Shown here piece after piece: positions 1 through 64,000 of a DNA stretch of 64,000 nucleotides; the first letter of the stretch is position 1, and each line of letters starts with the position of its first letter. The DNA is taken from the sequence record LT598654.1. The stretch is one strand, 5' to 3'. Both the position numbers and the translations under genes were made by a program. A model generated the notes under the pieces. The model did no database searches. It saw only the letters and a program-made list of their open reading frames with translations, and had not been told where the DNA came from.

Positions 1-1005
1 CAAAGTATCAATGTCGTCGTCAATCTGCAAATCAAAGTCTTCATCGTCAGCCCCCATATCATCAATATCCTTAATGATGGGACTGTCTTCTTTGAGTTGT
101 TCTTTAAGCGCATCAATAGCACCAATTTGTTTAACATCATCAAAGACTTTAGGTGCGTCTGGAATTTTGTTAAGCGCCTTTTGAGCGGCTTCACGCTTAG
201 CCTCTCGCTCTGCAAGATTCTTCATTCGCTCTTTGCGTTTGAGTTCTTCTTTTAGAGCGCGGCTACGTTCACGTTCTTCCGCACGGGCATCAGCATCACG
301 CTGTTTTTGGTTAGCGATTTTACGCGCTTGGAATGATTCAATTTCCTCAGCACTCAACTTGCCTTTCAACCAACGATTTAGGGGCAAGACTTCGCTTCGT
401 GCAACCAAGTCATCGTACACAGAAGTAGGCAGGGGCCAGTACTGACCGTCCTGCATAACTATGAAACCACCTCTAGCCTGTTTATGGAATCGTAATCCAA
501 ATTTTTCGTTCTTGGTTAACTCAAAACCTTTTGAACGAGTTTTGTTATAAACAAACTTAGGGTCAACGAGTTTACGCCATTGGTAGTTTTCAAAATCAAC
601 ACCGGCAGTCTTCTCGTTGGGAACTTTATCTAAAGGCTTAAATCGAGGACTGCTTCGATTCAGTTTTTTAGAACCTGTCGCAACCTTAGCAGCACGTTTA
701 CGCCCACCTGATCGTGCATCCTCAATAGCTGGCATTTTACGCTTCTTGGAAGACTTCTCCATCAAGCTGTTAGCCTGTCTTTCAGATACGGTATAGGCAA
801 TATGATAGCTGTCCGGGAAAATCACATAGAACTTATCGCCTCTAATTGGACGAATGCCGTAGACTTCACCAGGTGTAACATGATTTGTGTGGTTGCGGGC
901 AGTCAGTTTGACTTTCCGCGAACCTTTAAAAGTGTACCAATCGAAAGTATCTAGTTCACTATACTCTACGCGGGCACTTATAGATAATAGATTTAGTTTA
1001 AGCAT
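1..1005 (-). CDS. Hypothetical protein, runs off the window start (MLKLNLLSISARVEY...); basic middle, coiled coil and acidic stretch; probable virion protein
   Basis: Manually translated. ATG at 1005, open for 335 codons to the window edge. Absent from the ORF track because no stop lies in the window. Confidence 0.8.
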   Translation of the reverse strand, partial: MLKLNLLSISARVEYSELDTFDWYTFKGSRKVKLTARNHTNHVTPGEVYGIRPIRGDKFYVIFPDSYHIAYTVSERQANSLMEKSSKKRKMPAIEDARSGGRKRAAKVATGSKKLNRSSPRFKPLDKVPNEKTAGVDFENYQWRKLVDPKFVYNKTRSKGFELTKNEKFGLRFHKQARGGFIVMQDGQYWPLPTSVYDDLVARSEVLPLNRWLKGKLSAEEIESFQARKIANQKQRDADARAEERERSRALKEELKRKERMKNLAEREAKREAAQKALNKIPDAPKVFDDVKQIGAIDALKEQLKEDSPIIKDIDDMGADDEDFDLQIDDDIDTL

Positions 1006-1017
1006 ACGGGTATCCAA

Positions 1018-4000
1018 TTAACCTCCTCTAATGTATCCAGAGGGAGGACAATCATAACAACTGTTAGAACATGGGATAATCTGTGACCATACCCAGCAAC
1101 CCTCAGAAAGTTCAAAGGTTTTGACTATAGCACCGTTCAGTCCCCACACACCGATAGCATTAGCAAGAGCATCTTCCTCAGTAGCAAACCTACCGTTATC
1201 TAAACACGATTCATTACCTACGTCTAAACAATCACCTTCCCGAATAACAATAGGAGGAGCATCAGGACTTGAATAGGTGAACGTGTCAAACGGTATAAAG
1301 TTAGCGTCTAACTCCAATACTTCTTGGTGTGTTAAGTAAGAAGTTTCTACGTAACGGTCATCCATTTGGTATACATAACAGCTAGCGTAGTTATCTATAC
1401 TTAAATTATAGCTATTCTCTACAAACTCAGGACTGTGATATGTATCAACTTTTGCATCTTGTGCTATTTCGCTATTAGACGCATTGGGTACTACTATATC
1501 AACAGACACTCCTAACCAAATAGGTGTCAGAGGTATAGACCGGAAGTTTGATAGAGCGTATTCCTTGGTGTTTGATATGTTTTCAAACGATGCCTGCTTT
1601 TCGTATTCCGTATTAAAGCTTGCCGAATCTGTACGGTAGAAAACATCATAAAGAATGTCTAGTGTAGGTGAACTAAATTCGTTCTTTACCTTAGAGTAGT
1701 CGATAACAAAAGGTTTTGCATTACTAGACTTCTGCTTACCGTAAACAGGGTTGTACCAAACTTTAACAGTTGCGCTCTTAACATAAGACACGTCAGGAGA
1801 TTCAGAATCAGGCTGAGTCCACTTGTCAAACTCATAACGGTCTGTCTTGAACAAATCGTAATGATTACGTTCAAAACCAGCCGAGTCAGTGACGTACTGG
1901 GCATTATTGGTCTTTAAGAAAATAGCTTCTACGCTGTAGCTGTGTACCGTTGCGTTTCTTACAAAATCCATCATCTGTGAGTAATAACCAATGCCGCTAG
2001 GTCGTTTAACAAACATGTCAAACCCATCAGTCACAGGTATATTAACATCGACTTTGTGCCATTTATCATTTCTATCAACAGCCGCAAGACTTGAATTAGT
2101 TTTACCAAACAGGCGAACCACATCAACTTCTTTAGGTGCGTTTGCTAATCCTCGATCAGCCTGATAACCATTAGCAACAAGCGCACGGCTTACAGACTTA
2201 CTGTAGATTTGAGAATCACGTTGGCGAATAGCAGCGTTTAAGTCATATACCGCTATAGCTTGGCGAGGTTCTGATTGAATCAAAGAACGGTCTTCAACAG
2301 TAATAGCCTGTCTGTCAACCGAAACCAGTTCAGCATCGGTAGTGATAGCTTCGGCATTACCTCGAACAGAAGCCAACGCAGATACAGTACTAACTACAGA
2401 ACTTTCTCGACCATCGCTAAGTAAAACCATTTCACGGCTTTCTATGGCATCATCAGCATCAATACTACGTATGCTCCAAACACCTTGCAGGATACCTGCG
2501 CGTACACTATGCTGTGTAACAGAACCGTACACACCTAACGCATAACCCACCAGTTTCAGTACAGAACCACCGGGTACAGAGATATGGGTGTCTTTTCTCA
2601 ACACACCTCTGTAGTTTAGAGAACCTGTAGGCATGACCCAATTAGAACCGTCTATAATAGGTCTGGTGTTTCGTGGAATAACAACACTAACCATATAGCG
2701 AGGGCTAACCAAATCTAGTGCTACCTCTTCGGACTCTACTAAGTCACCTAGAGTAACACCTGTAATAGAACCGAAGTTAAGCGGAACAATATCAAGACCC
2801 GGTAGAGTAGTAACTACCCAAGTAACAGATAACTTACTCATAGCAAGTGTGATCTGGTGGTCTGTTCCGTACACAGGTTTGGTAGTAAGCTTGATTTGTA
2901 CAGAAAAAGGTCCGTCACTTGATACAGGATAAGTTGTTCCTACCTCTACACCATCTACAATAAGGACTGCATCGTAGTCATCATTAATAGATAATTTTTC
3001 CAGAGGCTCATTCAGTGTGATTGTTATTGGGTCACTGACGTATTCCTCACCGAGTTCAGCATAAGGAATATCAATAAAATCAGAGGACGCTTCGGGTGCA
3101 TGGAATGCTTGACTGCTTCCTACTACCCGCGAGGTAATAACCCAAGTGCTATCAAAAATTCCTGCGTAGCGAACAGTAGCCATTGTCTGTTCAGCTTCAT
3201 CAGGACTACTACGCATAGACAAGTAATAGGAATCGCCGTTCGACAGAGTAGTAGACGCACCAACACTTGAACCGTTTTTAATAATCGTTCCTGTACCTTC
3301 AACAATCTCGAAGCTACAAGGTTCAACGTCAAGACCTTCAACGTTAAGAGTGTTTGATTGGTACTGAGTATCTAACTCGGCATAATCAATAGGTTCGAAC
3401 ATAACTTCGGTAGGAATCAATCGCTTGGTATCAGGGTCAGCATAGAAGCTGTATACGGATTGACCTAGAACAAACTGAATCTCACGCGCTGCGCCTCCAG
3501 GGAGAGACACTTCAAAGTTAAACGTTTCACCAGGTGCAATCTGAGCACCGTATACATAAGATCCATCTTCTTTGTTTACGCCTACCTGTACAGCAGTTTC
3601 GTCATCAGGGTACAGGTACAGAGTAACTGGTTCACGAACACCATCTAAGGTATAGCTAGCACTGGTTTTTGTTTCTGCAATAGGTATGTCGTTTACGTCT
3701 TGGTACTCCAATGGATCTGGGTCACCATCAGATATAATAAGACGTTCATCAATATCAGGATACAGGCAACTAAGAACAAGAGTACTGGCATCCGACGCCA
3801 TAAACATTTCATAGCTGTGGTTATCTCCTAAATCAATAGAATCAACCATGTTTAGATCAGTGTCGAGAATAATTATCTCTTTCTCTACTACATCACTAAC
3901 GTAGATCAAGTCTTCGCTTCGACTATATACAATTGCGTCAAGGTAACCTTGAGTTATAAAGTAAGCCGTTTCATCGATAGTGTGCCCATTATCAAAATCT

Positions 4001-5010
4001 AGGTTTACTTTGGTTACGGTACGCTCTTGTCTATGCGAAATATAAAGAGTGCCTCCAATTGGATCGTAGTCTAAAGAAGAAGCAAACTGAGGTAGCGTTA
4101 ATGAATGATCAAGCGCGTTACCTAAAATGAATTCAATTGAAGATTCGGTTAGTGCAGCGCAATAGCTACCTATCTGGTAAAGACGATGTGGTTTTTTACT
4201 TAGTGTAACTGTCTCCGTAGACGCAATGGTCTGGTCATCATTAAACGTAACAATTGTGATAGTGTTTGAGTTACGGCTAGCAACGTACAGAACATTCAGT
4301 ACAGAGGTTAATGCAATTGGATCAGCAACGTCTATTTCACTCTGCAAGACATAGCTGTTTGAATAGAATGTAACCTTACTACTCTTATCAAAAGCAAAAG
4401 CAGTCATCATTCTGCTTTCAGAACCTGACTTGTATACAGTAGCAGAGGCAGTAGGGCCTTCGTAATCCACATCAGGTACACGACCTAAAAAGTTTCCGAA
4501 CGTATCCACTACATTGATATGGTTCATGTAATAATCTAATACATGAACCTTGTTACGGACAGCACCTATCGAATCGGAGTCTACAGGAGTGTCTGTAAAA
4601 GGAACTAAAGTGAGTTCTTCGTTTGAGTATACACCTAAAGAACTGTTATCGGTAGGAACCCAGACACTGGTGTCCAATACTTCCCACGCATACTTTCCGT
4701 TAAGGGCATCGTTGTATTCGAAGGTAACATCAAAACGATTAATAAGACAAAAAGTACCTTCAACTTTATTGTCCTGAATAAATTGAATGAAGCGAGGTAC
4801 ACCAAGTGATGCACCGCTAGTTGCTTCAATACTAACTGTGTCGCCGTCTGTGACATTAGCAGAGTTCCCTAAAGGAACTCCGTTAACAATTAAAGTAGCA
4901 CCGACCACAGATACAGAGGAGATACCACTTTCTGAAATGATTGTGATTTCATCCGACTGTTCTGTAGTATTAGGTTCTAACCTTGCCCTGTAACCTAGAT
5001 CGTATAGCAT
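1018..5010 (-). CDS. Large tail-fibre/baseplate-associated protein (beta-propeller-like segment, repeated beta-sandwich units, Cys-rich C-terminus)
   Basis: 1330 aa, beta-rich. YVTN-like repeats (LYVASRNSNTITIV, LYISHRQERTVTKV, IYVSDVVEKEIIIL). Repeated F-x-x-I-x-x-A-E-L units. Tail-gene context. Confidence 0.6.
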   Translation of the reverse strand: MLYDLGYRARLEPNTTEQSDEITIISESGISSVSVVGATLIVNGVPLGNSANVTDGDTVSIEATSGASLGVPRFIQFIQDNKVEGTFCLINRFDVTFEYNDALNGKYAWEVLDTSVWVPTDNSSLGVYSNEELTLVPFTDTPVDSDSIGAVRNKVHVLDYYMNHINVVDTFGNFLGRVPDVDYEGPTASATVYKSGSESRMMTAFAFDKSSKVTFYSNSYVLQSEIDVADPIALTSVLNVLYVASRNSNTITIVTFNDDQTIASTETVTLSKKPHRLYQIGSYCAALTESSIEFILGNALDHSLTLPQFASSLDYDPIGGTLYISHRQERTVTKVNLDFDNGHTIDETAYFITQGYLDAIVYSRSEDLIYVSDVVEKEIIILDTDLNMVDSIDLGDNHSYEMFMASDASTLVLSCLYPDIDERLIISDGDPDPLEYQDVNDIPIAETKTSASYTLDGVREPVTLYLYPDDETAVQVGVNKEDGSYVYGAQIAPGETFNFEVSLPGGAAREIQFVLGQSVYSFYADPDTKRLIPTEVMFEPIDYAELDTQYQSNTLNVEGLDVEPCSFEIVEGTGTIIKNGSSVGASTTLSNGDSYYLSMRSSPDEAEQTMATVRYAGIFDSTWVITSRVVGSSQAFHAPEASSDFIDIPYAELGEEYVSDPITITLNEPLEKLSINDDYDAVLIVDGVEVGTTYPVSSDGPFSVQIKLTTKPVYGTDHQITLAMSKLSVTWVVTTLPGLDIVPLNFGSITGVTLGDLVESEEVALDLVSPRYMVSVVIPRNTRPIIDGSNWVMPTGSLNYRGVLRKDTHISVPGGSVLKLVGYALGVYGSVTQHSVRAGILQGVWSIRSIDADDAIESREMVLLSDGRESSVVSTVSALASVRGNAEAITTDAELVSVDRQAITVEDRSLIQSEPRQAIAVYDLNAAIRQRDSQIYSKSVSRALVANGYQADRGLANAPKEVDVVRLFGKTNSSLAAVDRNDKWHKVDVNIPVTDGFDMFVKRPSGIGYYSQMMDFVRNATVHSYSVEAIFLKTNNAQYVTDSAGFERNHYDLFKTDRYEFDKWTQPDSESPDVSYVKSATVKVWYNPVYGKQKSSNAKPFVIDYSKVKNEFSSPTLDILYDVFYRTDSASFNTEYEKQASFENISNTKEYALSNFRSIPLTPIWLGVSVDIVVPNASNSEIAQDAKVDTYHSPEFVENSYNLSIDNYASCYVYQMDDRYVETSYLTHQEVLELDANFIPFDTFTYSSPDAPPIVIREGDCLDVGNESCLDNGRFATEEDALANAIGVWGLNGAIVKTFELSEGCWVWSQIIPCSNSCYDCPPSGYIRGG

Positions 5011-5016
5011 AATAAC

Positions 5017-5346
5017 CTACACAAGTTGGAATGTACCTGAATGAAGCACCTGCTTTTTAAACGTACCATATAAAGCACGTTGCCTGTAATCTTGCAGAGC
5101 ACTAATGTCTTGGGTAGTAAACAGTTCCGTATGGTCTATAACAAAACGATACGCAGCATTATTAAACGCAGCCTGTTTACTGGGAGCCGTTGTACGGTAG
5201 AAACCTCTTTTATTTTTAAATTTAACTCTAACCGAGTAAATCTTTCCATCTACTGTCTCAGAAGAATTCTCCTTCGGAGCGGTGAACCCCGAGGAGAAGT
5301 TAGTTTCTTTCCAGACAGAGGCATGAATTGGGATATTAAGCAACAT
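5017..5346 (-). CDS. Hypothetical protein (109 aa)
   Basis: Fills the gap between co-oriented genes with tight packing. Confidence 0.65.
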   Translation of the reverse strand: MLLNIPIHASVWKETNFSSGFTAPKENSSETVDGKIYSVRVKFKNKRGFYRTTAPSKQAAFNNAAYRFVIDHTELFTTQDISALQDYRQRALYGTFKKQVLHSGTFQLV

Positions 5347-5366
5347 ATCAGCCCCTCAACCAAAGC

Positions 5367-6407
5367 TTATGCTCTGGCTACATCCATTCCGATTCCAGAA
5401 ATCTGGAAGTAAATACGCATACCTTTGTTGTCAGCATGGTTAGCATTCAACGCGCGGTATTCACGAGGTTGCGCTTCACCGTATACTGTTACTTCGTGAG
5501 TAGCGAACTGAGAAGTAACGTCGGCAGACGCATACGCAATCATATCCAACTCATGTGGATAAGAATAACGTTGAGTGTTCAGGCTTCTAGGGAAATTGAT
5601 AATGAACTTACCGTCTTCATAAATAGAAGTTTGTTGAACACTATTAATGATACGCGCACTGTCACCTGTGTCTTTGGTAGCACTAACAGGTAAAGTAGGT
5701 GTATTAATATCAGACTCACGAACCACAAACTTGAGGATACCGTTAGCATCAACAGTATTCAAGTCAGTGCCGCCACCACCTTTCTGCGAGAACACACAGA
5801 ATAGAGGACTCTTACCGTCCTGGATAACTGCACCTGTGTCGTCAACCATGCGCTGAATAACAAACCAAGCAAACTTATCGCCGTCTTTGTCGTATGCCTC
5901 AGCCCACATTGAAAATGCGATACCGTGATCACTGATAGACAGGAAGTACGACATAGGTACAGCTTCTTCATCAGCAGTATCAAAACCCCAGTTCTCATAA
6001 GAGAAGAAGTGAGTATTGGCATCACCAGAGGCAGCGTACAGGCTATCAACGTTTAGGAAACCGCATTTATAAATGTTAGAACCCGATGTACGTGACGTAG
6101 CAACAGTAACCGCACCCTGGTCATCGATAATCAACTGAGTCGGCGTAAACGCATAGAAGTCCAGTGTCTTATCAGTTTGGTTTGCAACCATGTGCAAGTA
6201 CCAGGGTTGATCTTCATCACCAGCCAACGGGTCAACAGCCGTTTGCGCCTTAAACGTCGCAGCAGTATGCTGAGTACCTACAGCTAAATCAGCTTGTTGG
6301 TTATCAAGTGACACAATTTCAAAACCATTCGCCAACAGGTTAGATGCGAGGTCCGCAAGTAACATTTCAATGTTGGTGAAGTTATTCTTTTCTACAGTAA
6401 AACCCAT
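5367..6407 (-). CDS. Virion structural protein, tandem paralogue 5
   Basis: MGFTVEKN start, SISDHGI, GKSPLFCVF, LNTQRYSYPHELD and C-terminal GMRI motifs shared with four neighbours. GGAGA RBS. Confidence 0.8.
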   Translation of the reverse strand: MGFTVEKNNFTNIEMLLADLASNLLANGFEIVSLDNQQADLAVGTQHTAATFKAQTAVDPLAGDEDQPWYLHMVANQTDKTLDFYAFTPTQLIIDDQGAVTVATSRTSGSNIYKCGFLNVDSLYAASGDANTHFFSYENWGFDTADEEAVPMSYFLSISDHGIAFSMWAEAYDKDGDKFAWFVIQRMVDDTGAVIQDGKSPLFCVFSQKGGGGTDLNTVDANGILKFVVRESDINTPTLPVSATKDTGDSARIINSVQQTSIYEDGKFIINFPRSLNTQRYSYPHELDMIAYASADVTSQFATHEVTVYGEAQPREYRALNANHADNKGMRIYFQISGIGMDVARA

Positions 6408-6432
6408 TAGAGTTATCTCCAGTCAATGAATA

Positions 6433-7629
6433 TTAAGAACGAGCAATGTCGATACCAGCGCCTTCAACTTGAACAACGATACGCATACCTTTGTTGAACT
6501 GGTTGTTAGAGGCAAGACCTGCGTACTTACGTGCGTTAGATTCACCATAGAAAGTCATTTCTATCTGGTTATCCTGTGACACGGCATCAGCACTGGTGTA
6601 CCCGATCAAATCAAGTTCGTGAGGATAACCGTAACGCTGAGTATTCAGACCGTTAGGGAAGTTAACAATGAACTTTTCATCTTCACTAATTGATACCTGC
6701 TGAACAGCATTAATAATACGGTTACTATCAGCTTGGTCGATAACAGCACTACGAGGATAAGTAGGCGTGTTAATGTCGGACTCACGGGTAACCATATACA
6801 TAATCTGGTCTGCATTCGCATCATCCAGGTTGCTGTCTTTGTTACCTTCCAACGAGAACACAGTAAACAGAGGACTCTTGCCTTCTTCTACAATTGCACC
6901 TGTGTCTTTGTCTACCATACGTTGCGTACAGAACCAAGCTGATTCCATACCGCCTGAATCGTATGCTTCACCCCACATAGCAAATACAATACCGTGATCA
7001 CTGATAGTAAGACGGTACGACAGAGGGTGTGCTGCGAAATCGCCGCGCTTACCCCAGTTAGGCTGTGATATGTAGTTAATAGATGAAGTCTCAGACGCGG
7101 TATTGTCAATACTGGCATCATTGAAGCAGTAGAAATAACCGTTAGTTTGAGTGTTAGTGGTATTACCGTCACCGGATGCACCAACTTCACTGTACTTCAA
7201 GCTACCGTATGAAAGCATACCTGCAGGACGTTGCACTCGATTGATAGTAGTACGACCGCTATTGGTTCGTGCAGTATCGTTAAAGTCTTTGAGGGCAATA
7301 CGCCACTCGCCGTTATCCTGAGGAATAAGTTGATTGGGTGTAACGATGTACACGCGCAACCAATTAAGGTGACCATTTTTAAAGCTGTAGTCACTTGAAA
7401 TAGAAGTGTTCGCTTCTATAAATACACGCCAGGGTTGGTCATCTACAAGAGGATCAACGCTAGTAGTAGGTGCTAAACATACGCTAGTTGTTTCTCCGCT
7501 TGGTGACGCTGTGCCTGCAATACCATTTAAGTATTCAATGTCGAACCCGTTTGCTGCCATATCAGTAGCTAAGGCAGTAAGGAGTTCAGTGGCTTTAACG
7601 TAGCCTTCACGTTTTACGCTGTAACCCAT
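6433..7629 (-). CDS. Virion structural protein, tandem paralogue 4 (longest; start corrected to MGYSV)
   Basis: Same motifs. RBS GGAGA precedes the ATG at 7629. Extra ~50 aa Thr/Asn-rich insert in the variable region. Confidence 0.8.
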   Translation of the reverse strand: MGYSVKREGYVKATELLTALATDMAANGFDIEYLNGIAGTASPSGETTSVCLAPTTSVDPLVDDQPWRVFIEANTSISSDYSFKNGHLNWLRVYIVTPNQLIPQDNGEWRIALKDFNDTARTNSGRTTINRVQRPAGMLSYGSLKYSEVGASGDGNTTNTQTNGYFYCFNDASIDNTASETSSINYISQPNWGKRGDFAAHPLSYRLTISDHGIVFAMWGEAYDSGGMESAWFCTQRMVDKDTGAIVEEGKSPLFTVFSLEGNKDSNLDDANADQIMYMVTRESDINTPTYPRSAVIDQADSNRIINAVQQVSISEDEKFIVNFPNGLNTQRYGYPHELDLIGYTSADAVSQDNQIEMTFYGESNARKYAGLASNNQFNKGMRIVVQVEGAGIDIARS

Positions 7630-7641
7630 TTTAATCTCCAA

Positions 7642-8688
7642 TTAGGCTAATGTGCCGCCTTCAATCCAAAGTAAAATACGAGCACCTTTGTTGTGAACAT
7701 GATCTGCGTTCATTCCGCGATACACTCGCGGCACACCTTCACTGAAAGGATTAACTTGTATATCAGTAGACTGACTAACTACGTCTGCCGATATAATTGC
7801 TAGAAGGTCTAGCTGGTGAGGATAACCATAACGCTGAGTGTTCAACCCGTTAGGGAATGTCATAACAATATTGTTATCTTCACGAATAGACACCTGTTGA
7901 GCGCCGTTGATAATACGTGTACTATCCGCAGTATCTTCAATTGCTGATACCGCAAAGGTAGGTGAATTTACATCCGCCTCACGTACTACAAACTTCATAA
8001 CCGCGTTGGGGTCAGGTGCGTTTAAGTTAGAATCGTCAGGGAAGCCGTTGTTGGAAAACACGCAGAACAGAGGAGCTTTTCCAGAAACAACAGGATTACC
8101 TGTAGAAGTAACCATACGTTGACACACAAACCAGCTATGCTTATCACCGTCGCTATCGTAACTCTCTACCCAAATAAACAATGAGAAACCGTGATCGGTA
8201 AGAACTAAACGATAACTCATAGGATTGGCTTGGGTGTCACTTTCAGGCATTCCCCATTGCTCAAAGCTAGCAGAACGAAAGACCGAATCAATGTCGTTGT
8301 GTTGACTACCTGGTGTCAGTTTACCTGAAAGATAGTCTTTTGTTTCGTTCTTCTTCTTAACCGCAATTCTAAAGTCACCGCCTACATCAATTACCTGAGA
8401 TTGAGCAGTAAGGTAGAAGTCTAACCACTGTTCTTCTTCATTAAAGATCATAGTGAAAGCCCAAGGTTGAGATTGGGCTAAGCTATCTACACCTGTGTCT
8501 GCAAACAGTGTGACTTTCTCACTCAAACCTGCAAAACTAGGATGACCGGTGGCTGCTGGATCAGATTGTAAGTTAGTACCGTCGGCATTTGCTACAGTAA
8601 AGAAACCTGAATCATGCAAGTCTTCACCGATACTTTTAACAAGAGATTGGAACGAAATGAATCCGTTCTTTTCAACTGATAAACCCAT
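7642..8688 (-). CDS. Virion structural protein, tandem paralogue 3
   Basis: MGLSVEKNGF start, TDHGF, GKAPLFCVF, LNTQRYGYPHQLD. Confidence 0.8.
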   Translation of the reverse strand: MGLSVEKNGFISFQSLVKSIGEDLHDSGFFTVANADGTNLQSDPAATGHPSFAGLSEKVTLFADTGVDSLAQSQPWAFTMIFNEEEQWLDFYLTAQSQVIDVGGDFRIAVKKKNETKDYLSGKLTPGSQHNDIDSVFRSASFEQWGMPESDTQANPMSYRLVLTDHGFSLFIWVESYDSDGDKHSWFVCQRMVTSTGNPVVSGKAPLFCVFSNNGFPDDSNLNAPDPNAVMKFVVREADVNSPTFAVSAIEDTADSTRIINGAQQVSIREDNNIVMTFPNGLNTQRYGYPHQLDLLAIISADVVSQSTDIQVNPFSEGVPRVYRGMNADHVHNKGARILLWIEGGTLA

Positions 8689-8700
8689 AACTATCTCCTA

Positions 8701-9735
8701 TTAAGATGCAGCAATACCTGAACCTTCAACAAGACATAACATACGCATACCTGTATTCTTAGGGAAGTTAGCTTGCATACCTCGATACACACGAGGTTGA
8801 GCTTCACCATAAAGAGTCAAAGGAACTTCTTGGTCTTGCGTGATAACATCAGCAGACGTATACGCAACCATATCAAGTTCGTAGGGGTACGCAAATCTTT
8901 GAGTGTTAACACCTTGCGGGAAGTACACAACAAACTGATTGTCTTCGGAAAGAGCAACCTGTTGAAGTGGATTAATAATAGCACGGCTATCAGGTCCGCT
9001 GATACAAGCACTGTCCGGTGCAGTAGGTGCGTTAACATCAGTTTCGTACACAACGAACTTTTGAATTCTGTTACCTACAGAGGCAAGGTCTTCGGATAAT
9101 GCAACGTCAGTGTCGCCGCCTCCTGACCAACAGAATACACAGAACAGAGGACTCTTACCAGTGCTAACTACTGTACCATCTTTTTGTACAGGACGCTGTA
9201 CGGTAAACCATGAGAAACAATCACCTGCACGGTCAAAAGACTCAGCCCAAACAAAGAAACTGATACCGTGATCGCTGATTGACACCAGGTAACTTAAAGG
9301 AATTGCACGAGGGTCAACACCATTCTGCTTAAAGCAACTCCAGTTAGTTTCGGCATTAGACCGAGCAAGGAAGTATGCCTTTGCCCCTGCTACATCGTTA
9401 CCTGAATACATGTGACCCGACTGTGTAGAGGCACCGTTGTTTACAACTGTGTAGCTGGAATCGCTGTTAACCTGAGTCTCGTGGCAAGCCCAGAAGCGCA
9501 TTGTGCCTCCGTTATCATCACTAGCTGCAAGTACCAGACGCCAAGACTGATCAATAGGGTCTACGGCTGCTGTCGGTTGGAATACATAATATGTACTGCT
9601 GCTACTAGGAGTGGGATTCACATCAGAACCATTAACTGCAACAAGCGTAAAGCCATTAGCAACCAAATCCTGAGCGAGAGCCATTCCTAGAGCCTGTACG
9701 CTAACGTAATTGTTACGTTCAACTGAGAAGCCCAT
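8701..9735 (-). CDS. Virion structural protein, tandem paralogue 2
   Basis: MGFSVERN start, ISDHGI, GKSPLFCVF, VNTQRFAYPYELD. Confidence 0.8.
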   Translation of the reverse strand: MGFSVERNNYVSVQALGMALAQDLVANGFTLVAVNGSDVNPTPSSSSTYYVFQPTAAVDPIDQSWRLVLAASDDNGGTMRFWACHETQVNSDSSYTVVNNGASTQSGHMYSGNDVAGAKAYFLARSNAETNWSCFKQNGVDPRAIPLSYLVSISDHGISFFVWAESFDRAGDCFSWFTVQRPVQKDGTVVSTGKSPLFCVFCWSGGGDTDVALSEDLASVGNRIQKFVVYETDVNAPTAPDSACISGPDSRAIINPLQQVALSEDNQFVVYFPQGVNTQRFAYPYELDMVAYTSADVITQDQEVPLTLYGEAQPRVYRGMQANFPKNTGMRMLCLVEGSGIAAS

Positions 9736-10150
9736 TCACTTTCTCCTGTTTAAAATGTTTATATAACTTGGTGTGCTGAGGTGTACCAGGTGTAAGCCAA
9801 GAATGAGGAACGTCTGAATTCTTTTGGTATACCTTGTTGAAGAAAACATACTTTTTTCCGAAAGCTTTATTTGAATTAAGCTCACGTTGCATGGTTTCTC
9901 CGTCTATGCGATTACGCTTGGTAAAAGCATCCATCAGTCGGTTCTTGGTTGTATTACTATAGATAAATATCCATAGGTCTACGTCTTTGTTTAGTAGCTT
10001 GTCATATAGTTTTACAGAATCGAAAAACACATCAGCAACTTTAATGATAGGATCACGTTTAACGTCGATACCATCTATCCGCTTCATAATGGATTCTAAT
10101 TCTTTTTGCAAACCTATACTAGTCACTCCACCTGTTACCACAACACGCAT
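9719..10150 (-). CDS. Hypothetical protein (143 aa, MRVVVTGG...) interrupting the paralogue array
   Basis: The ATG at 10150 directly follows the upstream stop at 10152-10154. The 3' end overlaps the next start. The longer start in the ORF track overlaps the upstream gene. Confidence 0.65.
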   Translation of the reverse strand: MRVVVTGGVTSIGLQKELESIMKRIDGIDVKRDPIIKVADVFFDSVKLYDKLLNKDVDLWIFIYSNTTKNRLMDAFTKRNRIDGETMQRELNSNKAFGKKYVFFNKVYQKNSDVPHSWLTPGTPQHTKLYKHFKQEKVNGLLS

Positions 10151-10151
10151 T

Positions 10152-11180
10152 TTAGAATCCTTGTCCTGCAATCTGACACAATACACGCATCCCACTGTTA
10201 TTAGGAAAATTAGCGTTTAACGCTTTGTACGTGCGTTGAGTTTCCTCACCGAATACAGTGAACTTAGGTTTAGACCATTGGCTTAGTACGTCAGCACTGG
10301 TGTATGCAATCATATCCAGTTTATAGTCGTACAGATAACGCTGAGTGTTAAAACCTTGAGGAAATCTAACTGTATAGCTGCCGTCTTCCAAGATAGCTAC
10401 TTGTTGAAGAGGATTGATAATAGGGTAACTATCACCCACTGGAACAACTGCGCTACGAGGAGGTTCAGGCATGTTAACGTCAGACTCACGCACAGTGAAA
10501 TACAGAATAGAGTTGGCTACCTTGTCGTCGGGTGCATCACTGATCTTTTGTGCATCACTATTACCGTAGCGACTGAATACACACATAAGAGGAGCTTTTC
10601 CGTCAGAAACAATTAAACCTGTATCGCAGTCAACAGGTCTTTGGATATTGAACCAACAGAAGCAGTCACCGGCTTTATCAAAGGATTCAGCCCATAGTGA
10701 AAAGAACACACCATGATCAGTTACGTTTAACTGGTACGAAAGAGGAATAGATTCAGGGTCGATGCCTTGATCTTTATAACAAGACCAAAACGTTTTGGTG
10801 CTATCGTTAGACCAAAAAGTAGCTGTACTGTCGTGTAAGTTATCTACACCAAGAAAGCCTGCTTCCTTATCAGTTTCGTACTCACCTACATTCCAGGAAT
10901 CATCCAATTGGGTTGGAGTGCATACCCAAACCTTTATGTAACCTGCTGTGTTGTTGAACTCCAATACTAGTCGCCAGGGCTGAACTAAATCGTCTGCTAA
11001 AGGATCAGATTCAACTAGAGGTTTTAAAACGTAGTGACTATTTATAGAGGAGAAGCCACTTGTAGTTGCTTTATCTACTGCTACTACTTGAAAGCCTCCG
11101 CTCTGCACTAAATCATAAACGACCTGGTAACCGAGTTGGAGAATATTTGAGAATCCGTTACGTTCTACACTTATACTCAT
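10152..11180 (-). CDS. Virion structural protein, tandem paralogue 1
   Basis: MSISVERNGF start, VTDHGV, GKAPLMCVF, FNTQRYLYDYKLD. Confidence 0.8.
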   Translation of the reverse strand: MSISVERNGFSNILQLGYQVVYDLVQSGGFQVVAVDKATTSGFSSINSHYVLKPLVESDPLADDLVQPWRLVLEFNNTAGYIKVWVCTPTQLDDSWNVGEYETDKEAGFLGVDNLHDSTATFWSNDSTKTFWSCYKDQGIDPESIPLSYQLNVTDHGVFFSLWAESFDKAGDCFCWFNIQRPVDCDTGLIVSDGKAPLMCVFSRYGNSDAQKISDAPDDKVANSILYFTVRESDVNMPEPPRSAVVPVGDSYPIINPLQQVAILEDGSYTVRFPQGFNTQRYLYDYKLDMIAYTSADVLSQWSKPKFTVFGEETQRTYKALNANFPNNSGMRVLCQIAGQGF

Positions 11181-11983
11181 TATTCTAATACCAAATAAGT
11201 TAATGTCATCTTAGGCGTTGCCGGAGCATCACCCATGTTAGTAAACCTGAAATACAGAGTACTAGAAACTGCTTCGTCTAGGTTAGACATAAAGCTGAAT
11301 CGTCTTCTGAAATCCTGTGTTCCGTCTGACAGGTCTGTGATACCTTCATCCACAAAACGAGCAGGAGAAGATATAAACGTGAACGGGTTATTGTCATCGT
11401 AGTTGATGTTGGTGAAGCCTTCAACTTTAATATCAAAAGCATTTAGCTCTAACTTCAACATCATTATCGTTTTACCGATATTGGTTAAAGAGAACTCATG
11501 TACACCACCGCTTTCTATCTGCTCGGTAGCTGTGTACTCTACAATTGAGCGCACACCTTGATTAGATAATTGGTCTGTCCAAAAGGGATTACCTTCTGAA
11601 TCCAGCCCTAGCACTTGACCTACTTCACCACCCTCAGGAAGAATACGACCTTGATCAATAGTAAGCCTGTTGTCACCGATTATAGCAAGAGGAGATTCCA
11701 CTTGATAGTCTACACCAAACTTTAGTTCTTCCCAAGTCTCTTTATCTTCAAGGAGTTTATAGATTAGGTCTTCTTCGATAATGTAAGCAAGCATACCCTG
11801 CTTACGTGCATCAAGTTGCGCTATAAGACCGTTGAACGATTTAGTCTTTGCATCCGCTGTCCATTGATCCCGGTCGGCACCGGATTCGAAAACCCGGTAG
11901 CCGCCTTTCAGATACGAATCTTCCAAAAGGAAGGGAGTGTTAGAGGAAGAAGGAGCAAAGAAGCTAGTTACCGAAATCGGCAT
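11180..11983 (-). CDS. Tail-fibre-associated protein
   Basis: KGGYRV...RD...RKQGMLAYI motif and GQVL...G.P.W fibre-type motif. GGAGG RBS. Confidence 0.6.
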   Translation of the reverse strand: MPISVTSFFAPSSSNTPFLLEDSYLKGGYRVFESGADRDQWTADAKTKSFNGLIAQLDARKQGMLAYIIEEDLIYKLLEDKETWEELKFGVDYQVESPLAIIGDNRLTIDQGRILPEGGEVGQVLGLDSEGNPFWTDQLSNQGVRSIVEYTATEQIESGGVHEFSLTNIGKTIMMLKLELNAFDIKVEGFTNINYDDNNPFTFISSPARFVDEGITDLSDGTQDFRRRFSFMSNLDEAVSSTLYFRFTNMGDAPATPKMTLTYLVLE

Positions 11984-11998
11984 AGAGCCTCCTAACTA

Positions 11999-14479
11999 TT
12001 ATGAATTACCACTACCTGACGAGGTATTGTATGTCAGTTCCCAAGTAATTGGGTTATCACCTAATGGAGCATCTGGTGAGTAGACGTAATACGTTTGACC
12101 TGCAATAGTAACTTCTGCTGTAGCGAACTCAGCATCACCACCTTGAGTAACTGCACCTGCATCCCAACCACCTGACAAATTAGTGCCGGTGTTAACAATG
12201 TAGATATGAGCAAGTGAAGCAGGAATCATAATGTATGGAGTATCCTCATACATATCATTCAAGTCACCAGGTGTAGTGAACTGCTCACCGTTAGTTCCAG
12301 CAAGCTCATTAGTCAGAGCGTTGTAGAATTCTTCGGTAGCAAAGTCGGCTTGCGTATTAGCCCGTGTGGTTAGACCCCAGCGAGGACTGATAGTTAAGTC
12401 TTCGGCTACAAGTTCAAGTGAATCATTCACAGTAGTACCATTCTCAGTGTAAGAACCGTTGACTGTAATAGAACCAGATACTGCACCGTAAAGAACATCG
12501 TTACTGTTAGCACCTGTGAATGTAGAACCTTGTGCGTCACCGTTGAAGGCAACAGAAAGGTCAGGGCTAGCTTTAACGTTTGCGGTACTTCCGTCACTAT
12601 AACCAACAGTGTAGGTGATTACAACCGTATCGTTTTCTGCAAACTCTGTAGCACCACCACTAACTGCCATAGTCAATGAGGTAGGTACTGCTGCAACGAT
12701 AGTTAAGTTGTGCGTATCGCTTACTGTAACGCCGTCGATAGTCTTCTCTGCGCTAATGGTAACAGGCTGATCTGTATCAACAGAACCTGCTGTAAGAACA
12801 CCAGTTGCATTGATAGACGCATACGTACCACCAGAATCAACAGCCCAAGTTGCATCAGTGAAGTCTTGGGTAGAAGCATCATCATAGGTAACACGTAGGA
12901 TGTAGTTAGAGGTTGCACCTTCACTAACATTGGTAGCACCAACAATTGCAGCAGATACCGCAGCAGGTGGGTTGTTAGTGAGGATAACGTCTTTAAATCC
13001 TGTAACGGTACGTCCGTATTCAGTAAAGGTCGCTTCAAGGCGAACAGTCTGATCAGAATCCAATGAACCTGCGGTTAAGTCGTAACCTGACAGTGTTGAA
13101 TAAGTGCTACTCAACTGGATGAACGAATCAGGTGTAGCAGGCTGTACTTCTGAACCATCAGAGTATACCAGCTTGAATGAATACGTTGTTGTGCTTGTTT
13201 CACCTAACGTATCTGCACCGATAATAACGATTTCAGTAACAAGAGGATCCAAGTCAACGATAGTAACAACCTTATCGGCAGTAACCGTAACACCGTCGTA
13301 AGTGTAGCTTGCTGAGAGCGTGGTATTCTTATCACCGCCGTTAACTTCCTGTGCAGTAAGTAAAGCAGTAGAATTAACCGTAGCATAACTAGTCAAAGAA
13401 CTGGTTACGCTATCTGCAACAACATCGCTGGTTGAACTGTCAGAGTAGGTTGCTCGGATGATGTATTGTGACGTAGTGTTTTCGTCAACTTCATCAGCAC
13501 CAATGATTTCCAAGCTAACAACTTCAAGACCTGTTGTAACAGTAATATCTTTGGTTGCGTTAGCTGTAATCCCTTCGTGCGTGTATGACGCAGAAAGAGT
13601 CAGAGGTGTATTGTTGGTAACGTTAAACGTTTCGATGTTACCTGCTGTATCAATAGAAGCAACGGCTGGCGTACCTGAGGTAAACGTAGTAGGCGTAACA
13701 ACAGAAGTTGTACCGTTCGCAAAGTAAGCAGTAACCGTGTAAAGCTGACCAGAAGTTTTTTCTTCTACTGAATTTGGTCCATTGATAACAATAGCAATCA
13801 ATGAATCATCTTCTTCGATAATGTCTTCCTCTGTAATGAACTTCCAAGAAGCAATCCATTCGTTTGGATTTTCAAGGTTCTGTCCAATAAGAACAAGCAT
13901 CATACCTTGCTGAGGTGGCGCACTGGTATCAACCAACGCATATTCGTTAGCGTTGATTTTAATCATGGTACGCGGATAATCAGGATGCGTATGTTGAGTA
14001 GGATAACGTTCGTCAGTGTTTCGAGGATCGCTATGAGACACAACACGCGACTCAACCTCAGGAGCACTTAACACAACCAAACCGTGTGATGTACGGGTAG
14101 CAGGACCAGTTTCTTCAAACGCAGTAGTAATACCGTGAAGTCGAGGGTCTTCTACAACAGACAGGTAATACTGGTCTTCAACCCATAAGTCTTCATAGGT
14201 TGCAACCGTAGCCCAAGTGTTTGAATACAAGCCGCTATCCGAATGGCTAGTACGTTTAAGTACAGTACCGAACGCAGGGTGGTCTGAGTCGCCAGGAATC
14301 CAAAGAACGTTGTAAGGTAACTGGCTAAACGTAGGTTCAGTCATAGCAACTACAACAATGAATGTGCGATTAGGCTTTGCATTGTCTGGTTGTATGGTGA
14401 ACTTGATTGGTGTTACGCTATCAAGGTTTCGGAACCCTGCAAGCGTAAGGTAATTTTCGATAAAAGTTGTTAAATCCAT
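11999..14479 (-). CDS. Tail fibre/spike protein with about five bacterial Ig-like repeats
   Basis: ~88-aa repeats (G.x.x.V.E.TT..Y...ATYSD.S...V). N-terminal module shared with the next two ORFs. Confidence 0.75.
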   Translation of the reverse strand: MDLTTFIENYLTLAGFRNLDSVTPIKFTIQPDNAKPNRTFIVVVAMTEPTFSQLPYNVLWIPGDSDHPAFGTVLKRTSHSDSGLYSNTWATVATYEDLWVEDQYYLSVVEDPRLHGITTAFEETGPATRTSHGLVVLSAPEVESRVVSHSDPRNTDERYPTQHTHPDYPRTMIKINANEYALVDTSAPPQQGMMLVLIGQNLENPNEWIASWKFITEEDIIEEDDSLIAIVINGPNSVEEKTSGQLYTVTAYFANGTTSVVTPTTFTSGTPAVASIDTAGNIETFNVTNNTPLTLSASYTHEGITANATKDITVTTGLEVVSLEIIGADEVDENTTSQYIIRATYSDSSTSDVVADSVTSSLTSYATVNSTALLTAQEVNGGDKNTTLSASYTYDGVTVTADKVVTIVDLDPLVTEIVIIGADTLGETSTTTYSFKLVYSDGSEVQPATPDSFIQLSSTYSTLSGYDLTAGSLDSDQTVRLEATFTEYGRTVTGFKDVILTNNPPAAVSAAIVGATNVSEGATSNYILRVTYDDASTQDFTDATWAVDSGGTYASINATGVLTAGSVDTDQPVTISAEKTIDGVTVSDTHNLTIVAAVPTSLTMAVSGGATEFAENDTVVITYTVGYSDGSTANVKASPDLSVAFNGDAQGSTFTGANSNDVLYGAVSGSITVNGSYTENGTTVNDSLELVAEDLTISPRWGLTTRANTQADFATEEFYNALTNELAGTNGEQFTTPGDLNDMYEDTPYIMIPASLAHIYIVNTGTNLSGGWDAGAVTQGGDAEFATAEVTIAGQTYYVYSPDAPLGDNPITWELTYNTSSGSGNS

Positions 14480-14480
14480 C

Positions 14481-15497
14481 TTACGCTTCCTCTACTAAGT
14501 ACTCGCGCTGAACCGTTACAGTTCGCGTACTATCGGTATCTACAATAGATGCTTGTAAAACAACAGGGCCTGGCGTATTAAACGTAACTGTATTACCTAC
14601 TACATTAGCTGCACCACTGATTACAGTAATCTGAGTAGGTACAAACCAACCAGAGAAAACAGTTTCGCTCATAGCGTTTTCAGCCCAAACAGGCATAACT
14701 AAAGGCAGTGACGTTCCTACAGGCAGAGTGTAACTAAAGTTTGCTCCGTACAGAGTAGAACCTGAGTTAGCCTGACCTCTAAGGATAATATCACCCGATA
14801 AAGGAGGAATGCTCAGAGCAGACGGATCAAGAATCTGCGCAGTTGCCAACTCAGTAACGTTAGGGTAAATATGATTCGAAGTAACCGTACCCCAACTGCT
14901 GTTCCCTTGGAAGTCTGCAATCATACCTGCATTAGTTGCAGGTGAACCCGACGAAATAACAACAGCATCACCTGTGGTAGCTAATCGCGTTGCAGGTATT
15001 TCAGAGTGCATTTCGTCATGAGGTAATGGGTCACGCGAGTTCGTAAGCGTGTCATCGCCTTCTGTGATAACAATCGGGTCTTCTGGATTAACAGGCGCTA
15101 CTGTTAAACGTACAATACCGAGATTACCTGTACCTGCTTCGCCAGTGGCAGGTAGAATATCATCTAAAGGATCCCAATACTGAGCATCCCACAGGTCTTC
15201 GTATTGAGTAACTTCAATCCAACTTTGAGTAAAAATACCTTCAGGGTCAGGAGACTTAGAATCTCTACGGAACACCTTCTTGTAGTAAGAACCTGTGTTG
15301 TCGAAGTTAATCCACAGAACGTTAAGCGGTAATATCAAAGAAGTAGGTTCAGTACTTGACGCAACGATTGTGGTGGTTTGGTTTAGAGTCGGGTTTGTTT
15401 TACGCACAACTCTTGGTCCGTTCGCGTTTGCAATGTCAGTGTAAGAACCGACATATTCAACAAGGTCGCGGAGCTTCTGTGTAATTTCATCAGCCAT
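14481..15497 (-). CDS. Tail-fibre-like protein with the shared N-terminal module (start corrected to MADEITQ)
   Basis: RBS AGGA before the ATG at 15497. EPTSLILPLNVLWI and YEDLWD motifs. Confidence 0.7.
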   Translation of the reverse strand: MADEITQKLRDLVEYVGSYTDIANANGPRVVRKTNPTLNQTTTIVASSTEPTSLILPLNVLWINFDNTGSYYKKVFRRDSKSPDPEGIFTQSWIEVTQYEDLWDAQYWDPLDDILPATGEAGTGNLGIVRLTVAPVNPEDPIVITEGDDTLTNSRDPLPHDEMHSEIPATRLATTGDAVVISSGSPATNAGMIADFQGNSSWGTVTSNHIYPNVTELATAQILDPSALSIPPLSGDIILRGQANSGSTLYGANFSYTLPVGTSLPLVMPVWAENAMSETVFSGWFVPTQITVISGAANVVGNTVTFNTPGPVVLQASIVDTDSTRTVTVQREYLVEEA

Positions 15498-15513
15498 ATT
15501 ATGTTTCCTAATC

Positions 15514-16158
15514 TTAAGCCAAATCGTTTTCGTTAATCTTGCGCCAAATAAGATTACCTGAGCTATCGTGCAATAAGGCTTTACCCACTTCTGGAACACT
15601 ATCCAAAATAGACGAGTGTCCAGTAGCGTGTGACAACATAGTAGCAGGTTTTTCGGGGTGCGTGTGAGCATTCGGTACACGAGGATCACTTAATCGCGGG
15701 TCACCCTCTACTACAGCAACAGGTGCATCGGGGTCAAGAGGATCAGCACTTAATCGAACTTTACCTGCATCAACCACTGTAGCAAAAGGAACAGGGCTGA
15801 TACCGATTAAAGTCAAATCGTCAGGGTCATACGTTTGCGCTTGGAATACGTCTTCGTAGAAATAAAGAACATCCCAGCTTTGCGTAATACCTTCAGATGC
15901 AAATATACCTGCATCTTTTGAAGTGCGCTTTAACACTTGTCTGTACAAGTTAGATTCTGGCTTAAAACAGATCCAAACCACATCAATAGGTAGAACCATG
16001 TTTATTGGCTCTACCTGGCTGCAAACAATAGCTACGGTTCTATTCGTAGCCGTGTCTGTATGTCGCATCACAATCGGAGTATCTTCTGACTGTTCTTTAA
16101 TGTCAGAAAGAAACTCCAAAGTTTTGATCAGCGTATCAAGTTTTGATTCCATAGGCAT
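15514..16158 (-). CDS. Tail-fibre-like protein consisting mostly of the shared N-terminal module
   Basis: EPINMVLPIDVVWI, YEDVF and GDPRLSDPR...HTHP motifs. GGAGG RBS. Confidence 0.7.
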   Translation of the reverse strand: MPMESKLDTLIKTLEFLSDIKEQSEDTPIVMRHTDTATNRTVAIVCSQVEPINMVLPIDVVWICFKPESNLYRQVLKRTSKDAGIFASEGITQSWDVLYFYEDVFQAQTYDPDDLTLIGISPVPFATVVDAGKVRLSADPLDPDAPVAVVEGDPRLSDPRVPNAHTHPEKPATMLSHATGHSSILDSVPEVGKALLHDSSGNLIWRKINENDLA

Positions 16159-16161
16159 TAG

Positions 16162-17802
16162 TTAGGCCTCCGTTGCTCTCGAACCTGTTGGGTTAATATT
16201 AAACACAACATGGATTCGTTTAGCTGCGATAACCGGGTCAAACACCATATCAAGAACAAGGTCACCGTTAGCGATTGTGTCGTTGGTATTGTTTCTATCG
16301 TCACACACGTTTTGGTATTCGTAAACACCGCGTCCGCGCCGGATAGGTTCAAGGATACTGTCAGCAGTTGCCTTAACACGATCACGTAAAACAGAATCGT
16401 TTGGATTAAACACGCTAGACAGAGTGCTTGCCTTAGCACGTTTAAGTACGTAGTTAACCAATCGTACAACGTTAACATACTGGAAGCTGGTTGCGGTAGT
16501 CTGGGTAGTTTGTTGACCCCAGATAACATAACTACCATCACGCATTTTGCGGATAGGGTTAATCTGCGCCATGTCCAAGCTATCACGAGCACCTTGATCG
16601 TATTGAACACGTACACCAAGAACGTCCAGCGTACCTAAATCGATACCAGCAGGAGCAAACCAAAGGGCGCGAGTAGAGTCAGCTTTAGCAAAAGCGGCTG
16701 CAACGTAACCACTGGGTGGTACATAGACTTCAAGGTCATTTTCATAATCGTACACCTTAATGTCGGCGCTGTACAAGGCAGAGTAGTAACTACTGAGGTT
16801 CAGAATGTTACGCTTGTAGTTAACTGCATCAGCTACTTCCTGCATATCACTTGGCATATCAAGGATTGCAATAGCATCACCGCGACCTTCCGCAATAGAG
16901 TTCAATGCGTGGTGTATAGTGTAATGAGTATAACCACCGTTAACCAGAATATCCACTTCGATTTCTTCTGGGTCTGAATACAGATCCCAGGCATCGATGA
17001 TTTGATTTTCCGTAGGAGGTAAGCCGTCATCACCGCCGTCCAAAATACAGCTAGCAGTATTAACGATTGGAATCTCAGGACAGAACTCGTTGTTACGAAC
17101 ACGTACAATGTTTGATTTTTTATTGATAACGTCTTCGATGAAAAGCTGTGTACCTTCTTCGTCTGTCTCTTGGTGTCTGGTAACCAAGAAGCTTTCGTCA
17201 GGTTGAACCTGAGCACCAGCTTTAGACAGGTAAACATCTACGTAGAACTTGAGAGGGTCATGACCGTTACCACGTAAAGCAACACCAGGAGGATTAGACG
17301 GACGGATTTCGATAACGATACCGTTGTTCCAGTCACCAGGGTTAGCAGCACAGAAGTAACCGAGAATGTTTCCAACACCAGGAGTTGTAGGAGTAAAGCC
17401 CAGTGAATTCAGTGGGTCGTTAGCACCTTCTGGATTGTTGGTAGTAGGGTTCTTCCAAACACTCAAAGCAAGTTGAGGGTCTTGTGCATTGGTATCATCC
17501 GTAGTGAAGTAAGAACCCGCAGTAAGGGCTCCGTTAACCACACGGGTTACGTAACAACGGCTTGATTGATTTAAGAAAGGTTCGACAGAGTAAGCCATAT
17601 AACCATATTCAGTTCCACCGAACCCGAACGTGGCTTTATAGTTAGCAAAATCTGTGATAAGGGTCCGTTCACCAACAGGCCCTTTAGGTGTAGCACCGAC
17701 GAATGCAGCAACAGAGGTCGCTACGTTAGCAGGACGCTCACTGAGGTCTTTTACGTAACCGTAGACGCCTGGTGCTGGATTGGATGGATTTATAGTTGAC
17801 AT
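16162..17802 (-). CDS. Contractile tail sheath protein
   Basis: PGVY N-terminus, AFVGATPKGP, VPPSGYVAA, WFAPAG, QINPI, IWGQQT and VNVVRL are canonical sheath motifs. Confidence 0.93.
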   Translation of the reverse strand: MSTINPSNPAPGVYGYVKDLSERPANVATSVAAFVGATPKGPVGERTLITDFANYKATFGFGGTEYGYMAYSVEPFLNQSSRCYVTRVVNGALTAGSYFTTDDTNAQDPQLALSVWKNPTTNNPEGANDPLNSLGFTPTTPGVGNILGYFCAANPGDWNNGIVIEIRPSNPPGVALRGNGHDPLKFYVDVYLSKAGAQVQPDESFLVTRHQETDEEGTQLFIEDVINKKSNIVRVRNNEFCPEIPIVNTASCILDGGDDGLPPTENQIIDAWDLYSDPEEIEVDILVNGGYTHYTIHHALNSIAEGRGDAIAILDMPSDMQEVADAVNYKRNILNLSSYYSALYSADIKVYDYENDLEVYVPPSGYVAAAFAKADSTRALWFAPAGIDLGTLDVLGVRVQYDQGARDSLDMAQINPIRKMRDGSYVIWGQQTTQTTATSFQYVNVVRLVNYVLKRAKASTLSSVFNPNDSVLRDRVKATADSILEPIRRGRGVYEYQNVCDDRNNTNDTIANGDLVLDMVFDPVIAAKRIHVVFNINPTGSRATEA

Positions 17803-17807
17803 TAATA

Positions 17808-17887
17808 AACTCCCTAAAAGGAATATGGCATTAAGTATAAGAACGTAAATATGCTCTTATAATAAAATTATAAACTTTAAGGGAGTT
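17808..17887 (-). promoter_or_regulatory. Structured 5' leader of the sheath gene: an anti-SD arm pairs with the Shine-Dalgarno
   Basis: On the minus strand, AACTCCCTTAAAG (17887-17875) is complementary to CTTTTAGGGAGTT (17820-17808) at 12/13. Inner 9-bp hairpin at 17836-17861. TATAAT at 17872-17867. Confidence 0.6.
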
Positions 17888-17895
17888 ATCAATCT

Positions 17896-18687
17896 TTATG
17901 GGAAGAGGAGGCTCTGGACTGAGGCTATCTGAATTAGCTCTTTTTCTGCTTTTTCTGGGTAAGCAACACACTTGGATTTTAAAGCTTCTATACTAAAGTC
18001 TAAAAGCTCGTTAGTTAATTGAACCTTGAAGTTGGCTAAAATAGATTTAATGGCATCGGTAACACGTTTGTCTACCAGCACACTATCAACGAAGTGCAAG
18101 GCTACAGACTTCCTAACACAACTCAAACATTCACCGCACTCTCCAAGAGTATCAGCATCAACATGATAACAACTACGGCTATACTTACCTACAGACTCTA
18201 GCAATGATACAAATGCGTCCATTCCAAATCGGTCACAGTAACCTAACAGGTAACCTGCTTTGGTGGATGAAACGTAAGGTCGCTGTATATTAAACTTAGA
18301 TGCACCATGTTTGGTCTGAGAAGAATCCTCACCAAACAAGTCAAGTACCGCAGTCGCTTTATTAAAGAAATCGTCGGTACTGTCCTGAGCAATATCTGCC
18401 TGTGTACTTCCAATGTAAATGCTGTCACCATAGGTAGCAGCAGCCAACAACAAGAACATGTTACGGAAAGGTAGAATCTTATTGGTTAGTTCAAACTGTG
18501 CTAAGTTTAGGTCAACGACTTCCACGTAAGGTTGGATAAAAGGATCGCTAGATATTAGATTTAACTCTGTGCGATTCTCGTGCGTACCAATGTCAAAAGC
18601 TAGAAGCTTAATATCAGTCTGCGAGTTTAACAAGGTACGTGCAAGCACAAAGCTATCCAGTCCGCCTGAGTAAAGCATTGTTTTCAT
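17896..18687 (-). CDS. queC: 7-cyano-7-deazaguanine (preQ0) synthase
   Basis: SGGLDS PP-loop, PFRN motif, SRSCY...CGECLSC zinc site. Confidence 0.88.
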   Translation of the reverse strand: MKTMLYSGGLDSFVLARTLLNSQTDIKLLAFDIGTHENRTELNLISSDPFIQPYVEVVDLNLAQFELTNKILPFRNMFLLLAAATYGDSIYIGSTQADIAQDSTDDFFNKATAVLDLFGEDSSQTKHGASKFNIQRPYVSSTKAGYLLGYCDRFGMDAFVSLLESVGKYSRSCYHVDADTLGECGECLSCVRKSVALHFVDSVLVDKRVTDAIKSILANFKVQLTNELLDFSIEALKSKCVAYPEKAEKELIQIASVQSLLFP

Positions 18688-18689
18688 AT

Positions 18690-19478
18690 CTATTCCTCGA
18701 ATGAAAAATCGAACTCTTGGTACTTACCTTTTAAAGTATCAAGAATGTTTTGCTTCTCCTTGATCTTCTTAAGGTAGAACTCAATGGATGTTTTAATAAT
18801 AGAAGCATGAGAGTCCTTAGCAACTTCCATTCCATGAGTCTCATATATCTTTACAACAAAGTGAAATTCATCCTCAGCGAAAGCTTTAATGATACCAGTC
18901 AATGTTTCTATTTCAAACTTTAGGGCATCGATCTGTTCGTCTAAAGATAATAATACCTGTACTTCGGATACCGACTCCAAAGCTTTTTCTACATCCTTGA
19001 TGTGCTTAGCGCGTTTCTTTTTATCGTTAAGCAAGTTCAGGATTTCTACAAGAGCCTGATGGTCATACGCCTTGTACGCACCGTGAGCCTGGTGATAAAA
19101 CGTAACAAGCTTAGAGTTGCCTACCTTGTCTGGGTGGCATATATTGCTAATCTTCTTAAAGAGTTTCTTACAGGCAGTCTTAACCTTCTCGCTTACTTCA
19201 CGAATTTCGGGTTCGTACTCAGGTTCAGGCTGTTTAGGTTCGGGTTTAGGTTGCTTGCTGCGCTTCTCATACTCTATGTCGGTACACAGGTCTTGGTAAT
19301 ACGCTTTTAGCTGTTCACACCTTTCTATAAGAGCAGTATTGGATTCAAGCATTACCTTCAACAATGAATCTTTTAACTCGGTGTAGTTCAGGATAGTTTC
19401 GTTAAGACTATCCCGCTCTGCCTCAAAGCGCATCAAGTCAAAGTGTGTGTAGTTGAACCCATGTAATACTGGTAACAT
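18690..19478 (-). CDS. J-domain (DnaJ-like) co-chaperone with coiled coils
   Basis: KKLFKKISNICHPDKVG: helix II plus HPD motif. Confidence 0.75.
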   Translation of the reverse strand: MLPVLHGFNYTHFDLMRFEAERDSLNETILNYTELKDSLLKVMLESNTALIERCEQLKAYYQDLCTDIEYEKRSKQPKPEPKQPEPEYEPEIREVSEKVKTACKKLFKKISNICHPDKVGNSKLVTFYHQAHGAYKAYDHQALVEILNLLNDKKKRAKHIKDVEKALESVSEVQVLLSLDEQIDALKFEIETLTGIIKAFAEDEFHFVVKIYETHGMEVAKDSHASIIKTSIEFYLKKIKEKQNILDTLKGKYQEFDFSFEE

Positions 19479-19496
19479 AATTCACCTTATACAAGA

Positions 19497-19516
19497 CTAG
19501 GGGCAAACGCCCCTAG
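19497..19516 (-). terminator. Perfect 8-bp GC-rich hairpin (terminator or processing site)
   Basis: CTAGGGGC-GTTT-GCCCCTAG on the minus strand, weak U-tract. Confidence 0.55.
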
Positions 19517-19519
19517 AAT

Positions 19520-19735
19520 TTAACAAGTTTCTTTTACAAGCTGACCGATTTCGCAATCGAGTAACTTTTGAATGTCTGCGGGAACTGTATTTCGGGCAGA
19601 CAGGTGTTTTCTTAACCAATGAAGGTTAGCACCATGTTTGTCCACGTACCGTCTGTTCTTAGGTAGATCGATAGATTCACCTTGTAAGAACGCATTCAAT
19701 TTTTCGAGTTTCGTCGCTGCTACTGCTGTAGTCAT
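19520..19735 (-). CDS. Hypothetical protein (71 aa)
   Basis: AAGGA RBS, co-oriented. Confidence 0.7.
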   Translation of the reverse strand: MTTAVAATKLEKLNAFLQGESIDLPKNRRYVDKHGANLHWLRKHLSARNTVPADIQKLLDCEIGQLVKETC

Positions 19736-19746
19736 TATTGTTCCTT

Positions 19747-20667
19747 CTAGCTTGCTGATGAAACACGTAACTCCAGGCGTGTTGGGGATACCGCTACTGG
19801 AAATACGCGAGTAAAAGATTTCCGCTCTTTAATACGCGAAACATTATTAATACCAGTCATTTGCATACTTCCAGTATACACATCACTCGGTACGTGTTTT
19901 TGATTAGAGATACCTAACCAGTCGTTGAAGATGGTGAACGCTGTCTTTTCATCATCTTCGTAGTCGATGCCTATAATCTCTGCACCGCGATATGTCACGT
20001 TACCTTTACCTATAACTTCGATAGCAGGTACATTGAATCGTTCTTTAATGAACGGAGGCATTGCGATAGTAAGTACCACGCCTTCAACAATTTTGCTGTT
20101 TCGCAGTTTTGATAACAGAGAGAAGTATTCAACGACACCTTCATTAGGAGTAGAACCTGACTTACCAAAGTGTTCGTAAAGGTACTCTGCTTGTTGCAGG
20201 ATGTTTTCACCAATCACAGTACCGATAGCTTCGTACTCTGGAGTACCCGCACGTTTCTCCAACTGACTTGCCACTTCTTTGACCCAACGAGTTTCGCGTG
20301 TACCCATGCGACGATTAATAGCTTCACTAGGTTCAATACAGTCAATACCGTAGTCTTCATACAGGTTACGCGCCAATTCTGCAATGTGCTCAACACTAGG
20401 CTTATCTTCTAAAAGCTCTTTGTTTAGCAGACGTACACATTCAGAATACCAAGCCGATTCGTATTCACCTACAGAGAACACAGTCATAGTAGGCATTGGT
20501 GTACGCATGTTTTTCACGAACTTGAAGTAGTACGGAGTAAATCGAGGGATTGAATTTCTCAACACCATCTGCTTACCATCAATAGCTACGTCACGCACGT
20601 AATGAAGTTTTGAAATACCTGTTTTATCACGATACCAGGTATTAAGTTCGAAAGTGTTAGTTTCCAT
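19747..20667 (-). CDS. Hypothetical protein (start corrected to METNTF)
   Basis: The ATG at 20667 overlaps the folE stop by 11 nt. No recognisable motif. Confidence 0.7.
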   Translation of the reverse strand: METNTFELNTWYRDKTGISKLHYVRDVAIDGKQMVLRNSIPRFTPYYFKFVKNMRTPMPTMTVFSVGEYESAWYSECVRLLNKELLEDKPSVEHIAELARNLYEDYGIDCIEPSEAINRRMGTRETRWVKEVASQLEKRAGTPEYEAIGTVIGENILQQAEYLYEHFGKSGSTPNEGVVEYFSLLSKLRNSKIVEGVVLTIAMPPFIKERFNVPAIEVIGKGNVTYRGAEIIGIDYEDDEKTAFTIFNDWLGISNQKHVPSDVYTGSMQMTGINNVSRIKERKSFTRVFPVAVSPTRLELRVSSAS

Positions 20668-21373
20668 AAGTAAAACCTTGTGCTGAAATTGTGTTGAAGA
20701 ATTCCTGTCGTGCAGATGGGCTATCTTTAAGCGCACCGCGAACAACGGTTGTTACCATTGAACTGTTTTCGTGAGCATGGACACCTCGCATGGTCATACA
20801 CATGTGAGTTGCCTTAACCACGATAGCTAAACCTTTAGGCTTAATCAGTTCTTCAATCTCATTTGCAAGAATCTGAACAGCTTCTTCCTGAATGTGAGGA
20901 CGACCCATAATCCAGCTAGTGATGCGGTTGAACTTACTCAGTCCAATCACTTTCTCACCAGGAATTACACCAATCCAAGCTTTACCGTAGATAGGTACAA
21001 GGTGATGTGAACATGTTGACTTAACATCAACAGGACCTACCGTGTACATTTCATCAAGGTCTTTGGCGTTAGGGAATTCTGTAACGCGAGGTTTAGGTAC
21101 GTAACGACCAGCATACAGTTCACGAAGATACATTTTAGCAACACGCTTTGCTGTTTCATTGGTGTTGTGGTCATTTTCAGTGTCAATAACCATTGTCTCA
21201 AGGACACCTTGCATCTTGCGTTCAAGTTCTAACTGGAGCAAGTCCAGTTCACCAGGTTCAATGAATTCAGAAATATTGTCGTTAGCATGGAACGAACCTT
21301 TGGCATCCTGAATACGCTCACGGATAATAGTGCTGATTGGTGTAACAGAATCCGTAACTTTTTGTTCTGACAT
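20657..21373 (-). CDS. folE: GTP cyclohydrolase I
   Basis: NETAKRVAKMY, STCSHHLVP, GLSKFNR, HMCMTMRG. Confidence 0.95.
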   Translation of the reverse strand: MSEQKVTDSVTPISTIIRERIQDAKGSFHANDNISEFIEPGELDLLQLELERKMQGVLETMVIDTENDHNTNETAKRVAKMYLRELYAGRYVPKPRVTEFPNAKDLDEMYTVGPVDVKSTCSHHLVPIYGKAWIGVIPGEKVIGLSKFNRITSWIMGRPHIQEEAVQILANEIEELIKPKGLAIVVKATHMCMTMRGVHAHENSSMVTTVVRGALKDSPSARQEFFNTISAQGFTYGN

Positions 21374-21381
21374 TATTTTTC

Positions 21382-22014
21382 CTATACGTCTAATGGCGAA
21401 GCATGGATTCGATTACTCGGACCTATGCGAACTACATGTGAAAGTGAAGTAAACATACGCTTACTAAAAAAATTAACAGGGTCATCACCACCTAACACAA
21501 CGATACGAGGTATAGAATCGAAGTGTACCAGTATGTCCCTAAGCATTTCTAATCTAGCAGGACTAGACTCAGTTGTAATGTTTGAAAGAATCAACAAACT
21601 AGGGCGCTGATCTCGAATGTGTTTTATGTAACCGTACTTAGAATCACCGTACATGCGATACCAGTAAGGCATACGATTGTGCGACCGATCACGATTACCA
21701 TCTATACATTCAAAGACGGCAGTCTCCATAATATTTGCAGCAAATACCTTAGCGCGTAAGTCTGTAGGATAACTGTTAACGCAGGCTATAGTGTCTGGAT
21801 ACTTGAAAGGTTCTTCAAGTAACTGGGTAGCGTATTCCAATTGAGCAGCAACACTAATAGGTTTGCTTTTAATGTCATCACCGATTTTAGGCTTAAAGGA
21901 TACAAGACTTGTTTCTAAGTCATACTCAATCTTAGAGCCTTGAAACACGCTACCGTCAGCACCCCTGCTTCGCATCTGAGCAGCAACAGTTTTATCAAAT
22001 TTAAAATGTAACAT
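21382..22014 (-). CDS. Degenerate DnaC/IstB-like AAA+ (helicase-loader-like) protein
   Basis: PSLLILSNI (Walker-B-like strand without DE), RLEMLRDIL and PRIVV pattern. No Walker A. Confidence 0.45.
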   Translation of the reverse strand: MLHFKFDKTVAAQMRSRGADGSVFQGSKIEYDLETSLVSFKPKIGDDIKSKPISVAAQLEYATQLLEEPFKYPDTIACVNSYPTDLRAKVFAANIMETAVFECIDGNRDRSHNRMPYWYRMYGDSKYGYIKHIRDQRPSLLILSNITTESSPARLEMLRDILVHFDSIPRIVVLGGDDPVNFFSKRMFTSLSHVVRIGPSNRIHASPLDV

Positions 22015-22042
22015 AGAAACCTTTGTTTTATTTTATGATTAC

Positions 22043-22054
22043 TATTTACAGTTT
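22043..22054 (-). promoter_or_regulatory. Candidate promoter box AAACTGTAAATA
   Basis: 28 nt upstream of the ATG at 22014. The motif recurs at six other starts. Confidence 0.5.
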
Positions 22055-22291
22055 AGGGTCTAGCAAGGATTTGTACAGAGACATACCCTTATCCGTAAGT
22101 TCCATAGAACCTGAGTTCTCGTAAACAACAACGAGGTCAAGCTTAACAAAACTCTTAACAGTAGCCTTAGCCACAGACCTGTACACACGATCAGACTTTG
22201 CAGTTCCAGCACAACATATATCACCTAGAAACTTCAAAGCAGATACCTGTTTACGAGTTAACTTAAATCCGTCTACTTCAATTCCTGTCAT
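22046..22291 (-). CDS. Hypothetical small protein, possibly winged-helix
   Basis: TVKSFVKLDLVVV...MELTDKG resembles a wHTH wing. Confidence 0.6.
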   Translation of the reverse strand: MTGIEVDGFKLTRKQVSALKFLGDICCAGTAKSDRVYRSVAKATVKSFVKLDLVVVYENSGSMELTDKGMSLYKSLLDPKL

Positions 22292-23027
22292 TACATACTA
22301 GGTTCTCTCCGAACCCTGCCTCCTTGTACAAGTCCTGTAATTCAAAAATTTTAACAGGATAGTTTCGATTTTCCTTGAATGCCCAGTCTGCTCTACTGCT
22401 ATACAACTCTACGTTATCCCACCAAAGCATAGGGTCTTTACCTGCTTCTTCGGTAAGCTTTTCATCACGACGAGTCCAACCAATACCTCCGTTATACATG
22501 GATAGTGCTTTAGACCACGAGTTGCAGTAGTCTTTACCTCGTGCGTTACCATCTAACCATTCCATATAGTAGATCATAGCACGTAATGACCATTCAGGAT
22601 CAAGAGGCTCACCAGTTCCTAGTTCAGCGAACTTATCACCAACCCACTCTGCTGTGCTGTCAGTGAACTGTGTAAGTCCTGTAGCGTAAGGGCTTTTAGC
22701 ATCTGTACGCCACGTACTTTCTTTGTGAACTTGTGCAGCGAAGGTACTAACAGGAGCATTAAGACCGAAAGTATACTGAGCGTAACGGGTTAGGCTACGC
22801 TTGTATACGAATGCGTTGTCAGGAACACCTGGATAGCGTGTTATCTCCTGCTCAACAACAGGAATAGTTTCTTCTACCACTTCACGCGGAATAGGAGTAG
22901 TTTCGACCTGAGCCTCTACTTCTACTTCAACGGAAGGTGTTTCGGTATCCTGTTCGTCTTCACTGGTCTGTTTGCTACATGCACCTGCAAGTATACCCAT
23001 TAAAAATATAAAGTATACTTTTTGCAT
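22278..23027 (-). CDS. Lytic transglycosylase (SLT family) with an N-terminal lipoprotein signal
   Basis: AQVHKES catalytic Glu, GLTQF, ALSMYNGG. MQKVYFIFLMGILAGAC lipobox. ATG at 23027 just after the holin stop. Confidence 0.85.
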   Translation of the reverse strand: MQKVYFIFLMGILAGACSKQTSEDEQDTETPSVEVEVEAQVETTPIPREVVEETIPVVEQEITRYPGVPDNAFVYKRSLTRYAQYTFGLNAPVSTFAAQVHKESTWRTDAKSPYATGLTQFTDSTAEWVGDKFAELGTGEPLDPEWSLRAMIYYMEWLDGNARGKDYCNSWSKALSMYNGGIGWTRRDEKLTEEAGKDPMLWWDNVELYSSRADWAFKENRNYPVKIFELQDLYKEAGFGENLVCNDRN

Positions 23028-23029
23028 GG

Positions 23030-23362
23030 TTAGATACCTACTGAAATACCGATAATACAAGCGAAGATTATTAACGCACGGCGGATAAACGCGAAAGGAA
23101 TAGAACTTTTAACGTAGTCGTATTCTTTCACCTCGTAGTCGTTGGTCTTGTTGGAAAGTTCCATCATTCGGTGATACATATCACTTGGACGGAAACGTCG
23201 AAATAACAACAAATCAATCCAGTAACCAAGCATTGCTGCAATTGAGATAAGACTTACCTTGTATAGGATAAGCTGAGCCTTTGCTTCGCTCATGTACCAG
23301 ATACCAAGATAAAGCAATACGGTGATTAATGCAAAGATACCGCGTTGAATATTATTAGTCAT
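23030..23362 (-). CDS. Putative holin (Mu/D3112-like prophage holin family)
   Basis: Three hydrophobic segments. YKVSLISIAAMLGYWID...RP...RRALII pattern. Adjacent to the SLT gene. Confidence 0.8.
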   Translation of the reverse strand: MTNNIQRGIFALITVLLYLGIWYMSEAKAQLILYKVSLISIAAMLGYWIDLLLFRRFRPSDMYHRMMELSNKTNDYEVKEYDYVKSSIPFAFIRRALIIFACIIGISVGI

Positions 23363-23375
23363 TTGTTTTTCCTAG

Positions 23376-23621
23376 TTAATAGCTTGCAAAAAATACAAAA
23401 TAAACCAAAGAGGCTAAAATGAAATGAGCACTTAACCCTGCTATAATAGCCTCGTCTTTTTTAAATTTACCTCGAATAACAGTGTACTTGTTCTTGAAAT
23501 AAAGTTTGTCTTTAAAAAACAATTTTAAAACACACTGTCCAATATAGGCATTAATGCTAATGGAATAAAAGAATACTCCGATAATAATAAGTATTGCGTA
23601 GTTTGTTCCAGGTGATAACAT
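23376..23621 (-). CDS. Small two-TM membrane protein
   Basis: Two hydrophobic segments, AGGAG RBS. Confidence 0.65.
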   Translation of the reverse strand: MLSPGTNYAILIIIGVFFYSISINAYIGQCVLKLFFKDKLYFKNKYTVIRGKFKKDEAIIAGLSAHFILASLVYFVFFASY

Positions 23622-23630
23622 TAGAGACTC

Positions 23631-25298
23631 CTACATTCGTCGGCTAAATAGTCCGCCTGAAGGTGCAGATTTCTTCTCTTTCTTCTGTTTCTTCTGTCGA
23701 GCCATTGCTTCAAGTTCACGGATTTCAGATTCAGAGTAACCGTCATAATCGATAGAATATTTACCCGCTTCGTTTGCACTCATACCAACATTCTCTTTAT
23801 ACCACTGCATAGCGTCACCAGAGAATTGATATTTAAGTCCTTGCGAATGACGCCAAGTAGATTTGAAACAACCAATCGATTGTCCAAGTTCAGGGTCAAC
23901 AAACATTCGAATGATAGGACTTTGCTTAGGTACGTCTTCGGAAGCAGGAGTCAGTATACGACTAGATTCCTGTTCCCAGTTAGGTGCATTAGACATAGGC
24001 ATACCATAATAATGAGTGTCCCAACGAGGTACGTTCAAACCTACTTGAAGCAATGAGCGCGTACCACATACAAGTCGGATAGTACCTGCGTTTGCGTCTT
24101 CCAGAATCTTCTCACGAATCTGCTTAGCTTTACCACTGCCACCAACGAACTGTGCTGCAATAGTGCTACCCCAAGCCTTGTTAACAGTATCAACAATGTC
24201 TTTAGAATGGTAGACTGTATATACAGGAAACACAATAGAACGTCCGGCTTTCAAGTCTTTCAGGATTTGATCAACGATAAACTTATTACGCTTTTCGTGA
24301 GTTCCTAAGAAACGCATTGCACCTGTCCACGCACTAGGCCCTTTGTTTTGGAACTGTCGTTTGTTCTTAGGCTTTACGTCTGGGGTTTCATGTACATGGA
24401 TAGTAGGAATCAAGGTATCAATCTTGGCTTCGGCTACCTTAGGACCAACAAGTTCTGTCATCAAGAAGTGCTTGCCGTCTTTACGCTTGATTGTTGCAGT
24501 ACAGCCACCTTTATACTTGGTGCGAACACTACCAACAAGCTGAGAAAATTCGTTAGCATTTGCTTTTTGAATTTCATCAATCCACAAAGTACCGAAGTTT
24601 TGATTCAGCCACTTGCGTTTCTTCTTACCGTTCTTATCACTGATAAGAGACTGGTAGGTCATGATTCCAATTTGATACTGTTCAAAGTCCTCTTTCTTTT
24701 CGAGCCAGCCGTACAAACGTTTACCTGTCTTTTCTTCAAGCTTAGGTAGGTTTGTATGAAGCTTAATCTCTTTCAAGAAGTTGTTGAGGTAATCGCGTTG
24801 GTTAGCAATGATAACGAAGCGATGCCCCATTTTGATACCAATAGCGATAGAAGTTACTGTCTTACCTGTACGCGGAGGTGCTTTGATAATACCGTGTTTG
24901 TGATAAGCCCAGTCTTCTACCAGAGGTATTTGTTTAGGTCTTAGTTGACCAGTAAACTTGACTTTGTAATCAAATTTACTCTTAGTACGCAAGTCAACTA
25001 CTTTGAATTGTGAGAACTCAATACCTAGCTTTTCTTCAACGTTGAGGCGATCGCCAATAGGTAACGCGGCATAAGTAACGCCTCGATAAACATAGGTGCT
25101 CCAAGTTCTAATACAACCTTGATAACCACCTAGTTCACAGCTTGCGCATTCTTCGGTGAAGCGTATCTTTCTAAAGTCGCAACTTTTACATATCGTGTCA
25201 TCATAACGGTGATGATCATAATGCTTTTTCAGATCGTCCTCGTCGATGTACTCAAAAGGGATATACATCTTGGCACGTAAGTAGAGTTTATCGCTCAT
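23631..25298 (-). CDS. Superfamily 2 DNA helicase (UvsW-like)
   Basis: APPRTGKT Walker A, IDEIQ Walker B, TAT motif III, GLNVPRWD, QESSRI. Confidence 0.85.
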   Translation of the reverse strand: MSDKLYLRAKMYIPFEYIDEDDLKKHYDHHRYDDTICKSCDFRKIRFTEECASCELGGYQGCIRTWSTYVYRGVTYAALPIGDRLNVEEKLGIEFSQFKVVDLRTKSKFDYKVKFTGQLRPKQIPLVEDWAYHKHGIIKAPPRTGKTVTSIAIGIKMGHRFVIIANQRDYLNNFLKEIKLHTNLPKLEEKTGKRLYGWLEKKEDFEQYQIGIMTYQSLISDKNGKKKRKWLNQNFGTLWIDEIQKANANEFSQLVGSVRTKYKGGCTATIKRKDGKHFLMTELVGPKVAEAKIDTLIPTIHVHETPDVKPKNKRQFQNKGPSAWTGAMRFLGTHEKRNKFIVDQILKDLKAGRSIVFPVYTVYHSKDIVDTVNKAWGSTIAAQFVGGSGKAKQIREKILEDANAGTIRLVCGTRSLLQVGLNVPRWDTHYYGMPMSNAPNWEQESSRILTPASEDVPKQSPIIRMFVDPELGQSIGCFKSTWRHSQGLKYQFSGDAMQWYKENVGMSANEAGKYSIDYDGYSESEIRELEAMARQKKQKKEKKSAPSGGLFSRRM

Positions 25299-25305
25299 GT
25301 TATTC

Positions 25306-25644
25306 CTAACAAAGGTTTGATAATACGTGTGACCACACTTTGGATTTACGGAAAGGTAAGTACGGTGTAGTCTCTTGGAATAGTTTTACAGTACGCCACT
25401 TGGTGCCTTCATCAGTTTCGTAGTCCAAGCTTAACTCAATAGGCATACAGTCTATATCCAATACAGTTCTGCTTAGGTCTAACTCAAACCCACCTACCAT
25501 ACTGAGATAGTTTCTGTACCACTCACGCCCAGCGTTTTCGCGTAACTGTTGAAGATTGTAGTTGCCTGTTGCACATTGCAAGTCTTCTACGTCAACACCG
25601 TAAACGTGGGCTAAGGATTCGAGTAGTTTATCCACCGAGAGCAT
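25306..25644 (-). CDS. Hypothetical protein
   Basis: Co-oriented, overlaps the upstream gene. Confidence 0.6.
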   Translation of the reverse strand: MLSVDKLLESLAHVYGVDVEDLQCATGNYNLQQLRENAGREWYRNYLSMVGGFELDLSRTVLDIDCMPIELSLDYETDEGTKWRTVKLFQETTPYLPFRKSKVWSHVLSNLC

Positions 25645-25840
25645 TCGCTACGCAGTAAGACAGATATGACACAAAGACACGAGGGTCTGGTGTCTGGTTG
25701 TGCTGTTCGCATTCCAACTTATAACGCATACGAGGTTGGAAGAACTCGAAGTACTTCTTCAAAGGAGGATAAAGTTCTTCTTCCTCTACCTCAGGAGTGT
25801 TATCCAAGTCTGCTGATTGTTTTTCTGGAGGCAATGCCAT
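25628..25840 (-). CDS. Hypothetical protein (70 aa)
   Basis: AGGA RBS, co-oriented. Confidence 0.65.
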   Translation of the reverse strand: MALPPEKQSADLDNTPEVEEEELYPPLKKYFEFFQPRMRYKLECEQHNQTPDPRVFVSYLSYCVANALGG

Positions 25841-25849
25841 AGTGTTTCC

Positions 25850-26389
25850 TTAATTGATATTAACGTGGTCGCGTTTTGATATAATAGTAAATGCGTCCAC
25901 TAAGTGTTTAACAGTAAAGCTGGCTTTGTCAATGTCCTCTATAAGGATGCGAGTGATTTTAATCAGCTCGTCGGTATCATCCAAATAGCGGTGCATCTTA
26001 TCCATTACCGCTTTAATAAAGTTTTTGCGTTCTTCTTTAGTACGCAGAGGTTTTAATTCATGCGCGTACTTTATCAAGAAATAACTTTCAAAGCTTTCGA
26101 TCATCTTAGCCAATGAGGTGTTTGCTTCGGTACAAGAAACAAGTATCTCACTGTATCGGTGTCGATTAGTAGTGTCACGAATAGCAGCCTCTGAAAGGTG
26201 CTGGACAAAGTTAGGGTGACCTACTTTAAGCTTGTGTATCTTACGCATACGGTGAAGCGTTTTCAGTTCATCCTTAAGGTCGTCAAAAGGAAGCTGAAAG
26301 AGGTCAGACGTATCGAAGGTAGACTTTAACCTTTTATACCGGGTATCCGATTTAAGGATTTTGCGAATCTTAGATATTTCTGCTGACAT
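25850..26389 (-). CDS. UvsY-like recombination mediator
   Basis: All-helical. C-terminal IEDIDKASFTVKHLVD resembles the T4 UvsY end. Near the UvsW-like helicase. Confidence 0.5.
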   Translation of the reverse strand: MSAEISKIRKILKSDTRYKRLKSTFDTSDLFQLPFDDLKDELKTLHRMRKIHKLKVGHPNFVQHLSEAAIRDTTNRHRYSEILVSCTEANTSLAKMIESFESYFLIKYAHELKPLRTKEERKNFIKAVMDKMHRYLDDTDELIKITRILIEDIDKASFTVKHLVDAFTIISKRDHVNIN

Positions 26390-26820
26390 TAAATTACCAT
26401 ATACTTGTTTATGTTAGGACTTTCAGGAATTAACAGGAAGCTGTCTTCCCTATCAGTATAAACAAAAACACCAGAGAACGATTCGTGATTAATAGAAACC
26501 ATTTCGGTTAAGTCACTATCAATCACAGTAACGCGGTCTTGTGCGATGCGCGTCTTCTTAGCGTTGGTGTCGAAGAAACTTCCAACGGGTCTACCCTCAG
26601 ATGATTTAATGGTATACTGAATACACTCAGTAGAGTGGACCATTGCAGTGTCAGTGACCAACTGCAAATCATCATAACCGATAGGCTTATCGTAGAACAG
26701 GACGAAATGAATTCGTCCCTTAGGACCTTTACCTAACTCGATAAAGGTATTTAGTTCTACAGGCAGTAAAGAAGATGCGATACTGAAAGGTTTTTCCAAG
26801 TCAGTAACGGGACTGGTCAT
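26389..26820 (-). CDS. Hypothetical protein
   Basis: Stop/start overlaps on both sides (TAATG type). Confidence 0.7.
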   Translation of the reverse strand: MTSPVTDLEKPFSIASSLLPVELNTFIELGKGPKGRIHFVLFYDKPIGYDDLQLVTDTAMVHSTECIQYTIKSSEGRPVGSFFDTNAKKTRIAQDRVTVIDSDLTEMVSINHESFSGVFVYTDREDSFLLIPESPNINKYMVI

Positions 26821-28142
26821 TACTGAACCAGTGCGCAGAACTGAGTCAGTTTAATATCACTATCGGCATCCGAGTGATCTGACGTTAAGATAAACACGTT
26901 AGACTTTGCAGCACCTCGAACAGCGTAGGTCTTGGCGTTGAAGCTACCTAGCTTGATGTTGGTAAGCAGGTCGTTGAAAATCTTTGGATATAACTGAATC
27001 GTTTGTTCAGCAACCGCCGCAGACTTGGTTTTCTTTTTACCTTTCTCTGCTTTCTGCTCAACATAGCTGAATGTGTTTGCAACACTTCCGTTGTCGTTAG
27101 AGAAAGAAAGGTTAACACCTTTACTTGCGAACTTGGCACGAAGTACACCACTTGCTTTTTCAGTAACCAGAACCAAGAGGTTGTTGATTGTATCAGTACA
27201 GTCACGTACATTGATCTGGTATTCACCGGAGGGTTTCTTCTTGTTCACCATATCCATCAACGCATAGAATTCATCGATAGATGATTGTTCAGTTTCTTGA
27301 ACAGGTGGAAGTGAAACAACGACGTTCTTACTTAGTACGCGGAAACCTGCTTCGCTGATAAAGAAAGATGCCGATTGCTCTGCTTCGTCACCTAATACCT
27401 TGTTGATTACGTTAAACACTTCATTGGTCAACGACATACGGAAAGGCTTTTCTTTGCCTGCTTCGAATTGACATTCAAACAAGCTCGATGCCCAACGTGT
27501 TTTGGTAATAGCTTTCAACACACCGTCTTGGTAGTCGATGTAGATTTGGCTAGCCTGTCTGTCATCCAGGTGATCGATAAGACGGGTACGCTGTACACCT
27601 TCGCGTAAACGGCTAAGGAGTTCGCTTCCGATTCCGTTAGAACGTTTAAGCCCTTTGCCGAAAATATCATTAACAGCTGGAATCTGATCGACAGTAACAG
27701 GAGTTGTTTTAATAACCCCGTTGAATCTGCCATCTTTCATAGAAAGTTCAGTACCGTCGTACTTGAATTGAATGTTACCGCGACCCTTGATAATGCCTTT
27801 AAGAACTTCGGGTTCAAAGTTAAACGCACCTGAGTCGGCTACTTCAATACCAGTATCGATAGCGATATTTGTATCAGAGGAGTAACCAATGATGAACAGG
27901 TTACCGCTATAACTAACAAGCATGTGTCTACGCATTACGCTGCTGTTAGAAACAAAGCCAGTTACTGCAATAAGTTTGTCCACCGCTTCAACCATTATCT
28001 TGGCATCCATGTTGAACTCAAACTTATTCTTCGATTTCTCCGACAACTGAATCTGAAAAGAAACTGCGCTATCTGATTTGGTAGTCTTCTTAGCGCGTGT
28101 CTTGCTCTTGGTAGGAGTTTTTGTTTTAGCTGCTTTCGCCAT
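26820..28142 (-). CDS. DNA polymerase III beta-like sliding clamp with a basic N-terminal extension
   Basis: About 400-aa three-domain beta/alpha pattern (NLFIIGYSSD, IQFKYDGTELSM, VNLSFSNDNG). Next to the polymerase. Confidence 0.6.
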   Translation of the reverse strand: MAKAAKTKTPTKSKTRAKKTTKSDSAVSFQIQLSEKSKNKFEFNMDAKIMVEAVDKLIAVTGFVSNSSVMRRHMLVSYSGNLFIIGYSSDTNIAIDTGIEVADSGAFNFEPEVLKGIIKGRGNIQFKYDGTELSMKDGRFNGVIKTTPVTVDQIPAVNDIFGKGLKRSNGIGSELLSRLREGVQRTRLIDHLDDRQASQIYIDYQDGVLKAITKTRWASSLFECQFEAGKEKPFRMSLTNEVFNVINKVLGDEAEQSASFFISEAGFRVLSKNVVVSLPPVQETEQSSIDEFYALMDMVNKKKPSGEYQINVRDCTDTINNLLVLVTEKASGVLRAKFASKGVNLSFSNDNGSVANTFSYVEQKAEKGKKKTKSAAVAEQTIQLYPKIFNDLLTNIKLGSFNAKTYAVRGAAKSNVFILTSDHSDADSDIKLTQFCALVQ

Positions 28143-28476
28143 CGTCTTTCCGTTCTGTTTGATTTGTTGAATTATTTTTACAGTTTACTACCTTGAACCC
28201 AACAAACTTCGATTGTAAGAATTCTATAGCTAACTGATAGCTCTGAGTCTTTAAAGGTAAGCATCCACCTAGTACACCGACTACGCTAACACCTACCATA
28301 TTGTCCTGCAAAGGAATACACAGTGCAGGAGATTCAATAAGAGTCTCCGAACACACGTATATTGGGCTGACCAAACTACTCATAGTGTCGTAGTCAGCTT
28401 GCACCATTTCATTTAAACGATTAGCAACTGAGGTAAGCAGTTCTAAATCGTGACGTTCACTTAGTTCAGTAATCAT
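28126..28476 (-). CDS. Hypothetical protein
   Basis: Overlapping neighbours, co-oriented. Confidence 0.65.
   Translation of the reverse strand: MITELSERHDLELLTSVANRLNEMVQADYDTMSSLVSPIYVCSETLIESPALCIPLQDNMVGVSVVGVLGGCLPLKTQSYQLAIEFLQSKFVGFKVVNCKNNSTNQTERKDDGESS
28175..28186 (-). promoter_or_regulatory. Candidate promoter box AAACTGTAAAAA
   Basis: 32 nt upstream of the clamp ATG. Confidence 0.35.
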
Positions 28477-29348
28477 GTTCCTAACTCGTTACCGAAAGCG
28501 TATACGTGACAGCGCATACTTAAACTATAAGCGTGTTGCATACACCACTCGGCTACCTGAGGTAAGATAGCTGTTTGCTGTTCTTGAGTAGCACCCATAG
28601 GCATCAAATAAATGTGCTCGTTGTCTGGGTCTAACCATTCGTCAGAACCGCCTACGTCAAGTAGTTCCTGCATTTTAGCAAGGTATAAACCAACTTCGGT
28701 TACATCAGTTTGTGTACCAACGACAAACTTAAATGAACGCTCCATAGAATGGACTTTCATCTGACTAGACAGTGCTTTGAATGACCAAGCTTTACCGCGA
28801 GGTTCACCACTAGCTTTCATTTTAGGACTGTTAGAGAAGTGGATGCGAGTACTACCCATTTCGCTATTTAAAAACTCTACTAGTTCGCGTTTTATAGGTA
28901 AGCTGGCATTTGTCTCAATAGTGATAGTACGCTCGTAAGCGTAACCGCGCTCATGTATAACTTTGAAGATTTCCAACAATGCTTTTTGGTTCATCATTGG
29001 CTCACCGCCAGTAAACACGAAGTCTACTAAGTCAGGTCTAACACCGATAGGTAACAAGCTAACACACTTGTCTACGATTTCAGTCGCAGTCATTTGTTTA
29101 GCAAGATGTTTGTAATCTTTATGCCAACTGTACCGGCTATCACAACCTTTGGTGAAGTCATCATTAGACAATTCTTCAATCGAATCTACGTGTCGGATAG
29201 GAATATCGCCAATGTTACCATCACTGTCAATATTATCAAAACCCTTACATTCGAAGTTACAACCGAACAATCGGATAAAGAAAGAAGGACGACCAGTGTA
29301 TAGTCCTTCTCCTTGGAGTGAATAGAATATCTCTACTACGTTTATCAT
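28473..29348 (-). CDS. queE: 7-carboxy-7-deazaguanine synthase (radical SAM)
   Basis: EIFYSLQGEG, FIRLFGCNFEC...GCDS, FTGGEP, TIETNA, SNSPK, LSMRCH. Confidence 0.92.
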   Translation of the reverse strand: MINVVEIFYSLQGEGLYTGRPSFFIRLFGCNFECKGFDNIDSDGNIGDIPIRHVDSIEELSNDDFTKGCDSRYSWHKDYKHLAKQMTATEIVDKCVSLLPIGVRPDLVDFVFTGGEPMMNQKALLEIFKVIHERGYAYERTITIETNASLPIKRELVEFLNSEMGSTRIHFSNSPKMKASGEPRGKAWSFKALSSQMKVHSMERSFKFVVGTQTDVTEVGLYLAKMQELLDVGGSDEWLDPDNEHIYLMPMGATQEQQTAILPQVAEWCMQHAYSLSMRCHVYAFGNELGT

Positions 29349-32300
29349 TACGCAACCTCTTCTTTGTATTTACGTAGTGCCTTTTTCTTAGCCCTTGCAC
29401 TAGCGATTGCTTTCTTGATACTGGTACGTCGAGTGTTACCGATTTCAGATCCACCTTGCGCTTGCTTCTCTGCTTTCTCACGACGAGCCAACTCTTTTTC
29501 GTTCGCTGGTATTTCTTTGAGGTATTTCTTGATTGCTTTTTTCTCTTTAGGTGTACGAATATCTTCACCCATAGACTCAATCTTAATACCGTTAGACCAC
29601 AGTTGCTTCTTCATCCAATCAGGCATCGTAGCATACTGAGTTTCCATGATTGTGTGGTACGCTTTGTCTATGTCAATGTCATAGCTGAGTTCGTTGACCT
29701 GTGTTTCCAGCGTGGTACGAATGAGTTTCTTCATACCTTCATAGGAGAAGTCCCATCCTTCAACGTGTTTCTCAGTAGCGCCTATTTCAAAGTCAATCTC
29801 AGGTAGACTGGTAAAATCAAAGTCGATACGATTCTGAACCTGCTTAACCACTTCACTAGTCAAACCTCGCTCAATCATATCAAGTGCTAACCAAACGTCT
29901 TCATAACCACACTCAACAGTTACCGAGTCATGCACCGATACCGACAAGTGCATATCAGGATAGTGACCTGTTTTCTCGTAGTGTTCATACATCATGCGAT
30001 TGATATTACGAATACCGATCATCATTAAGTCTGAACCGAAACCCTGAACAGGTGAGTTTACTGATCTACGTTCTTGGCTTGATACAACAAAGCCTGCGTG
30101 AGGATAATCTTTAGGCAGCATCAATGCCCATAGATGCCTACGACGACCCAACGGCGATTCAACAAACAAGTTCTTACGTGCAAACTTCTTAATCTTATCA
30201 AACCATTTCAAACCAACAGGGAAACGAGTTAAGAACTTTTCCTTTAGTTCCACAATCTTTTCAACTGTTTGACCGGAACCCGCTGCAAGACCTTTATCAC
30301 CTTGTTGATAGATAAGACCGAAGATTACAGTCTTAACCGAGTTACGAACTTCCTTAATCTTATCACGCGCTGTAATAGGAATACCGAAGAAGTAACTGGC
30401 ATTCAAACGGTGAACGTCACCTTCGTCTTCAATACGACGAGCGACTAACTTGTCAGGAACAAAACGGAAACGATTACGTAAGTCTGCACCTGTCTGGAAC
30501 AAGTCAGCTACGCCTTTATCTCCTGATATAATAGACCAACCTCTAACTTCGTGTGCCGAGTAATCCACTTTGATTAGTAGTTTACCTTTACGCGAACTGA
30601 ATAGACGTTTAATCTGTTTACCTAAAACACTGCGGCTTGGAATCTGCTGCAAGTTAGGATCAGAGGCAGACGTTCGACCCGTAACAACTTTTTGATAAGA
30701 GTAACGTGGTCGTATGCGTTGGTCATATTTAAAGTCGTCGTTAGATGCCCATAGCTTCAACAGGTTTTTAACGTATGCGTTTCTAAGCTTACACGCTTTT
30801 TGCCAGTCACCAAATAACTGAACCATCTTAACGTCTTTGTATTGCTTCTGGAAGTCTTTATCGATCTTACCAAGAAATTTACCGTTAGAACGTTTCTTCT
30901 TCGTACTGACACCGACCGGCTCCAGTTCCATAACATCAAAGAACAGCATTTGTTTATGTTCTTCGGAGTTAAGAGAAAAGTTATCTTTGATTTCAACTTT
31001 ACCGAACAAGCCTTCGCTAGGTAAGTTGCGGCCTTCACTGATTAACTCATTTACCTTACGCACTTCTTTAGACGTATATATCTGAGCCTCAATCTTGGCA
31101 ATCTCTTGGTTAATAGGACTGTCAGGATGCTCTAGCTTAAACAGGTACTCTACATCAGTGTACGCACCCGTCGATTCCAGACAACTGAAGGTGTGTATTT
31201 GGTCACTGATCTGTTTACCTATCAGTGCTTCATACTTCTTGAACTTTATGTCCTTAGCCCTGCGCAATTGCGAAAAGAAAATGTGCCAGGGAACCACAAC
31301 GTCAAGACTACAATAATCTAGCACAGGTTCGTCAAGGTGTACCTTACTGATAGTTGCTCGGTCTTCTTTACCAAACTCATTGGTGTAGAAGCTACGACAA
31401 CCATACTGCATAGCCAAGTTAGCAAGATTGTAATAACCAAAACTAGTGATGTTATGTATCACTTTCATGTTTTCGTCAAGACCGAATTCACCAGCCTGTA
31501 TATCCCAAACGTCAGCTTTGTAATATCGGATACCGAAGTTACTACGCATTACGTTAAGGTCGAACTGTGCGTTTGCGTATATCTGGTAAACGTTTTTGTT
31601 ATCCTGTTCAAAGTATTTCTTGAACAGCTTCTTAACCAACTTCAACTCCTTAGCAGTAAACGGAGTATCCATATGGTAGATTGGGATAATGTAAGCGGTC
31701 TTACCGTCAGCACATAACTGAACTGTTTGCAGTCGGTTACACACACGATACAGGTTTTCTGTTTCTGTATCCACTGCAACATACTTGCTTTTAGCCATAA
31801 GCTTCAAGCATTTCTTTAGTTTGTCAATCGTGTCTACATAAACTACATCGTAGTTCTTTTTGGTTTCATCAGATACAAAAGGAATCTTATATCTAAGAGT
31901 ACCACCGTCCAAAGTAGAAACGAAATTACGAGCGGTGTATCCTAACAAGTTTGCAGTGTTAGTAAGGTCGCCGTTCTTGTTACTGATCATCCCATTAAAG
32001 CTGAGTGAACTTATGTGGATGAATTTGTGCTTCTTCTTACCTTGCTCAACCTTCGCATTAATAGGTACACCTAACCAATGCTGGTCAAAGCCTTTGTGCT
32101 GCACAATCAAGTCACGGCTTATAGCGTACTGAGGATCTTTACCGAATGTATGAACAATATCAGGCTTGTACTCGATAATAGCCTGGCGCATACGACGAGC
32201 GAATTCCAAACGAGCTTCGTTTTGGTAATCCTCACTCATGCCGTAGGTTTTAAAACAATTAAAGTTCATAACCAAGTAGTCGTATTCCTCAATTGAATAC

Positions 32301-32542
32301 TCAGCTTGGTAGAATTCGTAGGCTAGGTCAGCTACTTTATGAAACACGTTATCAGTATAACCCGATAGTATTTCACCTGTACCTAAATCTTCGGAGGGAA
32401 CGTGGTCTAATACAAACAGTATCTTACCGACAGGTTTCTTTGGTTTATTTCTCAACAGTTTGAGATCGCCTTTGAACTCCACTACTCGGTCGTAATACCG
32501 GTCTTTGAAGTCAAAGTCAAAGTCTATATAGGACTGGCTCAT
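29348..32542 (-). CDS. polA: Family A DNA polymerase with an N-terminal UDG-like domain and 3'-5' exonuclease
   Basis: ExoI DTETE, ExoII NAQFD, ExoIII YCSLD. TGRTSASDPNLQQIP. Motif A DYSAHEVR, motif B RNSVKTVIFGLIY, motif C VHDS. Confidence 0.92.
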   Translation of the reverse strand: MSQSYIDFDFDFKDRYYDRVVEFKGDLKLLRNKPKKPVGKILFVLDHVPSEDLGTGEILSGYTDNVFHKVADLAYEFYQAEYSIEEYDYLVMNFNCFKTYGMSEDYQNEARLEFARRMRQAIIEYKPDIVHTFGKDPQYAISRDLIVQHKGFDQHWLGVPINAKVEQGKKKHKFIHISSLSFNGMISNKNGDLTNTANLLGYTARNFVSTLDGGTLRYKIPFVSDETKKNYDVVYVDTIDKLKKCLKLMAKSKYVAVDTETENLYRVCNRLQTVQLCADGKTAYIIPIYHMDTPFTAKELKLVKKLFKKYFEQDNKNVYQIYANAQFDLNVMRSNFGIRYYKADVWDIQAGEFGLDENMKVIHNITSFGYYNLANLAMQYGCRSFYTNEFGKEDRATISKVHLDEPVLDYCSLDVVVPWHIFFSQLRRAKDIKFKKYEALIGKQISDQIHTFSCLESTGAYTDVEYLFKLEHPDSPINQEIAKIEAQIYTSKEVRKVNELISEGRNLPSEGLFGKVEIKDNFSLNSEEHKQMLFFDVMELEPVGVSTKKKRSNGKFLGKIDKDFQKQYKDVKMVQLFGDWQKACKLRNAYVKNLLKLWASNDDFKYDQRIRPRYSYQKVVTGRTSASDPNLQQIPSRSVLGKQIKRLFSSRKGKLLIKVDYSAHEVRGWSIISGDKGVADLFQTGADLRNRFRFVPDKLVARRIEDEGDVHRLNASYFFGIPITARDKIKEVRNSVKTVIFGLIYQQGDKGLAAGSGQTVEKIVELKEKFLTRFPVGLKWFDKIKKFARKNLFVESPLGRRRHLWALMLPKDYPHAGFVVSSQERRSVNSPVQGFGSDLMMIGIRNINRMMYEHYEKTGHYPDMHLSVSVHDSVTVECGYEDVWLALDMIERGLTSEVVKQVQNRIDFDFTSLPEIDFEIGATEKHVEGWDFSYEGMKKLIRTTLETQVNELSYDIDIDKAYHTIMETQYATMPDWMKKQLWSNGIKIESMGEDIRTPKEKKAIKKYLKEIPANEKELARREKAEKQAQGGSEIGNTRRTSIKKAIASARAKKKALRKYKEEVA

Positions 32543-32578
32543 ATCATAGATAACATACAGTTAATTGAATTCAGTATG

Positions 32579-32590
32579 TGTTTACACTTT
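32579..32590 (-). promoter_or_regulatory. Candidate promoter box AAAGTGTAAACA
   Basis: 36 nt upstream of the polymerase ATG, just after a terminator. Confidence 0.5.
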
Positions 32591-32612
32591 TGGAATCCAT
32601 ACCCCAGAGGCT

Positions 32613-32635
32613 AAAAAAGGGACAATTAAGCCCCT
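32613..32635 (-). terminator. Rho-independent terminator
   Basis: AGGGGC-TTAATT-GTCCCT followed by a T-run. Confidence 0.7.
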
Positions 32636-32664
32636 AATTTAGTACTGCGCGTCGTTAAACATTA

Positions 32665-33171
32665 CTACCGTTTCTTTTTCTTCTTACGGAATTGCTGATT
32701 GAATTGCGTAGAAGGGGTAGCTGACTGTTCTTGCTGAGCCTCACCAGAAGATTCCGCAGTAGCATCCTCAGGTTCTGAATTAGATTCCTCTATTTCGTTT
32801 TCAGACTCAGCATCAGTCTTTGGGTTTTCAGTAGTCTCCGCATCGGGAGCATGTACTGTGTCACGGCGATTGTCGTACACCTCATGCAAGTCACCTGACC
32901 ATTCAGTAATGCGCTCCTGTGTGAGTTCATCACAAGCAAGGTAACCTTTACGTCGAGGGTCAAGATAAATACCTGAAGGGTACTTACTAACGTGACCTAA
33001 TTCAAAAGGCATACCGTTGTTAGGATACGCTGGCTTGAATTTAGGATCAGCTTCAAACGCCTTCTTAGCTTTGATAGTAAGAGCAGACCAGATACCATCA
33101 CATTTACCTGTGTAGTAGCCGAGTGCTTTTAGTATCATTTGTTGGTTCTGAATTAATCGTCTATTAACCAT
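32665..33171 (-). CDS. Peptidoglycan-binding-domain protein with an acidic tail and RKKKKKR end
   Basis: QQMILKALGYYTGKCDGIWSALTIKAKKAF matches the PG_binding_1 pattern. Confidence 0.7.
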   Translation of the reverse strand: MVNRRLIQNQQMILKALGYYTGKCDGIWSALTIKAKKAFEADPKFKPAYPNNGMPFELGHVSKYPSGIYLDPRRKGYLACDELTQERITEWSGDLHEVYDNRRDTVHAPDAETTENPKTDAESENEIEESNSEPEDATAESSGEAQQEQSATPSTQFNQQFRKKKKKR

Positions 33172-33197
33172 GTCAAACCTCTAAGAAAAGGGAAGAA

Positions 33198-36100
33198 TTA
33201 CTTCTTCCCGGTCATGTTTTTAAGTTCGGCGCTATGCTCACGGCTACGCACTAACTTTAATTGCTGGATTGCTTCAAGTACTTTATCCATGTTCTTGATA
33301 GTGTATCCTGCTTTCAACAACTCACGAAGTTTAGCTTTCGCTTCGGTCTTGGTAACAGCAAAGAAGATACTCATACCCTCATGCAGCTTCCACTTACCGC
33401 CTCGACCCGCACCAGGAATGGTTTGGTTAAGGTGCTTCTTCATCATTGGGTTAGTGCGCATATCAACAGTGATACGCAAACGGTCAGGCATAACAACTGG
33501 GTAAATCTTAATTGTCTTACGGTCTCTACTCTCACGGTGACGAGTATAGAAGAAGTTAGGCAATTCTGATTGTACCTTAGTAGCCTGTTTCATGTTGAAG
33601 TTCATTCGGTTTGCATCTTCGAACACATCCAACACCGCTTCAAGACGTTTGGTACTAGCACGATCAAGTTTCATCTTGTCGTCAATGTAATCCAGTGCCT
33701 TATCAAACAGTGGGTAACGAATGAATTCACAATACGCGAATTCACCAAACTCCTGGAAGCCTAAGTTTTTAAGTGTCTTAGAATCCGGGTCGTTAGCATT
33801 AACGTGCAGTGCCAAGAATCCGTTATAGATAGATGGAATAACTGAGATAGCCATATCGCGTACCTCTACACCATCCTGAATCTTAACGTCTTTACCTGAT
33901 TTAATCGGGTCAAGTTTCTTGACTACCTTGTTAACACCATCGTTAACTGGTTTGTTCTTACGAATGTTCTCGCGGCGAATCTTAGCCTTACGACTAACAG
34001 ACTTTTCTTCCTCAAGATTTTTCTCAACACGTTTACGTCTTCGTTGCTCCGCAGCTTTCTTCTTAGCAAGCTCTTTGTCTTTCTTAGCCTGGTCGGCTTC
34101 GATACGCTTACGCTCACTTTCGGTAGCCCAAGGTTTGTCAGTAGAGAAGAACTTCTTGAAGTCTTCCTGAGTTACCTTAGCAGCAACAAATAAACGGCGA
34201 GGATGTACACGACCAATTTCATCGTTACCTGAATAACGCATACGCACGTTAGAAACAGGCATCTTAGGATCAATGTACTTGGTACCGTCTTCGCGTGTAA
34301 CGTAGTTGACAGTGAAGCCAACAATGACACCCGTACCGAACTCTGAACGTACAGGTAGTCCACGCAGAACTTTAGTTAGCTGTTCTTCGGTAAGACCTTC
34401 TAACTGCTCCAAGTTACCATCGTAATTCTTATCAGTCCACTCACCATACCAATCAAGGAATCGAGTTAGTCCAAAACCATCAGGGTCAGGAATGTTCTGA
34501 TTAGGTAGAATAGGTACATTAGTCAGACGTTTGAAATCTGGTAATGCGTCTACCATCGGTAAGTCCTGCATAGCAGCAAGAGTTGTCTTACGCATTTCGT
34601 GGAACTCTTGTCCCTCGATTGCGTTCAGTTCAGCTTTCGCAGCGAAGTGATCAACAAATGAATCAAAACCTTCAGTAGCAGCACTGATAAGAGTCTTAAC
34701 ATCCATTGAAATCTTAGGTAAGGTAATACCCATAATATCTTCGTAACGTGGGTTACCTTTTTCATCGAACTTGGTTTTCTCAACAGTCTTCCACATCAGA
34801 CGAGCAACTTTCGCTACTTCCAATGAGCCTTCTGCCATCAACCAGTCAATGTAGATTACTTCACGGCGCATATCACCAGGCTTACCATTTTCAATCTTGG
34901 CAGCAGCTGGATCAGGACGGAAGATACGAGCAGTAGACTGTTCATAGTCACCTGGTGACCACGGAGTCTCTACACGAATAATACGTGAAGCCATTTGCAA
35001 GTTGTGACCTTCCGTAATAGCCTGTTCGTTAGCAATCAGGATTTTAACATCAGGGTCAGTCTTGAACGCTTCAACGTTCTCCCATTTCTCAGCAACCTGC
35101 CCATGGAAACGACGAGCAACTGATTTGTACTTAGGAGGTAGCGACTTGTAGATAGCATCTACTGAACGTGTATAACGACAGAAGATAAGTACCTTACCGT
35201 GCATTTCTTCCTTCCAATGTTCTAAATCTTCATCGGGTGGAATATTGCTAGGCGGACATTCGCGACGCTTCAAGCTTACTTCTTCGGTTTCTAACCGACG
35301 GCGCATGTAACGAAGACCTTTGTGCTCTACAACATCAAGTTCACGAGGAATCATACCTTGTTGCCAGCGAACAACACGAGCACCGCTGGTAGCGTTAGGG
35401 TCGTAGTCGAATACCTGGAAGTGACGGTCAAGACGTTTTTCTACAGCACGTACTTTAGCACTAACAAACGTAGGAGGTACACCAGCTTCTTTAGCAGCAA
35501 CGATAAATGCGTCATCACCCCATGGGTCAACGATTAACTGCTCCAGCTTTTGCATGTAGGATTTAAACAACTGAGGATTAATAGCACTCAGTTCATCGTC
35601 ATCATCAAAGTCCAGTTCTTCGGTGTTACCGTCTTCGTCATCACCTTCGTCTTCTTGGTCTTCACCTTGTGTACCTTTGTACGCTTTAATCTTCTCTTCC
35701 AATTCCTGGATAGTAGACATAAGCAACGCATTGTACACCTGCATGAAAATTTCATCATTCGGATCAGGGTCATCCGGGTCAAGCAACTTAATCGGTACGA
35801 AAGCATCGATAGGAGTAGGAAGCATGAATGCCCATTCCTTACGCTTAACCGTAATTACGGCTGCGTTCTGACCGAACTTACTGCGTACACGGATTGCACC
35901 ATCAGCAGCACTAGCATCGAAAGCGAAATCATTTGGCGTACGGAAAGTATGAGCACTAAATAGAGCCGACTGACCTACTACGTCTTCAAGAAGACCGTGA
36001 ATCAAAGTACCTGTTGCAAGACGCGAGTACTTAACGTGAGGTGCAGTAAACACTTGCTTGATTGTAGCGTGTACAATCGAAATCTTACCTTTAGCAGGAT

Positions 36101-39026
36101 CAAATTTCTTAGCTTTGTGTGATTCATCCAATGCAACGTACTGGTACTTCTGACGTTTAATGAATTCACAACCACCGTAAAGCTTCAACTTACGAGGACC
36201 GTAACTAATATCTTCTTCTTTAGACTTCAAGAAGTTGATACCAACAAAGCTGATTGTATTAGGTGGAGCGTTTTGAATTAATTCTTCAAGCTTCTCCTCA
36301 CCCCAAGTATCAAAGCTGTCTTTGGTAATTGGGATAGCGTTCCATGAACCCTTGGTGATTTTAGCTAAGTCTTCACACCAGTTAGCAACGAGTTTATCTG
36401 GACAGATAACCAAGTACCGCATAGGTTCAGATGATTCACGAACCATAGCACCAATGTCTAACAGAAGCGTGATTGTCTTACCGCCACCTGGATGAATATC
36501 AAGTACCGCGAACTTAGGTTTGTTCCGCAGATACTTGTGCGCTTTAATCTGGTGAGGGAATACTTTACTTCCGCTTGCAATACCAGGCATCTGAATATCA
36601 GAAACATCGATGGACTCGTCCATGCTGTAGCTTTCAGATTCCTGCTCAGCCTGTTCAAAGATATTGATTGCATTAGGTACGTACTTAGAGAACATGTAAG
36701 CCATTGGCATAATAACGTGGGTAACGTCATTATAAGGCATCATGTAACCACCTAAAGTAGCATCAAATTCTTCAAGAGGTTGGAACAAGTCGCGAGGGTC
36801 AGCAAGAGTAATCTGCTCACATACCAACTTGAATAGTAAACCACCCAAGTAGTTGTAGACGTTACCGAACTCAGCCATTGTACTACTGAAAGAATTAAAG
36901 TAAGCGCCATGCTCTTTAATTTCGGTATGTACGTTCTCTGCACCAACTTCTTCAAACACAACATCAAACAGGTTACCACCTGGAGAACCCATTGCATCTT
37001 TCATCGCATCGTGAAGACAGCTAAAGATAATCTCTACTTCATTACCTTCGGTAGAATTTTTCAGCTTAACATCACTTGATAACCATGCGCTGTAAAGAGC
37101 GTTGTCCAATTTACTTTCAGACAGGTTAGTGATATTGAGTTCAGACGCTGCCTGCTTAATCAGTTCTTCGAGACCTTTTACTTTGTTCTTACGTAACAGG
37201 AACACGTATGTACGTAACAGCTTTTTAAAGCGGTCGTTGAACAAGAAAGGTAGACGGTTGTTAACTGGGTAGCCTACATAAGCATCTTTCTTGGGATCCA
37301 TATCCGAGAAGTCAGCACCCGGCATCATGTAGTTTAAGCTTTGCGTAAAGTTTTTCTTCTGGTCACGTTCCTGCTCTTGTGCAAAGTCGTAACCCAAGTA
37401 ATCCGCAATAGCCAACGCACTAGGTTCGGTAGAGCCGTTCAAGTCGGTTGCAATCTGAGAGAATGCGCTAGACACACCAGCAGACAGTGCAACGTTGTAA
37501 TCCCAGTTGAATGCAAGCAATGCACCTTTGTACCGCTCTAACTGTTTCTTACGCGCAATAACCGCAGACTCTACTCGGTAATCTTTTTTAGACACCACGA
37601 AAGCTCTGCTGATCAAAGTAGCAGTATCAGTCAGAGGAGCACCTGCACGGTAAGATGCTTCCAATGCCGCATCCAGATCACGTTCATAAGCTTCTGCGTT
37701 ATTGAAGCCAGTGTCTTCGGTACGAGGCATAAACGTTAGCAGACCACGTGGGCTAACACCGATACGGTCTTGGTTTACACGACCTGGATCTTTAGGCAGG
37801 TTGTTATCGTCACGGTGCTTCAACAGGATGCTGTTTTTCGAAGCAGGGATAATGTAACGAGGCAAACGCTGGAATGCCGCACGACCTTTGAGGTTTGCAT
37901 TCGAGATACGAGAACCTTTAGGACGTAAATAGACTTTACCCCATTGGTCAATCCAGTTAGTCAGAGCGTACAGGTTAAGCGTACCGTCGGTGGTTTGTGA
38001 AATGTAATCCACATACTCACGAGGTAAGTTCATTGCTAAACTTACATGGAACTTCTGCATAACTGCCGATTCTTTAGAAACATGCTGAGTTAAATCAGGT
38101 TCTGTAAGTTCTGTAACGTCTTCCGGGTTTTGGTCTTTGTACTTTAACTTGTTGTAGTAGCTGCTCATTGCGGCTACAGCATTCTTATTAGGCGGAACCA
38201 TCACAAGAATAGAGAAGTTAGGATGCAAAGAACTGTGAACCTGTTCGTTAGCAAAGATACCTGGATTAAAACCGAACTTACGTGCGAACACTTGGTCCAG
38301 TGAAGTAAAGTCAAAATCAAAAGGTAACTGAACTTGACGCCAATCCGTACAGGTTTCTACACTAAGAGCAGAACCAAAGATAAGCTTTTGGATTTCTTCC
38401 ATCACAGACATTGCATCTTGTGCAACGCTTGAAGCATAGTGGCGTGTGTAAGCATTATCATAACCAATACCAGCAGCAGCCATGATAGGTTCTTCATAAG
38501 ATGCAAGACCAAACGCAAGACCCGCACTAGTAGAAGATCCATCACCAGAGTAAGCGGGTACACCGGTAAACATAATGTCTTTACCGCCTTTGAAACGCTT
38601 ACTGTCTTGGATTGTATGGTACTGACCTGAACTCATAGCACCTAAGAAAGAGCGTGTGAGTTCATCGACAAGTTCTTCACCTGATGCTGCCTGCTTAATA
38701 AGCTCTACACGGCTCATTACGCGGTTTTTAAATTCGTCGGCATCTGATTCAAGAATGTCTTCGTAACGACCACCGCTAGTAAGCAGGTGGTTAAGTATAC
38801 GGTACATGTTGTTAAGCTGAGCAGAATAATTAACCAGACTACCAACCATGATAGAAAAGTCTACAGCTTTTAAGCCTGCTTTATTTTTGCTTCGCTTAGG
38901 AAAGAACGTGTTTTCGTAGTCGGCTGCCTTGTTGCCTTCTAGTTTAACAGGTGCAAGAACTTCTTGTATGTTCATACCTGCGCTTAAACTTTCAAGACCA
39001 TTGGCTGCACTATTTTCGTTTGACAT
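33198..39026 (-). CDS. Giant SNF2/SWI2-family helicase/translocase (probably virion-packaged)
   Basis: PHQ, HPGGGKT, LDESH, ATGT, KVLIFC, EGHNLQMASRII, QSTARIFR. About 800-aa unknown N-terminus. Confidence 0.85.
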   Translation of the reverse strand: MSNENSAANGLESLSAGMNIQEVLAPVKLEGNKAADYENTFFPKRSKNKAGLKAVDFSIMVGSLVNYSAQLNNMYRILNHLLTSGGRYEDILESDADEFKNRVMSRVELIKQAASGEELVDELTRSFLGAMSSGQYHTIQDSKRFKGGKDIMFTGVPAYSGDGSSTSAGLAFGLASYEEPIMAAAGIGYDNAYTRHYASSVAQDAMSVMEEIQKLIFGSALSVETCTDWRQVQLPFDFDFTSLDQVFARKFGFNPGIFANEQVHSSLHPNFSILVMVPPNKNAVAAMSSYYNKLKYKDQNPEDVTELTEPDLTQHVSKESAVMQKFHVSLAMNLPREYVDYISQTTDGTLNLYALTNWIDQWGKVYLRPKGSRISNANLKGRAAFQRLPRYIIPASKNSILLKHRDDNNLPKDPGRVNQDRIGVSPRGLLTFMPRTEDTGFNNAEAYERDLDAALEASYRAGAPLTDTATLISRAFVVSKKDYRVESAVIARKKQLERYKGALLAFNWDYNVALSAGVSSAFSQIATDLNGSTEPSALAIADYLGYDFAQEQERDQKKNFTQSLNYMMPGADFSDMDPKKDAYVGYPVNNRLPFLFNDRFKKLLRTYVFLLRKNKVKGLEELIKQAASELNITNLSESKLDNALYSAWLSSDVKLKNSTEGNEVEIIFSCLHDAMKDAMGSPGGNLFDVVFEEVGAENVHTEIKEHGAYFNSFSSTMAEFGNVYNYLGGLLFKLVCEQITLADPRDLFQPLEEFDATLGGYMMPYNDVTHVIMPMAYMFSKYVPNAINIFEQAEQESESYSMDESIDVSDIQMPGIASGSKVFPHQIKAHKYLRNKPKFAVLDIHPGGGKTITLLLDIGAMVRESSEPMRYLVICPDKLVANWCEDLAKITKGSWNAIPITKDSFDTWGEEKLEELIQNAPPNTISFVGINFLKSKEEDISYGPRKLKLYGGCEFIKRQKYQYVALDESHKAKKFDPAKGKISIVHATIKQVFTAPHVKYSRLATGTLIHGLLEDVVGQSALFSAHTFRTPNDFAFDASAADGAIRVRSKFGQNAAVITVKRKEWAFMLPTPIDAFVPIKLLDPDDPDPNDEIFMQVYNALLMSTIQELEEKIKAYKGTQGEDQEDEGDDEDGNTEELDFDDDDELSAINPQLFKSYMQKLEQLIVDPWGDDAFIVAAKEAGVPPTFVSAKVRAVEKRLDRHFQVFDYDPNATSGARVVRWQQGMIPRELDVVEHKGLRYMRRRLETEEVSLKRRECPPSNIPPDEDLEHWKEEMHGKVLIFCRYTRSVDAIYKSLPPKYKSVARRFHGQVAEKWENVEAFKTDPDVKILIANEQAITEGHNLQMASRIIRVETPWSPGDYEQSTARIFRPDPAAAKIENGKPGDMRREVIYIDWLMAEGSLEVAKVARLMWKTVEKTKFDEKGNPRYEDIMGITLPKISMDVKTLISAATEGFDSFVDHFAAKAELNAIEGQEFHEMRKTTLAAMQDLPMVDALPDFKRLTNVPILPNQNIPDPDGFGLTRFLDWYGEWTDKNYDGNLEQLEGLTEEQLTKVLRGLPVRSEFGTGVIVGFTVNYVTREDGTKYIDPKMPVSNVRMRYSGNDEIGRVHPRRLFVAAKVTQEDFKKFFSTDKPWATESERKRIEADQAKKDKELAKKKAAEQRRRKRVEKNLEEEKSVSRKAKIRRENIRKNKPVNDGVNKVVKKLDPIKSGKDVKIQDGVEVRDMAISVIPSIYNGFLALHVNANDPDSKTLKNLGFQEFGEFAYCEFIRYPLFDKALDYIDDKMKLDRASTKRLEAVLDVFEDANRMNFNMKQATKVQSELPNFFYTRHRESRDRKTIKIYPVVMPDRLRITVDMRTNPMMKKHLNQTIPGAGRGGKWKLHEGMSIFFAVTKTEAKAKLRELLKAGYTIKNMDKVLEAIQQLKLVRSREHSAELKNMTGKK

Positions 39027-39038
39027 AGTGTGCTTCCT

Positions 39039-39605
39039 TTAGATGTATTCTTGCCAAAATTCTGGATAATCCATGTTCACTTGGTTAGCTTCATCGATAA
39101 GCATATTAGCGAACATACGACGATACCGCGGTTTAAAGCTGCCCCACATTTCGCGAGTTCCGTATTGGAGCAAAACATCGGTGAATTTGTTAGCAAGTAA
39201 ATACTGGCTAAACTTTTCTTTAACGGAAGCAAGTTTTAAATCTTCTTCCATTTCTTCTTCATCGAATACTGAATCGTCAGAGTCCTCGTCAAAAGCAGCA
39301 TCATCGAATATAGTATTTACAATATTCTGTTGCTTCTTCTCCAGCACCAAGATAAGTTTAAGTAAACTGTTTACCAAAACCGCTTGGTTGCTAGAGTCAA
39401 AGGGTAATGTGAAGTTATTCTTTGAAGCCAAGTCTTGGATAGCAGACAGGATATTGGAGTTCTCTAAATTAAGAGATTCCGTTTGGTCTTCGTCTGCCGA
39501 AGCAGATTCGCTCCTCAGGAGCTTCTTGGCTAAGTCGCTTGCTTCCTCAGTGTAACCCATACACTTTCGGATAATGGCATCAGCGTCGTGTTGAAGTTGT
39601 TTCAT
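39039..39605 (-). CDS. Hypothetical (putative virion) protein
   Basis: Co-oriented, acidic stretch. Confidence 0.75.
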   Translation of the reverse strand: MKQLQHDADAIIRKCMGYTEEASDLAKKLLRSESASADEDQTESLNLENSNILSAIQDLASKNNFTLPFDSSNQAVLVNSLLKLILVLEKKQQNIVNTIFDDAAFDEDSDDSVFDEEEMEEDLKLASVKEKFSQYLLANKFTDVLLQYGTREMWGSFKPRYRRMFANMLIDEANQVNMDYPEFWQEYI

Positions 39606-39606
39606 G

Positions 39607-40413
39607 TTACAAAACCCTCAATGCTTTTGACATAATACGGTCAAAATTTCTTAAATAATCTTTGGATGACACAAGAGGAATAACTCCTGTATAGTTAAAA
39701 ATGTCTAACACAGCAAGCGTGTCACCGTTATGCCTAAACCTAAGCTGGCTATCCGGTTTGTAGTACCACTGGTATTCAGGTAATGCTAATAGCGCATTTG
39801 AATCGAGAGGCTTGCTGTATTTTAAGAACGTGTCTTTCTTGCCGAATAAGTAACCTTGAAGTTTGGTATCCAGTAGTCTATCTACCGATGCCTTTTTAAG
39901 TTTAGGTCCTTTATCAACGGACAGGTCAATAACGTTCTTTTTGGTTGGCGAATACAAGGTCAATACTCTAAGTTGAGCATTAGCCACTGAGTTTAGCCTT
40001 TTACTGGAATCTGACACACTAGGTAAAACTAATCGATAGGACACAGTTTTGGCAGTAAACTCAGGAAGTACCTTGCACAGTCTTAAATTACTTAATGTGG
40101 CTTTCATCCGTGCCTTAGCTATCAGTGAAATATCCTTTTCTATATAGGTATCCACATCAAGATTAACAGGAATTTGAAAGTTATCGAGGAAGTTTAACCA
40201 GGCACAGCAAACGAGGAAGTTGTAACCTACGTTATCAGTGCTTTTAGGAATCTTGACTGTTAGGTCTTTGAATTGGTTTGATAGGATAAAGCTTTTCCAA
40301 AGCACAAGAAGTTCTTCGGAGTCAACATCCTTTGGAAAACGGTTAGCACCTAACCTGAATTGTGTAGGAGCACCCATTGCTTTTAATAGCTTTTGTCTAT
40401 GATCGTTTATCAT
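39607..40413 (-). CDS. Hypothetical protein
   Basis: Long co-oriented ORF. Confidence 0.75.
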   Translation of the reverse strand: MINDHRQKLLKAMGAPTQFRLGANRFPKDVDSEELLVLWKSFILSNQFKDLTVKIPKSTDNVGYNFLVCCAWLNFLDNFQIPVNLDVDTYIEKDISLIAKARMKATLSNLRLCKVLPEFTAKTVSYRLVLPSVSDSSKRLNSVANAQLRVLTLYSPTKKNVIDLSVDKGPKLKKASVDRLLDTKLQGYLFGKKDTFLKYSKPLDSNALLALPEYQWYYKPDSQLRFRHNGDTLAVLDIFNYTGVIPLVSSKDYLRNFDRIMSKALRVL

Positions 40414-40801
40414 GGCGCTGTTGTCTTATCCGTTTAACACTAGCAGCAAGTAACTTACCGCCTCTCTTGTTTGCCTTACCTAGTTTCTTTTCATGGCAGT
40501 CACTACAAAGAGTAGTTAGATTTGACCGTATCGTCTTACCGCCTCGTGAAACAGGTATTATGTGGTCTACAGTTAATACTACATCGTTGTAATCACCAGG
40601 TCTGTGACTTGCACCACAGCGGGTACACGTATAGTTGTCTTCCCGTTTAACCTGAGCACTTATAGCAGACCAGTCCTCAGTATAATGGTTGATAACTGTA
40701 TTGTTTGTTTGACGTATTCGGTCACTAGTGCGTTGCTTTCCAAAGGTGCCTGAATTACGTTTACCTAAACCACCTCTAGGTCGTCGGCTACCTATGCTCA
40801 T
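40397..40801 (-). CDS. HNH endonuclease
   Basis: CTRCG...VDHIIPVSRGG...NLTTLCSDCH. Confidence 0.9.
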   Translation of the reverse strand: MSIGSRRPRGGLGKRNSGTFGKQRTSDRIRQTNNTVINHYTEDWSAISAQVKREDNYTCTRCGASHRPGDYNDVVLTVDHIIPVSRGGKTIRSNLTTLCSDCHEKKLGKANKRGGKLLAASVKRIRQQRHDKRS

Positions 40802-40803
40802 AG

Positions 40804-41568
40804 CTATCTACCTGTAGTGAATAGTTCGTCAGCGGCACGGAAACCTGAGGTCTGAGCCTCTTTAATCTTAACACCTGCATCCTGTGCCATACTCTTTATC
40901 TTAGGTTTGATTATCCTAAGAATGTTACCCTCCAAGTTAGTCTGGAGTAAAGACATACTATCTTTGTGGTACTCTACCAGAGCAGCGGCAGCCTGCTGAG
41001 CAACCGCATCAACAATTTCATCTTTTATCTTCTCTGCAAACTGAGAGAAGTCTGCCATTGCACGAATGTCCGCAATGATTTCACGCATTTCTGCATAGGC
41101 TTTTAGTGCTGCATACATATCACGGGATTGTTTATCCTTAATGTATTTTTCCTCAGCAATACGCGCCATCGTACTCAGCGTGTTAAACATCTGACCGTAT
41201 TCTACTACGTGTCGATGCTGGTCTTCCATCACAGTAGGTATTCGCTCAAGGACTTCCTGCTGGTGATGTTCAAATTCTAATTCTAAGCCTTCAGATACGG
41301 ATGAACCGTCCTGGACTTCGGAAACGTCCGACTCACGCTGTTTGCGTCTTCGGGATAAACGTTTCTTGGTAGGCTTTTCTTCTTGCTCGGCTTTAGGTTT
41401 CGCACGTTTAAGTTTTCTGCGTCGAGGTTTATCTTCTACAGATTCCTCTTTAGACTTAGTGCGTTTAAGTTTTCTGCGTCGAGGTTTGTCCTCTGACTGT
41501 ACTGTAGCCCGTTTAGATTTCTTCTTTGTTTTTGTAGGTAGATCACCTAATTCAAATTCTTCGGACAT
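40804..41568 (-). CDS. Hypothetical protein with a polybasic N-terminus (possible terminase small subunit or DNA-binding protein)
   Basis: Duplicated EDKPRRRKLKR, helical C-terminal half. Confidence 0.6.
   Translation of the reverse strand: MSEEFELGDLPTKTKKKSKRATVQSEDKPRRRKLKRTKSKEESVEDKPRRRKLKRAKPKAEQEEKPTKKRLSRRRKQRESDVSEVQDGSSVSEGLELEFEHHQQEVLERIPTVMEDQHRHVVEYGQMFNTLSTMARIAEEKYIKDKQSRDMYAALKAYAEMREIIADIRAMADFSQFAEKIKDEIVDAVAQQAAAALVEYHKDSMSLLQTNLEGNILRIIKPKIKSMAQDAGVKIKEAQTSGFRAADELFTTGR
41405..41487. repeat. 26-bp exact direct repeat, 57-bp period
   Basis: cgtttaagttttctgcgtcgaggttt at 41405-41430 and 41462-41487 (encodes KPRRRKLKR). Confidence 0.9.
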
Positions 41569-41581
41569 TTAAGAGCCTTAA

Positions 41582-41609
41582 CAAAAGGTAGGGGCACAGA
41601 GGCCCCTAC
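41582..41609 (-). terminator. Rho-independent terminator
   Basis: GTAGGGGC-CTCTGT-GCCCCTAC followed by CTTTTTGTT. Confidence 0.75.
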
Positions 41610-41628
41610 AATTCAATACATCAGCAGA

Positions 41629-42453
41629 TTAGGCGTATGAGTGTTGACGAATACGCTGTTCCAGTTGTTTAAAGAAATCTGGACGGTAGCTGAATACTTT
41701 TTTGTAGTAATCAACCATCTGACCGATTTGAGATTTACCAACGTTACCCGCAGCAGTCGCAGCAAGTTCTTCTGGTAAGTCTTCGTAGTTTACTGCACCT
41801 ACGTTAGCAACGATTTGCGCATCGCTAATCTTAACTTCTTGGTCGCCGTCAGAAGCAAGAACGATAACGTCACCAGTGTAAGAGTCAGCCTGTTCGTTTT
41901 CGTAAACAGATGCAACAACTACACCAAATTTGGTTTGACCGTTATCAACGAAAGTCAAGAAGTCACCACCGTTTGGAGTAGCAACTTGACCACTAGCAAC
42001 AGCAGTGAAGTAAGAAGGATCAGCACCTGCGCTAATAGTGGTAGTACACTTAGCAAGCAAACCTTGAAGTTCTTCTGGATTGTCGATTGCATTGGAACGA
42101 ACACAAACCTTACCGCCGTTCTCCCCTTCCTGAACAGACCAAATTTGTTCGTTCTGGTCAAGGAACATGTTTGAACTCAGCGAGCGGAAACCTTGCTGCT
42201 CCAGGTTGTCTGAAAAAGGAATAACAGCACGACTCATGCTCATTACACCTTGAACGATTGTACGAACAGGTTCTTCACCTAACGTTACAAACGAACCAGC
42301 AACCGCAGACAAACGACCACCCGTTGCATTATGCAAAGAGATAAGAACGTCAGCAGGATTGATTTGTGCATCAACTTGATGATTAACACTAGCAGTTACC
42401 AAAACGTGATCGCCGTTGATAACTTGATAGTCTCTGATTTTTGCGTTTAGCAT
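41629..42453 (-). CDS. Putative head/virion structural protein
   Basis: RSLSSNMFLD..EQIWSV.EG..GK pattern recalled from jumbo-phage virion proteins. Own leader and terminator suggest high expression. Confidence 0.6.
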   Translation of the reverse strand: MLNAKIRDYQVINGDHVLVTASVNHQVDAQINPADVLISLHNATGGRLSAVAGSFVTLGEEPVRTIVQGVMSMSRAVIPFSDNLEQQGFRSLSSNMFLDQNEQIWSVQEGENGGKVCVRSNAIDNPEELQGLLAKCTTTISAGADPSYFTAVASGQVATPNGGDFLTFVDNGQTKFGVVVASVYENEQADSYTGDVIVLASDGDQEVKISDAQIVANVGAVNYEDLPEELAATAAGNVGKSQIGQMVDYYKKVFSYRPDFFKQLEQRIRQHSYA

Positions 42454-42500
42454 GGCATATTTCTCCGGATTAGTATGCTAACATTAAATTACTATATGAA

Positions 42501-43718
42501 TCAGCGCCCTCTTTTAGGACTGGATACCCAACCGTTAAGCGCACGGCCCGGGCCTGAACCATAACCAAGATTGGTAACTGGCGAGTTTGTAATAGTAACT
42601 GCACCAAAGGCGTTTCCGAAACTTAAAGAATTCGCGCCTTGCGAACCGTCTCCACTTGTAACACCAGCCTTAACAAGGAGTTTTTTATAAGGCTTGATGT
42701 TGGTTTCGATTTGATTCTCTACACGACCTAAAGCGCCTTCAATCTGTGGAGTTCTGTCGATATTGAGGCTAACTGTTTGACCTGAGAAATCAAATGCGAG
42801 TGCTCCTTCTGCCTGTAACTGAGACCCTAAAGCGTAGTAACAAGCACAAGTAATCCAAGAATCCAATATAGGACCTTGCATGTTCATACCTGTAAAACTT
42901 GTACCCATTGGGCCTATCTGATTAAACAGGTTGAGTCCCCTAAACAGATAGGTCATTATATCACCTACCGTGTATTGAAGACTAGGAATAACGTTTTCTA
43001 GTTTTGCTTTATTAATGTATGCCTCGATCTGATTCGCTGCAACCATAACCTGGGGAGTAATAACCCACAAGTTCTGGGAAAGCATACGAGGCATAATAGC
43101 ACCGTTTGGCTCATGTTGAATTAGAATATTGTAGGGCGCAAGTGACTTTGCCTCAAAACAATCTTTAATTCGAATATTGATTCGGGTAGACGTTGCAGTA
43201 TATGAAATACCGTTAGTCGAAGTCGCTGATACCTCAAGCCCTTCAAAAACAGCTATGTTGTTCTTGTATGCTGAGATATAAAGTTTGTCACCTTGATCTG
43301 GATTAAACGTCAAGGGAACAGTAATGTCTACGTTACCTATACCTCGCATCTGCTTTATATAAACAGAATCCGAGATACGGTTATCAGCACCAGGTTGAAC
43401 GATGATGAAATTTTTAAGTGTATGGGTATCACCTTCATCATCTACAAGAGTCCAACGAGTCTGGAACTTTGTATCGTCAAGAATGTCCATTACAGGTATA
43501 GCAAAATCAATTTGCCAGCTTCCAGTATCTTGTCCTGGAGTCGCAACACCTGTAGCAATAACACTTCTGTCTTGGTCGTTGTCGTAAAGAACAACCTCTG
43601 GACCTGTTGTGGTTTCACTTGGATAAATAGGTTCATCCCATTCATCCAAAAACATTTCAGTAATGTTTATCGATTCACCTTCAACAACAGTGGGTATCAA
43701 ATCTTTTTGCGTAGTCAA
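42501..43718 (-). CDS. Putative head-tail adaptor/neck protein
   Basis: N-terminal Ig-like fold plus C-terminal FDFSGQTVSLNIDRT motif of the type seen in myovirus adaptors. Confidence 0.45.
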   Translation of the reverse strand: MTTQKDLIPTVVEGESINITEMFLDEWDEPIYPSETTTGPEVVLYDNDQDRSVIATGVATPGQDTGSWQIDFAIPVMDILDDTKFQTRWTLVDDEGDTHTLKNFIIVQPGADNRISDSVYIKQMRGIGNVDITVPLTFNPDQGDKLYISAYKNNIAVFEGLEVSATSTNGISYTATSTRINIRIKDCFEAKSLAPYNILIQHEPNGAIMPRMLSQNLWVITPQVMVAANQIEAYINKAKLENVIPSLQYTVGDIMTYLFRGLNLFNQIGPMGTSFTGMNMQGPILDSWITCACYYALGSQLQAEGALAFDFSGQTVSLNIDRTPQIEGALGRVENQIETNIKPYKKLLVKAGVTSGDGSQGANSLSFGNAFGAVTITNSPVTNLGYGSGPGRALNGWVSSPKRGR

Positions 43719-44854
43719 AGCAGAATCTCCTTAACGATAGAACTAAACCTTGAGTCTCTATCAATTAGGGCAATAAACGCTTTGTTTGTATCGCTCATAA
43801 AAGAATAGAACTTGGTCTTAAGGTCGTCATCAAATTCAAATGCACTATTGATCTGGTGCATTCTACGTTTAGCCAGTTCCTTATCCACTGCAATGCCTAA
43901 GCCTCCTGGATACGCCATGCTTTCAATCAAATGGACAACGGCATAACAATTATCAGTTATGTCTGCTGCCTCGTTGTTCATAGCAAGGTTGAAGTCTTTG
44001 ATACCCTGCGCAACATAATCTCTTATTCCACCTACCGGGCTATATAGGTTTTCGAATAACGTGCTGCTGCTAGAGAAAGGTACATCATCAATCATATACA
44101 GGAGATAAAACAAGCCGAACTCGTCAATGTCTAAAAACTGAGGAGTCAATAGGTTCTGCGCTTGCTGCCAGAATTGCTGACAATACAACCAAGTATTCAT
44201 GGGATGATCATTCATCATCGATTTCAATGAACGTTCGTAATACTTGGAGTACAAGGTGTACTCGTTTATAGTAGGAGCGTTGGCAGATTCGTGAGTGCCA
44301 TTAACGCGATACCAATTATTATACAGCACAAAGCTTTTACTCAAAGCACCAATGGTGTTGTACATATACACCATTTCCGATTCGGTGTTGAAGCTAAGCT
44401 TTAAACGTCGAAGTGTCGCCTTGTCGATGCTGATAGTAAGGTATTCTTTTCCTGACTTACGTGTAGACCAATAGGTTACCATATCCAAATTAGAGGATGC
44501 TTTGAATTTAGTACCTACAGAGGGTAACGTATTTGAGTACGGAGAAGGAACTAGGCTAAACGTGAAAACAAGAGCACTATTAAACCCAGTTACTTCGGAA
44601 GGCGGCATAACGCTGTAGCCAACCGAAGTACCGTTTAATAAGTTTGTTACGTTTATTAAAGAGAATTGGGATTTGTATGAGAACGCTGTTTTGTCCGCAT
44701 ACATTTCCTGAGCAAGGAGATCAAATAACTCACCTACCTGTTCACCCATACGCTCACGTTTGAAGGTACGAGAAATGCCTCCCAACAAGCCATTACGGGG
44801 ATTAACTTTAAAAGTTGTTTTAACAGTTCGGTGAATTACGATCTTAGGGGGCAT
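43715..44854 (-). CDS. Hypothetical (putative virion) protein
   Basis: Long co-oriented ORF in the structural block. Confidence 0.75.
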   Translation of the reverse strand: MPPKIVIHRTVKTTFKVNPRNGLLGGISRTFKRERMGEQVGELFDLLAQEMYADKTAFSYKSQFSLINVTNLLNGTSVGYSVMPPSEVTGFNSALVFTFSLVPSPYSNTLPSVGTKFKASSNLDMVTYWSTRKSGKEYLTISIDKATLRRLKLSFNTESEMVYMYNTIGALSKSFVLYNNWYRVNGTHESANAPTINEYTLYSKYYERSLKSMMNDHPMNTWLYCQQFWQQAQNLLTPQFLDIDEFGLFYLLYMIDDVPFSSSSTLFENLYSPVGGIRDYVAQGIKDFNLAMNNEAADITDNCYAVVHLIESMAYPGGLGIAVDKELAKRRMHQINSAFEFDDDLKTKFYSFMSDTNKAFIALIDRDSRFSSIVKEILL

Positions 44855-46172
44855 ACTGATTTACCACGTTTTGAATGATTTCGCGGCTCAGCATTGGACT
44901 AAGTTTAAGTTCTTTTGCTAAGCGGTTAACCTTCTGGATAAATTCTTTAGTGGTTGTATCTTCTTTACGAGAAAGAGCAAACACAAAGAACGGTGCGCCA
45001 GTGTTCTTACCTACAATTTCTTTCCAAGCAACAGTCTGACGACGAGAACCCGGAATAAAGATTGCCTTGATTAAAGGGATAAGGGTACTAAGCAGGTTTG
45101 TTTTTTGTTTCTCACTCATACCGCGATTAAGTCTAACATACAGTCTGTTATTCTTAACTCGGATACCAGCAACTTCTTTACCTTTCAGTTTATACTTAGA
45201 GATATTAGGGCTAATATCACCTAAGCCACTGCGCTGTAAATCAGCAGAACTCTTTTTGAGTTTGATTCCACCGTAAGTAACATTGAGGTCGTCAATGATA
45301 TTCAACGCATTTACTTTCTTGGTAAGTGCTGCTTTGGTTTCTACTTCACTACCGATAGGGAAAGAACCAGGAACTTTAGGGTCTTTCAAAGTCGTCAAGT
45401 GATGCACAAGTTCAGGTTCTTTAACACTGGTATCCAGTACACCTGTTAGTACATAGCTATAAGCTTCGTAGATAAAACCTTCTTTGTTTGCAAGGTTGCG
45501 TAACAACAGGAAGGTTTGGTAATAAATAATATCGTCCTCAGGATTAAGCACAAAGCTTTTGACCTGGACTTTTGTGTAGCTGTCTTCCTGAATGTCACCA
45601 GTAAGGATTTTCTTCAAGAATGCAACAGCGCGTTTGTGATCTGTCGGCGTAAAGTCACTAGCAATTTTGCTCAGTGCGTTCAGATGCGTATCTTTTATTT
45701 CTTTGGCTTGGGCGATAAGCTGTTTAATCAGGTTAACCGCTGATTTACTTTCGTCCATTTTAGAAAATTGTTTTGAAGTAAGTACACGGATAGCAACTTC
45801 CAAGTCACTAATAGAAGAGGTAATTTCTTCAATCACTGAGGAGTTACGTGCAAGCTGTTTGGTGCTTGGTGTCTTAATGCTTTTATCAAGAACTGTGCGC
45901 AGTGATCCCGATTTTTTATTAGCTGCTTTTCGAGTAGCTTTTTTCTTAATATCACCTAGTTCAATATCATCGGCAGCGGTAGCCTTAAACGATTCTTCCG
46001 CAGATGAAAGATTGATGGTGATGGTAGACGTTGAACTGAGGCCTTGCAAGAGTTTTGCAGTGGACTTTCCTACATTCGTTATCTTACGTTTGATAGAATC
46101 CACAACGCTCATTAATTCGTTCAATGATCTCGCGTTCTGCAATTTCTCAATGTTTTTGGAAGGCTTTTTCAT
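44844..46172 (-). CDS. Hypothetical basic (putative head) protein
   Basis: Long ORF, Lys-rich. Confidence 0.75.
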   Translation of the reverse strand: MKKPSKNIEKLQNARSLNELMSVVDSIKRKITNVGKSTAKLLQGLSSTSTITINLSSAEESFKATAADDIELGDIKKKATRKAANKKSGSLRTVLDKSIKTPSTKQLARNSSVIEEITSSISDLEVAIRVLTSKQFSKMDESKSAVNLIKQLIAQAKEIKDTHLNALSKIASDFTPTDHKRAVAFLKKILTGDIQEDSYTKVQVKSFVLNPEDDIIYYQTFLLLRNLANKEGFIYEAYSYVLTGVLDTSVKEPELVHHLTTLKDPKVPGSFPIGSEVETKAALTKKVNALNIIDDLNVTYGGIKLKKSSADLQRSGLGDISPNISKYKLKGKEVAGIRVKNNRLYVRLNRGMSEKQKTNLLSTLIPLIKAIFIPGSRRQTVAWKEIVGKNTGAPFFVFALSRKEDTTTKEFIQKVNRLAKELKLSPMLSREIIQNVVNQYAP

Positions 46173-46204
46173 TGAATTAATCCTAACATTGGCACTTAAT
46201 ACGC

Positions 46205-46238
46205 AAAAAGGAGAGCCCTAAATAAAAGGCCCTCCTTT
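46205..46238 (-). terminator. Rho-independent terminator after the histone-like gene
   Basis: AAAGGAGGGCC-TTTTATTTAG-GGCTCTCCTTT followed by TT. Confidence 0.75.
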
Positions 46239-46282
46239 GAGAGAAGTTAAACTAAGATCTAAGATAAACTTAGATTAAGCTA

Positions 46283-46930
46283 TTACTTCTTGGCGGTACG
46301 AGAACGACCGCGAGGCTTCGCTGGAGCTTTACCTCGAGGCTTAGCTGGTGCCTTGCCACGAGGCTTAGCTGGAGCTTTAGCTGGTGCCTTGCTACCTGCT
46401 GACTTACGTGGGTTAGGGTTAACCGGCTTCTTAGCTGCGTGTTTTTCACGAGCGGTCTTCTGACGTTCAGCTAACTTGGTACGAGCTTCTTTCTGCTTGG
46501 TACGCATAGTCTTACCGCGTTCACGCCATTTTTCCATCTTCGCTTTGTAAGCAGCACGAGCTTTCTGAGCAGCAGTTGGCTTCTTAGCAGCACCACCAGT
46601 AGAACCGGCTTTACCTTTACGACGCTCAGCAAGAACCTTTGCACGTTCTGCTTTCTTTTTCTTCTCCGCCGGAGTCATTTTCTTTTCGCGTTCCTTACGC
46701 GCCTTTTCAGCAGCTCGTTTTTCAGCAGCAGTTTGGCGTTTCTTAGGACCGGTAGACTTACGAGTGCGGCGAGTTGGCGCTGTAGTAGAACCAAACTGAG
46801 AACCTACACCCTTACGACCGCGTGGCTTAGAAGGAGTTTTGCTTCCAGCTGGCTTGCTGCGTGGCTTAGAAGCAGGTTTGCTGCGAGGCTTAGAAGGACC
46901 TTTCGCAGGAGTTTTACGAGTAGTAGCCAT
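46283..46930 (-). CDS. Histone-H1-like basic low-complexity protein
   Basis: Extremely K/R/A/P-rich, with SKPRS/KPAS and KPRGKAPA repeats. No acidic domain. GGAGA RBS. Confidence 0.8.
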   Translation of the reverse strand: MATTRKTPAKGPSKPRSKPASKPRSKPAGSKTPSKPRGRKGVGSQFGSTTAPTRRTRKSTGPKKRQTAAEKRAAEKARKEREKKMTPAEKKKKAERAKVLAERRKGKAGSTGGAAKKPTAAQKARAAYKAKMEKWRERGKTMRTKQKEARTKLAERQKTAREKHAAKKPVNPNPRKSAGSKAPAKAPAKPRGKAPAKPRGKAPAKPRGRSRTAKK

Positions 46931-47143
46931 ATTTTATTTCTCCGATATGGATATTAAAAAACAAATATTAGTGTTACCACAAATGTCAGCACTTGAGGCA
47001 TATCTGCGTCAACTGACTAACATTACTAATATAGAAAGTTTTCGACGCGCCAAGAACAAACTGTTTTTCATTCTTGCTGTTATAAAATTATTTTTCTTCG
47101 GAGAAAAGTAAAAAATTTAGGAAATTTTTGGTGAAAAAATCCA

Positions 47144-47176
47144 AATATTTTTTGAATATTTTTTGAATATTTTTTG
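47144..47176. repeat. Three perfect 11-bp tandem repeats (AATATTTTTTG) in an AT-rich intergenic region
   Basis: Read directly: 47144-47154, 47155-47165, 47166-47176. Confidence 0.92.
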
Positions 47177-47198
47177 AATAAATATTTACTACTTTAGT

Positions 47199-48257
47199 CT
47201 AAAAATCTGTACTAATACCAAGTTCAGAGATCGCCTCAGCTAGCATGTCTTTACCCCTGAGGTATTCTTTTTTAGAATGACCTGCACCCTTAAATACAGA
47301 TGCTAGACCCTCGTAAGGGTTGATACTAGGTAAGTCGGTAGTCTGATTAACAAAAGACTCTAACTCATTTTCAATATCAATCTTGCCTCCCTTTGCTGTC
47401 CACAACTGAGCAATGTTTGGGTTCTTCAACATCAAGTCAGTAGGTACAACGATACCCTCATTAACGTACAGTCGATACTTGATACCAGGTTCAGTACTAA
47501 GCTTCGCAAACTGCGAACTAGTTTCGATGTGCTCGGTAAGAAGTCTAAAGCCAGGCTTGTTATCTATAAACCTGTGATTGACTTTCATCTTTCCTTCTTT
47601 AACACCAGCTTTAATTTCAATAAAGCCCTTAGGTAAAGCTTCACCGAAGTTGGACTGATATGGGTTACCGCAATATATAACTCTGCGTTTCTTCATGTGC
47701 TGATACTGGTGTATGTGACCGCTTATATTGAAGTCACGACGAGGACTCTTAAACTCCTTGTGTGATTTAAGAGTACGTCCATTATCACCGATAGCGCCAG
47801 TGTATTCCACGTGAACCAGATTTAAACAAGGCTGTTTGTTAGGAATACTCTCCATCACAGGGTGATTCATCATGTTAACAACACAGCCGTCCACTTTGAT
47901 CTGCTCAGGACTGAGATATAAATGGAACGTTTCGAAGAAGCCTTCATCAACCAATAGCTGTAACAAGTCCATGCTTGTTTTAGAAATATCGGAGAAGTCA
48001 TGGTTACCACCGACATAGTAAATGTCTAACAGACCATCGTACTTCTTTATTAACGTAATCATTTTGATGTAGCTGTCTGCTTCCATCTTGTACGTGTCAC
48101 TAATATCACCAGGAATAAATACGTGACGAATACCTTCAGAAATAGCGTACTTGAAAATCTTTTCTACCTCACGCAACTGTCTATCAATGTGATCATGAGG
48201 GAACAGCTTTTTAAGTTTTTCTAAGTGCCAGTCACTGGTTACGATAGCATGTAGCAT
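47199..48257 (-). CDS. sbcD: SbcD/Mre11-family nuclease
   Basis: SDWH, GDISD, GNHD, H and GHIH metallophosphoesterase motifs. Confidence 0.88.
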   Translation of the reverse strand: MLHAIVTSDWHLEKLKKLFPHDHIDRQLREVEKIFKYAISEGIRHVFIPGDISDTYKMEADSYIKMITLIKKYDGLLDIYYVGGNHDFSDISKTSMDLLQLLVDEGFFETFHLYLSPEQIKVDGCVVNMMNHPVMESIPNKQPCLNLVHVEYTGAIGDNGRTLKSHKEFKSPRRDFNISGHIHQYQHMKKRRVIYCGNPYQSNFGEALPKGFIEIKAGVKEGKMKVNHRFIDNKPGFRLLTEHIETSSQFAKLSTEPGIKYRLYVNEGIVVPTDLMLKNPNIAQLWTAKGGKIDIENELESFVNQTTDLPSINPYEGLASVFKGAGHSKKEYLRGKDMLAEAISELGISTDF

Positions 48258-48562
48258 GACTTTAATTCTTCCTTTTCGTTTCTTATATCCATGGTGAAAC
48301 TATCTAAGAATTTCTCCACAGCTTTGTGTCTAATCTTTACAGAGGGTCGTGCAGTTTTCCAGGTACAGTTTTTATAAACATCACCGTCTATGTCATAGGA
48401 TTTAGTGCATCTGCCTCTCTTGTCATATTCGTTAAATCTACAAAACACTAAACGGTTGTTGGCTTTTTCTATATCAAATTGGGTGTAGTCAAAAGAAATG
48501 AAGAAAGTCCAAACACGTTTCAGACCTTTCTCTTTGTTGTTGAGGGTTACTGTTATCTGCAT
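48239..48562 (-). CDS. Hypothetical protein
   Basis: AAGGAG RBS. Confidence 0.7.
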   Translation of the reverse strand: MQITVTLNNKEKGLKRVWTFFISFDYTQFDIEKANNRLVFCRFNEYDKRGRCTKSYDIDGDVYKNCTWKTARPSVKIRHKAVEKFLDSFTMDIRNEKEELKSCYMLS

Positions 48563-48584
48563 ACCGGATTCTCCTTATGTATGC

Positions 48585-48596
48585 TATTTACAGTAT
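48585..48596 (-). promoter_or_regulatory. Candidate promoter box ATACTGTAAATA
   Basis: Intergenic, 22 nt upstream of the ATG at 48562, after a terminator-like hairpin at about 48609-48628. Confidence 0.5.
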
Positions 48597-48631
48597 TTGA
48601 AGAAATGAAGGGAACGTCCTTGTTCCTTATT

Positions 48632-49180
48632 TTACTCTGCTTTAGGTTCAGGGTCGAACCTGTTGCAGGTTAACGCACGGCATAATTCTCGGATAGGAAC
48701 TTGGTAGCCGCTAGGGGTATGGGTTTCTATGCAATTGTGTTTTCGAATAACAGGTTTAGCACGGATTAGTAGTCCAGCCCTGAACAAAACATCGAGGTGT
48801 TGAGCAACAGTGTCAAAGCTAAGCTGTATGTTGTACATTGACTTAACTTTGCGAATCACTTGGTACTTGGTAAGTGTCTTGCTGAGGGAATTTCGATTGA
48901 GCATATTGTAGTTGACTACAGTACCACGACTATAACGTACCAAAAACTGAGAAACATTATAGTCAAGAGCACAGATTGCTTTCCATATCTTAACAGAAGT
49001 TTTACTGGTGTCTGGATAAGAAATACAGTACAGGTCTGTGAACGCAATCAACGCCAAACTGTGACGCTTAAGGTTGTAGTCGATTGTGGTTACACAATCA
49101 ACGAGACTGACCAGCACAGAGTGGTCAGGCTCTATAGACTTAGTGAGAGTGGTTTGGGTCATCGCAGCCACATTCATCAT
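48632..49180 (-). CDS. Hypothetical protein, possible C-terminal winged helix
   Basis: SFDTVAQHLDVLFRAGLLIR. Start uncertain (49180, 49177 or 49162). Confidence 0.6.
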   Translation of the reverse strand: MMNVAAMTQTTLTKSIEPDHSVLVSLVDCVTTIDYNLKRHSLALIAFTDLYCISYPDTSKTSVKIWKAICALDYNVSQFLVRYSRGTVVNYNMLNRNSLSKTLTKYQVIRKVKSMYNIQLSFDTVAQHLDVLFRAGLLIRAKPVIRKHNCIETHTPSGYQVPIRELCRALTCNRFDPEPKAE

Positions 49181-49790
49181 CCTCTAAATCGAATTCACCA
49201 TCATCTGGAAAGTCTAAAGGCATTTCCAGTGCGAAAGGGATGTAGTGAGGATTAGGTGCATACTCACCCGTTTCAGAATTGACTTCAAACCAACCCCAAG
49301 ACTCCAGTTGAATGCACACACGCTTAACAGTAGACGGAGTACCTTTCCATTTGAAAAGGTTCTTCATACGACGATAAAGAATACCAGGAGAAGCATAGAT
49401 AACTTCCATATCTTGCATAAACGCATTGATATAATTGGAACTATCTTTTGCAGCTTCCAGCAGGTCTTTATCTACCTTCGCCTCTTCATCAGTGCGAAGA
49501 AGGTGCAGGATATTACCAATGTTACTGCAACGATCAAGCTCGTCCATGTAAGTTGTATAGTTAATATCCAACGCAGCTAAGGTAAGCAATTCGAAAGTCT
49601 CACGGAACTTGGCATCACGATAAGTAAAACCCGGAACCAAAACAGTCTGCTGCAACAGACTAAAGAAGTGCGTAACATTCTGCTTGATCAGAGGCTCTGC
49701 TTCTGCTACAGACTTGGCAGCATCGGTAGCAGCAACAATACTTAATGCTTCGTCAGCATTGGCAGGAGTTTGAGTTTGAATAGGTTCCAT
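49140..49790 (-). CDS. Hypothetical protein, possible C-terminal winged helix and acidic tail
   Basis: TPSTVKRVCIQLESWGWFEV. Confidence 0.65.
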   Translation of the reverse strand: MEPIQTQTPANADEALSIVAATDAAKSVAEAEPLIKQNVTHFFSLLQQTVLVPGFTYRDAKFRETFELLTLAALDINYTTYMDELDRCSNIGNILHLLRTDEEAKVDKDLLEAAKDSSNYINAFMQDMEVIYASPGILYRRMKNLFKWKGTPSTVKRVCIQLESWGWFEVNSETGEYAPNPHYIPFALEMPLDFPDDGEFDLEDDECGCDDPNHSH

Positions 49791-50762
49791 TTAACTTACC
49801 TTCTTTTTCTTGAGTCTACGACGCTTAGGTTTGGTGGTCTCTTTCTCTTTGGTTTTCTTAGCAGGTTTAGCTGCCGGTTTCTTTTTAGCTAAGGCTTTCT
49901 GTTCTTCGGCAGCTTTCTTCGCTGCACGTTTCTCTTTAGCCTGTCGCTGAAAATCTTTTATGGTAACACCTTGTTGATCACTGTACAGGCTTTCATTGTC
50001 GATAACCTTAACAATGTAGTTCAGGTCGTAAGCCTGCATACCAACTTTATTACCGATAGCTTCGTAGCTGAACGCTTTACCTGATTCTTTGGCTTCGCGT
50101 ATCATAGCACAAGCATCCTGCGCTTTCTTACCTACGTCACTAAGCAAGAGTTCGCGGAATTTATCCTGCTTATATTTGGTTAGGTCTAAGTCACCGCGCA
50201 ACTTTAAGAACATACGCTCCAAAGTATCGGCATCATGACCTTGATAAATCCAATTACAGATAGCGAAGGTAACAGGCTTCTGCATGGTTGAAGACTTCAA
50301 GGTATAAATGATAGTCATCAAAGGCATCAGGATTGTACCAACCGATTTAGTACGGTCGAGAACTTTGGACATATAGTTTTCTTTGTCACGAGAAACAGCA
50401 CCCGGTTCTGCAACAAATTGTTCGGTACGCCATTCAGTCATCAAGTATTTGATACCAGGCATTTCAGGATTGTTTTTAAAGTCCAGCCAAATACTATTGG
50501 TAAACTCTGCACATCGGAAGCAAGGAGCAAACACGTAAAAGCTGTGATGCTTAAATGCTGAGTGCGATAGCAATTCAAAGTTACGACGTAGATCACGGTA
50601 GGAGATAAAAACAATGTTGCGGGATTTCTTTGCAACTGATGTTTTTAATTTTGCTCCGAACGAAACCAAATGAAACTCAGAAGGGTGCATATCATAGGTA
50701 TCATGTGCCCAACTGAGGAATTGTTCTGGCGAATGGTTCGCAATACATAACAAGCGAGACAT
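49791..50762 (-). CDS. Hypothetical protein with a polybasic C-terminal tail (possible degenerate clamp-loader subunit)
   Basis: Alpha/beta N-terminus then helical. The function is speculative. Confidence 0.6.
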   Translation of the reverse strand: MSRLLCIANHSPEQFLSWAHDTYDMHPSEFHLVSFGAKLKTSVAKKSRNIVFISYRDLRRNFELLSHSAFKHHSFYVFAPCFRCAEFTNSIWLDFKNNPEMPGIKYLMTEWRTEQFVAEPGAVSRDKENYMSKVLDRTKSVGTILMPLMTIIYTLKSSTMQKPVTFAICNWIYQGHDADTLERMFLKLRGDLDLTKYKQDKFRELLLSDVGKKAQDACAMIREAKESGKAFSYEAIGNKVGMQAYDLNYIVKVIDNESLYSDQQGVTIKDFQRQAKEKRAAKKAAEEQKALAKKKPAAKPAKKTKEKETTKPKRRRLKKKKVS

Positions 50763-51721
50763 TAAGACTCCTGTTCAGTTATTCTTATACTCTTTTTACT
50801 ATTTACACTTTCGCTCATTCTAGTTTTAAAGAGTTCCTGCAGGTCATCAGGCAGTATCTTGGTGCTAGTAGTGAATCCACCTACATAAAGACTACCGCCT
50901 CCCTCCATGAGTTCAGAGATTTTACCTGCGTGTAGTTTACTTTCTGGAAGTGTGCGAACAGACCAATAACGTTTATTGCCTGTGTCGGTATAACTAAGAG
51001 CAATACCGCACTTACTAGCAAGGATAGTTAAACAACCTTCGACAAAAGTTTTAGGTATGTTTAATATTGGAACCTGCTTGTCCAGAATATCGTAGTACTC
51101 AGCCCGGTTGTTGTACGAGTTAACTAGGCTTTCAATAAACTTGTAGTAATGGTGACCGTCGTTGATCAGCTTTGCTACAGATTCAGTATTACGAAGGCGC
51201 TCCAAGTTGTTTTGGAAGAAAGTATTCAAACTGATAAAATCAAAGTGAACACTAAGACCCATACAAATAAAATATGAATTAGGTACAGTTGGGTTGGACT
51301 GCCTTACCTGCATATCTTCAATAGCCAAAAACAACTGAGGCACAGGCTGGTCATCTACAAAGTGAGACCATGCCAAACAACAGCTGGCTCTGTTTGAACT
51401 GTGAATGACCTCAAGTTTTTTACGAATACTCGGGTCAAAGGATTCAGCGATATGCTTTGTACCTGGATGGTGATCAATAAAGTAAACTTTATCAGCCGAG
51501 TATACCAGAGTATCAAGATTACGCATAGCGATAGACAGTCCGATTATATAGACTGTCTTGCCCGAAACATCATAGGTATGTAGGTTTTCAAGTGTACAAT
51601 AATCAACACCTTCGTAGTGAGCACTGTTTTGGAAAATCTTCCAAGCAGCGTATGCTCCTGCTTTTCCATTAAGAGTACCTTCGTGGAAGAACACTATGAT
51701 TTCTTTATTGAGCTTTCTCAT
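50762..51721 (-). CDS. DHH-family phosphoesterase (partly degenerate)
   Basis: FIDHH, SRWSVR-type motif (YWSVR), GGG in DHHA1. Motif I reads HEGTLNG. Confidence 0.75.
   Translation of the reverse strand: MRKLNKEIIVFFHEGTLNGKAGAYAAWKIFQNSAHYEGVDYCTLENLHTYDVSGKTVYIIGLSIAMRNLDTLVYSADKVYFIDHHPGTKHIAESFDPSIRKKLEVIHSSNRASCCLAWSHFVDDQPVPQLFLAIEDMQVRQSNPTVPNSYFICMGLSVHFDFISLNTFFQNNLERLRNTESVAKLINDGHHYYKFIESLVNSYNNRAEYYDILDKQVPILNIPKTFVEGCLTILASKCGIALSYTDTGNKRYWSVRTLPESKLHAGKISELMEGGGSLYVGGFTTSTKILPDDLQELFKTRMSESVNSKKSIRITEQES
50800..50811 (-). promoter_or_regulatory. Candidate promoter box AAAGTGTAAATA
   Basis: Within the 3' end of the DHH gene, 37 nt upstream of the ATG at 50762. Confidence 0.45.
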
Positions 51722-54164
51722 GGGTCTTACCTGAGTTGATAGAACTTACCCCATTCCGCTTTTCAATTGTCCACAATTCACACTCACTGAAAATATCAGT
51801 AGACTTAGGTGTAATCCAAAATATGTGAGGAACAAGTGAACGGAGTTTAGGAATAAATTCTTTTGCTAAGTGTTCACGTACAGCATCACTACAAGCACTA
51901 TCAGGTTCATCCAGTATCATAAAGTTGGTTCTGCGATTAGCAGGAACAAGCGGTAGAATACTGATAGCGAAAAGTAATCTAAAGCAATTAGTTTCCGCAC
52001 CTGAGAGTTTTGATATGTCACTTGAAAGTCCGTTCTTCCTGGTGACCACGGCATCAATTCCCTGAGTACCTGCATCTAACTTAAATACCATTGTCTCAGG
52101 AAATACCATATGACTAAAGTTGTTTAGGTTAGCTTCTATTATTTTTAGTATTTTGGTTGCTTGTCGTAGTTTAAGGTTTGTATTGCCGAATGCACCGTAG
52201 AGAGTTTCGACAATCTTTTTCTCCTCAATTATAGGACGCGACTTAGATAGCTTTGCATCTAATTCGTGCTTCTGTTCAGTGAGCAGAGACCAATTACTCT
52301 TTGCACTTTCCAACGCAACAAGTTTTGAACTCTGTTCTTTTGAGGATGCGTTTAACTCCGAAATACTATCTTCGTATTCGGAGATTGAAGAATCCATATC
52401 AGCCAAATGTGTTTTGAGTTTAGCGCCTGCTTTTTTGTATTCAAGCTTAACGCAAAGGCTTTTAATGGATTTCAATTCGTCTTTACCAATAGAGGTAATA
52501 GACTTGAATAACTGACTAAGACGATCAAACTGTTTGAAGTAATCATATATATCTTCGATAAGCTTATCTACGGTTTCTGAATTCAAGTCAGGATAGTTAA
52601 GCTTACCTTTTGGAGACACGGGTACTGTGATGGAGTCAAGCTTAATGTCGATTTCATCGAGACTAGATACAATCTCCTCCAATTCAGAAAGCTTTTTACT
52701 TTCCTTCTTGAGGTTCTCGCGCATGACATTCAAGGCTTCCAATTCTTTTTCAAGCTTGGTAGTATCCGTAATAGACTCTTGCAATTCATTGTAAGCATGT
52801 ACCAGTTTCTGCGCCTGTTTTAATTGCTTCAACTTAGGTAAACGCTTTTCAGCTTTCTTAGCCTGAGTTTTGAGTTTTGCCTGGTTAATCTTCTGATTAC
52901 ACGTAGGACATTCTGAATGGTCTTCAAGCTCTTGGTAAAGTTCAATAACAGTACTGAGCATAGACATTTCATCAGACACATCAGTATCCAGATCAACATC
53001 AGTAACCTTTTTAAACCCGAAGCTTTTTAGTTTATCTAAAATACCATCTGCTTCGTCTATAGTTTCAATCTGCTCCTCAAGCTTTGCGCTGAGTTTGGAA
53101 TAATCTGATTTAACTTTGGAAAAGGCTTCGTCTATTTCACGTAATGCCTTGCGGATTAATTTAACACCTAATGACTTCTGTTTCTTTGGAAGTTTAAGTG
53201 CCTTAACTTCGGCTAGCAGGTCTTTCTTGGTAGCATTTAACTTAGCGACTTTCTTCTTGTGGTCGGCAACTGCTTGCTCATAGTCCTCAAGCTTAGTACC
53301 TAAGATCAAGTCGGCTTCCAATTCTTTTTCCAGCACATGAATATCGGAGTTATACTTGGTCAAAGGCTTAGATGCTTTAGCCAAAAACTTTAGGGCTTTA
53401 ACCAATTTATCTAGTGCTTTGAAGTCACTCTTGGCATCATTAAGTTCTTGGTAAAGCTGTTCCAGTTTACTGCTTGCTGCTTCTGCTTTAGCACGTAGAG
53501 ATTTTAATTCTTTGTTTTTCTTTGCAGACCAACCTGTTTTACCTAAGCTACGCTCAACACTATCCAACTGAGCAGAAAGAGAACCGAATTCAATTTCTTT
53601 TTCTTTAATTGCTTGCTTGCGCTTGCTAAAGTAGGCTCGAATCTGATCATAAAAATGCAGGTCAAACAGATTAGTAATAAAGTTCAAGCGTTCACTCGGT
53701 TTCGCTTTTTGGAAATCACAAGGTCGTTGAGATTGAATGTACGCAGTGGTATAGAATTCTTCTTGTCGAAGTGTCCAGTGGTCTCCGAAGATACCTCTTG
53801 CTATATCACCTTTTTGTGCTTTCTGGTCTTCACCATCCAAGAACACTTTATATTTAGCGCCGATTTGGTCTAGCTGAACATGCTTACCTTCATTAGATAA
53901 GAAGTCTATTGCAATACTAGAACCTTTTGTTCCGTGTAAATCTTTTTTGTTTTTCTTTGTTAGCGATAGAGGGTCAGCTTCATACGCAGCAGTAGGCAAT
54001 GCAGACCAAAACAAACTTTTACCAGCACCGTTTGAGTTGTTCGCAATGTTACTGTCATGGTTGATACCATTTACTACTACGAAGCCGTTGTTTTCCTCTA
54101 CAGCTACAGTGGCGTCCTTAAAGCTAACAACGTTCTTTAAGGTAATGCCTTTAAGGCGTATCAT
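51705..54164 (-). CDS. sbcC: SbcC/Rad50-family SMC ATPase
   Basis: NGAGKS Walker A, coiled coils, CPTC hook, LSGAE signature, LDEPD. Confidence 0.92.
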   Translation of the reverse strand: MIRLKGITLKNVVSFKDATVAVEENNGFVVVNGINHDSNIANNSNGAGKSLFWSALPTAAYEADPLSLTKKNKKDLHGTKGSSIAIDFLSNEGKHVQLDQIGAKYKVFLDGEDQKAQKGDIARGIFGDHWTLRQEEFYTTAYIQSQRPCDFQKAKPSERLNFITNLFDLHFYDQIRAYFSKRKQAIKEKEIEFGSLSAQLDSVERSLGKTGWSAKKNKELKSLRAKAEAASSKLEQLYQELNDAKSDFKALDKLVKALKFLAKASKPLTKYNSDIHVLEKELEADLILGTKLEDYEQAVADHKKKVAKLNATKKDLLAEVKALKLPKKQKSLGVKLIRKALREIDEAFSKVKSDYSKLSAKLEEQIETIDEADGILDKLKSFGFKKVTDVDLDTDVSDEMSMLSTVIELYQELEDHSECPTCNQKINQAKLKTQAKKAEKRLPKLKQLKQAQKLVHAYNELQESITDTTKLEKELEALNVMRENLKKESKKLSELEEIVSSLDEIDIKLDSITVPVSPKGKLNYPDLNSETVDKLIEDIYDYFKQFDRLSQLFKSITSIGKDELKSIKSLCVKLEYKKAGAKLKTHLADMDSSISEYEDSISELNASSKEQSSKLVALESAKSNWSLLTEQKHELDAKLSKSRPIIEEKKIVETLYGAFGNTNLKLRQATKILKIIEANLNNFSHMVFPETMVFKLDAGTQGIDAVVTRKNGLSSDISKLSGAETNCFRLLFAISILPLVPANRRTNFMILDEPDSACSDAVREHLAKEFIPKLRSLVPHIFWITPKSTDIFSECELWTIEKRNGVSSINSGKTHEKAQ

Positions 54165-54640
54165 TGTCCTAGCAGTATTCCTAAATGTGATCTAAAGGCG
54201 TTTGTGGTGGCATTAAAATGAGCGTAGGCATTTGTTACCAGCTTGTGTGCTCGATGCTCTAATCGGTATACAAACTCGCGCAACTCACTTGCATCGTACC
54301 CGTCATACTCTGACTGGGTGCATTGGTATTCAGAAGTACGACAATAGATAGGTACGCCGTTTACTGTATCCTGGATAGTAGGTAAATCGAACTCCGCAAA
54401 AACTGATCCATTGTCCGCGTATACACAGCAGTTAAGAAATACTTTAGAGCGCAGGGAAAACAAACTAGGATTCGTGAGTACACTATCCTGTTTCAAGTTA
54501 CGCAGATTAGGAGAGCCTGCGATTTTTTTAATATGTTCTTCCAACTCACCCGCATCATTTGTCAATCGTTCAAACTGAATGCCAACATCGGAATGTATTG
54601 AATACCGGTAGTCAAAAGCGTAGACGTAGAATTGCCTCAT
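54161..54640 (-). CDS. Hypothetical protein
   Basis: ATGA overlaps with both neighbours. Confidence 0.7.
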   Translation of the reverse strand: MRQFYVYAFDYRYSIHSDVGIQFERLTNDAGELEEHIKKIAGSPNLRNLKQDSVLTNPSLFSLRSKVFLNCCVYADNGSVFAEFDLPTIQDTVNGVPIYCRTSEYQCTQSEYDGYDASELREFVYRLEHRAHKLVTNAYAHFNATTNAFRSHLGILLGQ

Positions 54641-55329
54641 AAGGTTTGAGTCTCGTAATCTTCTCTAACAAGGTAGTGAATAGGTTCTATGTACGCGGCA
54701 TACGTAGCACGTAAGATAGACACCATACCCTCACTAAGTTCAAACCTTGATTTACAGATTTTTAAACTGTTTTCAAACGAACCATCTTTGCTTCGAAGGC
54801 TACTTGCAGCCCAGTCACACATCATTTCAATAACATCGATAAGAGTCATTGAACTTACACCATCTTCATAATGCTCAGGGTGGTGACGGTTGTGGGCATA
54901 GTGATTATCCAACGCAGGTTTCAAACCTACCAAGAACTGGTTGTATTCCTCACTGCCAAACTTTGCAGTCTTTAACTTAGGTGTATACTCAGTGAAAAGT
55001 TCTACCTCAACGGAACCAAGTTTAGACTGGTCATGCGTTAACATACGTTGCATCATAACACTGGCAATAAGGGTAGGTGACGGTGTATTGAATTCACTAC
55101 GAGTGTTATGTACAACACTCAATAAGTCGCTAGGTAACGAAACACGTATTCCATTCTTGGAAGAACAGGCAGCAAGAAGACTGATTAAAGTGGAATCCTG
55201 AGGCTCTGGCATAGTGGTGTCTACAGCAATCAGGTATCCATGAATACAAGCTGCGATAAAACGTTGAACATGCCAAATATGTTGGTAAGTATCAAAGCCA
55301 ACCGCTTTTTGCTCTGGGGTATATTCCAT
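54637..55329 (-). CDS. DUF5662-like HD-type protein
   Basis: THDQSKL, HYAHNRHHPEHY, DVIEMMCDW.A.S.R. Confidence 0.75.
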   Translation of the reverse strand: MEYTPEQKAVGFDTYQHIWHVQRFIAACIHGYLIAVDTTMPEPQDSTLISLLAACSSKNGIRVSLPSDLLSVVHNTRSEFNTPSPTLIASVMMQRMLTHDQSKLGSVEVELFTEYTPKLKTAKFGSEEYNQFLVGLKPALDNHYAHNRHHPEHYEDGVSSMTLIDVIEMMCDWAASSLRSKDGSFENSLKICKSRFELSEGMVSILRATYAAYIEPIHYLVREDYETQTL

Positions 55330-55330
55330 T

Positions 55331-55903
55331 TTAATCTCCGTTTGGTAAAAGAGTCATATCGATCTGTTTATTGGTTATGTTGCTGTCCCGTATCGATACG
55401 AGTTTAACAATGTGGCGTATAACAATATTGATTTCAGAAAGAAGGCTAGTGCATGTTTTGTGCACACGGTCACTGTTAATAGAACTTAAGGTATATTGAG
55501 GAGAATCAGGTTGGTCACTGACCAAGCACAACGTTGTGTTTTCCAAATCTAAAAGAAAGGCAACACTCTGTTTGTATATACTGTGGAGAGAGTCTTTATC
55601 AATTCCGTTGGAATCAAAGTTGCTGATACCGACACCTAAAGAAAGAAGTATTCTATGAATACCTAGACCTCTTTGGTAATTAGGAGAGACCATCTTTTCT
55701 TTGTTTAGGTCAGTTACTACTTGTCTGAATTGACTGAGTGCATTACTAAAGGCATCTTCCACTTCGTATACGGATTTTCCTTCGGTGTTTAAATCAATAT
55801 CAATTTCAATGGGTGATAGTTCGAAAAATTCGACCTCTTCCAAAACATCATCAAGGCGTTTCTCGATTTCCATCAACTGGGATGTGAGTGTTTTGAATTC
55901 CAT
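55331..55903 (-). CDS. Hypothetical protein
   Basis: AGGA RBS, co-oriented. Confidence 0.7.
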   Translation of the reverse strand: MEFKTLTSQLMEIEKRLDDVLEEVEFFELSPIEIDIDLNTEGKSVYEVEDAFSNALSQFRQVVTDLNKEKMVSPNYQRGLGIHRILLSLGVGISNFDSNGIDKDSLHSIYKQSVAFLLDLENTTLCLVSDQPDSPQYTLSSINSDRVHKTCTSLLSEINIVIRHIVKLVSIRDSNITNKQIDMTLLPNGD

Positions 55904-55917
55904 GGGTTTCCTGTAAT

Positions 55918-55957
55918 GTGTAGATGCCTACCAACTATAAATTATAGACACCTACAC
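55918..55957 (-). promoter_or_regulatory. 14-bp intergenic RNA stem-loop containing TATAAT
   Basis: GTGTAGGTGTCTAT pairs with GTAGGCATCTACAC, with G-U pairs only on the minus strand. Confidence 0.5.
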
Positions 55958-55966
55958 CTTAGCGTA

Positions 55967-56602
55967 TTATTCTACGTCAGACCATTTGTAGTTAGGGAAG
56001 TCTGCAAAAGTCAAACCACCTGTAATCGACGACAGAACAGATTCTAAGTCAGGCGCTGGATGGTCCGCAGGTTTAACCAGTTTACCATCTTCACGGAAGT
56101 AATGACCCGGCTTGAACTTGTTCAGGTTGTTGTAATCGGTAGGTGCTTCGAAAGGAGCAAGAGGGATACCAAGAAGTGAAGCAGTACCCTTAGCGATTAC
56201 GCTATCGTCACAAAGACCGTCGATGATTTCTTTGAGGTTAACTTCACCGTCGGCAGCGAAAGATAAACAATCGGTACCTGCAATTGAAATGTTAGTATCA
56301 CTGGGTTGTCCTTCTGCAAGACGAACACCAACACCAAGACCGCGAATCAATTCCAGGACTTCTTCGAGTTGTAACTTGGCACGAAGGATAGCTTGTGCTT
56401 TAGTCAACTTGTTGGTAACGGTGTGGTTAACATGTTGCAGAGGTTGGTGTTCTGCGCACTCTGCACAAAATGCAGTTACACGTAGTTGGTGTTCAGACAT
56501 GGTAGCAAGTGAAGACTCGCCGAGTGTCGTAGAGTAAGCGCGGACGAATTCCGCAGCATCAAAGACATATTCCGTAGCATCTAAGTTTTTAGTGGTACTC
56601 AT
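55967..56602 (-). CDS. MazG-like/PRA-PH nucleoside-triphosphate pyrophosphohydrolase
   Basis: LRAKLQLEEVLEL, EIIDGLCD, NNLNKF...REDGKLVKP..PDL. Confidence 0.8.
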   Translation of the reverse strand: MSTTKNLDATEYVFDAAEFVRAYSTTLGESSLATMSEHQLRVTAFCAECAEHQPLQHVNHTVTNKLTKAQAILRAKLQLEEVLELIRGLGVGVRLAEGQPSDTNISIAGTDCLSFAADGEVNLKEIIDGLCDDSVIAKGTASLLGIPLAPFEAPTDYNNLNKFKPGHYFREDGKLVKPADHPAPDLESVLSSITGGLTFADFPNYKWSDVE

Positions 56603-56611
56603 TGTATTTCC

Positions 56612-56830
56612 TTAAAAGTGTTCCGTGCCATCATCAGCGTTGGCTTCGGAGTTAAAAGATTGGTTACGTATCCAAGCAACTGCTTCTTCAATAGAAGCGC
56701 CATTGTTATAGCAAGCCAGTATATGATCTTGTAGCAATTTTGTCCATGAGTTCTGCGTCATTAGGAACATGGAGTTTGGAGGGTATGCTGGTGTTAGCAA
56801 ATTCGTGAACACTCTTAGCACTAGGTGCAT
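56612..56830 (-). CDS. Hypothetical protein (72 aa)
   Basis: Fills a gap; start uncertain. Confidence 0.45.
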   Translation of the reverse strand: MHLVLRVFTNLLTPAYPPNSMFLMTQNSWTKLLQDHILACYNNGASIEEAVAWIRNQSFNSEANADDGTEHF

Positions 56831-56848
56831 GTAAATCGGTTTTGTCCA

Positions 56849-57067
56849 TTACAGAGTTTTCCTTATGCTCAGCATTTCAGTAGCTATTGCATAGGCTTGT
56901 TTAACAATCTGACCAGGTGTACGTGAATAAGTACCCACACCTTCTTCATCAGGATTGTTGCCTAACATAGAAGCAATAATCTGTGCAGCAAGTTGGTCAC
57001 GCAAGGCAACCAGGTCTGCATCACTTTGATTAGCAATAACGGCATCTAAATTGGCTTGAGTTAACAT
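56849..57067 (-). CDS. Hypothetical protein (72 aa)
   Basis: RDQLAAQIIASML...AYAIATEML pattern common in small phage proteins. Confidence 0.7.
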   Translation of the reverse strand: MLTQANLDAVIANQSDADLVALRDQLAAQIIASMLGNNPDEEGVGTYSRTPGQIVKQAYAIATEMLSIRKTL

Positions 57068-57073
57068 AATGAC

Positions 57074-58366
57074 CTACTTTTTCTTTTTGGGTTTAGACAT
57101 ATCCAACAAACCGCTGAATACATCGTCGATTACCAACTCACTGAGTTGAAGCATAGAGTAACGTTCACTTCGGATTGCAGGTACAGTCAGTATTGTGTGC
57201 TCGATCTGTTGAAGACAGTGCGCAATCTTCATTACCAACGCAAGGCTAACATTAATCTTAACCTTTTCTTTTGCTTCCAACTTCTTCTTGGCTTCAAAGT
57301 AATACTTACCGTTGTAAGGTACGTACTTGACTGCACCTGCGCTGTACTTGATCAACCAATCAGTAAGGTTTAATGCGCGTCGAACCAACTGGGTAGCATC
57401 TTTACTTTGGTCAATGATACCAACAATGCTTTCCAAATCTTGGTTAAGAGTATACAAGAACAAACTAACTGCTAACTTGTCTAACTCAGCACCCGCGGTT
57501 TTGTCCTGCAACGAGATAACTGAATCGTCATCGAAGTCGGCATCACCACTGTTAATAGCACTAAGCAAACCATCCAATAGAGTGAGAGCTTGACGTACCT
57601 GACCTTCGGAAAAATCAGCGATAGTGTACAAAGCACCTTCAACGTTCTTCTTGTTCTTTTTGTTTACTTCAATACCTTCTTGATCAAGAACATGGTAAAG
57701 ACGTTCAACGATTAACTCGCTAGGTACTTTACGTAGATTAAGAACTTGGCATCGGTTCTGAACAGTAGACTTGATCTTGGCAAGGTCTGTAGTACACAGA
57801 ATCCACATAGTACCAGGAGTTGGTTCTTCTAGTGGAATAAGCAAAGCTTCCAGCGCCTTACCTGACAACAAGTGGACTTCATCGATGATATAGATACGGC
57901 GGCGATAAGTTGGAGCAAACATGGTAGTGCTGATCAACTTACGGATTTCTTCAACAGTAGAGAACTCTCCACTGTTACGGTACACAACATCAGGTAAATC
58001 TTTCTTGTACTGGCAGAAGCTACACTTACCACAGCTAGACATAGTTTCGCAGTTGACGTAACGCGCTATCATACGAGCAAGTGTTGTTTTACCGCTACCA
58101 GTCTCACCTTCGATAAGAATAGATTGAGGGAACTGTTTCTTTTTAATCCAGCCTTTAAGCTTCTTAACTGCCGCCTCTTGACCAACAAACCCGTCCAGGT
58201 TGTGAGGTCTGTAGACAGCACCTAGATTTCGAGTAACCAGATCACCGTTTTCGTCTTCAACCATATCCGGTTTTGCAGAAACCTTAGATTTCTTAGCTTT
58301 GCGCTTGACTTCGGTTTTGCCAGATTTAGTGCGCTTGGTCTTGCGCTTTTCTTTACTAGTTGCCAT
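57074..58366 (-). CDS. dnaX: Clamp-loader ATPase, DNA polymerase III gamma/tau-like
   Basis: YRPHNL, GETGSGKTT, CGKCSFC, IIDEVH, LEEP, TVQNRC, GQVRQA. Confidence 0.9.
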   Translation of the reverse strand: MATSKEKRKTKRTKSGKTEVKRKAKKSKVSAKPDMVEDENGDLVTRNLGAVYRPHNLDGFVGQEAAVKKLKGWIKKKQFPQSILIEGETGSGKTTLARMIARYVNCETMSSCGKCSFCQYKKDLPDVVYRNSGEFSTVEEIRKLISTTMFAPTYRRRIYIIDEVHLLSGKALEALLIPLEEPTPGTMWILCTTDLAKIKSTVQNRCQVLNLRKVPSELIVERLYHVLDQEGIEVNKKNKKNVEGALYTIADFSEGQVRQALTLLDGLLSAINSGDADFDDDSVISLQDKTAGAELDKLAVSLFLYTLNQDLESIVGIIDQSKDATQLVRRALNLTDWLIKYSAGAVKYVPYNGKYYFEAKKKLEAKEKVKINVSLALVMKIAHCLQQIEHTILTVPAIRSERYSMLQLSELVIDDVFSGLLDMSKPKKKK

Positions 58367-59246
58367 TTAATAAACCAACCTTATTCAATTGTTCTATGTC
58401 TTGTTCCGAGTACATTACAGGAAACAGTGCGTATATGTTATTAACTTGATTTACAGCTTTTTGTCGAACAGATGCCCGGCGTTCAGACATTTCAAGATTT
58501 ATCTCAACCAGTTCATCCAACCATATCTCACTACAATGATCCGATTCGTCGCTACACGGCAAGTTATAGCCTCGTTCAGTGTAACGCAGATAAGCCTCAG
58601 TTAGTTTACGTGCGCGTTCCAACAAAGACGTTTCTTCCAGGTCACTAAATAAAAGAGGAGTACCTGCTTCACTAGTCCAAGTTAAGTTTTCATCGCGCTC
58701 ACCATTTGAGGCAATAACTTGGTCACTACCTAAAAGGAATATAGTTTGAGGCGCAACACCCATAGGAGGTTTTGCAACATCGTCATCGATACCTGTTTCA
58801 GAGGTAAGCAAGTCCACAAGCGCGTCTTTAACCGCAGGCAAATCTTCTGCTTGGTACTCAACAGGGAGACCCCAGTACGTGGTAGTTAAAGGTTTTCTGA
58901 CTACCAGCTTGTTTATCTTATCAATTACCTGTGTGCGAACTTCTGAAACCAAAAAGTTAACGTGGTCAATTCTATCGAAGTAGAACTGGGTGTTTATTCG
59001 CTCACCTTTACTGGTAGCATCCATGACAACATTCAACATGTTGCGTTGTGACCGACAAAGAAACAGGTAGTAGTCGATAATTTTGTTTGGATCGTCAATG
59101 TATTCCTGAGGAACAACAAAGTCTTCATCGGACGGATGACGTAGAACAGGTGCAGTTAAAGAACCAGGGCTACCACATATCAAACACTCCAGGTCTTGGT
59201 GCGTTAGTTCATCGGCTTGCTTACTCAATATACTTGGATTAAACAC
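58356..59246 (-). CDS. Hypothetical protein (GTG start)
   Basis: AAGGA RBS, follows a terminator and promoter box. Confidence 0.7.
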   Translation of the reverse strand: MFNPSILSKQADELTHQDLECLICGSPGSLTAPVLRHPSDEDFVVPQEYIDDPNKIIDYYLFLCRSQRNMLNVVMDATSKGERINTQFYFDRIDHVNFLVSEVRTQVIDKINKLVVRKPLTTTYWGLPVEYQAEDLPAVKDALVDLLTSETGIDDDVAKPPMGVAPQTIFLLGSDQVIASNGERDENLTWTSEAGTPLLFSDLEETSLLERARKLTEAYLRYTERGYNLPCSDESDHCSEIWLDELVEINLEMSERRASVRQKAVNQVNNIYALFPVMYSEQDIEQLNKVGLLNGN

Positions 59247-59282
59247 AGATCTTTCCTTCTTATTTGGGTGGTGTATACAGAG

Positions 59283-59294
59283 AGTTTACACTTT
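59283..59294 (-). promoter_or_regulatory. Candidate promoter box AAAGTGTAAACT
   Basis: Intergenic, 36 nt upstream of the start at 59246, just after a terminator. Confidence 0.5.
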
Positions 59295-59304
59295 TCACAG
59301 CCAC

Positions 59305-59330
59305 AAAAAAAGGAGCATAAAGCTCCCTTT
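59305..59330 (-). terminator. Rho-independent terminator
   Basis: GGAGC-TTTAT-GCTCC followed by T7. Confidence 0.8.
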
Positions 59331-59331
59331 C

Positions 59332-59964
59332 TTATTTTGACTTTAAGTTCTTGTGGAAGTTAAATCTTCCGAACAGTCTAAGACCTTTGTACATTAACCA
59401 ACTGCGCCACGCGGGTACTCTACGCATCAGCAAACTTAGATAGAAGATTTCGTCGGCATGACGTTGACTAACCTTCTTGATAGTCGATGACAGGTAGTTG
59501 TCTTCTTCACGTTCAGCACAGGCACACAGGTGCATTTCAACATCGTGCCGGTAAAACAAATCGTGCAACACACTAGGTTTAGCTGCGCGTCCTATGGGGC
59601 TAACTAACCACCACAAAAACTGTGGTGACGAAACAAAGTCCGTAGTAAAGCCTGCTCGTATAGTTATGTGAACATAGAAACACTTTGCATTTAGGGGCAC
59701 TTCACTTAAAGGAGGACGATTAAGAAAACATTGCATGTAACCGTTAGGAAGTTGGTACATCCAAAAATAAAAGTCCATGCCGTCTAGTAACGTAAAGTCT
59801 TTCCCGTTATCCAACATTTCTACACGAGGGTTCGCATTAAAGTTGGCGACATAGGGTTTAAAATCTAATTGCTTGGTTACATCAACAGTTCGCAAGACAT
59901 AAGTGTCATTGAGAATAACCTGTTCATGAGGACTAAGCCGTTTTTCTACTTCTGTTTTTAACAT
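59332..59964 (-). CDS. DUF1353-family protein
   Basis: AGFTTDFVSSP, PSVLHDLFY, ADEIF, WRSWLMYKGLRLFG. Confidence 0.8.
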   Translation of the reverse strand: MLKTEVEKRLSPHEQVILNDTYVLRTVDVTKQLDFKPYVANFNANPRVEMLDNGKDFTLLDGMDFYFWMYQLPNGYMQCFLNRPPLSEVPLNAKCFYVHITIRAGFTTDFVSSPQFLWWLVSPIGRAAKPSVLHDLFYRHDVEMHLCACAEREEDNYLSSTIKKVSQRHADEIFYLSLLMRRVPAWRSWLMYKGLRLFGRFNFHKNLKSK

Positions 59965-60211
59965 GTGAATAGATTCCAGATCCAGATATTGCTAACCAGA
60001 ATAGTTCTATAAAAAAGCTACCCAAGTTAAAATTAAAAAGCAGACTTATAGTTAGCAATATTGCACCACCCAGATTGGTTAAATCAGCACTCAGGCTATT
60101 GCTATCCCATTGACCTGATCTGCATTTGTAATATGCAAACACAACAAGGGTAGCTCCAACGAATCCGATAATCTGTGGAATGCTGATTACCAAATCAAAT
60201 AAATTAAACAT
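59933..60211 (-). CDS. CBU_0592-like small three-TM membrane protein
   Basis: IGFVGATLVVFAYY...NLGGAILL..S...N...F.IE.FW..IS pattern. Confidence 0.7.
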   Translation of the reverse strand: MFNLFDLVISIPQIIGFVGATLVVFAYYKCRSGQWDSNSLSADLTNLGGAILLTISLLFNFNLGSFFIELFWLAISGSGIYSHVKNRSRKTA

Positions 60212-60869
60212 TAACTTCTAAGTTCCTTAAAACCTTATCGACTTCGGCAAGGACTTCATCAACAGTATGGTGTTGATGGATAGTACCATGTGACTCAATG
60301 TGGGAATTCCAACAACGCTCAGACTTTAGAATCTGAACATCAAAAGTAGAGGTAAAGTCTTCGATAACACTTGCCGAATCCTCACCTACAATGTGAACTT
60401 CATCACATATATAGTCCAATACAAAATCAAGTTTAGACTGTCCTATGCGTGTGGTTGCAAGACAATCAAAATAGATATTATTGTCGGTAAGTAGTTGGTG
60501 GGTATTGCGATAACCCTCTGGATGAAAACCTCTAGCAGTAACAAATGCCACATAGACACCTGCCCTTCTAAACTTCTCTACCATAGGTGCAACATAATCG
60601 TAGACCGGAACAACGTTCATGTAGTTATAGCTAAGCAAAAAGTGTCTGAACGTATTTGCTTCACTTATTTCTTCGAACCATTTCCCAACGTTTAGTTCCG
60701 TTAGGTCATCCAGTTTTACTTGTTTATCAAAAGCCTGGTTAAGATGATCGAGCATGACTTGCGTACAAGGATAGATAAAATCATCTATATCTAGTACCGC
60801 AATATGTTGACCCTCAGTAGGGAATGTTTTTTGATAAATTTTATTTCCTGTAGCTACCTCTCTAAGCAT
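60204..60869 (-). CDS. HAD-superfamily 5'(3')-deoxyribonucleotidase-like phosphatase
   Basis: LDIDDFI, FVTAR, K, GEDS. Confidence 0.75.
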   Translation of the reverse strand: MLREVATGNKIYQKTFPTEGQHIAVLDIDDFIYPCTQVMLDHLNQAFDKQVKLDDLTELNVGKWFEEISEANTFRHFLLSYNYMNVVPVYDYVAPMVEKFRRAGVYVAFVTARGFHPEGYRNTHQLLTDNNIYFDCLATTRIGQSKLDFVLDYICDEVHIVGEDSASVIEDFTSTFDVQILKSERCWNSHIESHGTIHQHHTVDEVLAEVDKVLRNLEVNV

Positions 60870-60901
60870 AAAATACTCCTGTTTATTATTCTTATGCGTA
60901 C

Positions 60902-60942
60902 CTGCTTAAATTACTAAGCAGAGGAACTGATGCCCCTCTGCT
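60902..60942 (-). terminator. Two overlapping, mutually exclusive hairpins
   Basis: AGCAGAGG/CCTCTGCT (8 bp) and CTGCTTA/TAAGCAG (7 bp) share AGCAG at 60917-60921. Confidence 0.5.
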
Positions 60943-60948
60943 ATCTGG

Positions 60949-61332
60949 TTAGGATGTAGCTAATTGGATACCAGTGGTTGTTTCAAGGTATCCTTTTTCC
61001 AACTGACTCGGACACTCGTATACCAAACAATTGATACCAGGCTCCAGACGAATAGGTAACAGACCTTCGGGGTCAAGAGTAACAAACGGTTTATCAATGC
61101 TCAATTGCATCGTTACACCAGTTTGAGTGCGCTGCGGAATAGCATGTACTTCACGGCATTTTCTTAACACAACACCTGCATAGGCTGGTGCCATACTATC
61201 CTGATTTTTTGACACGCTTGGAATAAGGTGCTCTACCTTACCAATCAGTTCTGCGCCAGTAAACAGCTTGATAATAATCACACTGTCTTGATACTGACCT
61301 AATTGGCTTAATTGAATTTGAGTTAATTCCAT
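60949..61332 (-). CDS. Hypothetical protein, possible Sm-like fold
   Basis: IIIKLFTGAELIGKV N-terminal pattern. Confidence 0.6.
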   Translation of the reverse strand: MELTQIQLSQLGQYQDSVIIIKLFTGAELIGKVEHLIPSVSKNQDSMAPAYAGVVLRKCREVHAIPQRTQTGVTMQLSIDKPFVTLDPEGLLPIRLEPGINCLVYECPSQLEKGYLETTTGIQLATS

Positions 61333-61342
61333 TTTGTTTCCC

Positions 61343-62431
61343 TTAGTAATGGACTGTTAGATTTTTCAAAGTGAACTTACACGCTTTCTCTACGTCTTTA
61401 GGCAGAGAATGACCACTCAAGAAATAGCTAAGGGACTCGGCGAAAAACTCCTTAACGTTCTTGGTAGCGTACTCGGTAATATCAGCTTTAAACGTACTGT
61501 TGTCGGTAACAGTGGGCCACAACTCTTTGAACTTTTCCGGCTTGGTTAACGCCAACGCTTCCAGTTCTTCTTTGTCAATGTGGTGAATCTTTTTGACGTA
61601 GCTGATCACTTCCTTGAACGCATCGTGTTCATCAGGATTCTCACTGCGCAATTCTTTTAGAATTTGAGGGAACCGTGAACCTTGCTTAACGAATTCGATG
61701 ATCACATCCGCTAAGGTATCAAGATCATCCTGTTCGATACGCTGTACCTGTGCGCGTTTGTTAAATAGTGCAGACCAACGAGCCTTAATATCACGAGGAA
61801 CTTGTCGGTACCAGATACCATGTGAAGATTCATGCAGGATAAGCTCAACCAGGTATTTTGAATCGGTTAAATCTACAGGCATGAAGTTGAGTACATCCTG
61901 CGGACCTGCATTGGTGGTCTTCATCACATAACAACCTTCCATCTTGGAAGTGTTAGACTTGAGGTTGATATGCGTCAGGCAACCCATCCAGTTATCACTG
62001 GCTTTGTCTTCCAGAATCTTGTGAGCCTTCTTCATAGCTTTAACAAAGATATTGGCTTCACGGTCAGTAAGTGCATTACGATAAACGTGAATAGGCTTGG
62101 GCCAACCTGCCTTAAGGTCACGCTGATATATTTCAATGTTAACACCGAAAGCTTTACCAGTCACCTGCGGTTGAGGACCTAAGTTACAAACGATTTGGTC
62201 AGGAGTAAACTCAACAACTTTAGGTTCATCGCTGGTAGCAGATTCTTCCAACAAAAGCTTGCCTTTGCTAAATGCAAGACCTAGAACCTTTTTGCTTTCC
62301 AGTTTGATAATCAGGTAATCATCTTTACCATAAGTAAAATCAGACTTCGCTGACTTGGCTTTTGCTGATTTAGATTTAGTTTTCTTTTTGGTTGTCTTGG
62401 TTGACGATCTAAGTTTTTTGCGTAGTGCCAT
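61343..62431 (-). CDS. Putative zinc metallopeptidase (HExxH; anthrax-lethal-factor-like C-terminal motif)
   Basis: LILHESSHG and EYATKNVKEFFAES. Confidence 0.65.
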   Translation of the reverse strand: MALRKKLRSSTKTTKKKTKSKSAKAKSAKSDFTYGKDDYLIIKLESKKVLGLAFSKGKLLLEESATSDEPKVVEFTPDQIVCNLGPQPQVTGKAFGVNIEIYQRDLKAGWPKPIHVYRNALTDREANIFVKAMKKAHKILEDKASDNWMGCLTHINLKSNTSKMEGCYVMKTTNAGPQDVLNFMPVDLTDSKYLVELILHESSHGIWYRQVPRDIKARWSALFNKRAQVQRIEQDDLDTLADVIIEFVKQGSRFPQILKELRSENPDEHDAFKEVISYVKKIHHIDKEELEALALTKPEKFKELWPTVTDNSTFKADITEYATKNVKEFFAESLSYFLSGHSLPKDVEKACKFTLKNLTVHY

Positions 62432-62438
62432 CGTTTCC

Positions 62439-62801
62439 TCACATTACATCGCGGCGGCGAGAGATAGTATAGGAGACATTAAGTATCTCGACTCCTACGA
62501 TAATAGATTTGATATATGGTTTTATATCAACGATAGAGGTAACAGGAATTCGGATGCGTCGCAGCCTACCTACAGAGCCAAGTCCTGTGTCTTGAAGCAA
62601 CGACAACCTTTCGTTGTCCTGCGTGTTTTCTACCAGCCTGTCAATAGCTTGTTCTACCAGTTCCAGTCCCCGATAGTTACCAGTGATAGTAAAGATAAAA
62701 GACCTGGAACACTCCACTGATTCATAGGTGGTAGCCAACGTAATCTTGACGCTGTGCTCGGTACCTTCATTAACACGCGAGGGATCGTATTTGATTAGCA
62801 T
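62439..62801 (-). CDS. Hypothetical protein
   Basis: AAGGA RBS, TAATG coupling. Confidence 0.65.
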   Translation of the reverse strand: MLIKYDPSRVNEGTEHSVKITLATTYESVECSRSFIFTITGNYRGLELVEQAIDRLVENTQDNERLSLLQDTGLGSVGRLRRIRIPVTSIVDIKPYIKSIIVGVEILNVSYTISRRRDVM

Positions 62802-63865
62802 TAGGATTCCTTAGCATACCTCGTTAATAGCTCTTTACACATTTTATCCCAGTTGGTAGAGCTATCATCTACAAATCGACGAATGCTAGAAATCTTTTCG
62901 AGGTCAAGTTGGTTACCGATCTGATCACATACTAGGATAAGCTTCAATTCGTCGATGTGCTGGTAATCGATATAGACACACAGGTCAACCAAATCACTAG
63001 GAACATATCGGAATGCTTCAAAGTCCAACAACCAGCTAGCCCAATAGTTAACATCACCGAGTTGTTTTGCATCCTCTTGGAAATGTTTGTAATCGGCTCG
63101 GTGCTTTTCGACATGCTGAGCACTGGTATTAAGGCGGGTAGTGGTACTACGCAACTTAACCGTGTTACGCAAACCCTTGATCATGTTTATAACCGAATAG
63201 AGGTGTTCAATACAATTTGAGTCTACACGGCTTGCCATCATCTTGTTATAAGCCTGCTGGCTAGGCAAATCCATGCGTTCCAGTATATCATCGGTTAGGT
63301 GTGCCTTGAAGAAATCACGGTACTTGCAAAAGAAGGCACAGAACTCGTCTACTATGTACCAGTTCTCGTTGTACTTGTTGTATTCTCTACGCTTAAACCA
63401 TGCACTAGGCTGCTTGCGTACTTCATAACCTAAACCTGAGTTAATGGCTTCTGTAACCCACTCCAACACATAGGTATCTGGAGTGTACGTAAACTCTTGC
63501 TTGCCTAGCTTAGCATAGGTTTCCAAGAACACCTTTAACTGATTATCCTGCTGCCTCTTGAGGTGCTCTTTCTCTATGTGCTTGTTGTGTGCAACAACAC
63601 AATCATCATACACCTGCTTGGCTTCTTCAAGCTTGAGGTTAGCGGTCTTTTTTCTGCTAACCATTTCAGGTACGAGTTTACGACTACGGTTCAATATCTG
63701 CTTGGCAATATAACTATTACCTACCTCTGCTCCTACTGCACGTATATCAACACTATCGACGGTGACTATACTGGCGCGAATCATACGAGATACTAGGAAC
63801 TCCCGTACCTTGTTAACATGCTCTGCTATGCGAGTGTCTAACCACTCTGTATTGGCATAATTCAT
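62801..63865 (-). CDS. Hypothetical protein (354 aa)
   Basis: GGAGA RBS, long ORF. Confidence 0.75.
   Translation of the reverse strand: MNYANTEWLDTRIAEHVNKVREFLVSRMIRASIVTVDSVDIRAVGAEVGNSYIAKQILNRSRKLVPEMVSRKKTANLKLEEAKQVYDDCVVAHNKHIEKEHLKRQQDNQLKVFLETYAKLGKQEFTYTPDTYVLEWVTEAINSGLGYEVRKQPSAWFKRREYNKYNENWYIVDEFCAFFCKYRDFFKAHLTDDILERMDLPSQQAYNKMMASRVDSNCIEHLYSVINMIKGLRNTVKLRSTTTRLNTSAQHVEKHRADYKHFQEDAKQLGDVNYWASWLLDFEAFRYVPSDLVDLCVYIDYQHIDELKLILVCDQIGNQLDLEKISSIRRFVDDSSTNWDKMCKELLTRYAKES
62832..62843 (-). promoter_or_regulatory. Candidate promoter box AATGTGTAAAGA
   Basis: 30 nt upstream of the ATG at 62801. Weaker match, inside a coding region. Confidence 0.3.
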
Positions 63866-64000
63866 TAGGTCTCCATAGGTAGCCAGCCATGACTACAGCA
63901 ATTAAATCTTTATAGAATAAAGATCCTTTACTTTATTAATTGTTTTAAAAAGTAACTTTGTTACTTAATTAAACGCTTTTCATTTTTTTTTTTTTTTTTT

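Follow-up and report, generated by a model that had tools for sequence, protein, structure and literature searches.

Genes of the 7-deazaguanine pathway in the window

The window, which comprises the final 64 kb (64,000 nucleotides) of the 257,877-bp circular record of the marine jumbo phage NCTB (accession no. LT598654.1), carries folE, queE and queC on the minus strand, together with the DNA polymerase gene that is the upstream neighbour of queE. The polymerase provides context only and is no pathway enzyme.

17896–18687, minus strand: queC, divergent (263 aa, SBV38455; Pfam QueC match)
20657–21373, minus strand: folE, GTP cyclohydrolase I (238 aa, SBV38459; Pfam GTP_cyclohydroI, PF01227, 9e-45)
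28473–29348, minus strand: queE, 7-carboxy-7-deazaguanine synthase (291 aa, SBV38478; PHROG 2076, QueE-like, 2.8e-55)
29348–32542, minus strand: family-A DNA polymerase with 3'-5' exonuclease (Pfam DNA_pol_A, 1.7e-52; DNA_pol_A_exo1, 3.4e-15)

The three pathway genes are thus present yet scattered, as the preliminary description of this DNA had reported. Nearly the whole stretch (99% of sampled words) was present in only one sequencing run, a metatranscriptomic library that is probably the source. Phage NCTB is uncultured and known only from assembly.

SBV38455 matched Pfam QueC (PF06508) with 49.8 bits, above the cut-off of 22, and the PADLOC QueC model with 1.4e-7. Its score against the NCBIfam equivalog TIGR00364 was 32.7 bits, far under the cut-off of 150.3, and a phmmer search of the PDB with the single QueC sequence returned only noise. 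The protein retains the SGGLDS PP-loop, the RN motif and four zinc cysteines, all of which align with the QueC of Campylobacter phage CP220, Achromobacter phage Motura, Vibrio phage vB_VcorM_GR7B (GR7B) and Pseudomonas phage vB_PpuM-Peetri (Peetri). A single cluster of close homologues was recovered, with 95% identity, on a related contig of 256.5 kb. SBV38455 is a divergent QueC-family protein that is predicted to convert CDG to ADG and/or preQ0; its sequence cannot discriminate between a nitrile and an amide product.

FolE also matched PHROG 2197 (1.7e-47) and showed 39–42% identity with the FolE proteins of GR7B and Peetri. QueE is a radical-SAM protein whose match to PHROG 2076 extends across its full length. 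Its top NCBIfam matches were five QueE models, each scoring under its own cut-off, and the best PDB sequences were the 7-carboxy-7-deazaguanine synthases 4njg, 6nhl and 5tgs. It has three cysteines with an unusual spacing, C-x3-C-x34-C. Among the QueE matches listed beyond the NCTB clade, the next were Vibrio phages of the nt-1/KVP40 type and Aeromonas phage Ahp1.

Direct reading of the sequence verified that the polymerase stop codon and the queE start codon share base 29348, with TAA overlapping ATG as TAATG. The identical one-base overlap also occurs at 26389 and 26820, giving three TAATG junctions in 3 kb; an ATGA overlap lies at 28473, and 7 of the 20 junctions in the queE operon overlap. 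Because the same overlap is found at two further junctions within 3 kb, that between polA and queE is ordinary operon packing and not distinctive. The order polA–queE–...–folE–helicase is kept in GR7B and Peetri, with polA and queE set apart by two small genes in Peetri.

The genes at 19747–20667, 26389–26820 and 28126–28476, once proposed as candidates for missing pathway functions, had no match to any family of the pathway in Pfam, NCBIfam, PHROGs and PADLOC, and none had a BLAST counterpart (E ≤ 0.01) in the queE–folE regions of GR7B and Peetri. Matches for 26389–26820 and 28126–28476 were limited to PHROGs of unknown function, while relatives of 18690–19478 and 19747–20667 were absent from all other deposited phage genomes. 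A 407-aa gene of Peetri, positioned like a 440-aa gene of NCTB, showed a weak match to a polymerase processivity factor; similarity between the 407-aa and 440-aa proteins was not detectable.

QueD and a TGT-superfamily protein encoded outside the window

Whole-record scans with the Pfam TGT and PTPS profiles matched only outside the window, in agreement with the earlier statement that it holds no QueD or DpdA/TGT gene. Both of these apparently missing functions are encoded elsewhere in the same genome:

158914–159978 of the record: two-module QueD (SBV38375; Pfam PTPS, 36.9 bits, cut-off 22.4)
9565–11160 of the record: TGT-superfamily protein, 531 aa (SBV38183; Pfam TGT, 34.6 bits, cut-off 26.3)

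All four preQ0-pathway enzymes are encoded by NCTB, with QueC and QueE being divergent. Since QueD and the TGT-like gene are in the NCTB genome, neither borrowed host QueD and TGT enzymes nor another route of incorporation, as formerly suggested, need be invoked. It had also been stated in advance that QueD and a TGT/DpdA-like gene elsewhere in the genome would speak against anything non-standard, and this is the situation found.

The SBV38183 gene starts approximately 9.6 kb beyond the window end and is located between primase and RecA, in the replication block. The protein has 93 homologue clusters, many of them on contigs of 160–290 kb. SBV38183 retains the catalytic Asp residues. Among 45 family sequences, D140-S-G-G, Q145, D174 and D299 were invariant, and the residues of the zinc motif CxCxxC...H (C351, C353, C356 and H380) were kept in at least 90%. 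The family profile matched archaeosine TGT (1iq8, 7.6e-11) as the best solved sequence match and also a bacterial DNA-guanine transglycosylase (7ui4, 1e-3), while phmmer with the single SBV38183 sequence gave no match in the PDB. The AlphaFold model (pLDDT 87) had TGTs as its top Foldseek matches; the C-terminal region of the model is helical, and Pfam gave no match to a PUA-type tRNA-binding domain.

Adjoining the TGT gene downstream is a conserved 203-aa gene, the product of which was folded at pLDDT 81 and had no solved Foldseek relative at E ≤ 0.001. PDB profile matches of this product to designed helical proteins are regarded as artefacts of its Lys-rich tail.

Searches of the whole NCTB record for further modifying enzymes revealed no QueF/QueF-L, no Asn_synthase domain or AsnB-like protein, and no ArcS/DUF5591. 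There was no separate DpdL, the sole PTPS match in the record being the QueD gene, and no Gat-QueC, the single QueC-family gene having no amidotransferase domain. No tRNA genes were found in the whole 258-kb genome; thymidylate synthase and dihydrofolate reductase are among its other products.

Relationship of SBV38183 to known DpdA types

The SBV38183 family profile found DpdA2 of Acidovorax phage ACP17 (4.5e-8, 27.5 bits) and of Vibrio phage KVP40 (9.2e-5, 17.5 bits), compared with scores from 45 up to 654 bits for members of its own clade. Alignment of the family with ACP17 DpdA2 by hhalign gave 96% probability over approximately 170 columns; tblastn at E ≤ 1e-3 found no link between SBV38183 and the DpdA2 of nt-1, KVP40 or ACP17. 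By these comparisons, the family appears about equally near to the archaeal tRNA TGT and to any DpdA, with its putative DNA specificity resting on context, and the clade is best described as separate, near DpdA2, the DpdA type closest to it by profile. No name for it was found in the literature searched.

The other DpdA types were rejected. For DpdA1, the profile had no match in the 9g and CAjan genomes at E ≤ 10, a comparison of limited sensitivity since Pfam TGT likewise found nothing there. DpdA3 was considered since NCTB stands beside Campylobacter phages in the 2019 table of Hutinet et al. (PMC6884629); BLASTP against Cellulophaga phage phiST gp042, taken as CGPG_00065 from the gene order described in PMC10516641, gave E = 1.1, hhalign gave 2.3% probability, and no match was found in CP220 or phiST. 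For DpdA4 (HVTV1_69, DUF6610), the profile had no match in the HVTV-1 genome.

Comparison with related phages and known systems

In GR7B and Peetri, the TGT homologue keeps its position between primase and RecA, and both genomes also encode FolE, QueC, QueD and QueE. All five functions occur together in four related jumbo phages.

[quoted passage not shown] However, the NCTB transglycosylase is only remotely similar to theirs, and NCTB has no QueF, QueF-L or ArcS. Motura shares the TGT clade (26.8% identity, 3e-20), the broad jumbo-phage group and the pathway with NCTB. Its TGT homologue lies within a clustered queC-asnB-TGT-x-queE-x-folE operon, noted by Iyer et al. 2021 (PMC7824862), whereas the NCTB genes are dispersed; the Motura cluster includes an AsnB-like amidotransferase, whereas NCTB has no Asn_synthase domain. 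CP220 and phiST (DpdA3, QueC*; PMC10516641) have a divergent QueC, as does NCTB, but carry DpdA3, which the NCTB transglycosylase is not.

Supplementary Data 1 of Hutinet et al. 2019 (PMC6884629) lists NCTB with FolE, QueD, QueE and QueC and without DpdA, adjoining the CP220/phiST phages. NCTB does carry a TGT-family enzyme whose active site is intact, which closes this apparent gap. Its presence agrees with current thinking, in which DpdA marks such systems and the base is inserted after replication.

Proposed pathway and alternative explanations

From the observed family assignments, catalytic residues, TGT fold, synteny and co-occurrence with relatives, we consider it likely that the NCTB genes, spread over the genome, form a complete and self-sufficient system for 7-deazaguanine modification of DNA, with a TGT-superfamily enzyme inserting the base after replication. 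FolE would convert GTP to H2NTP, the two-module QueD would make CPH4, QueE would make CDG, and the divergent QueC would make ADG and/or preQ0. SBV38183 would swap guanine in the double-stranded phage DNA for ADG/preQ0 post-replication, and the modified base would shield NCTB DNA against host restriction. The product in phage DNA would likely be dPreQ0 or dADG; that the enzyme acts on DNA and not on tRNA is inferred, as are the identity of the base and its anti-restriction role. The DNA hypermodification proposed in the preliminary description is therefore supported, indirectly, as a 7-deazaguanine pathway for DNA modification. Its non-standard reading fails with QueD and the TGT-like gene present, and the system is of an ordinary, already catalogued anti-restriction kind.

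A bolder version, which we regard as doubtful, is that the NCTB-type transglycosylase, with about 90 mostly jumbo-phage clusters, constitutes a DpdA subfamily in its own right that still lacks a name. Acting with the unusually divergent QueC and the two-module QueD, this enzyme might insert something other than preQ0 itself, such as dADG produced directly by a QueC*-like enzyme or a further derivative formed by an orphan neighbour.

It is unlikely that the deazaguanine genes instead raise queuosine/preQ0 for host tRNA, with the TGT-like enzyme working on tRNA and not on phage DNA. Hutinet et al. 2019 (PMC6884629) raised this explanation for 48 phages with pathway genes and no recognised DpdA, and the best solved match of the TGT-like family is an archaeosine tRNA TGT. 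However, the absence of tRNA genes and of a detected QueF in NCTB, the location of the TGT-like gene in the replication block from primase to RecA, and the relationship of its product with DpdA2, along with a weak one with bacterial DpdA, argue for DNA, as do the helical C-terminal part of the model and the lack of a PUA-type domain match in Pfam.

A route in which the phage polymerase builds modified dGTP into the DNA before or during replication, the alternative suggested by the polA–queE overlap, appears very unlikely. The conserved order in relatives, with queE directly after polA, and the pre-replicative route formerly proposed for Campylobacter phages are consistent with it, but the overlap recurs at two other nearby junctions, two small genes intervene in Peetri, NCTB has a TGT-family enzyme whose active site is intact, and the field now ascribes all known cases to DpdA enzymes. 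Most improbable is an only partly functional set, with FolE serving folate/thymidylate synthesis, the divergent QueC and QueE having other or no roles and the DNA unmodified: although QueC and QueE score far under the NCBIfam equivalog cut-offs and thymidylate synthase and dihydrofolate reductase genes are present, four related jumbo phages have all five functions together, hallmark residues are retained in QueC and the TGT-like protein, and QueC is 95% identical to its homologue on the 256.5-kb contig.

For substrate tests of the proposed DNA modification, the clade includes the cultured members GR7B, the vB_PpuM phages such as Peetri, and Motura.

Identification of the 7-deazaguanine genes

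Matches to Pfam, PHROG, NCBIfam, and PDB sequences, together with motif inspection, bore out the preliminary placement of folE, queE, and queC in the window. Pfam TGT and PTPS scans of the whole Phage NCTB record (LT598654.1) also agreed that the window holds neither QueD nor a TGT gene, but the same scans located QueD and a TGT-superfamily gene, previously considered missing, elsewhere in the genome. Thus, reading the whole genome dissolves the missing-gene puzzle. The five genes are as follows:

Window 17896–18687, minus strand: queC, divergent (SBV38455)
Window 20657–21373, minus strand: folE, GTP cyclohydrolase I (SBV38459)
Window 28473–29348, minus strand: queE, radical-SAM protein (SBV38478)
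Record 158914–159978, minus strand, ~35 kb before the window: QueD, 354 aa (SBV38375)
Record 9565–11160, ~9.6 kb beyond the window end over the circular junction: TGT-superfamily protein, 531 aa (SBV38183)

FolE was assigned unambiguously (Pfam, 9e-45; PHROG, 1.7e-47). QueE gave a full-length match to the PHROG QueE-like family (2.8e-55), its top five NCBIfam matches were all QueE models (each under its cut-off), and its sole solved sequence relatives were 7-carboxy-7-deazaguanine synthases. Residues 30–69 (window 29142–29261, minus strand) show a radical-SAM cysteine spacing of C-x3-C-x34-C, with an acidic insertion of ~30 residues between the second cysteine and that of the CDS(R)Y motif; in the same alignment, the spacing in QueE of Achromobacter phage Motura and of phage phiST was much shorter. 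QueC passed the Pfam threshold (49.8 bits), and its SGGLDS PP-loop, RN motif, and four cysteines aligned with QueC of CP220, Motura, Vibrio phage vB_VcorM_GR7B (GR7B), and Pseudomonas phage vB_PpuM-Peetri (Peetri), to which BLAST E values were never better than 0.005. A word-based protein search found one cluster of relatives, 95% identical, on a 256.5-kb contig.

QueD, detected by the PTPS scan and annotated as such in GenBank, is a two-module T-fold protein whose architecture is kept in GR7B and Peetri. Of the two modules, the N-terminal one retains the FDHK motif and is missing CxxxHGH, while the C-terminal module has GCQNIxHGH (Cys plus four residues ahead of HGH) and DQK in place of DHK; from their motifs, the two degenerate modules look complementary. 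The gene is surrounded by baseplate and tail genes.

A DpdA candidate near DpdA2

SBV38183, annotated as hypothetical, scored 34.6 bits against Pfam TGT (gathering score 26.3) and had 93 homologue clusters, many from contigs of 160–290 kb. Across an alignment of 45 homologues, D174, D299, and the D-S-G-G-x-Q motif showed no variation, and the zinc motif CxCxxC...H was kept in at least 90%. The DSGGFQ and LDIP motifs fell on those of archaeosine TGT, and we take D140, D174, and D299 to correspond to the three aspartates that serve TGT enzymes in catalysis and substrate binding. The AlphaFold model was confident (pLDDT 87, pTM 0.88), and its closest Foldseek matches were archaeal, human, and bacterial TGTs.

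Against solved structures, the family profile matched archaeosine TGT at 7.6e-11 and, at 1e-3, the bacterial DNA-guanine transglycosylase 7ui4. The protein by itself gave weak matches to the NCBIfam and PADLOC models for bacterial DpdA. The profile detected DpdA2 of ACP17 (4.5e-8; hhalign probability, 96%) and KVP40 (9.2e-5), and gave no matches in the genomes of 9g and CAjan (DpdA1) or HVTV-1 (DpdA4). DpdA3 membership was rejected (hhalign against phiST gp042, 2.3%), with gp042 taken as CGPG_00065 via the gene order given in PMC10516641. A full-text literature search turned up no DpdA5 or DpdA6. From these profile comparisons, SBV38183 is best placed in a jumbo-phage clade of its own within the TGT superfamily, with DpdA2 as the nearest type.

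As the preliminary description anticipated for QueD and dpdA found elsewhere, the NCTB system is of a known kind, and its biosynthetic genes were catalogued previously. Supplementary Data 1 of Hutinet et al. 2019 (PMC6884629) lists FolE SBV38459, QueD SBV38375, QueE SBV38478, and QueC SBV38455 for LT598654, in a row adjoining Campylobacter phages, with the DpdA and DpdA2 columns blank. A 2023 follow-up (PMC10516641) states that every virus with synthesis genes now has a DpdA subgroup member, and Iyer et al. 2021 (PMC7824862) pointed out the Motura system, transglycosylase included. What is new is modest: the NCTB DpdA candidate and its assignment to a jumbo-phage clade near DpdA2.

Proposed pathway and end product

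The most likely pathway would run from GTP to H2NTP (FolE), to CPH4 (QueD), to CDG (QueE), and to ADG and/or preQ0 (QueC), after which SBV38183 would swap the base into phage DNA post-replication. The wider search proposed earlier, for queF and gat-queC, found no QueF/QueF-L and no amidotransferase fused to QueC in NCTB; ArcS, an AsnB-like protein, and a second PTPS gene (possible DpdL) were likewise not found in the record. This leaves dPreQ0 or dADG as the expected end product; sequence by itself does not separate a nitrile-forming QueC from the amide-forming QueC* proposed for Campylobacter phages. We infer the DNA substrate, the base identity, and a protective role. ARAGORN found no tRNA or tmRNA gene across the whole 258-kb record, which speaks against a tRNA role for the TGT-like enzyme.

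Gene order and neighbouring genes

FolE, QueC, QueD, and QueE were present in all four genomes compared (NCTB, GR7B, Peetri, and Motura). NCTB, GR7B, and Peetri share the layout primase, at least two genes, TGT, small basic protein, sigma-like protein, SSB, and RecA/UvsX, whereas in Motura the SBV38183 homologue lies within queC-asnB-TGT-x-queE-x-folE. In GR7B and Peetri, polA is followed by queE, two to three variable genes, and folE, and then by a 179-aa-type gene and the helicase; NCTB differs in that folE is downstream of the helicase, with the following genes inserted:

Window 22278–23362, minus strand: holin (Holin_2-3, 6.8e-17) and SLT lytic transglycosylase (5.8e-12), within the replication block between helicase and folE

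This conserved order and co-occurrence indicate that pathway dispersal is a lineage trait and no sign of an incomplete system. A separate endolysin is annotated at record 185336–186118.

Every gene in window 16162–33171 is on the minus strand. The one-base overlap (TAATG) of the polymerase stop and queE start at 29348 was confirmed, but its reading as a meaningful coupling was not upheld: identical overlaps occur at 26389 and 26820, position 28473 has an ATGA overlap, and of the operon's 20 junctions 7 overlap. In Peetri, two small genes keep polA and queE apart. The TAATG therefore reflects tight operon packing rather than a specific polymerase-pathway link. The neighbours suggested for the missing functions (19747–20667, 26389–26820, and 28126–28476) showed no pathway tie in family and relative searches, and those functions were assigned to genes elsewhere.

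Between queC and folE lies a 262-aa orphan (window 18690–19478, minus strand), mostly helical and charged by eye, with a CHPDK...AYKAYD segment recalling the J-domain HPD motif; it had no Pfam, PHROG, or PADLOC match, and none of the other deposited phage genomes carries a relative. A 210-aa protein (window 21382–22014, minus strand) matched PHROG 20094, labelled 'DNA polymerase' (6.9e-53), and no Pfam family; homologues occur in the same GR7B block, and Peetri has a similar-sized gene annotated 'DNA polymerase' at the equivalent position. In NCTB, GR7B, and Peetri alike, the TGT-like gene is followed directly by a 203-aa gene (record 11165–11776, plus strand; PHROG 18980, unknown function), which also has a homologue in Motura. 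Its product has a Lys-rich disordered N-terminus and an invariant, SWIM-zinc-finger-like CxC...CKH; the confident structure model had no solved structural relative. Tail sheath protein FI is annotated twice, ~38 kb apart (window 16162–17802, minus strand, adjoining queC; record 170508–172118).

Source of Phage NCTB

NCTB is classed together with PaBG and Lu11, with Motura more distant in the same group; it is an uncultured marine jumbo myophage, and its description came from a decaying Trichodesmium bloom (reference 43 of PMC7412058). The sole megablast match to window 17896–29348, at 100%, was LT598654.1, a circular surface-water record of 257,877 bp. Its final 64 kb make up the window, and subtracting 193,877 from a record coordinate gives the window coordinate. 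Only one run, a metatranscriptomic RNA-Seq library, carried window 26000–31999 nearly completely (99% of sampled words), and the assembly was probably made from it. In four other studies, marine or aquaculture, ten DNA-type runs shared about one-third of the sampled words, which suggests that related phages are present there.

Follow-up and report, generated by a model that had tools for sequence, protein, structure and literature searches.

A conserved TGTAAA box before the replication genes of the giant phage NCTB as a probable middle promoter

The window analysed here is the final 64 kb (64,000 nucleotides) of the marine giant phage NCTB (LT598654, 257,877 bp); coordinates are those of the window unless given as record positions. 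TGTAAA cores at 22045, 28177, 32581, 48587, 50802, 59285 and 62834, all on the minus strand, mark seven boxes. A sequence-only reading had placed these boxes 22-37 nt before starts; all seven were found, and the distances, to the starts 22014, 28142, 32542, 48562, 50762, 59246 and 62801, are exact. The strength of a site is given as its weight-matrix score, with a threshold of 10.

22043..22054, minus strand: predicted TGTAAA-box promoter AAACTGTAAATA, score 16.2, 28 nt before ATG 22014
28175..28186, minus strand: predicted TGTAAA-box promoter AAACTGTAAAAA, score 14.7, 32 nt before ATG 28142
32579..32590, minus strand: predicted TGTAAA-box promoter AAAGTGTAAACA of the polA-queE operon, score 19.6, 36 nt before ATG 32542
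32618..32635, minus strand: intrinsic-terminator-like hairpin and T-run just upstream of the polA box (terminator scan, sequence)
48585..48596, minus strand: predicted TGTAAA-box promoter ATACTGTAAATA, score 17.1, 22 nt before ATG 48562
48611..48626, minus strand: terminator-like hairpin upstream of the 48585 box, T tail weak (terminator scan)
50800..50811, minus strand: predicted TGTAAA-box promoter AAAGTGTAAATA, score 16.2, 37 nt before ATG 50762
54746..54757, minus strand: second copy of CTGTAAATCAAG, score below 10, 110 nt to the start at 54640
58445..58456, minus strand: internal promoter candidate CTGTAAATCAAG, score 14.6, inside the 296-aa gene, 83 nt to the clamp-loader start 58366
59283..59294, minus strand: predicted TGTAAA-box promoter AAAGTGTAAACT, score 18.5, 36 nt before GTG 59246
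59312..59326, minus strand: terminator hairpin followed by a T run, upstream of the 59283 box (terminator scan, sequence)
62832..62843, minus strand: weak box AATGTGTAAAGA, score 10.0 (at threshold), 30 nt before ATG 62801

The gene at ATG 22014 encodes 210 residues of the 'DNA polymerase' family phrog_20094 and is followed by GTP cyclohydrolase I (FolE). ATG 48562 opens a 107-aa reading frame unannotated in GenBank, with the SbcD-like recombination endonuclease gene next, and the 296-aa gene at GTG 59246 precedes the clamp-loader (DNA polymerase III gamma/tau-like) gene. The box at 28175..28186 lies within the 3' end of the upstream reading frame, before a gene of 440 aa; that at 50800..50811 lies within the 3' end of the DHH-phosphoesterase-like gene, before a gene of 323 aa. 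Three boxes follow the terminator-like hairpins at 32618, 48611 and 59312, as had been noticed earlier.

Six of the seven boxes (scores 14.7-19.6) match the consensus AAAA[C/G]TGTAAA[C/T]A sharply. The seventh, at 62832-62843, is without the consensus A[C/G] ahead of TGTAAA and is overlapped by a 9/12 sigma70-type match (62868-62841); its membership of the class is doubtful. The 12-mer CTGTAAATCAAG, reported before as a duplicated element, does occur twice in the window (0.02 expected). As a site only the copy at 58445..58456 is plausible, a possible internal promoter; the copy at 54746..54757 matches the consensus poorly and is probably not a promoter of the TGTAAA class.

The aligned sites carry about 1.2-2.2 bits of information per position from -4 to +6 around TGTAAA. 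An A-tract is conserved upstream, the base before TGTAAA is C or G, and the base after it is C or T. At +14 from the T of TGTAAA (9 nt after the box) an A is found in 77% of 35 sites. This conserved A is the likely transcription start, which for the box at 22043..22054 would be the A at 22036. No -35 element accompanies the box, in agreement with the first reading (mean information 0.08 bit over -50 to -12 of the aligned sites), and no conserved -10 was found downstream of it in the alignment.

The signal of the box is one of position and strand, not of word frequency. TGTAAA is depleted in the window, with 28 occurrences against 70 +/- 8.5 expected, and AASTGTAAA occurs 5 times against 3.3 expected from shuffles, a count that is not by itself above chance; all five, however, have the orientation of the gene that starts 30-39 nt downstream. 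Positional enrichment over the whole genome, which the sequence-only reading had set as a test, was found: 21 of the 39 A[CG]TGTAAA sites are in sense orientation 20-55 nt before a start codon, compared with 2.2% expected (binomial p = 7e-25). Among the 7-mers of the -70..-1 regions genome-wide, CTGTAAA ranks first in enrichment (20 vs 2.2 expected, p = 5e-13), above the ribosome-binding-site words. No site scoring at least 18 and one of the 29 scoring at least 16 lies antisense to a gene. Inside genes, the ratio of observed to expected TGTAAA is 0.58 in sense and 0.41 in antisense orientation; this depletion is only moderate and TGTAAA is not among the extreme words.

The genes found behind the box encode primase, an SSB-like protein with RecA, gyrase A, a 5'-3' exonuclease, polA with queE, FolE and QueD; the SbcD-like (SbcCD-type) nuclease operon and the clamp-loader operon also belong here, and 7-deazaguanine genes are included. 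The box is confined to replication, recombination, nucleotide-metabolism and DNA-modification genes. It precedes no virion gene, either among the tail and head genes of the window, where its absence had already been remarked, or genome-wide. Within the structural block boxes occur only at record positions 160009 and 160877, before a QueD-like gene and its neighbour. The sheath and other virion genes carry TAATTT in place of the TGTAAA box, and of 116 TAATTT sites, 21 have a start 15-45 nt downstream where 2.2 would be expected (p = 8e-15). Sigma70-like TGCTATAAT repeats, of the true extended -10 type, precede early genes; in the window, sigma70-type consensus matches are not above shuffles (33 vs 36.8 and 40 vs 42.5). 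This arrangement suggests three promoter classes: TGCTATAAT repeats for early genes, TGTAAA for replication, recombination, nucleotide-metabolism and 7-deazaguanine genes, and TAATTT for virion (late) genes.

AASTGTAAA occurs 30 times in NCTB, 25 in Lu11, 13 in PaBG, 12 in Y3 and 16 in fHe-Yen9-02, while a reversed-pattern control gives 1-4. The box is present at matching positions in Lu11, Erwinia phage Y3, Yersinia phage fHe-Yen9-02, Dickeya and Xanthomonas phages and IMG/VR relatives, a syntenic conservation that spans relatives with different hosts. NCTB, Lu11, Y3, JA29, AD1 and PhiXhv-16 share the box at the junction of sigma and SSB genes, despite flanks that fail to align. PaBG has no box at this junction, and the 50-kb locus of PaBG that was examined showed no k-mer enrichment. 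In the IMG/VR relatives L017-L019 the polA box lies 34-36 nt before polA, after a hairpin, and a box is also found upstream of polA in Y3 and fHe-Yen9-02. L017 and L018 have a box 30-32 nt before the ortholog of the 440-aa gene; the polA of the IMG/VR contigs keeping both boxes is 72% identical. In Y3 a box also precedes the recombination endonuclease gene.

A search for a phage sigma or activator gene, also proposed with the first reading, gave two sigma-like candidates encoded outside the window, BN7874_019 (record 12900-13955) and BN7874_090 (record 63966-65132), and no MotA or AsiA family member in NCTB, Lu11 or Y3. BN7874_019 matches phrog_17569 'RNA polymerase sigma factor' with E = 1e-102. 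Pfam Sigma70_r2 is present in many of its homologues; the Pfam sigma models have no direct match on the NCTB record. Its structure model aligns to sigma70 residues about 107-445 (Z 11-16), which we take to be regions 1.2 to 2.4. For residues 142-241 of BN7874_090, sigma domain 2 was the dominant match in an unbiased structure search of 48,161 chains, the best being the SigE N-terminal domain (Z 8.5, rmsd 2.4, 79 of 80 residues), from a model of low confidence (mean pLDDT 65.7) whose sigma-like matches are of middling Z. The model gave no Foldseek match, and the protein has no profile similarity to BN7874_019; on its model it is a candidate ECF-sigma-like protein. TGTAAA boxes are located upstream of both sigma-like genes, so for neither protein is it clear that its synthesis precedes the activity of the class. 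A search for a phage RNA polymerase gene of the beta family found none, and the group has been placed among the jumbo phages without an RNA polymerase but encoding sigma factors (PMC7824862).

The positional and strand enrichment of the box, its place at the heads of transcription units, its -10-like anatomy, gene set and conservation, together with the annotation of Lu11 discussed below, support the earlier view of a phage-specific, probably middle promoter. We consider it fairly probable that the middle (replication-phase) genes have AAAA[C/G]TGTAAA[C/T]A as their promoter, of a single -10 type and most likely read through a phage sigma-like protein. The box would be a transcription start signal, and its middle timing we infer from gene function alone; in the sole RNA-labelled run (contigs) the phage is covered at flat, DNA-like depth. 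This lone -10-type element without a -35 would drive these genes from the conserved A, giving a leader of about 15-35 nt with a ribosome-binding site. Since the phage is without its own RNA polymerase, the host core enzyme must transcribe this class, most likely redirected by a phage-encoded sigma-like protein, for which BN7874_019 and BN7874_090 are the candidates.

It is rather unlikely that the box is read by the host primary sigma70 holoenzyme, whether directly, the box being an unusual variant of an extended -10 (TG and then TAAAYA), or with the help of a non-sigma phage activator or appropriator comparable to MotA/AsiA of T4. A start at the conserved A would put T and A at -12 and -11 as in TATAAT, with TG just upstream, and the A-tract could serve as an UP-type element. 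In addition, the box is found in phages of several gamma-proteobacterial hosts, all with very similar sigma70. However, position -7 is A and not the near-invariant T, there is no -35, and a separate, clearly sigma70-like class precedes the early genes. The clade also keeps its two sigma-like proteins together with two non-sigma70 boxes. Against an activator speak the missing MotA and AsiA families, the lack of a conserved -10 downstream, and the position of the box, too near the start codon for a -30 activator site.

We think it improbable that the box is no promoter at all but an RNA-level signal, for processing or translation in a polycistronic message, or else an operator at which a DNA-binding regulator acts, located before these genes by coincidence. 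An RNA signal for processing or translation would likewise be strand-specific and keep a set distance from the start codon, and several boxes lie within the preceding gene, at its 3' end, and would be present in read-through RNA. However, other boxes stand directly after intrinsic terminators or at divergent gene junctions (record 6629 and 113306), points at which transcripts have to start; no upstream transcript would carry these boxes and a promoter is required. Upstream k-mers and aligned positions revealed no other conserved motif able to act as promoter at the box sites, no Rfam family matches in the window, and the sequence resembles known -10-type boxes. That the recurrence is due to chance or the composition of AT-rich intergenic DNA, as the unremarkable word count in the window might suggest, is extremely improbable in view of the positional p of about 1e-24, the orthologous sites conserved between non-aligning flanks, and the 12-30 occurrences against 1-4 in the control.

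In the late promoters of T4 the -10 box is TATAAATA; gp55 reads it together with gp33 and the sliding clamp gp45. The resemblance pointed out from the sequence alone is close: the NCTB TGTAAATA differs at one position, and both are single boxes of 8 bp and of -10 type, without a -35. In T4 the host core polymerase is redirected by a phage factor, as we propose for NCTB. However, the NCTB box has an invariant G as second base and a conserved upstream A-tract, and it marks replication genes, not virion genes. The gp55 family (phrog_234, phrog_12791) has no detectable member in NCTB, Lu11 or Y3.

Sigma cascades are known from large lytic phages, for example the Bacillus phage SPO1, which employs gp28 for middle genes and gp33/gp34 for late genes; the promoter sequence differs between temporal classes, and host core enzyme reads it with phage-encoded sigma-family proteins. 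NCTB has two sigma-like genes, putatively paired with its two boxes of non-host type. SPO1 promoters consist of a -35 and a -10 part, while both NCTB boxes are single elements, and the sigma proteins of the two phages show no sequence relationship. The extended -10 promoters of sigma70 (TGnTATAAT) also have TG just upstream of a hexamer starting with T-A and need no -35. In the NCTB box, however, TG is joined directly to the hexamer, with no one-base spacer between them, and the hexamer TAAAYA ends in A instead of T; the true extended -10 type of this phage is that of the early TGCTATAAT promoters.

The closest counterpart is found in Lu11. Its GenBank record (NC_017972 / JQ768459), for which the reference is reportedly Adriaenssens et al. 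2012, J Virol 86:6369, marks CTGTAAAT-type 16-mers as 'putative middle/late promoter', a label that its depositors gave independently. They have the same core as the NCTB box, AAAA then CTGTAAAT, and are likewise located a few tens of nucleotides before genes, one of them, at the junction of sigma-factor and SSB genes, being syntenic with NCTB. The NCTB box tolerates G besides C before TGTAAA and C besides T after it, unlike that of Lu11, and the NCTB record carries no promoter annotation. The putative label in Lu11 merges middle and late, whereas in NCTB the TGTAAA class is separable from the TAATTT class of the virion genes. Lu11 and NCTB are members of one phage clade (PMC7412058). With the same box previously marked there, the box in NCTB represents a solid but fairly ordinary case of phage gene control.

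The TGTAAA box was found at all seven positions in the window proposed by the sequence-only reading (22043-54, 28175-86, 32579-90, 48585-96, 50800-11, 59283-94 and 62832-43), on the minus strand, on which all genes of the window are encoded. The 12-mer is separated from the next start by 22-37 nt, the distance that had been claimed, and three of the boxes stand directly after terminator-like hairpins (32618-35, 48611-26 and 59312-26). A weight matrix refined from the sites gave the consensus AAAA[C/G]TGTAAA[C/T]A. With this matrix six of the window sites are strong, with scores of 14.7-19.6. The seventh site, 62832-43, scores 10.0 and is a doubtful member of the class. The pair of identical 12-mers at 54746-57 and 58445-56, which had also been reported, is present in 2 copies against 0.02 expected; only the copy at 58445-56 has a plausible score (14.6), and the other copy is doubtful.

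The word itself is not in excess in the window, where TGTAAA is depleted (28 copies against 70 expected) and AASTGTAAA occurs 5 times against 3.3 expected. The signal is entirely in the position of the copies and not in the frequency of the word. The positional enrichment that had been predicted is indeed found, with A[CG]TGTAAA located 20-55 nt before a start, in the sense orientation, in 21 of 39 cases against 2.2% expected (p = 7e-25). When the 70 nt before each of the 316 called genes of the whole NCTB genome were compared, the most enriched 7-mers were CTGTAAA and ACTGTAA, placed above the Shine-Dalgarno words (20 against 2.2 expected, p = 5e-13). Copies of TGTAAA without the preceding A[C/G] have little or no placement bias before starts. 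The weight matrix finds 29 sites with a score of at least 16, only one of them antisense to a gene, and 15 sites with a score of at least 18, none of them antisense. Within gene interiors TGTAAA reaches 0.58 of the expectation in sense and 0.41 in antisense, and it is not among the extreme hexamers; this moderate depletion points weakly to selection against stray copies inside genes.

As a separate observation, several hexamers expected 27-45 times are completely absent from the NCTB gene interiors that were covered, including the palindromes ACGCGT, ATGCAT, GATATC, GCATGC and TCTAGA. The asymmetric hexamers CAGCTC, GACATC and GAGATG are also absent, and GTGCAC, GACGTG and GATGAG occur only once each. 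These absences look like strong restriction-site avoidance.

In the alignment of 35 sites the A-tract, the C/G position and the TGTAAA are nearly invariant. An A located 9 nt past the last A of the box is present in 77% of these sites, often within ATA, and the positions between the box and this A carry at most about 0.3 bit each. Between -50 and -12 relative to the box the alignment carries no information, in agreement with the earlier observation that no -35 hexamer accompanies it. Sigma70-type matches are no more numerous in the window than in shuffles and do not fall on any of the six strong boxes, and the canonical layout (-35 TTGACA, -10 TATAAT, spacing of 16-18 bp) is not found at the boxes. 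If the conserved A is taken as +1, TGTAAA would be located at approximately -14 to -9 and TAAAYA at -12 to -7.

It is very unlikely that the box is an RNA signal or an operator and not a promoter. Boxes are found directly 3' of intrinsic terminators and at divergent junctions, where transcription must begin, and these sites have no other conserved motif. Two divergent junctions are listed here, one of which involves the TAATTT box, a second single-box motif of this genome.

Record 6629, divergent-junction box facing the primase gene
Record 113306, divergent-junction box facing gene 142, back to back with the TAATTT box of the opposite gene

In addition, Rfam gave no match within the window, which argues against an RNA signal. 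The interpretation of the box as a phage-specific middle promoter is supported by its sequence and placement, and would extend to the whole clade; its timing and start sites we infer.

The genes located behind the boxes encode primase, an SSB-like protein with RecA, gyrase A, a 5'-3' exonuclease, and polA with queE. Others in this group are a small polymerase-family gene with folE, a QueD-like gene, an SbcD-like nuclease operon and a clamp-loader operon. Starts of virion genes had been described as free of the box, and in the long virion block only the QueD-like gene and its neighbour have one (record 160009 and 160877). Membership of the class thus goes with the function of a gene and not with its region of the genome. 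Two orphan boxes were also found.

Record 17822-17827, plus strand, orphan TGTAAA box outside the window, score 19.4
Record 21802-21807, plus strand, orphan TGTAAA box outside the window, score 19.8

Downstream of these boxes there is no called ORF for 270 nt and approximately 1,500 nt, respectively, and ARAGORN found no tRNA downstream of either. Small genes missing from the annotation, or non-coding RNAs, may be expressed from them. The promoter geometry also suggests three corrections of the annotation.

Window 48239-48562, minus strand, 107-aa ORF directly after the box at 48585, with a good ribosome-binding site; absent from the GenBank annotation
Window 32542, minus strand, probable start of polA, annotated at 32482 (extension 32483-32542); relatives align from residue 1
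Window 50762, minus strand, start of BN7874_286 according to promoter geometry, annotated at 50441 (extension 50442-50762)

The true start of polA is probably 32542, and that of BN7874_286 is probably 50762.

The NCTB record is circular, 257,877 bp in length and originates from surface water. The window covers its final 64,000 bp, and subtracting 193,877 from a record position gives the window position. The phage has been placed in a clade of jumbo phages with Lu11, PaBG, the Erwinia phages Y3, Yoloswag and Alexandra, and the Dickeya JA and AD1 phages (PMC7412058). The pattern AASTGTAAA is found 30 times in NCTB, 25 times in Lu11, 13 times in PaBG, 12 times in Y3 and 16 times in fHe-Yen9-02, while a reversed-pattern control is found 1-4 times. 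In the 40-kb loci of Y3 and fHe-Yen9-02, TGTAAA ranks with the most enriched of the upstream 6-mers; the box precedes polA in both phages and a recombination endonuclease gene in Y3. At the junction of the sigma and SSB genes the box is present in six of eight genomes (NCTB, Lu11, Y3, JA29, AD1 and Xanthomonas PhiXhv-16), even though the DNA around it cannot be aligned, and the junctions of PaBG and Sen-NF are without it. The 50-kb replication locus of PaBG has no k-mer enrichment, and the 13 copies of AASTGTAAA in the whole PaBG genome compare with 2 in the control. In three IMG/VR contigs, with a polA 72% identical to that of NCTB, this gene is preceded by a hairpin and, at 34-36 nt, by a box. 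A second box in these relatives is located 30-32 nt before the orthologue of the 440-aa gene, which in NCTB follows the box at 28175-28186.

One run from 2016, labelled as a marine metatranscriptome (X1, contigs only), has a flat depth of approximately 160-180 over positions 57500-63400 of the window. It is DNA-like, probably DNA carry-over and the source of the NCTB assembly. Because its depth is even and DNA-like, no start sites can be taken from it. Phages approximately 98% identical to this part of the window occur in the three runs compared with it, which belong to one aquaculture study and to two marine metagenome studies; similar word shares are also listed for runs of one further marine study. 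The close relatives in four DNA runs are only about 2% divergent, and this is too little variation for footprinting.

The TAATTT box, in full TAATTT(a/t)(a/t), is a different single box and is located before virion genes and others that look late, including both tail-sheath genes and several genes of the window. Of the 116 copies of TAATTT in the whole of LT598654, 21 precede a start by 15-45 nt, where 2.2 would be expected (p = 8e-15). Y3 and fHe-Yen9-02 likewise have it among their highest-ranked upstream words. The following copies are in the window.

Window 42486-42491, minus strand, TAATTT copy, 32-38 nt before a start
Window 55939-55944, minus strand, TAATTT copy, 32-38 nt before a start
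Window 60908-60913, minus strand, TAATTT copy, 32-38 nt before a start
Window 17865-17870, minus strand, TAATTT copy of a sheath gene, 62 nt before the start

This box is probably a late promoter class. Repeats of a further kind stand before small genes of unknown function (record 16.8 to 59 kb).

Record 16836, 26619, 27574, 39417, 46418, 47063, 47565 and 58920, plus strand, about eight near-identical repeats of 55 nt, outside the window

The order of elements in these repeats is a T-run, GGTACAAAA, a TATA-like word and TTTTGCTATAAT, and an extended -10 of the TGCTATAAT type closes each repeat. Judged from these elements, the repeats resemble early promoters of the extended -10 kind, with an upstream element that is conserved, and look like members of a host-sigma70 class. 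At record 60962, what comes after GGTACAAAA is a TGTAAA box instead.

A gene of the RNA polymerase beta family was not found in NCTB. The group to which this phage belongs is counted among the jumbo phages that have sigma factors but no RNA polymerase (PMC7824862). A sigma factor or other regulator had been proposed to act at the box, and the two sigma-like phage genes listed here are candidates for it.

Record 12900-13955, BN7874_019, conserved sigma-like gene outside the window
Record 63966-65132, BN7874_090, outside the window, member of phrog_19229 ('unknown function')

The protein BN7874_019 has 38% identity to PaBG gp118, a published sigma70-like protein, and matches phrog_17569 with E = 1e-102. 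Many of its homologues carry Sigma70_r2 (PF04542). The family profile was aligned to positions 155-201 of SigA, which we take to be regions 2.1-2.3. The model of the protein (pLDDT 79.6) was aligned to sigma70 residues of about 107-445, presumably regions 1.2-2.4, with Z of 11-16.2. Both the fold and the sequence signature of sigma70 region 2 are present. The last approximately 110 residues (240-351), where a -35-binding helix-turn-helix (region 4) would lie, have lower model confidence and are barely covered by structural matches. Pfam Sigma70_r2 and Sigma70_r4 had no match in the six-frame NCTB record, and direct Pfam and PDB sequence searches with BN7874_019 were blank, so the family is recognisable via PHROGs, the Pfam tags of homologues, the profile and the fold. 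An IMG/VR search with BN7874_019 alone gave no relatives.

BN7874_090 is the orthologue of PaBG gp112 (30% identity) and is conserved in 66 phage records. The PaBG protein was found to be weakly SigmaE-like by HHpred (PMC7412058). In an unbiased structural search with a low-confidence model (pLDDT 65.7), more than 20 of the best 41 matches to residues 142-241 were sigma domain 2, with Z up to 8.5, and whole ECF sigmas were aligned to residues 146-388 of the same low-confidence model. A Foldseek search with the BN7874_090 model gave no match, and an hhalign profile comparison with the BN7874_019 family gave no similarity. The model is suggestive, but not secure, in assigning BN7874_090 as an ECF-like sigma. 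The gp55 families phrog_234 and phrog_12791 had no match at E <= 10 in NCTB, Lu11 and Y3, and no match to MotA or AsiA (PF09114, PF09010) was found in these three phages, although analogues of very divergent sequence could escape such models.

Since two sigma-like proteins and two non-host boxes are conserved together, a sigma cascade in the clade is the most economical reading. In NCTB a TGTAAA box (record 9525) stands at the head of the operon that contains the gene of BN7874_019, and the arrangement in Lu11 is alike, which hints that this protein could be a middle product reading the late TAATTT box. These hints would have BN7874_019 reading TAATTT, which fits the TAnnnT rule, and BN7874_090 or another factor reading TGTAAA. 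However, BN7874_090 is also downstream of TGTAAA boxes. A specific two-step version for the whole clade, on two -10-only promoters, with the BN7874_090 family reading TGTAAA(T)A and the BN7874_019 family reading TAATTT, is conceivable but on balance rather unlikely. In such a scheme the ECF-like BN7874_090 family, with its long N-terminal extension, would read the T4-late-like TGTAAA(T)A and turn on the replication and DNA-modification genes. The sigma70-domain-2-like BN7874_019 family, whose gene is in a TGTAAA-driven operon in NCTB and Lu11, would read TAATTT and turn on the virion genes. If this were true, middle genes would be under a promoter architecture of the T4 late type whose reader is not related to gp55.

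The boxes provide a readable map of the transcription units of NCTB and, by conservation, of jumbo phages of Pseudomonas, Erwinia, Dickeya, Yersinia, Xanthomonas and marine hosts. About 30 predicted middle promoters are set apart from the late (TAATTT) and the early (sigma70-like) ones, several gene starts are corrected, unannotated ORFs are exposed, and two concrete candidate reader proteins are named. For biocontrol phages of Erwinia and Dickeya, the boxes are candidate phage-specific expression signals. The finding overturns nothing known; it may be a further case in which phage sigma-like factors reprogram the host RNA polymerase via minimal single-box promoters.

In the T4 late promoter (TATAAATA at about -10, no -35) the box is likewise single and without a -35. 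The likeness to this promoter that had been pointed out is closest in the form TGTAAATA, which is one base away from the T4 late box and is the commonest form in Y3, fHe-Yen9-02 and Lu11. However, all NCTB sites have G as the second base of the box, and only a minority of them have T as the seventh. The T4 late promoter controls virion genes, while the TGTAAA boxes of NCTB precede genes of replication and metabolism, and its virion genes have TAATTT. In the T4 middle promoter the MotA box at -30 binds an activator about 12-13 bp upstream of a sigma70 -10, and AsiA appropriates the sigma factor, whereas the NCTB box has no conserved hexamer downstream; its end is 24-52 nt from the start codon, with little room for a downstream -10. 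The -10 elements of the sigma70 family have the same T/A at -12/-11 if the conserved A is +1, but the box has A and not T at -7.

The closest precedent is in the GenBank record of Lu11, which contains regulatory features labelled "putative middle/late promoter", one of them at the syntenic site between the sigma and SSB genes. The three features examined all have AAAA followed by CTGTAAAT. The NCTB box, with its consensus AAAA[C/G]TGTAAA[C/T]A, shares this core after an A-run, its sites are likewise in sense orientation tens of nt before starts, and orthologous positions are occupied across the clade. A literature search, with the Lu11 genome paper outside its reach, found no paper discussing the motif; a full-text search for the 8-mer with phage and promoter gave nothing relevant among the matches listed, and the Dickeya jumbo-phage paper does not mention promoters. 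The kind of element is thus already predicted in Lu11 and is unsurprising for a large lytic phage. What appears to be new is that the element is followed into NCTB and across the clade and is set apart from the late class with TAATTT, together with the statistics and the connection with the two sigma-like genes.

Follow-up and report, generated by a model that had tools for sequence, protein, structure and literature searches.

Do the proteins that copy and handle the DNA of a jumbo phage carry basic termini that their homologues elsewhere lack, and, if so, what might such termini do? The question is raised by the final 64 kb of the metagenome-assembled jumbo myophage NCTB (LT598654.1), hereafter the window, which is the replication and recombination module of this phage. 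An initial annotation of the window quoted polybasic tracts from a sliding clamp, a DnaX protein, a polymerase, helicases and several other products, and proposed them as a candidate for an undescribed system. Every one of those tracts was found where it had been quoted, always in minus-strand ORFs; all the coordinates given below are positions in the window and refer to that strand. No published description of such phage tails was found in the literature searched, within which the term "undescribed" appears to be right.

Frequency, composition and distribution of the basic termini

The census of terminal K/R residues that had been proposed was run over the whole genome, a protein being scored as tailed when a terminal segment of 20 residues had a net charge of at least +7. 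Such segments are present in 12 of the 24 recognisable DNA-handling proteins vs 19 of the 276 other ORFs (odds ratio 13.5, Fisher p=2e-7). Among proteins without a DNA substrate the frequency is 2/16, with no tail in the nucleotide-metabolism, queuosine, lysis, sheath and tape-measure proteins. The claim that nearly every DNA protein is tailed was therefore overstated, since about half of them are genome-wide, but the tails are real and enriched on DNA-handling proteins. Tailed ORFs amount to 23% in the replication module of the window; its structural part has none (0%), and the half of the genome that holds the structural and metabolic genes has 2%. A within-protein shuffle test rendered 7 proteins at p<0.002, against ca. 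0.6 expected, and in 24 out of 55 cases the most basic segment fell within the terminal tenth of the protein at one end or the other (binomial p=6e-5).

Tail bearers encoded outside the window include SSB, UvsX, DnaB, GyrA, the large terminase, the portal and repair nucleases. The packaging proteins portal (C-terminus, +10) and TerL (N-terminus, +10) indicate that contact with DNA fits the distribution better than membership in the replisome. The SSB with a polybasic tail is contrary to the canonical acidic tip of this protein. Tails are also found on some proteins without an obvious DNA role, namely a putative metallopeptidase, a PG-binding-like protein, a coiled-coil protein annotated as MscL and an Ap4A hydrolase. 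No tail is present in SbcC, SbcD, the DHH protein, a small polymerase-like protein or the termini of the SNF2-like helicase, all of them encoded in the window, nor in further DNA enzymes including the ligase (termini), Dam and the UV endonuclease.

The extensions range from 6 to ca. 50 residues and are rich in Lys/Arg plus Ser/Thr/Ala/Pro, with 4-13% of hydrophobic residues vs 33% in whole proteins. They hold K/R clusters resembling monopartite NLS patterns. Regular short repeats of the PAKKA/AKKA type were not found in the tails of the enzymes, repeats being restricted to the H1-like proteins described below and to one duplicated KPRRRKLKR in ORF 40804. The N-terminal tails begin at the first ATG, a weak SD-like motif being present at 8 of the 12 starts checked; RecA is the only case in which an SD-like motif precedes an alternative start downstream of the tail. 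The Lys codons of the tails are balanced (39 AAA, 47 AAG), which indicates that the tails are not products of poly(A) slippage. Charge of the opposite sign is also common at protein ends: 19 NCTB ORFs have polyacidic termini, of which several finish with an aromatic-plus-acidic tip, the tails of SSB, DnaB and some DnaX proteins alternate between acidic and basic blocks, and UvsX combines a basic N-terminal tail with an acidic C-terminal tip in NCTB, PaBG, Y3 and GR7B.

The NCTB marine clade shares the trait with the PaBG/Lu11/Dickeya/Erwinia phages and with Vibrio phage GR7B, and tails have often been gained and lost; the cultured relatives belong to the genera Baikalvirus, Salmondvirus and Sasquatchvirus, which are placed directly under Caudoviricetes. 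Over orthologues that are 22-79% identical, the position and composition of the tails are kept and their sequence is not. For DnaX, SSB and UvsX the same terminus remains basic down to ca. 30% identity, while in the orthologues of the peptidase, the clamp and ORF 48239 tails come and go, varying in sequence and length even among close relatives. Two findings that could have spoken against the initial annotation, namely tails not conserved in relatives or equally frequent on non-DNA proteins, were looked for, and neither holds. Compared with homologues elsewhere, the tails are genuine add-ons, and the statement that bacterial DnaN, DnaX and PolA lack such extensions is borne out for DnaX and PolA by the protein-by-protein data that follow, in which clamp homologues elsewhere rarely have them.

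Basic termini and regions encoded in the window

Gene 26820-28142 encodes a DnaN-type beta sliding clamp, as indicated by a profile match against the PDB (E=4e-5), by an AlphaFold2 (AF2) model with the three-domain clamp fold (pLDDT 90, pTM 0.85) and by a Foldseek search whose top 50 hits are all beta clamps (E ca. 1e-20, TM up to 0.8). Its N-terminal tail (28065..28142; 26 aa, 9 K/R, 4% hydrophobic) is present, with differing sequences, in 4 of 4 clamps of the NCTB sub-clade, and a charge of +6 is reached by 2 of 118 other homologues. An internal basic loop (residues 361-379, 27006..27062), which contains KGKKKTKS, is an insertion relative to JA29, Y3, PaBG and Lu11, and a basic insertion occupies the equivalent site in P0002 and P0003. 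The clamp loader ATPase DnaX, encoded by gene 57074-58366 (Pfam DNA_pol3_delta2, 1.1e-27; phrog_5846, 4e-73; Walker A located), has an N-terminal tail (58268..58366; 33 aa, 15 K/R) and a C-terminal KPKKKK (57077..57094). A net charge of at least +6 is found in 8 of 16 DnaX proteins of the phage clade vs 0 of 104 bacterial ones, and the median position of Walker A is 66 in the former vs 44 in the latter; the C-terminal tails of P0006, P0007, P0009 and Y3 are short and K-rich or long and S/R/K-rich. Both identifications given in the initial annotation thus hold. The tails of the clamp and DnaX are predicted to be disordered, AF2 assigning them low confidence and no secondary structure (clamp tail, pLDDT 51-67; DnaX residues 1 to ca. 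35, pLDDT 46-48, in a model with an overall value of 89.9). The clamp loop (pLDDT 68) is likewise modelled without secondary structure, and the KPKKKK end of DnaX has a pLDDT of ca. 52.

The polymerase (PolA, gene 29348-32542) had been assigned a polybasic disordered tail, of which the basic character and the location beyond the bacterial end are confirmed. The basic tip (29351..29431; 27 aa, 11 K/R) is, however, the end of an extension of ca. 146 aa past the canonical family-A polymerase: Pfam DNA_pol_A ends near residue 902, Bst Pol I ends ca. 7 residues beyond NCTB residue 911, and solved bacterial family-A polymerases are shorter by about the length of the extension. The C-terminus is basic (+6 to +10) in all relatives but one (+2). 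Rather than being disordered, the tip is probably helical, judging from its helix-like composition with 19% of hydrophobic residues and from the conservation of its sequence in the closest relatives. A UvsW-like helicase (gene 23631-25298, ResIII/phrog_16) carries a C-terminal tail (23634..23702; 23 aa, 9 K/R), which Lu11 and the two relatives examined from the NCTB clade have as well and which JA29 and Y3 lack. The internal tract quoted from the SNF2-like helicase (34029..34088; gene 33198-39026, 1942 aa) is of mixed charge and is not conserved as basic, its net charge being between -4 and +5 in six relatives; the PaBG orthologue of this helicase is the 221-kDa virion band.

Other products of the window are basic in part or throughout. 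An HNH endonuclease (40397..40801; 134 aa, 21% K/R; Pfam HNH, 1.8e-13) is basic throughout, and its basic ends are sequence-conserved in all relatives. ORF 40804-41568 (phrog_23026, with a weak KorB-like match) has a basic N-terminal region (41383..41538; residues 11-62, 24 K/R) in which KPRRRKLKR occurs twice, and regions of different sequence are basic at this place in JA29, Y3, PaBG, TARA65 and TARA734. ORF 49791-50762 (phrog_18876) ends in a basic tail (49794..49904; 37 aa, 18 K/R) present in TARA65 (+9), JGI5 (+8) and TARA734 (+4) and absent from JA29, Y3, PaBG and Lu11; its 216-aa GenBank model is too short, since alignments with relatives begin at residue 1 of the 323-aa ORF. Directly beside it, ORF 49140..49790, one of the 19 with acidic termini, has a polyacidic C-terminus (net charge -11 over 20 aa) that is also acidic in TARA65 and JGI5. 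A putative Zn-metallopeptidase (gene 61343-62431; phrog_17197 'peptidase', 3e-63) bears an N-terminal tail (62342..62431; 30 aa, 13 K/R). Its identity as a peptidase holds, with HExxH at residue 200 and in the same alignment column in 4 of 7 orthologues, but the tail is patchy, being present in PaBG and Lu11 and absent from TARA65, JGI5, JA29 and Y3. The FRKKKKKR end (32668..32691) of a small protein (gene 32665-33171) is also present as quoted, although the PG-binding assignment is weak (PG_binding_1, Pfam E=0.06); its orthologues are annotated as putative lysozyme, relatives have short basic ends, and this end is probably outside the DNA theme.

The free histone-like protein of the initial annotation corresponds to a basic, K/A/P-rich H1-like protein (46283..46930; 215 aa, 35% K/R) composed of 22% K, 17% A, 13% R and 10% P, with repeats at both ends and a helical-looking central core. 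It rendered no Pfam, PHROG or NCBIfam matches, and no linker-histone domain was detected. Counterparts of similar composition adjoin SbcD in JA29, Y3, PaBG, Lu11, TARA65 and TARA734, although the NCTB protein could not be shown to be homologous to the PaBG group (hhalign probability 2%). The positional counterpart of this "free" protein in PaBG is a virion protein: its calculated mass (35,272.47) agrees with that reported for virion band 8 (35,272.92), and it is Coomassie-visible, abundant in the virion and of pI 11.3. This status suggests in the first place that it acts on DNA that is packaged or injected, and the H1-like protein most likely coats the genome and is carried in the virion.

Possible roles of the basic tails

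The reading that we prefer, to which we would give about an even chance, is that the tails are sequence-independent electrostatic tethers to the DNA backbone. DNA-handling proteins of NCTB and of many of its relatives have acquired short terminal extensions, and tethering through them would keep phage enzymes on phage DNA for longer and at a higher local concentration, in the manner of histone H1 tails and actinobacterial lysine-repeat tails; the acidic blocks next to them in SSB, DnaB and some DnaX proteins probably tune or mask DNA binding. A non-specific tether would also bind host DNA and RNA. The initial annotation had gone further, invoking a targeting or condensation code, a compartment and the exclusion of host factors, of which the sequence gives no sign and to which DNA tethering is the simpler alternative. 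The NLS-like targeting that it mentioned is argued against by the hosts of the cultured relatives, which are ordinary proteobacteria, so that a true NLS makes no sense. On the other hand, the 19 ORFs with polyacidic termini point to a protein-protein component beyond simple tethering. Basic tails could dock onto the polyacidic tails or tips of SSB, UvsX, DnaB and small acidic-tailed proteins and so knit the replisome together, as the alternating charge blocks, the two oppositely charged ends of UvsX and the acidic-ended neighbour of ORF 49791 would suggest. As the main explanation this is rather unlikely, given that the portal, terminase, gyrase and nucleases carry tails though they are outside the replisome and that no partner-specific motif is conserved, but it is compatible with tethering, the two not being mutually exclusive.

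It is also unlikely, if conceivable, that phage DNA gathers with the H1-like protein into a charge-driven body without a shell, to which the tails admit phage enzymes while host factors are barred. The H1-like protein keeps a constant genomic position throughout the lineage, its abundance in the PaBG virion means that it could coat the genome from entry onward, proteins that coacervate typically show blocky charge patterning, and tails on a few proteins without an obvious DNA role would be sensible as cargo tags; however, the enzymes of nucleotide metabolism have no tails, gain and loss protein by protein would be odd for an obligatory address label, and a 2026 review of jumbo-phage biology contains nothing similar. 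Decidedly doubtful is the fuller version, in which a virion-borne H1-like polycation pre-coats the genome, replication takes place in the shell-less body, and basic and acidic tails act as a partition code that is based on composition, letting in phage DNA enzymes and disfavouring host nucleases, in a supergroup that would have no protein-shelled nucleus; were it true, it would represent a second, independent solution to the phage-nucleus problem. Neutral drift, by which gene boundaries readily give rise to Lys-rich ends that have no function but do no harm, would account for tails that vary between close relatives and come and go. This is very improbable, and already disfavoured, in view of a 13-fold enrichment on DNA-handling proteins within a single genome and mutational background, of the persistence of the same basic terminus in DnaX, SSB and UvsX, and of the absence of an AAA codon bias and of tails on structural proteins. 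There is only a slim chance that the tails mark proteins to be packed with the DNA and co-injected into the next cell: the PaBG virion contains the H1-like protein as well as the giant SNF2-like helicase, but the helicase has no terminal tail, no replisome enzyme is among the other 12 identified PaBG virion proteins, and known targeting to phage heads uses the prohead scaffold and not DNA binding. Acidic phospholipids are bound by polybasic stretches in many systems, and the tails could thus anchor a replication factory to the inner membrane; this is hardly credible, however, since hydrophobic or amphipathic anchor residues are nearly absent from them and the enrichment tracks DNA substrates.

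Comparison with known systems

Charged flexible termini also organise the replisome of T7, in which the acidic C-termini of gp2.5 and gp4 bind basic patches on the gp5/thioredoxin polymerase, and a resemblance would exist if the NCTB tails dock onto one another. The flexible parts in T7 are acidic and the basic parts are structured patches, whereas in NCTB both polarities are flexible tails and extend beyond the replisome. A sorting of DNA enzymes from host factors, as proposed for NCTB, would be shared with the nucleus-forming jumbo phages (cited in PMC13282480). Those phages have a protein shell and a dedicated import pathway, and taxonomy places the cultured relatives of NCTB outside their family; their shell gene was not seen among ca. 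60 NCTB proteins scanned. According to a paper cited in that review (PMC13282480), what licenses import into the phage nucleus is multiple protein interfaces and not a simple linear basic signal.

The NCTB protein 46283-46930 and its counterparts share K/A/P-rich repeats and an extreme basic charge with the C-terminal domain of histone H1 and with Pseudomonas AlgP (PMC9239181), from which the NCTB protein differs in being phage-encoded, with no homology detected in Pfam or NCBIfam, and in having a PaBG counterpart that is in the virion. In the terminal protein of phi29, a basic N-terminal domain binds DNA without sequence specificity and puts the replication machinery on the nucleoid (PMC4974454). 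It has in common with the NCTB tails the basic residues of a phage protein in NLS-like K/R clusters and, presumably, DNA binding, but it is largely helical and belongs to one protein that recruits the polymerase in a protein-primed replication that NCTB does not have, whereas the NCTB enzymes each bear a tail of their own that is predicted to be disordered. There is a close likeness in kind to lineage-specific, low-complexity Lys/Ala/Pro-rich ends of DNA enzymes that are absent from homologues elsewhere, such as the lysine repeats of Streptomyces TopA, which stabilise the enzyme-DNA complex and confer processivity (PMC5714199), and the PAKKA repeats of M. smegmatis Ku, which modulate DNA binding (PMC3553676). 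These are cellular, made of regular repeats and documented protein by protein; those of NCTB mostly have no regular repeat, occur at either terminus and are often paired with acidic blocks. If the tails are tethers, a known trick would thus be used here on an unusually wide scale, that of about half of the DNA-handling proteins of one phage.

Genome context and distribution of the basic termini

The window is the terminal 64 kb of the NCTB record LT598654.1 (window position = record position - 193,877) and matches it at 100% identity; the record is a circular metagenome assembly of 257,877 bp from 'surface water'. All of its long ORFs lie on the minus strand; the structural genes occupy 1-17.8 kb and the remainder holds genes of replication, recombination and DNA modification, a module that is syntenic with that of relatives. 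NCTB was labelled a 'Trichodesmium phage' in one paper, but the phages in culture that are related to it, the 'Lupandier' jumbo myophages (PaBG, Lu11, Dickeya JA29/AD1 and Erwinia Y3; PMC7412058), all have proteobacterial hosts. The structural part includes five tandem paralogous genes of 342-402 aa (5367-6407, 6433-7641, 7642-8688, 8701-9735 and 10152-11180, minus strand), whose products, alike at their N-termini and alike at their C-termini, have a low K/R content and no tails, and which look like a structural array of the virion module. A 7-deazaguanine gene set was also observed, with a QueC-like protein, GTP cyclohydrolase I and QueE in the window (17896-18687, 20657-21373, 28473-29348), and QueD and a TGT/DpdA-like protein (Pfam TGT, 1.5e-8) outside it (record 9565-11160, 158914-159978); NCTB DNA is probably hypermodified.

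Every basic string quoted in the initial annotation could be located in the window sequence. The whole NCTB genome was assembled and all ORFs of at least 80 residues were scored for the net charge of their 20-residue terminal windows, 24 proteins being recognised as DNA-handling by the record annotation and PHROG/Pfam matches. A terminal window of at least +7 was found in 12 of these 24, as compared with 19 of 276 other ORFs (odds ratio 13.5, p=2e-7), so that basic ends are indeed commoner on DNA-handling proteins, although the earlier statement that nearly every such protein carries one holds for about half of them: SbcC, SbcD, the DHH protein, Dam and the ligase termini, among others, have none. 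The twelve are SSB (C-terminus, +13), GyrA (N-terminus, +11), DnaX (N-terminus, +11), TerL (N-terminus, +10), the clamp (N-terminus, +9), PolA (C-terminus, +9), UvsX (N-terminus, +7), DnaB, the PolI 5'-3' exonuclease and the UvsW-like helicase (C-termini, +7 each), the H1-like protein and the HNH protein. Further DNA-contacting proteins figure among the 19 tailed 'other' ORFs, namely the portal (C-terminus, +10) and an MmcB-like nuclease (C-terminus, +9), and tails are present on only 2 of 16 proteins without a DNA substrate (nucleotide metabolism, queuosine synthesis, lysis, sheath, tape measure and others). By region, tailed ORFs make up 23% of the window replication module, 14% of the early/replication 100 kb, 2% of the structural/metabolic 100 kb and 0% of the structural part of the window. 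A within-protein shuffle test rendered 7 proteins with p<0.002 against 0.6 expected, and 24 of 55 best basic windows fell in terminal deciles (p=6e-5).

The tails contain 4-13% hydrophobic residues, as compared with about 33% in whole proteins, and AlphaFold2 predicted no secondary structure, with low confidence scores, in four segments: clamp residues 1 to ~28 and the loop at 361-379, and in DnaX residues 1 to ~35 and the final 8. The N-tails start at the first ATG, a weak SD-like motif precedes 8 of the 12 starts checked and such a motif precedes a later start only in RecA; these observations, together with the presence of the tails in frame in orthologues, rule out a start-codon artefact. 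An origin by poly(A) slippage is also ruled out, since Lys codons in the tails are 39 AAA and 47 AAG, with no AAA excess.

Identity and conservation of the tailed proteins

The clamp (26820-28142) matched nothing in Pfam or PHROGs. Its identification as a DnaN-type beta clamp was nevertheless borne out by a five-orthologue profile that matches solved clamps (E=4e-5), by an AlphaFold2 model built with 88 homologues (pLDDT 90, pTM 0.85) and by Foldseek, for which the best 50 matches to the model were all beta clamps. Pfam and PHROGs likewise supported the assignments of DnaX (57074-58366), PolA, the UvsW-like helicase and the HNH protein, the last of which is basic along its whole length and conserved in sequence.

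Orthologues were taken from four cultured relatives, five uncultured contigs of the NCTB clade (marine relatives) and Vibrio phage GR7B. The relatives were obtained from the protein database; a scan of IMG/VR with DnaX patterns found none. GR7B, intended as an outgroup, bears tails too, and the trait was judged against bacterial homologues and against those NCTB proteins that do not act on DNA. As had been claimed, bacterial DnaX lacks the extension: a terminal charge of at least +6 was found in 0 of 104 bacterial sequences and in 8 of 16 from the phage clade, with the Walker A motif at a median position of 44 and 66, respectively. Tails are lineage-wide at the N-termini of DnaX and UvsX (+6 to +8 in UvsX) and the C-termini of DnaB, the MmcB-like protein and SSB (PaBG +8, Y3 +11, GR7B +10), as are the basic N-region of ORF 40804 and a basic PolA C-terminus. 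Others have a narrower distribution. The clamp N-tail, which is accompanied by a basic loop at one shared internal site, is limited to the NCTB clade (4/4 there, against 2/118 other clamp homologues), as is the C-tail of ORF 49791, and the helicase C-tail is found in that clade and Lu11. The N-tail of the putative metallopeptidase (61343-62431) is kept in PaBG and Lu11 but has no counterpart in JA29, Y3 or the two closest relatives from which the gene was recovered. Conversely, tails absent from NCTB are present on PaBG SbcC, a small polymerase-like protein of Lu11, orthologues of ORF 48239 and a TGT-domain protein of GR7B (C-terminus, +10). Tail sequences are unalignable even between enzymes with cores 40-79% identical; what the lineage keeps is the composition of its tails, as their sequence drifts. 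Two tRNA-Lys(ttt) genes adjoin the PaBG replication module (PaBG sequence L007, 296-844), which is notable beside Lys-rich tails; ARAGORN found no tRNA in the NCTB window.

Some proteins, most of them included in the original pattern, are of another character. The internal basic tract of the SNF2-like helicase does not belong to it, its net charge ranging from -4 to +5 in six relatives. Solved bacterial family-A polymerases stop about 146 residues short of the end of NCTB PolA (29348-32542), and because in this extension a variable K/E-rich end comes after a conserved domain, the PolA 'tail' is different in kind from the others and probably helical. The PG-binding-like protein has a weak Pfam match and orthologues annotated as lysozyme, and its short cationic end probably has envelope-related reasons. 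A DUF1353-type protein (59332-59964; PHROG 'tail assembly chaperone') has a C-terminus of +9 that is kept in relatives and is basic yet hydrophobic, unlike the low-complexity tails. As for the putative metallopeptidase, HExxH is found at one alignment column in 4 of 7 orthologues (NCTB, at residue 200, two NCTB-clade relatives and PaBG) and is missing in those of JA29, Y3 and Lu11, so that catalytic activity may not be conserved family-wide. Its candidacy as a DNA-dependent protease was rejected, since sequence comparison with solved structures gave nothing significant (best peptidase match E=0.17) and Pfam gave no match; the SprT-like protein of PaBG is the product of a different gene from the peptidase orthologue.

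Several gene models were corrected. Relatives align from residue 1 of a 323-aa ORF at 49791-50762, for which the GenBank model has 216 aa, and from residue 1 of PolA, whose annotated start lies 20 codons past the first ATG; the annotated start of TerL (record 67987-70260) leaves out a basic N-terminal region of 79 residues. All three GenBank models seem to be truncated at their 5' ends. The tails also account for the false labels 'ribosomal protein-like' and 'low-complexity' that proteins of these genomes have been given.

The H1-like protein and the virion

A K/A/P-rich protein of 190-430 residues adjoins SbcD in every relative; in NCTB it is the H1-like protein (46283-46930, minus strand, 215 aa), and in Lu11 it contains PGRPKK repeats. 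Membership of a curated family was discarded, there being no match in Pfam, PHROGs or NCBIfam, and homology between the NCTB-clade and PaBG-clade proteins was not demonstrable (hhalign probability 2%); their correspondence is based on agreement in gene position, size and composition. The PaBG virion proteome includes gene product 191, 'unknown', of 35,272.92 Da and present in several bands, and gene product 202, 'RuvB helicase-like', of 221,161.95 Da (Table 1, PMC7412058). The H1-like protein (pI 11.3) and the giant SNF2-like helicase have masses, calculated from the PaBG loci, of 35,272.47 and 221,159.27 Da, respectively, and this agreement indicates that both are abundant virion proteins in PaBG. 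The position and composition of the NCTB H1-like protein suggest that it is probably a virion protein as well. The 1942-aa SNF2-like 'replication' helicase of NCTB (33198-39026), whose PaBG orthologue is the largest virion band (221 kDa), is probably packaged in the particle too. In the literature on this lineage we found no H1-like protein of the virion. A conserved, virion-borne protein of this type, so far annotated by nobody, is flagged here.

Possible role of the tails

The inclusion of portal, terminase, gyrase and nucleases indicates that the enrichment tracks DNA contact, not replisome membership. The tails could act as electrostatic tethers that would hold the enzymes to DNA. Tethering is the best-supported reading, because of the bias towards DNA contact, the sparing of non-DNA enzymes and a composition that matches that of known non-specific DNA-binding tails; judged from sequence, we would give it about an even chance of being correct. 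Of its two main rivals, a network of protein-protein contacts made through charge is unlikely, and the shared targeting or condensation code put forward in the initial annotation is rather more doubtful; a 2026 review of jumbo phages mentions neither histones nor condensates. Neutral drift, a signal for loading into virions and an address for the membrane rank lower still.

Charge of the opposite sign is also found at protein ends. Strongly acidic termini are present on 19 ORFs genome-wide, and polyacidic C-tails, with 20-residue windows down to -18 and in several cases an aromatic-plus-acidic tip, were observed on small function-unassigned proteins of the early/replication regions, one of them an FHA-domain protein (examples are at window 49140-49790 and record 9071-9514, 47669-49582, 53368-54252 and 74744-75199). 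Acidic and basic blocks alternate in the tails of SSB, DnaB and some DnaX, and UvsX combines a basic N-tail with an acidic C-tip in four phages. The gp32-like SSB of NCTB (phrog_15004, record 13991-15289, outside the window) has a C-terminal acidic block followed by its polybasic end; in PaBG an acidic tip is retained after the basic block, and in Y3 and GR7B the end is poly-Lys.

One virus lineage carries tails over replisome, recombination, topology and packaging proteins, with the beta clamp and SSB as unexpected carriers, and the set provides natural comparative data on the evolution of disordered charge tracts under selection. We offer the hypothesis that it might serve DNA organisation, and perhaps shielding, in jumbo phages without a known protein-shelled nucleus. 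The canonical SSB tip is acidic, and the polybasic end of NCTB SSB is its reverse. The pattern had been proposed as undescribed, and in the literature on polybasic tails of phage replication proteins we found neither a precedent nor a description of it. A basic tether has precedents in TopA of Streptomyces (PMC5714199), Ku of mycobacteria (PMC3553676) and the terminal protein of phi29 (PMC4974454): the device is known one protein at a time, while its deployment across the DNA-handling proteome of a virus appears to be new.
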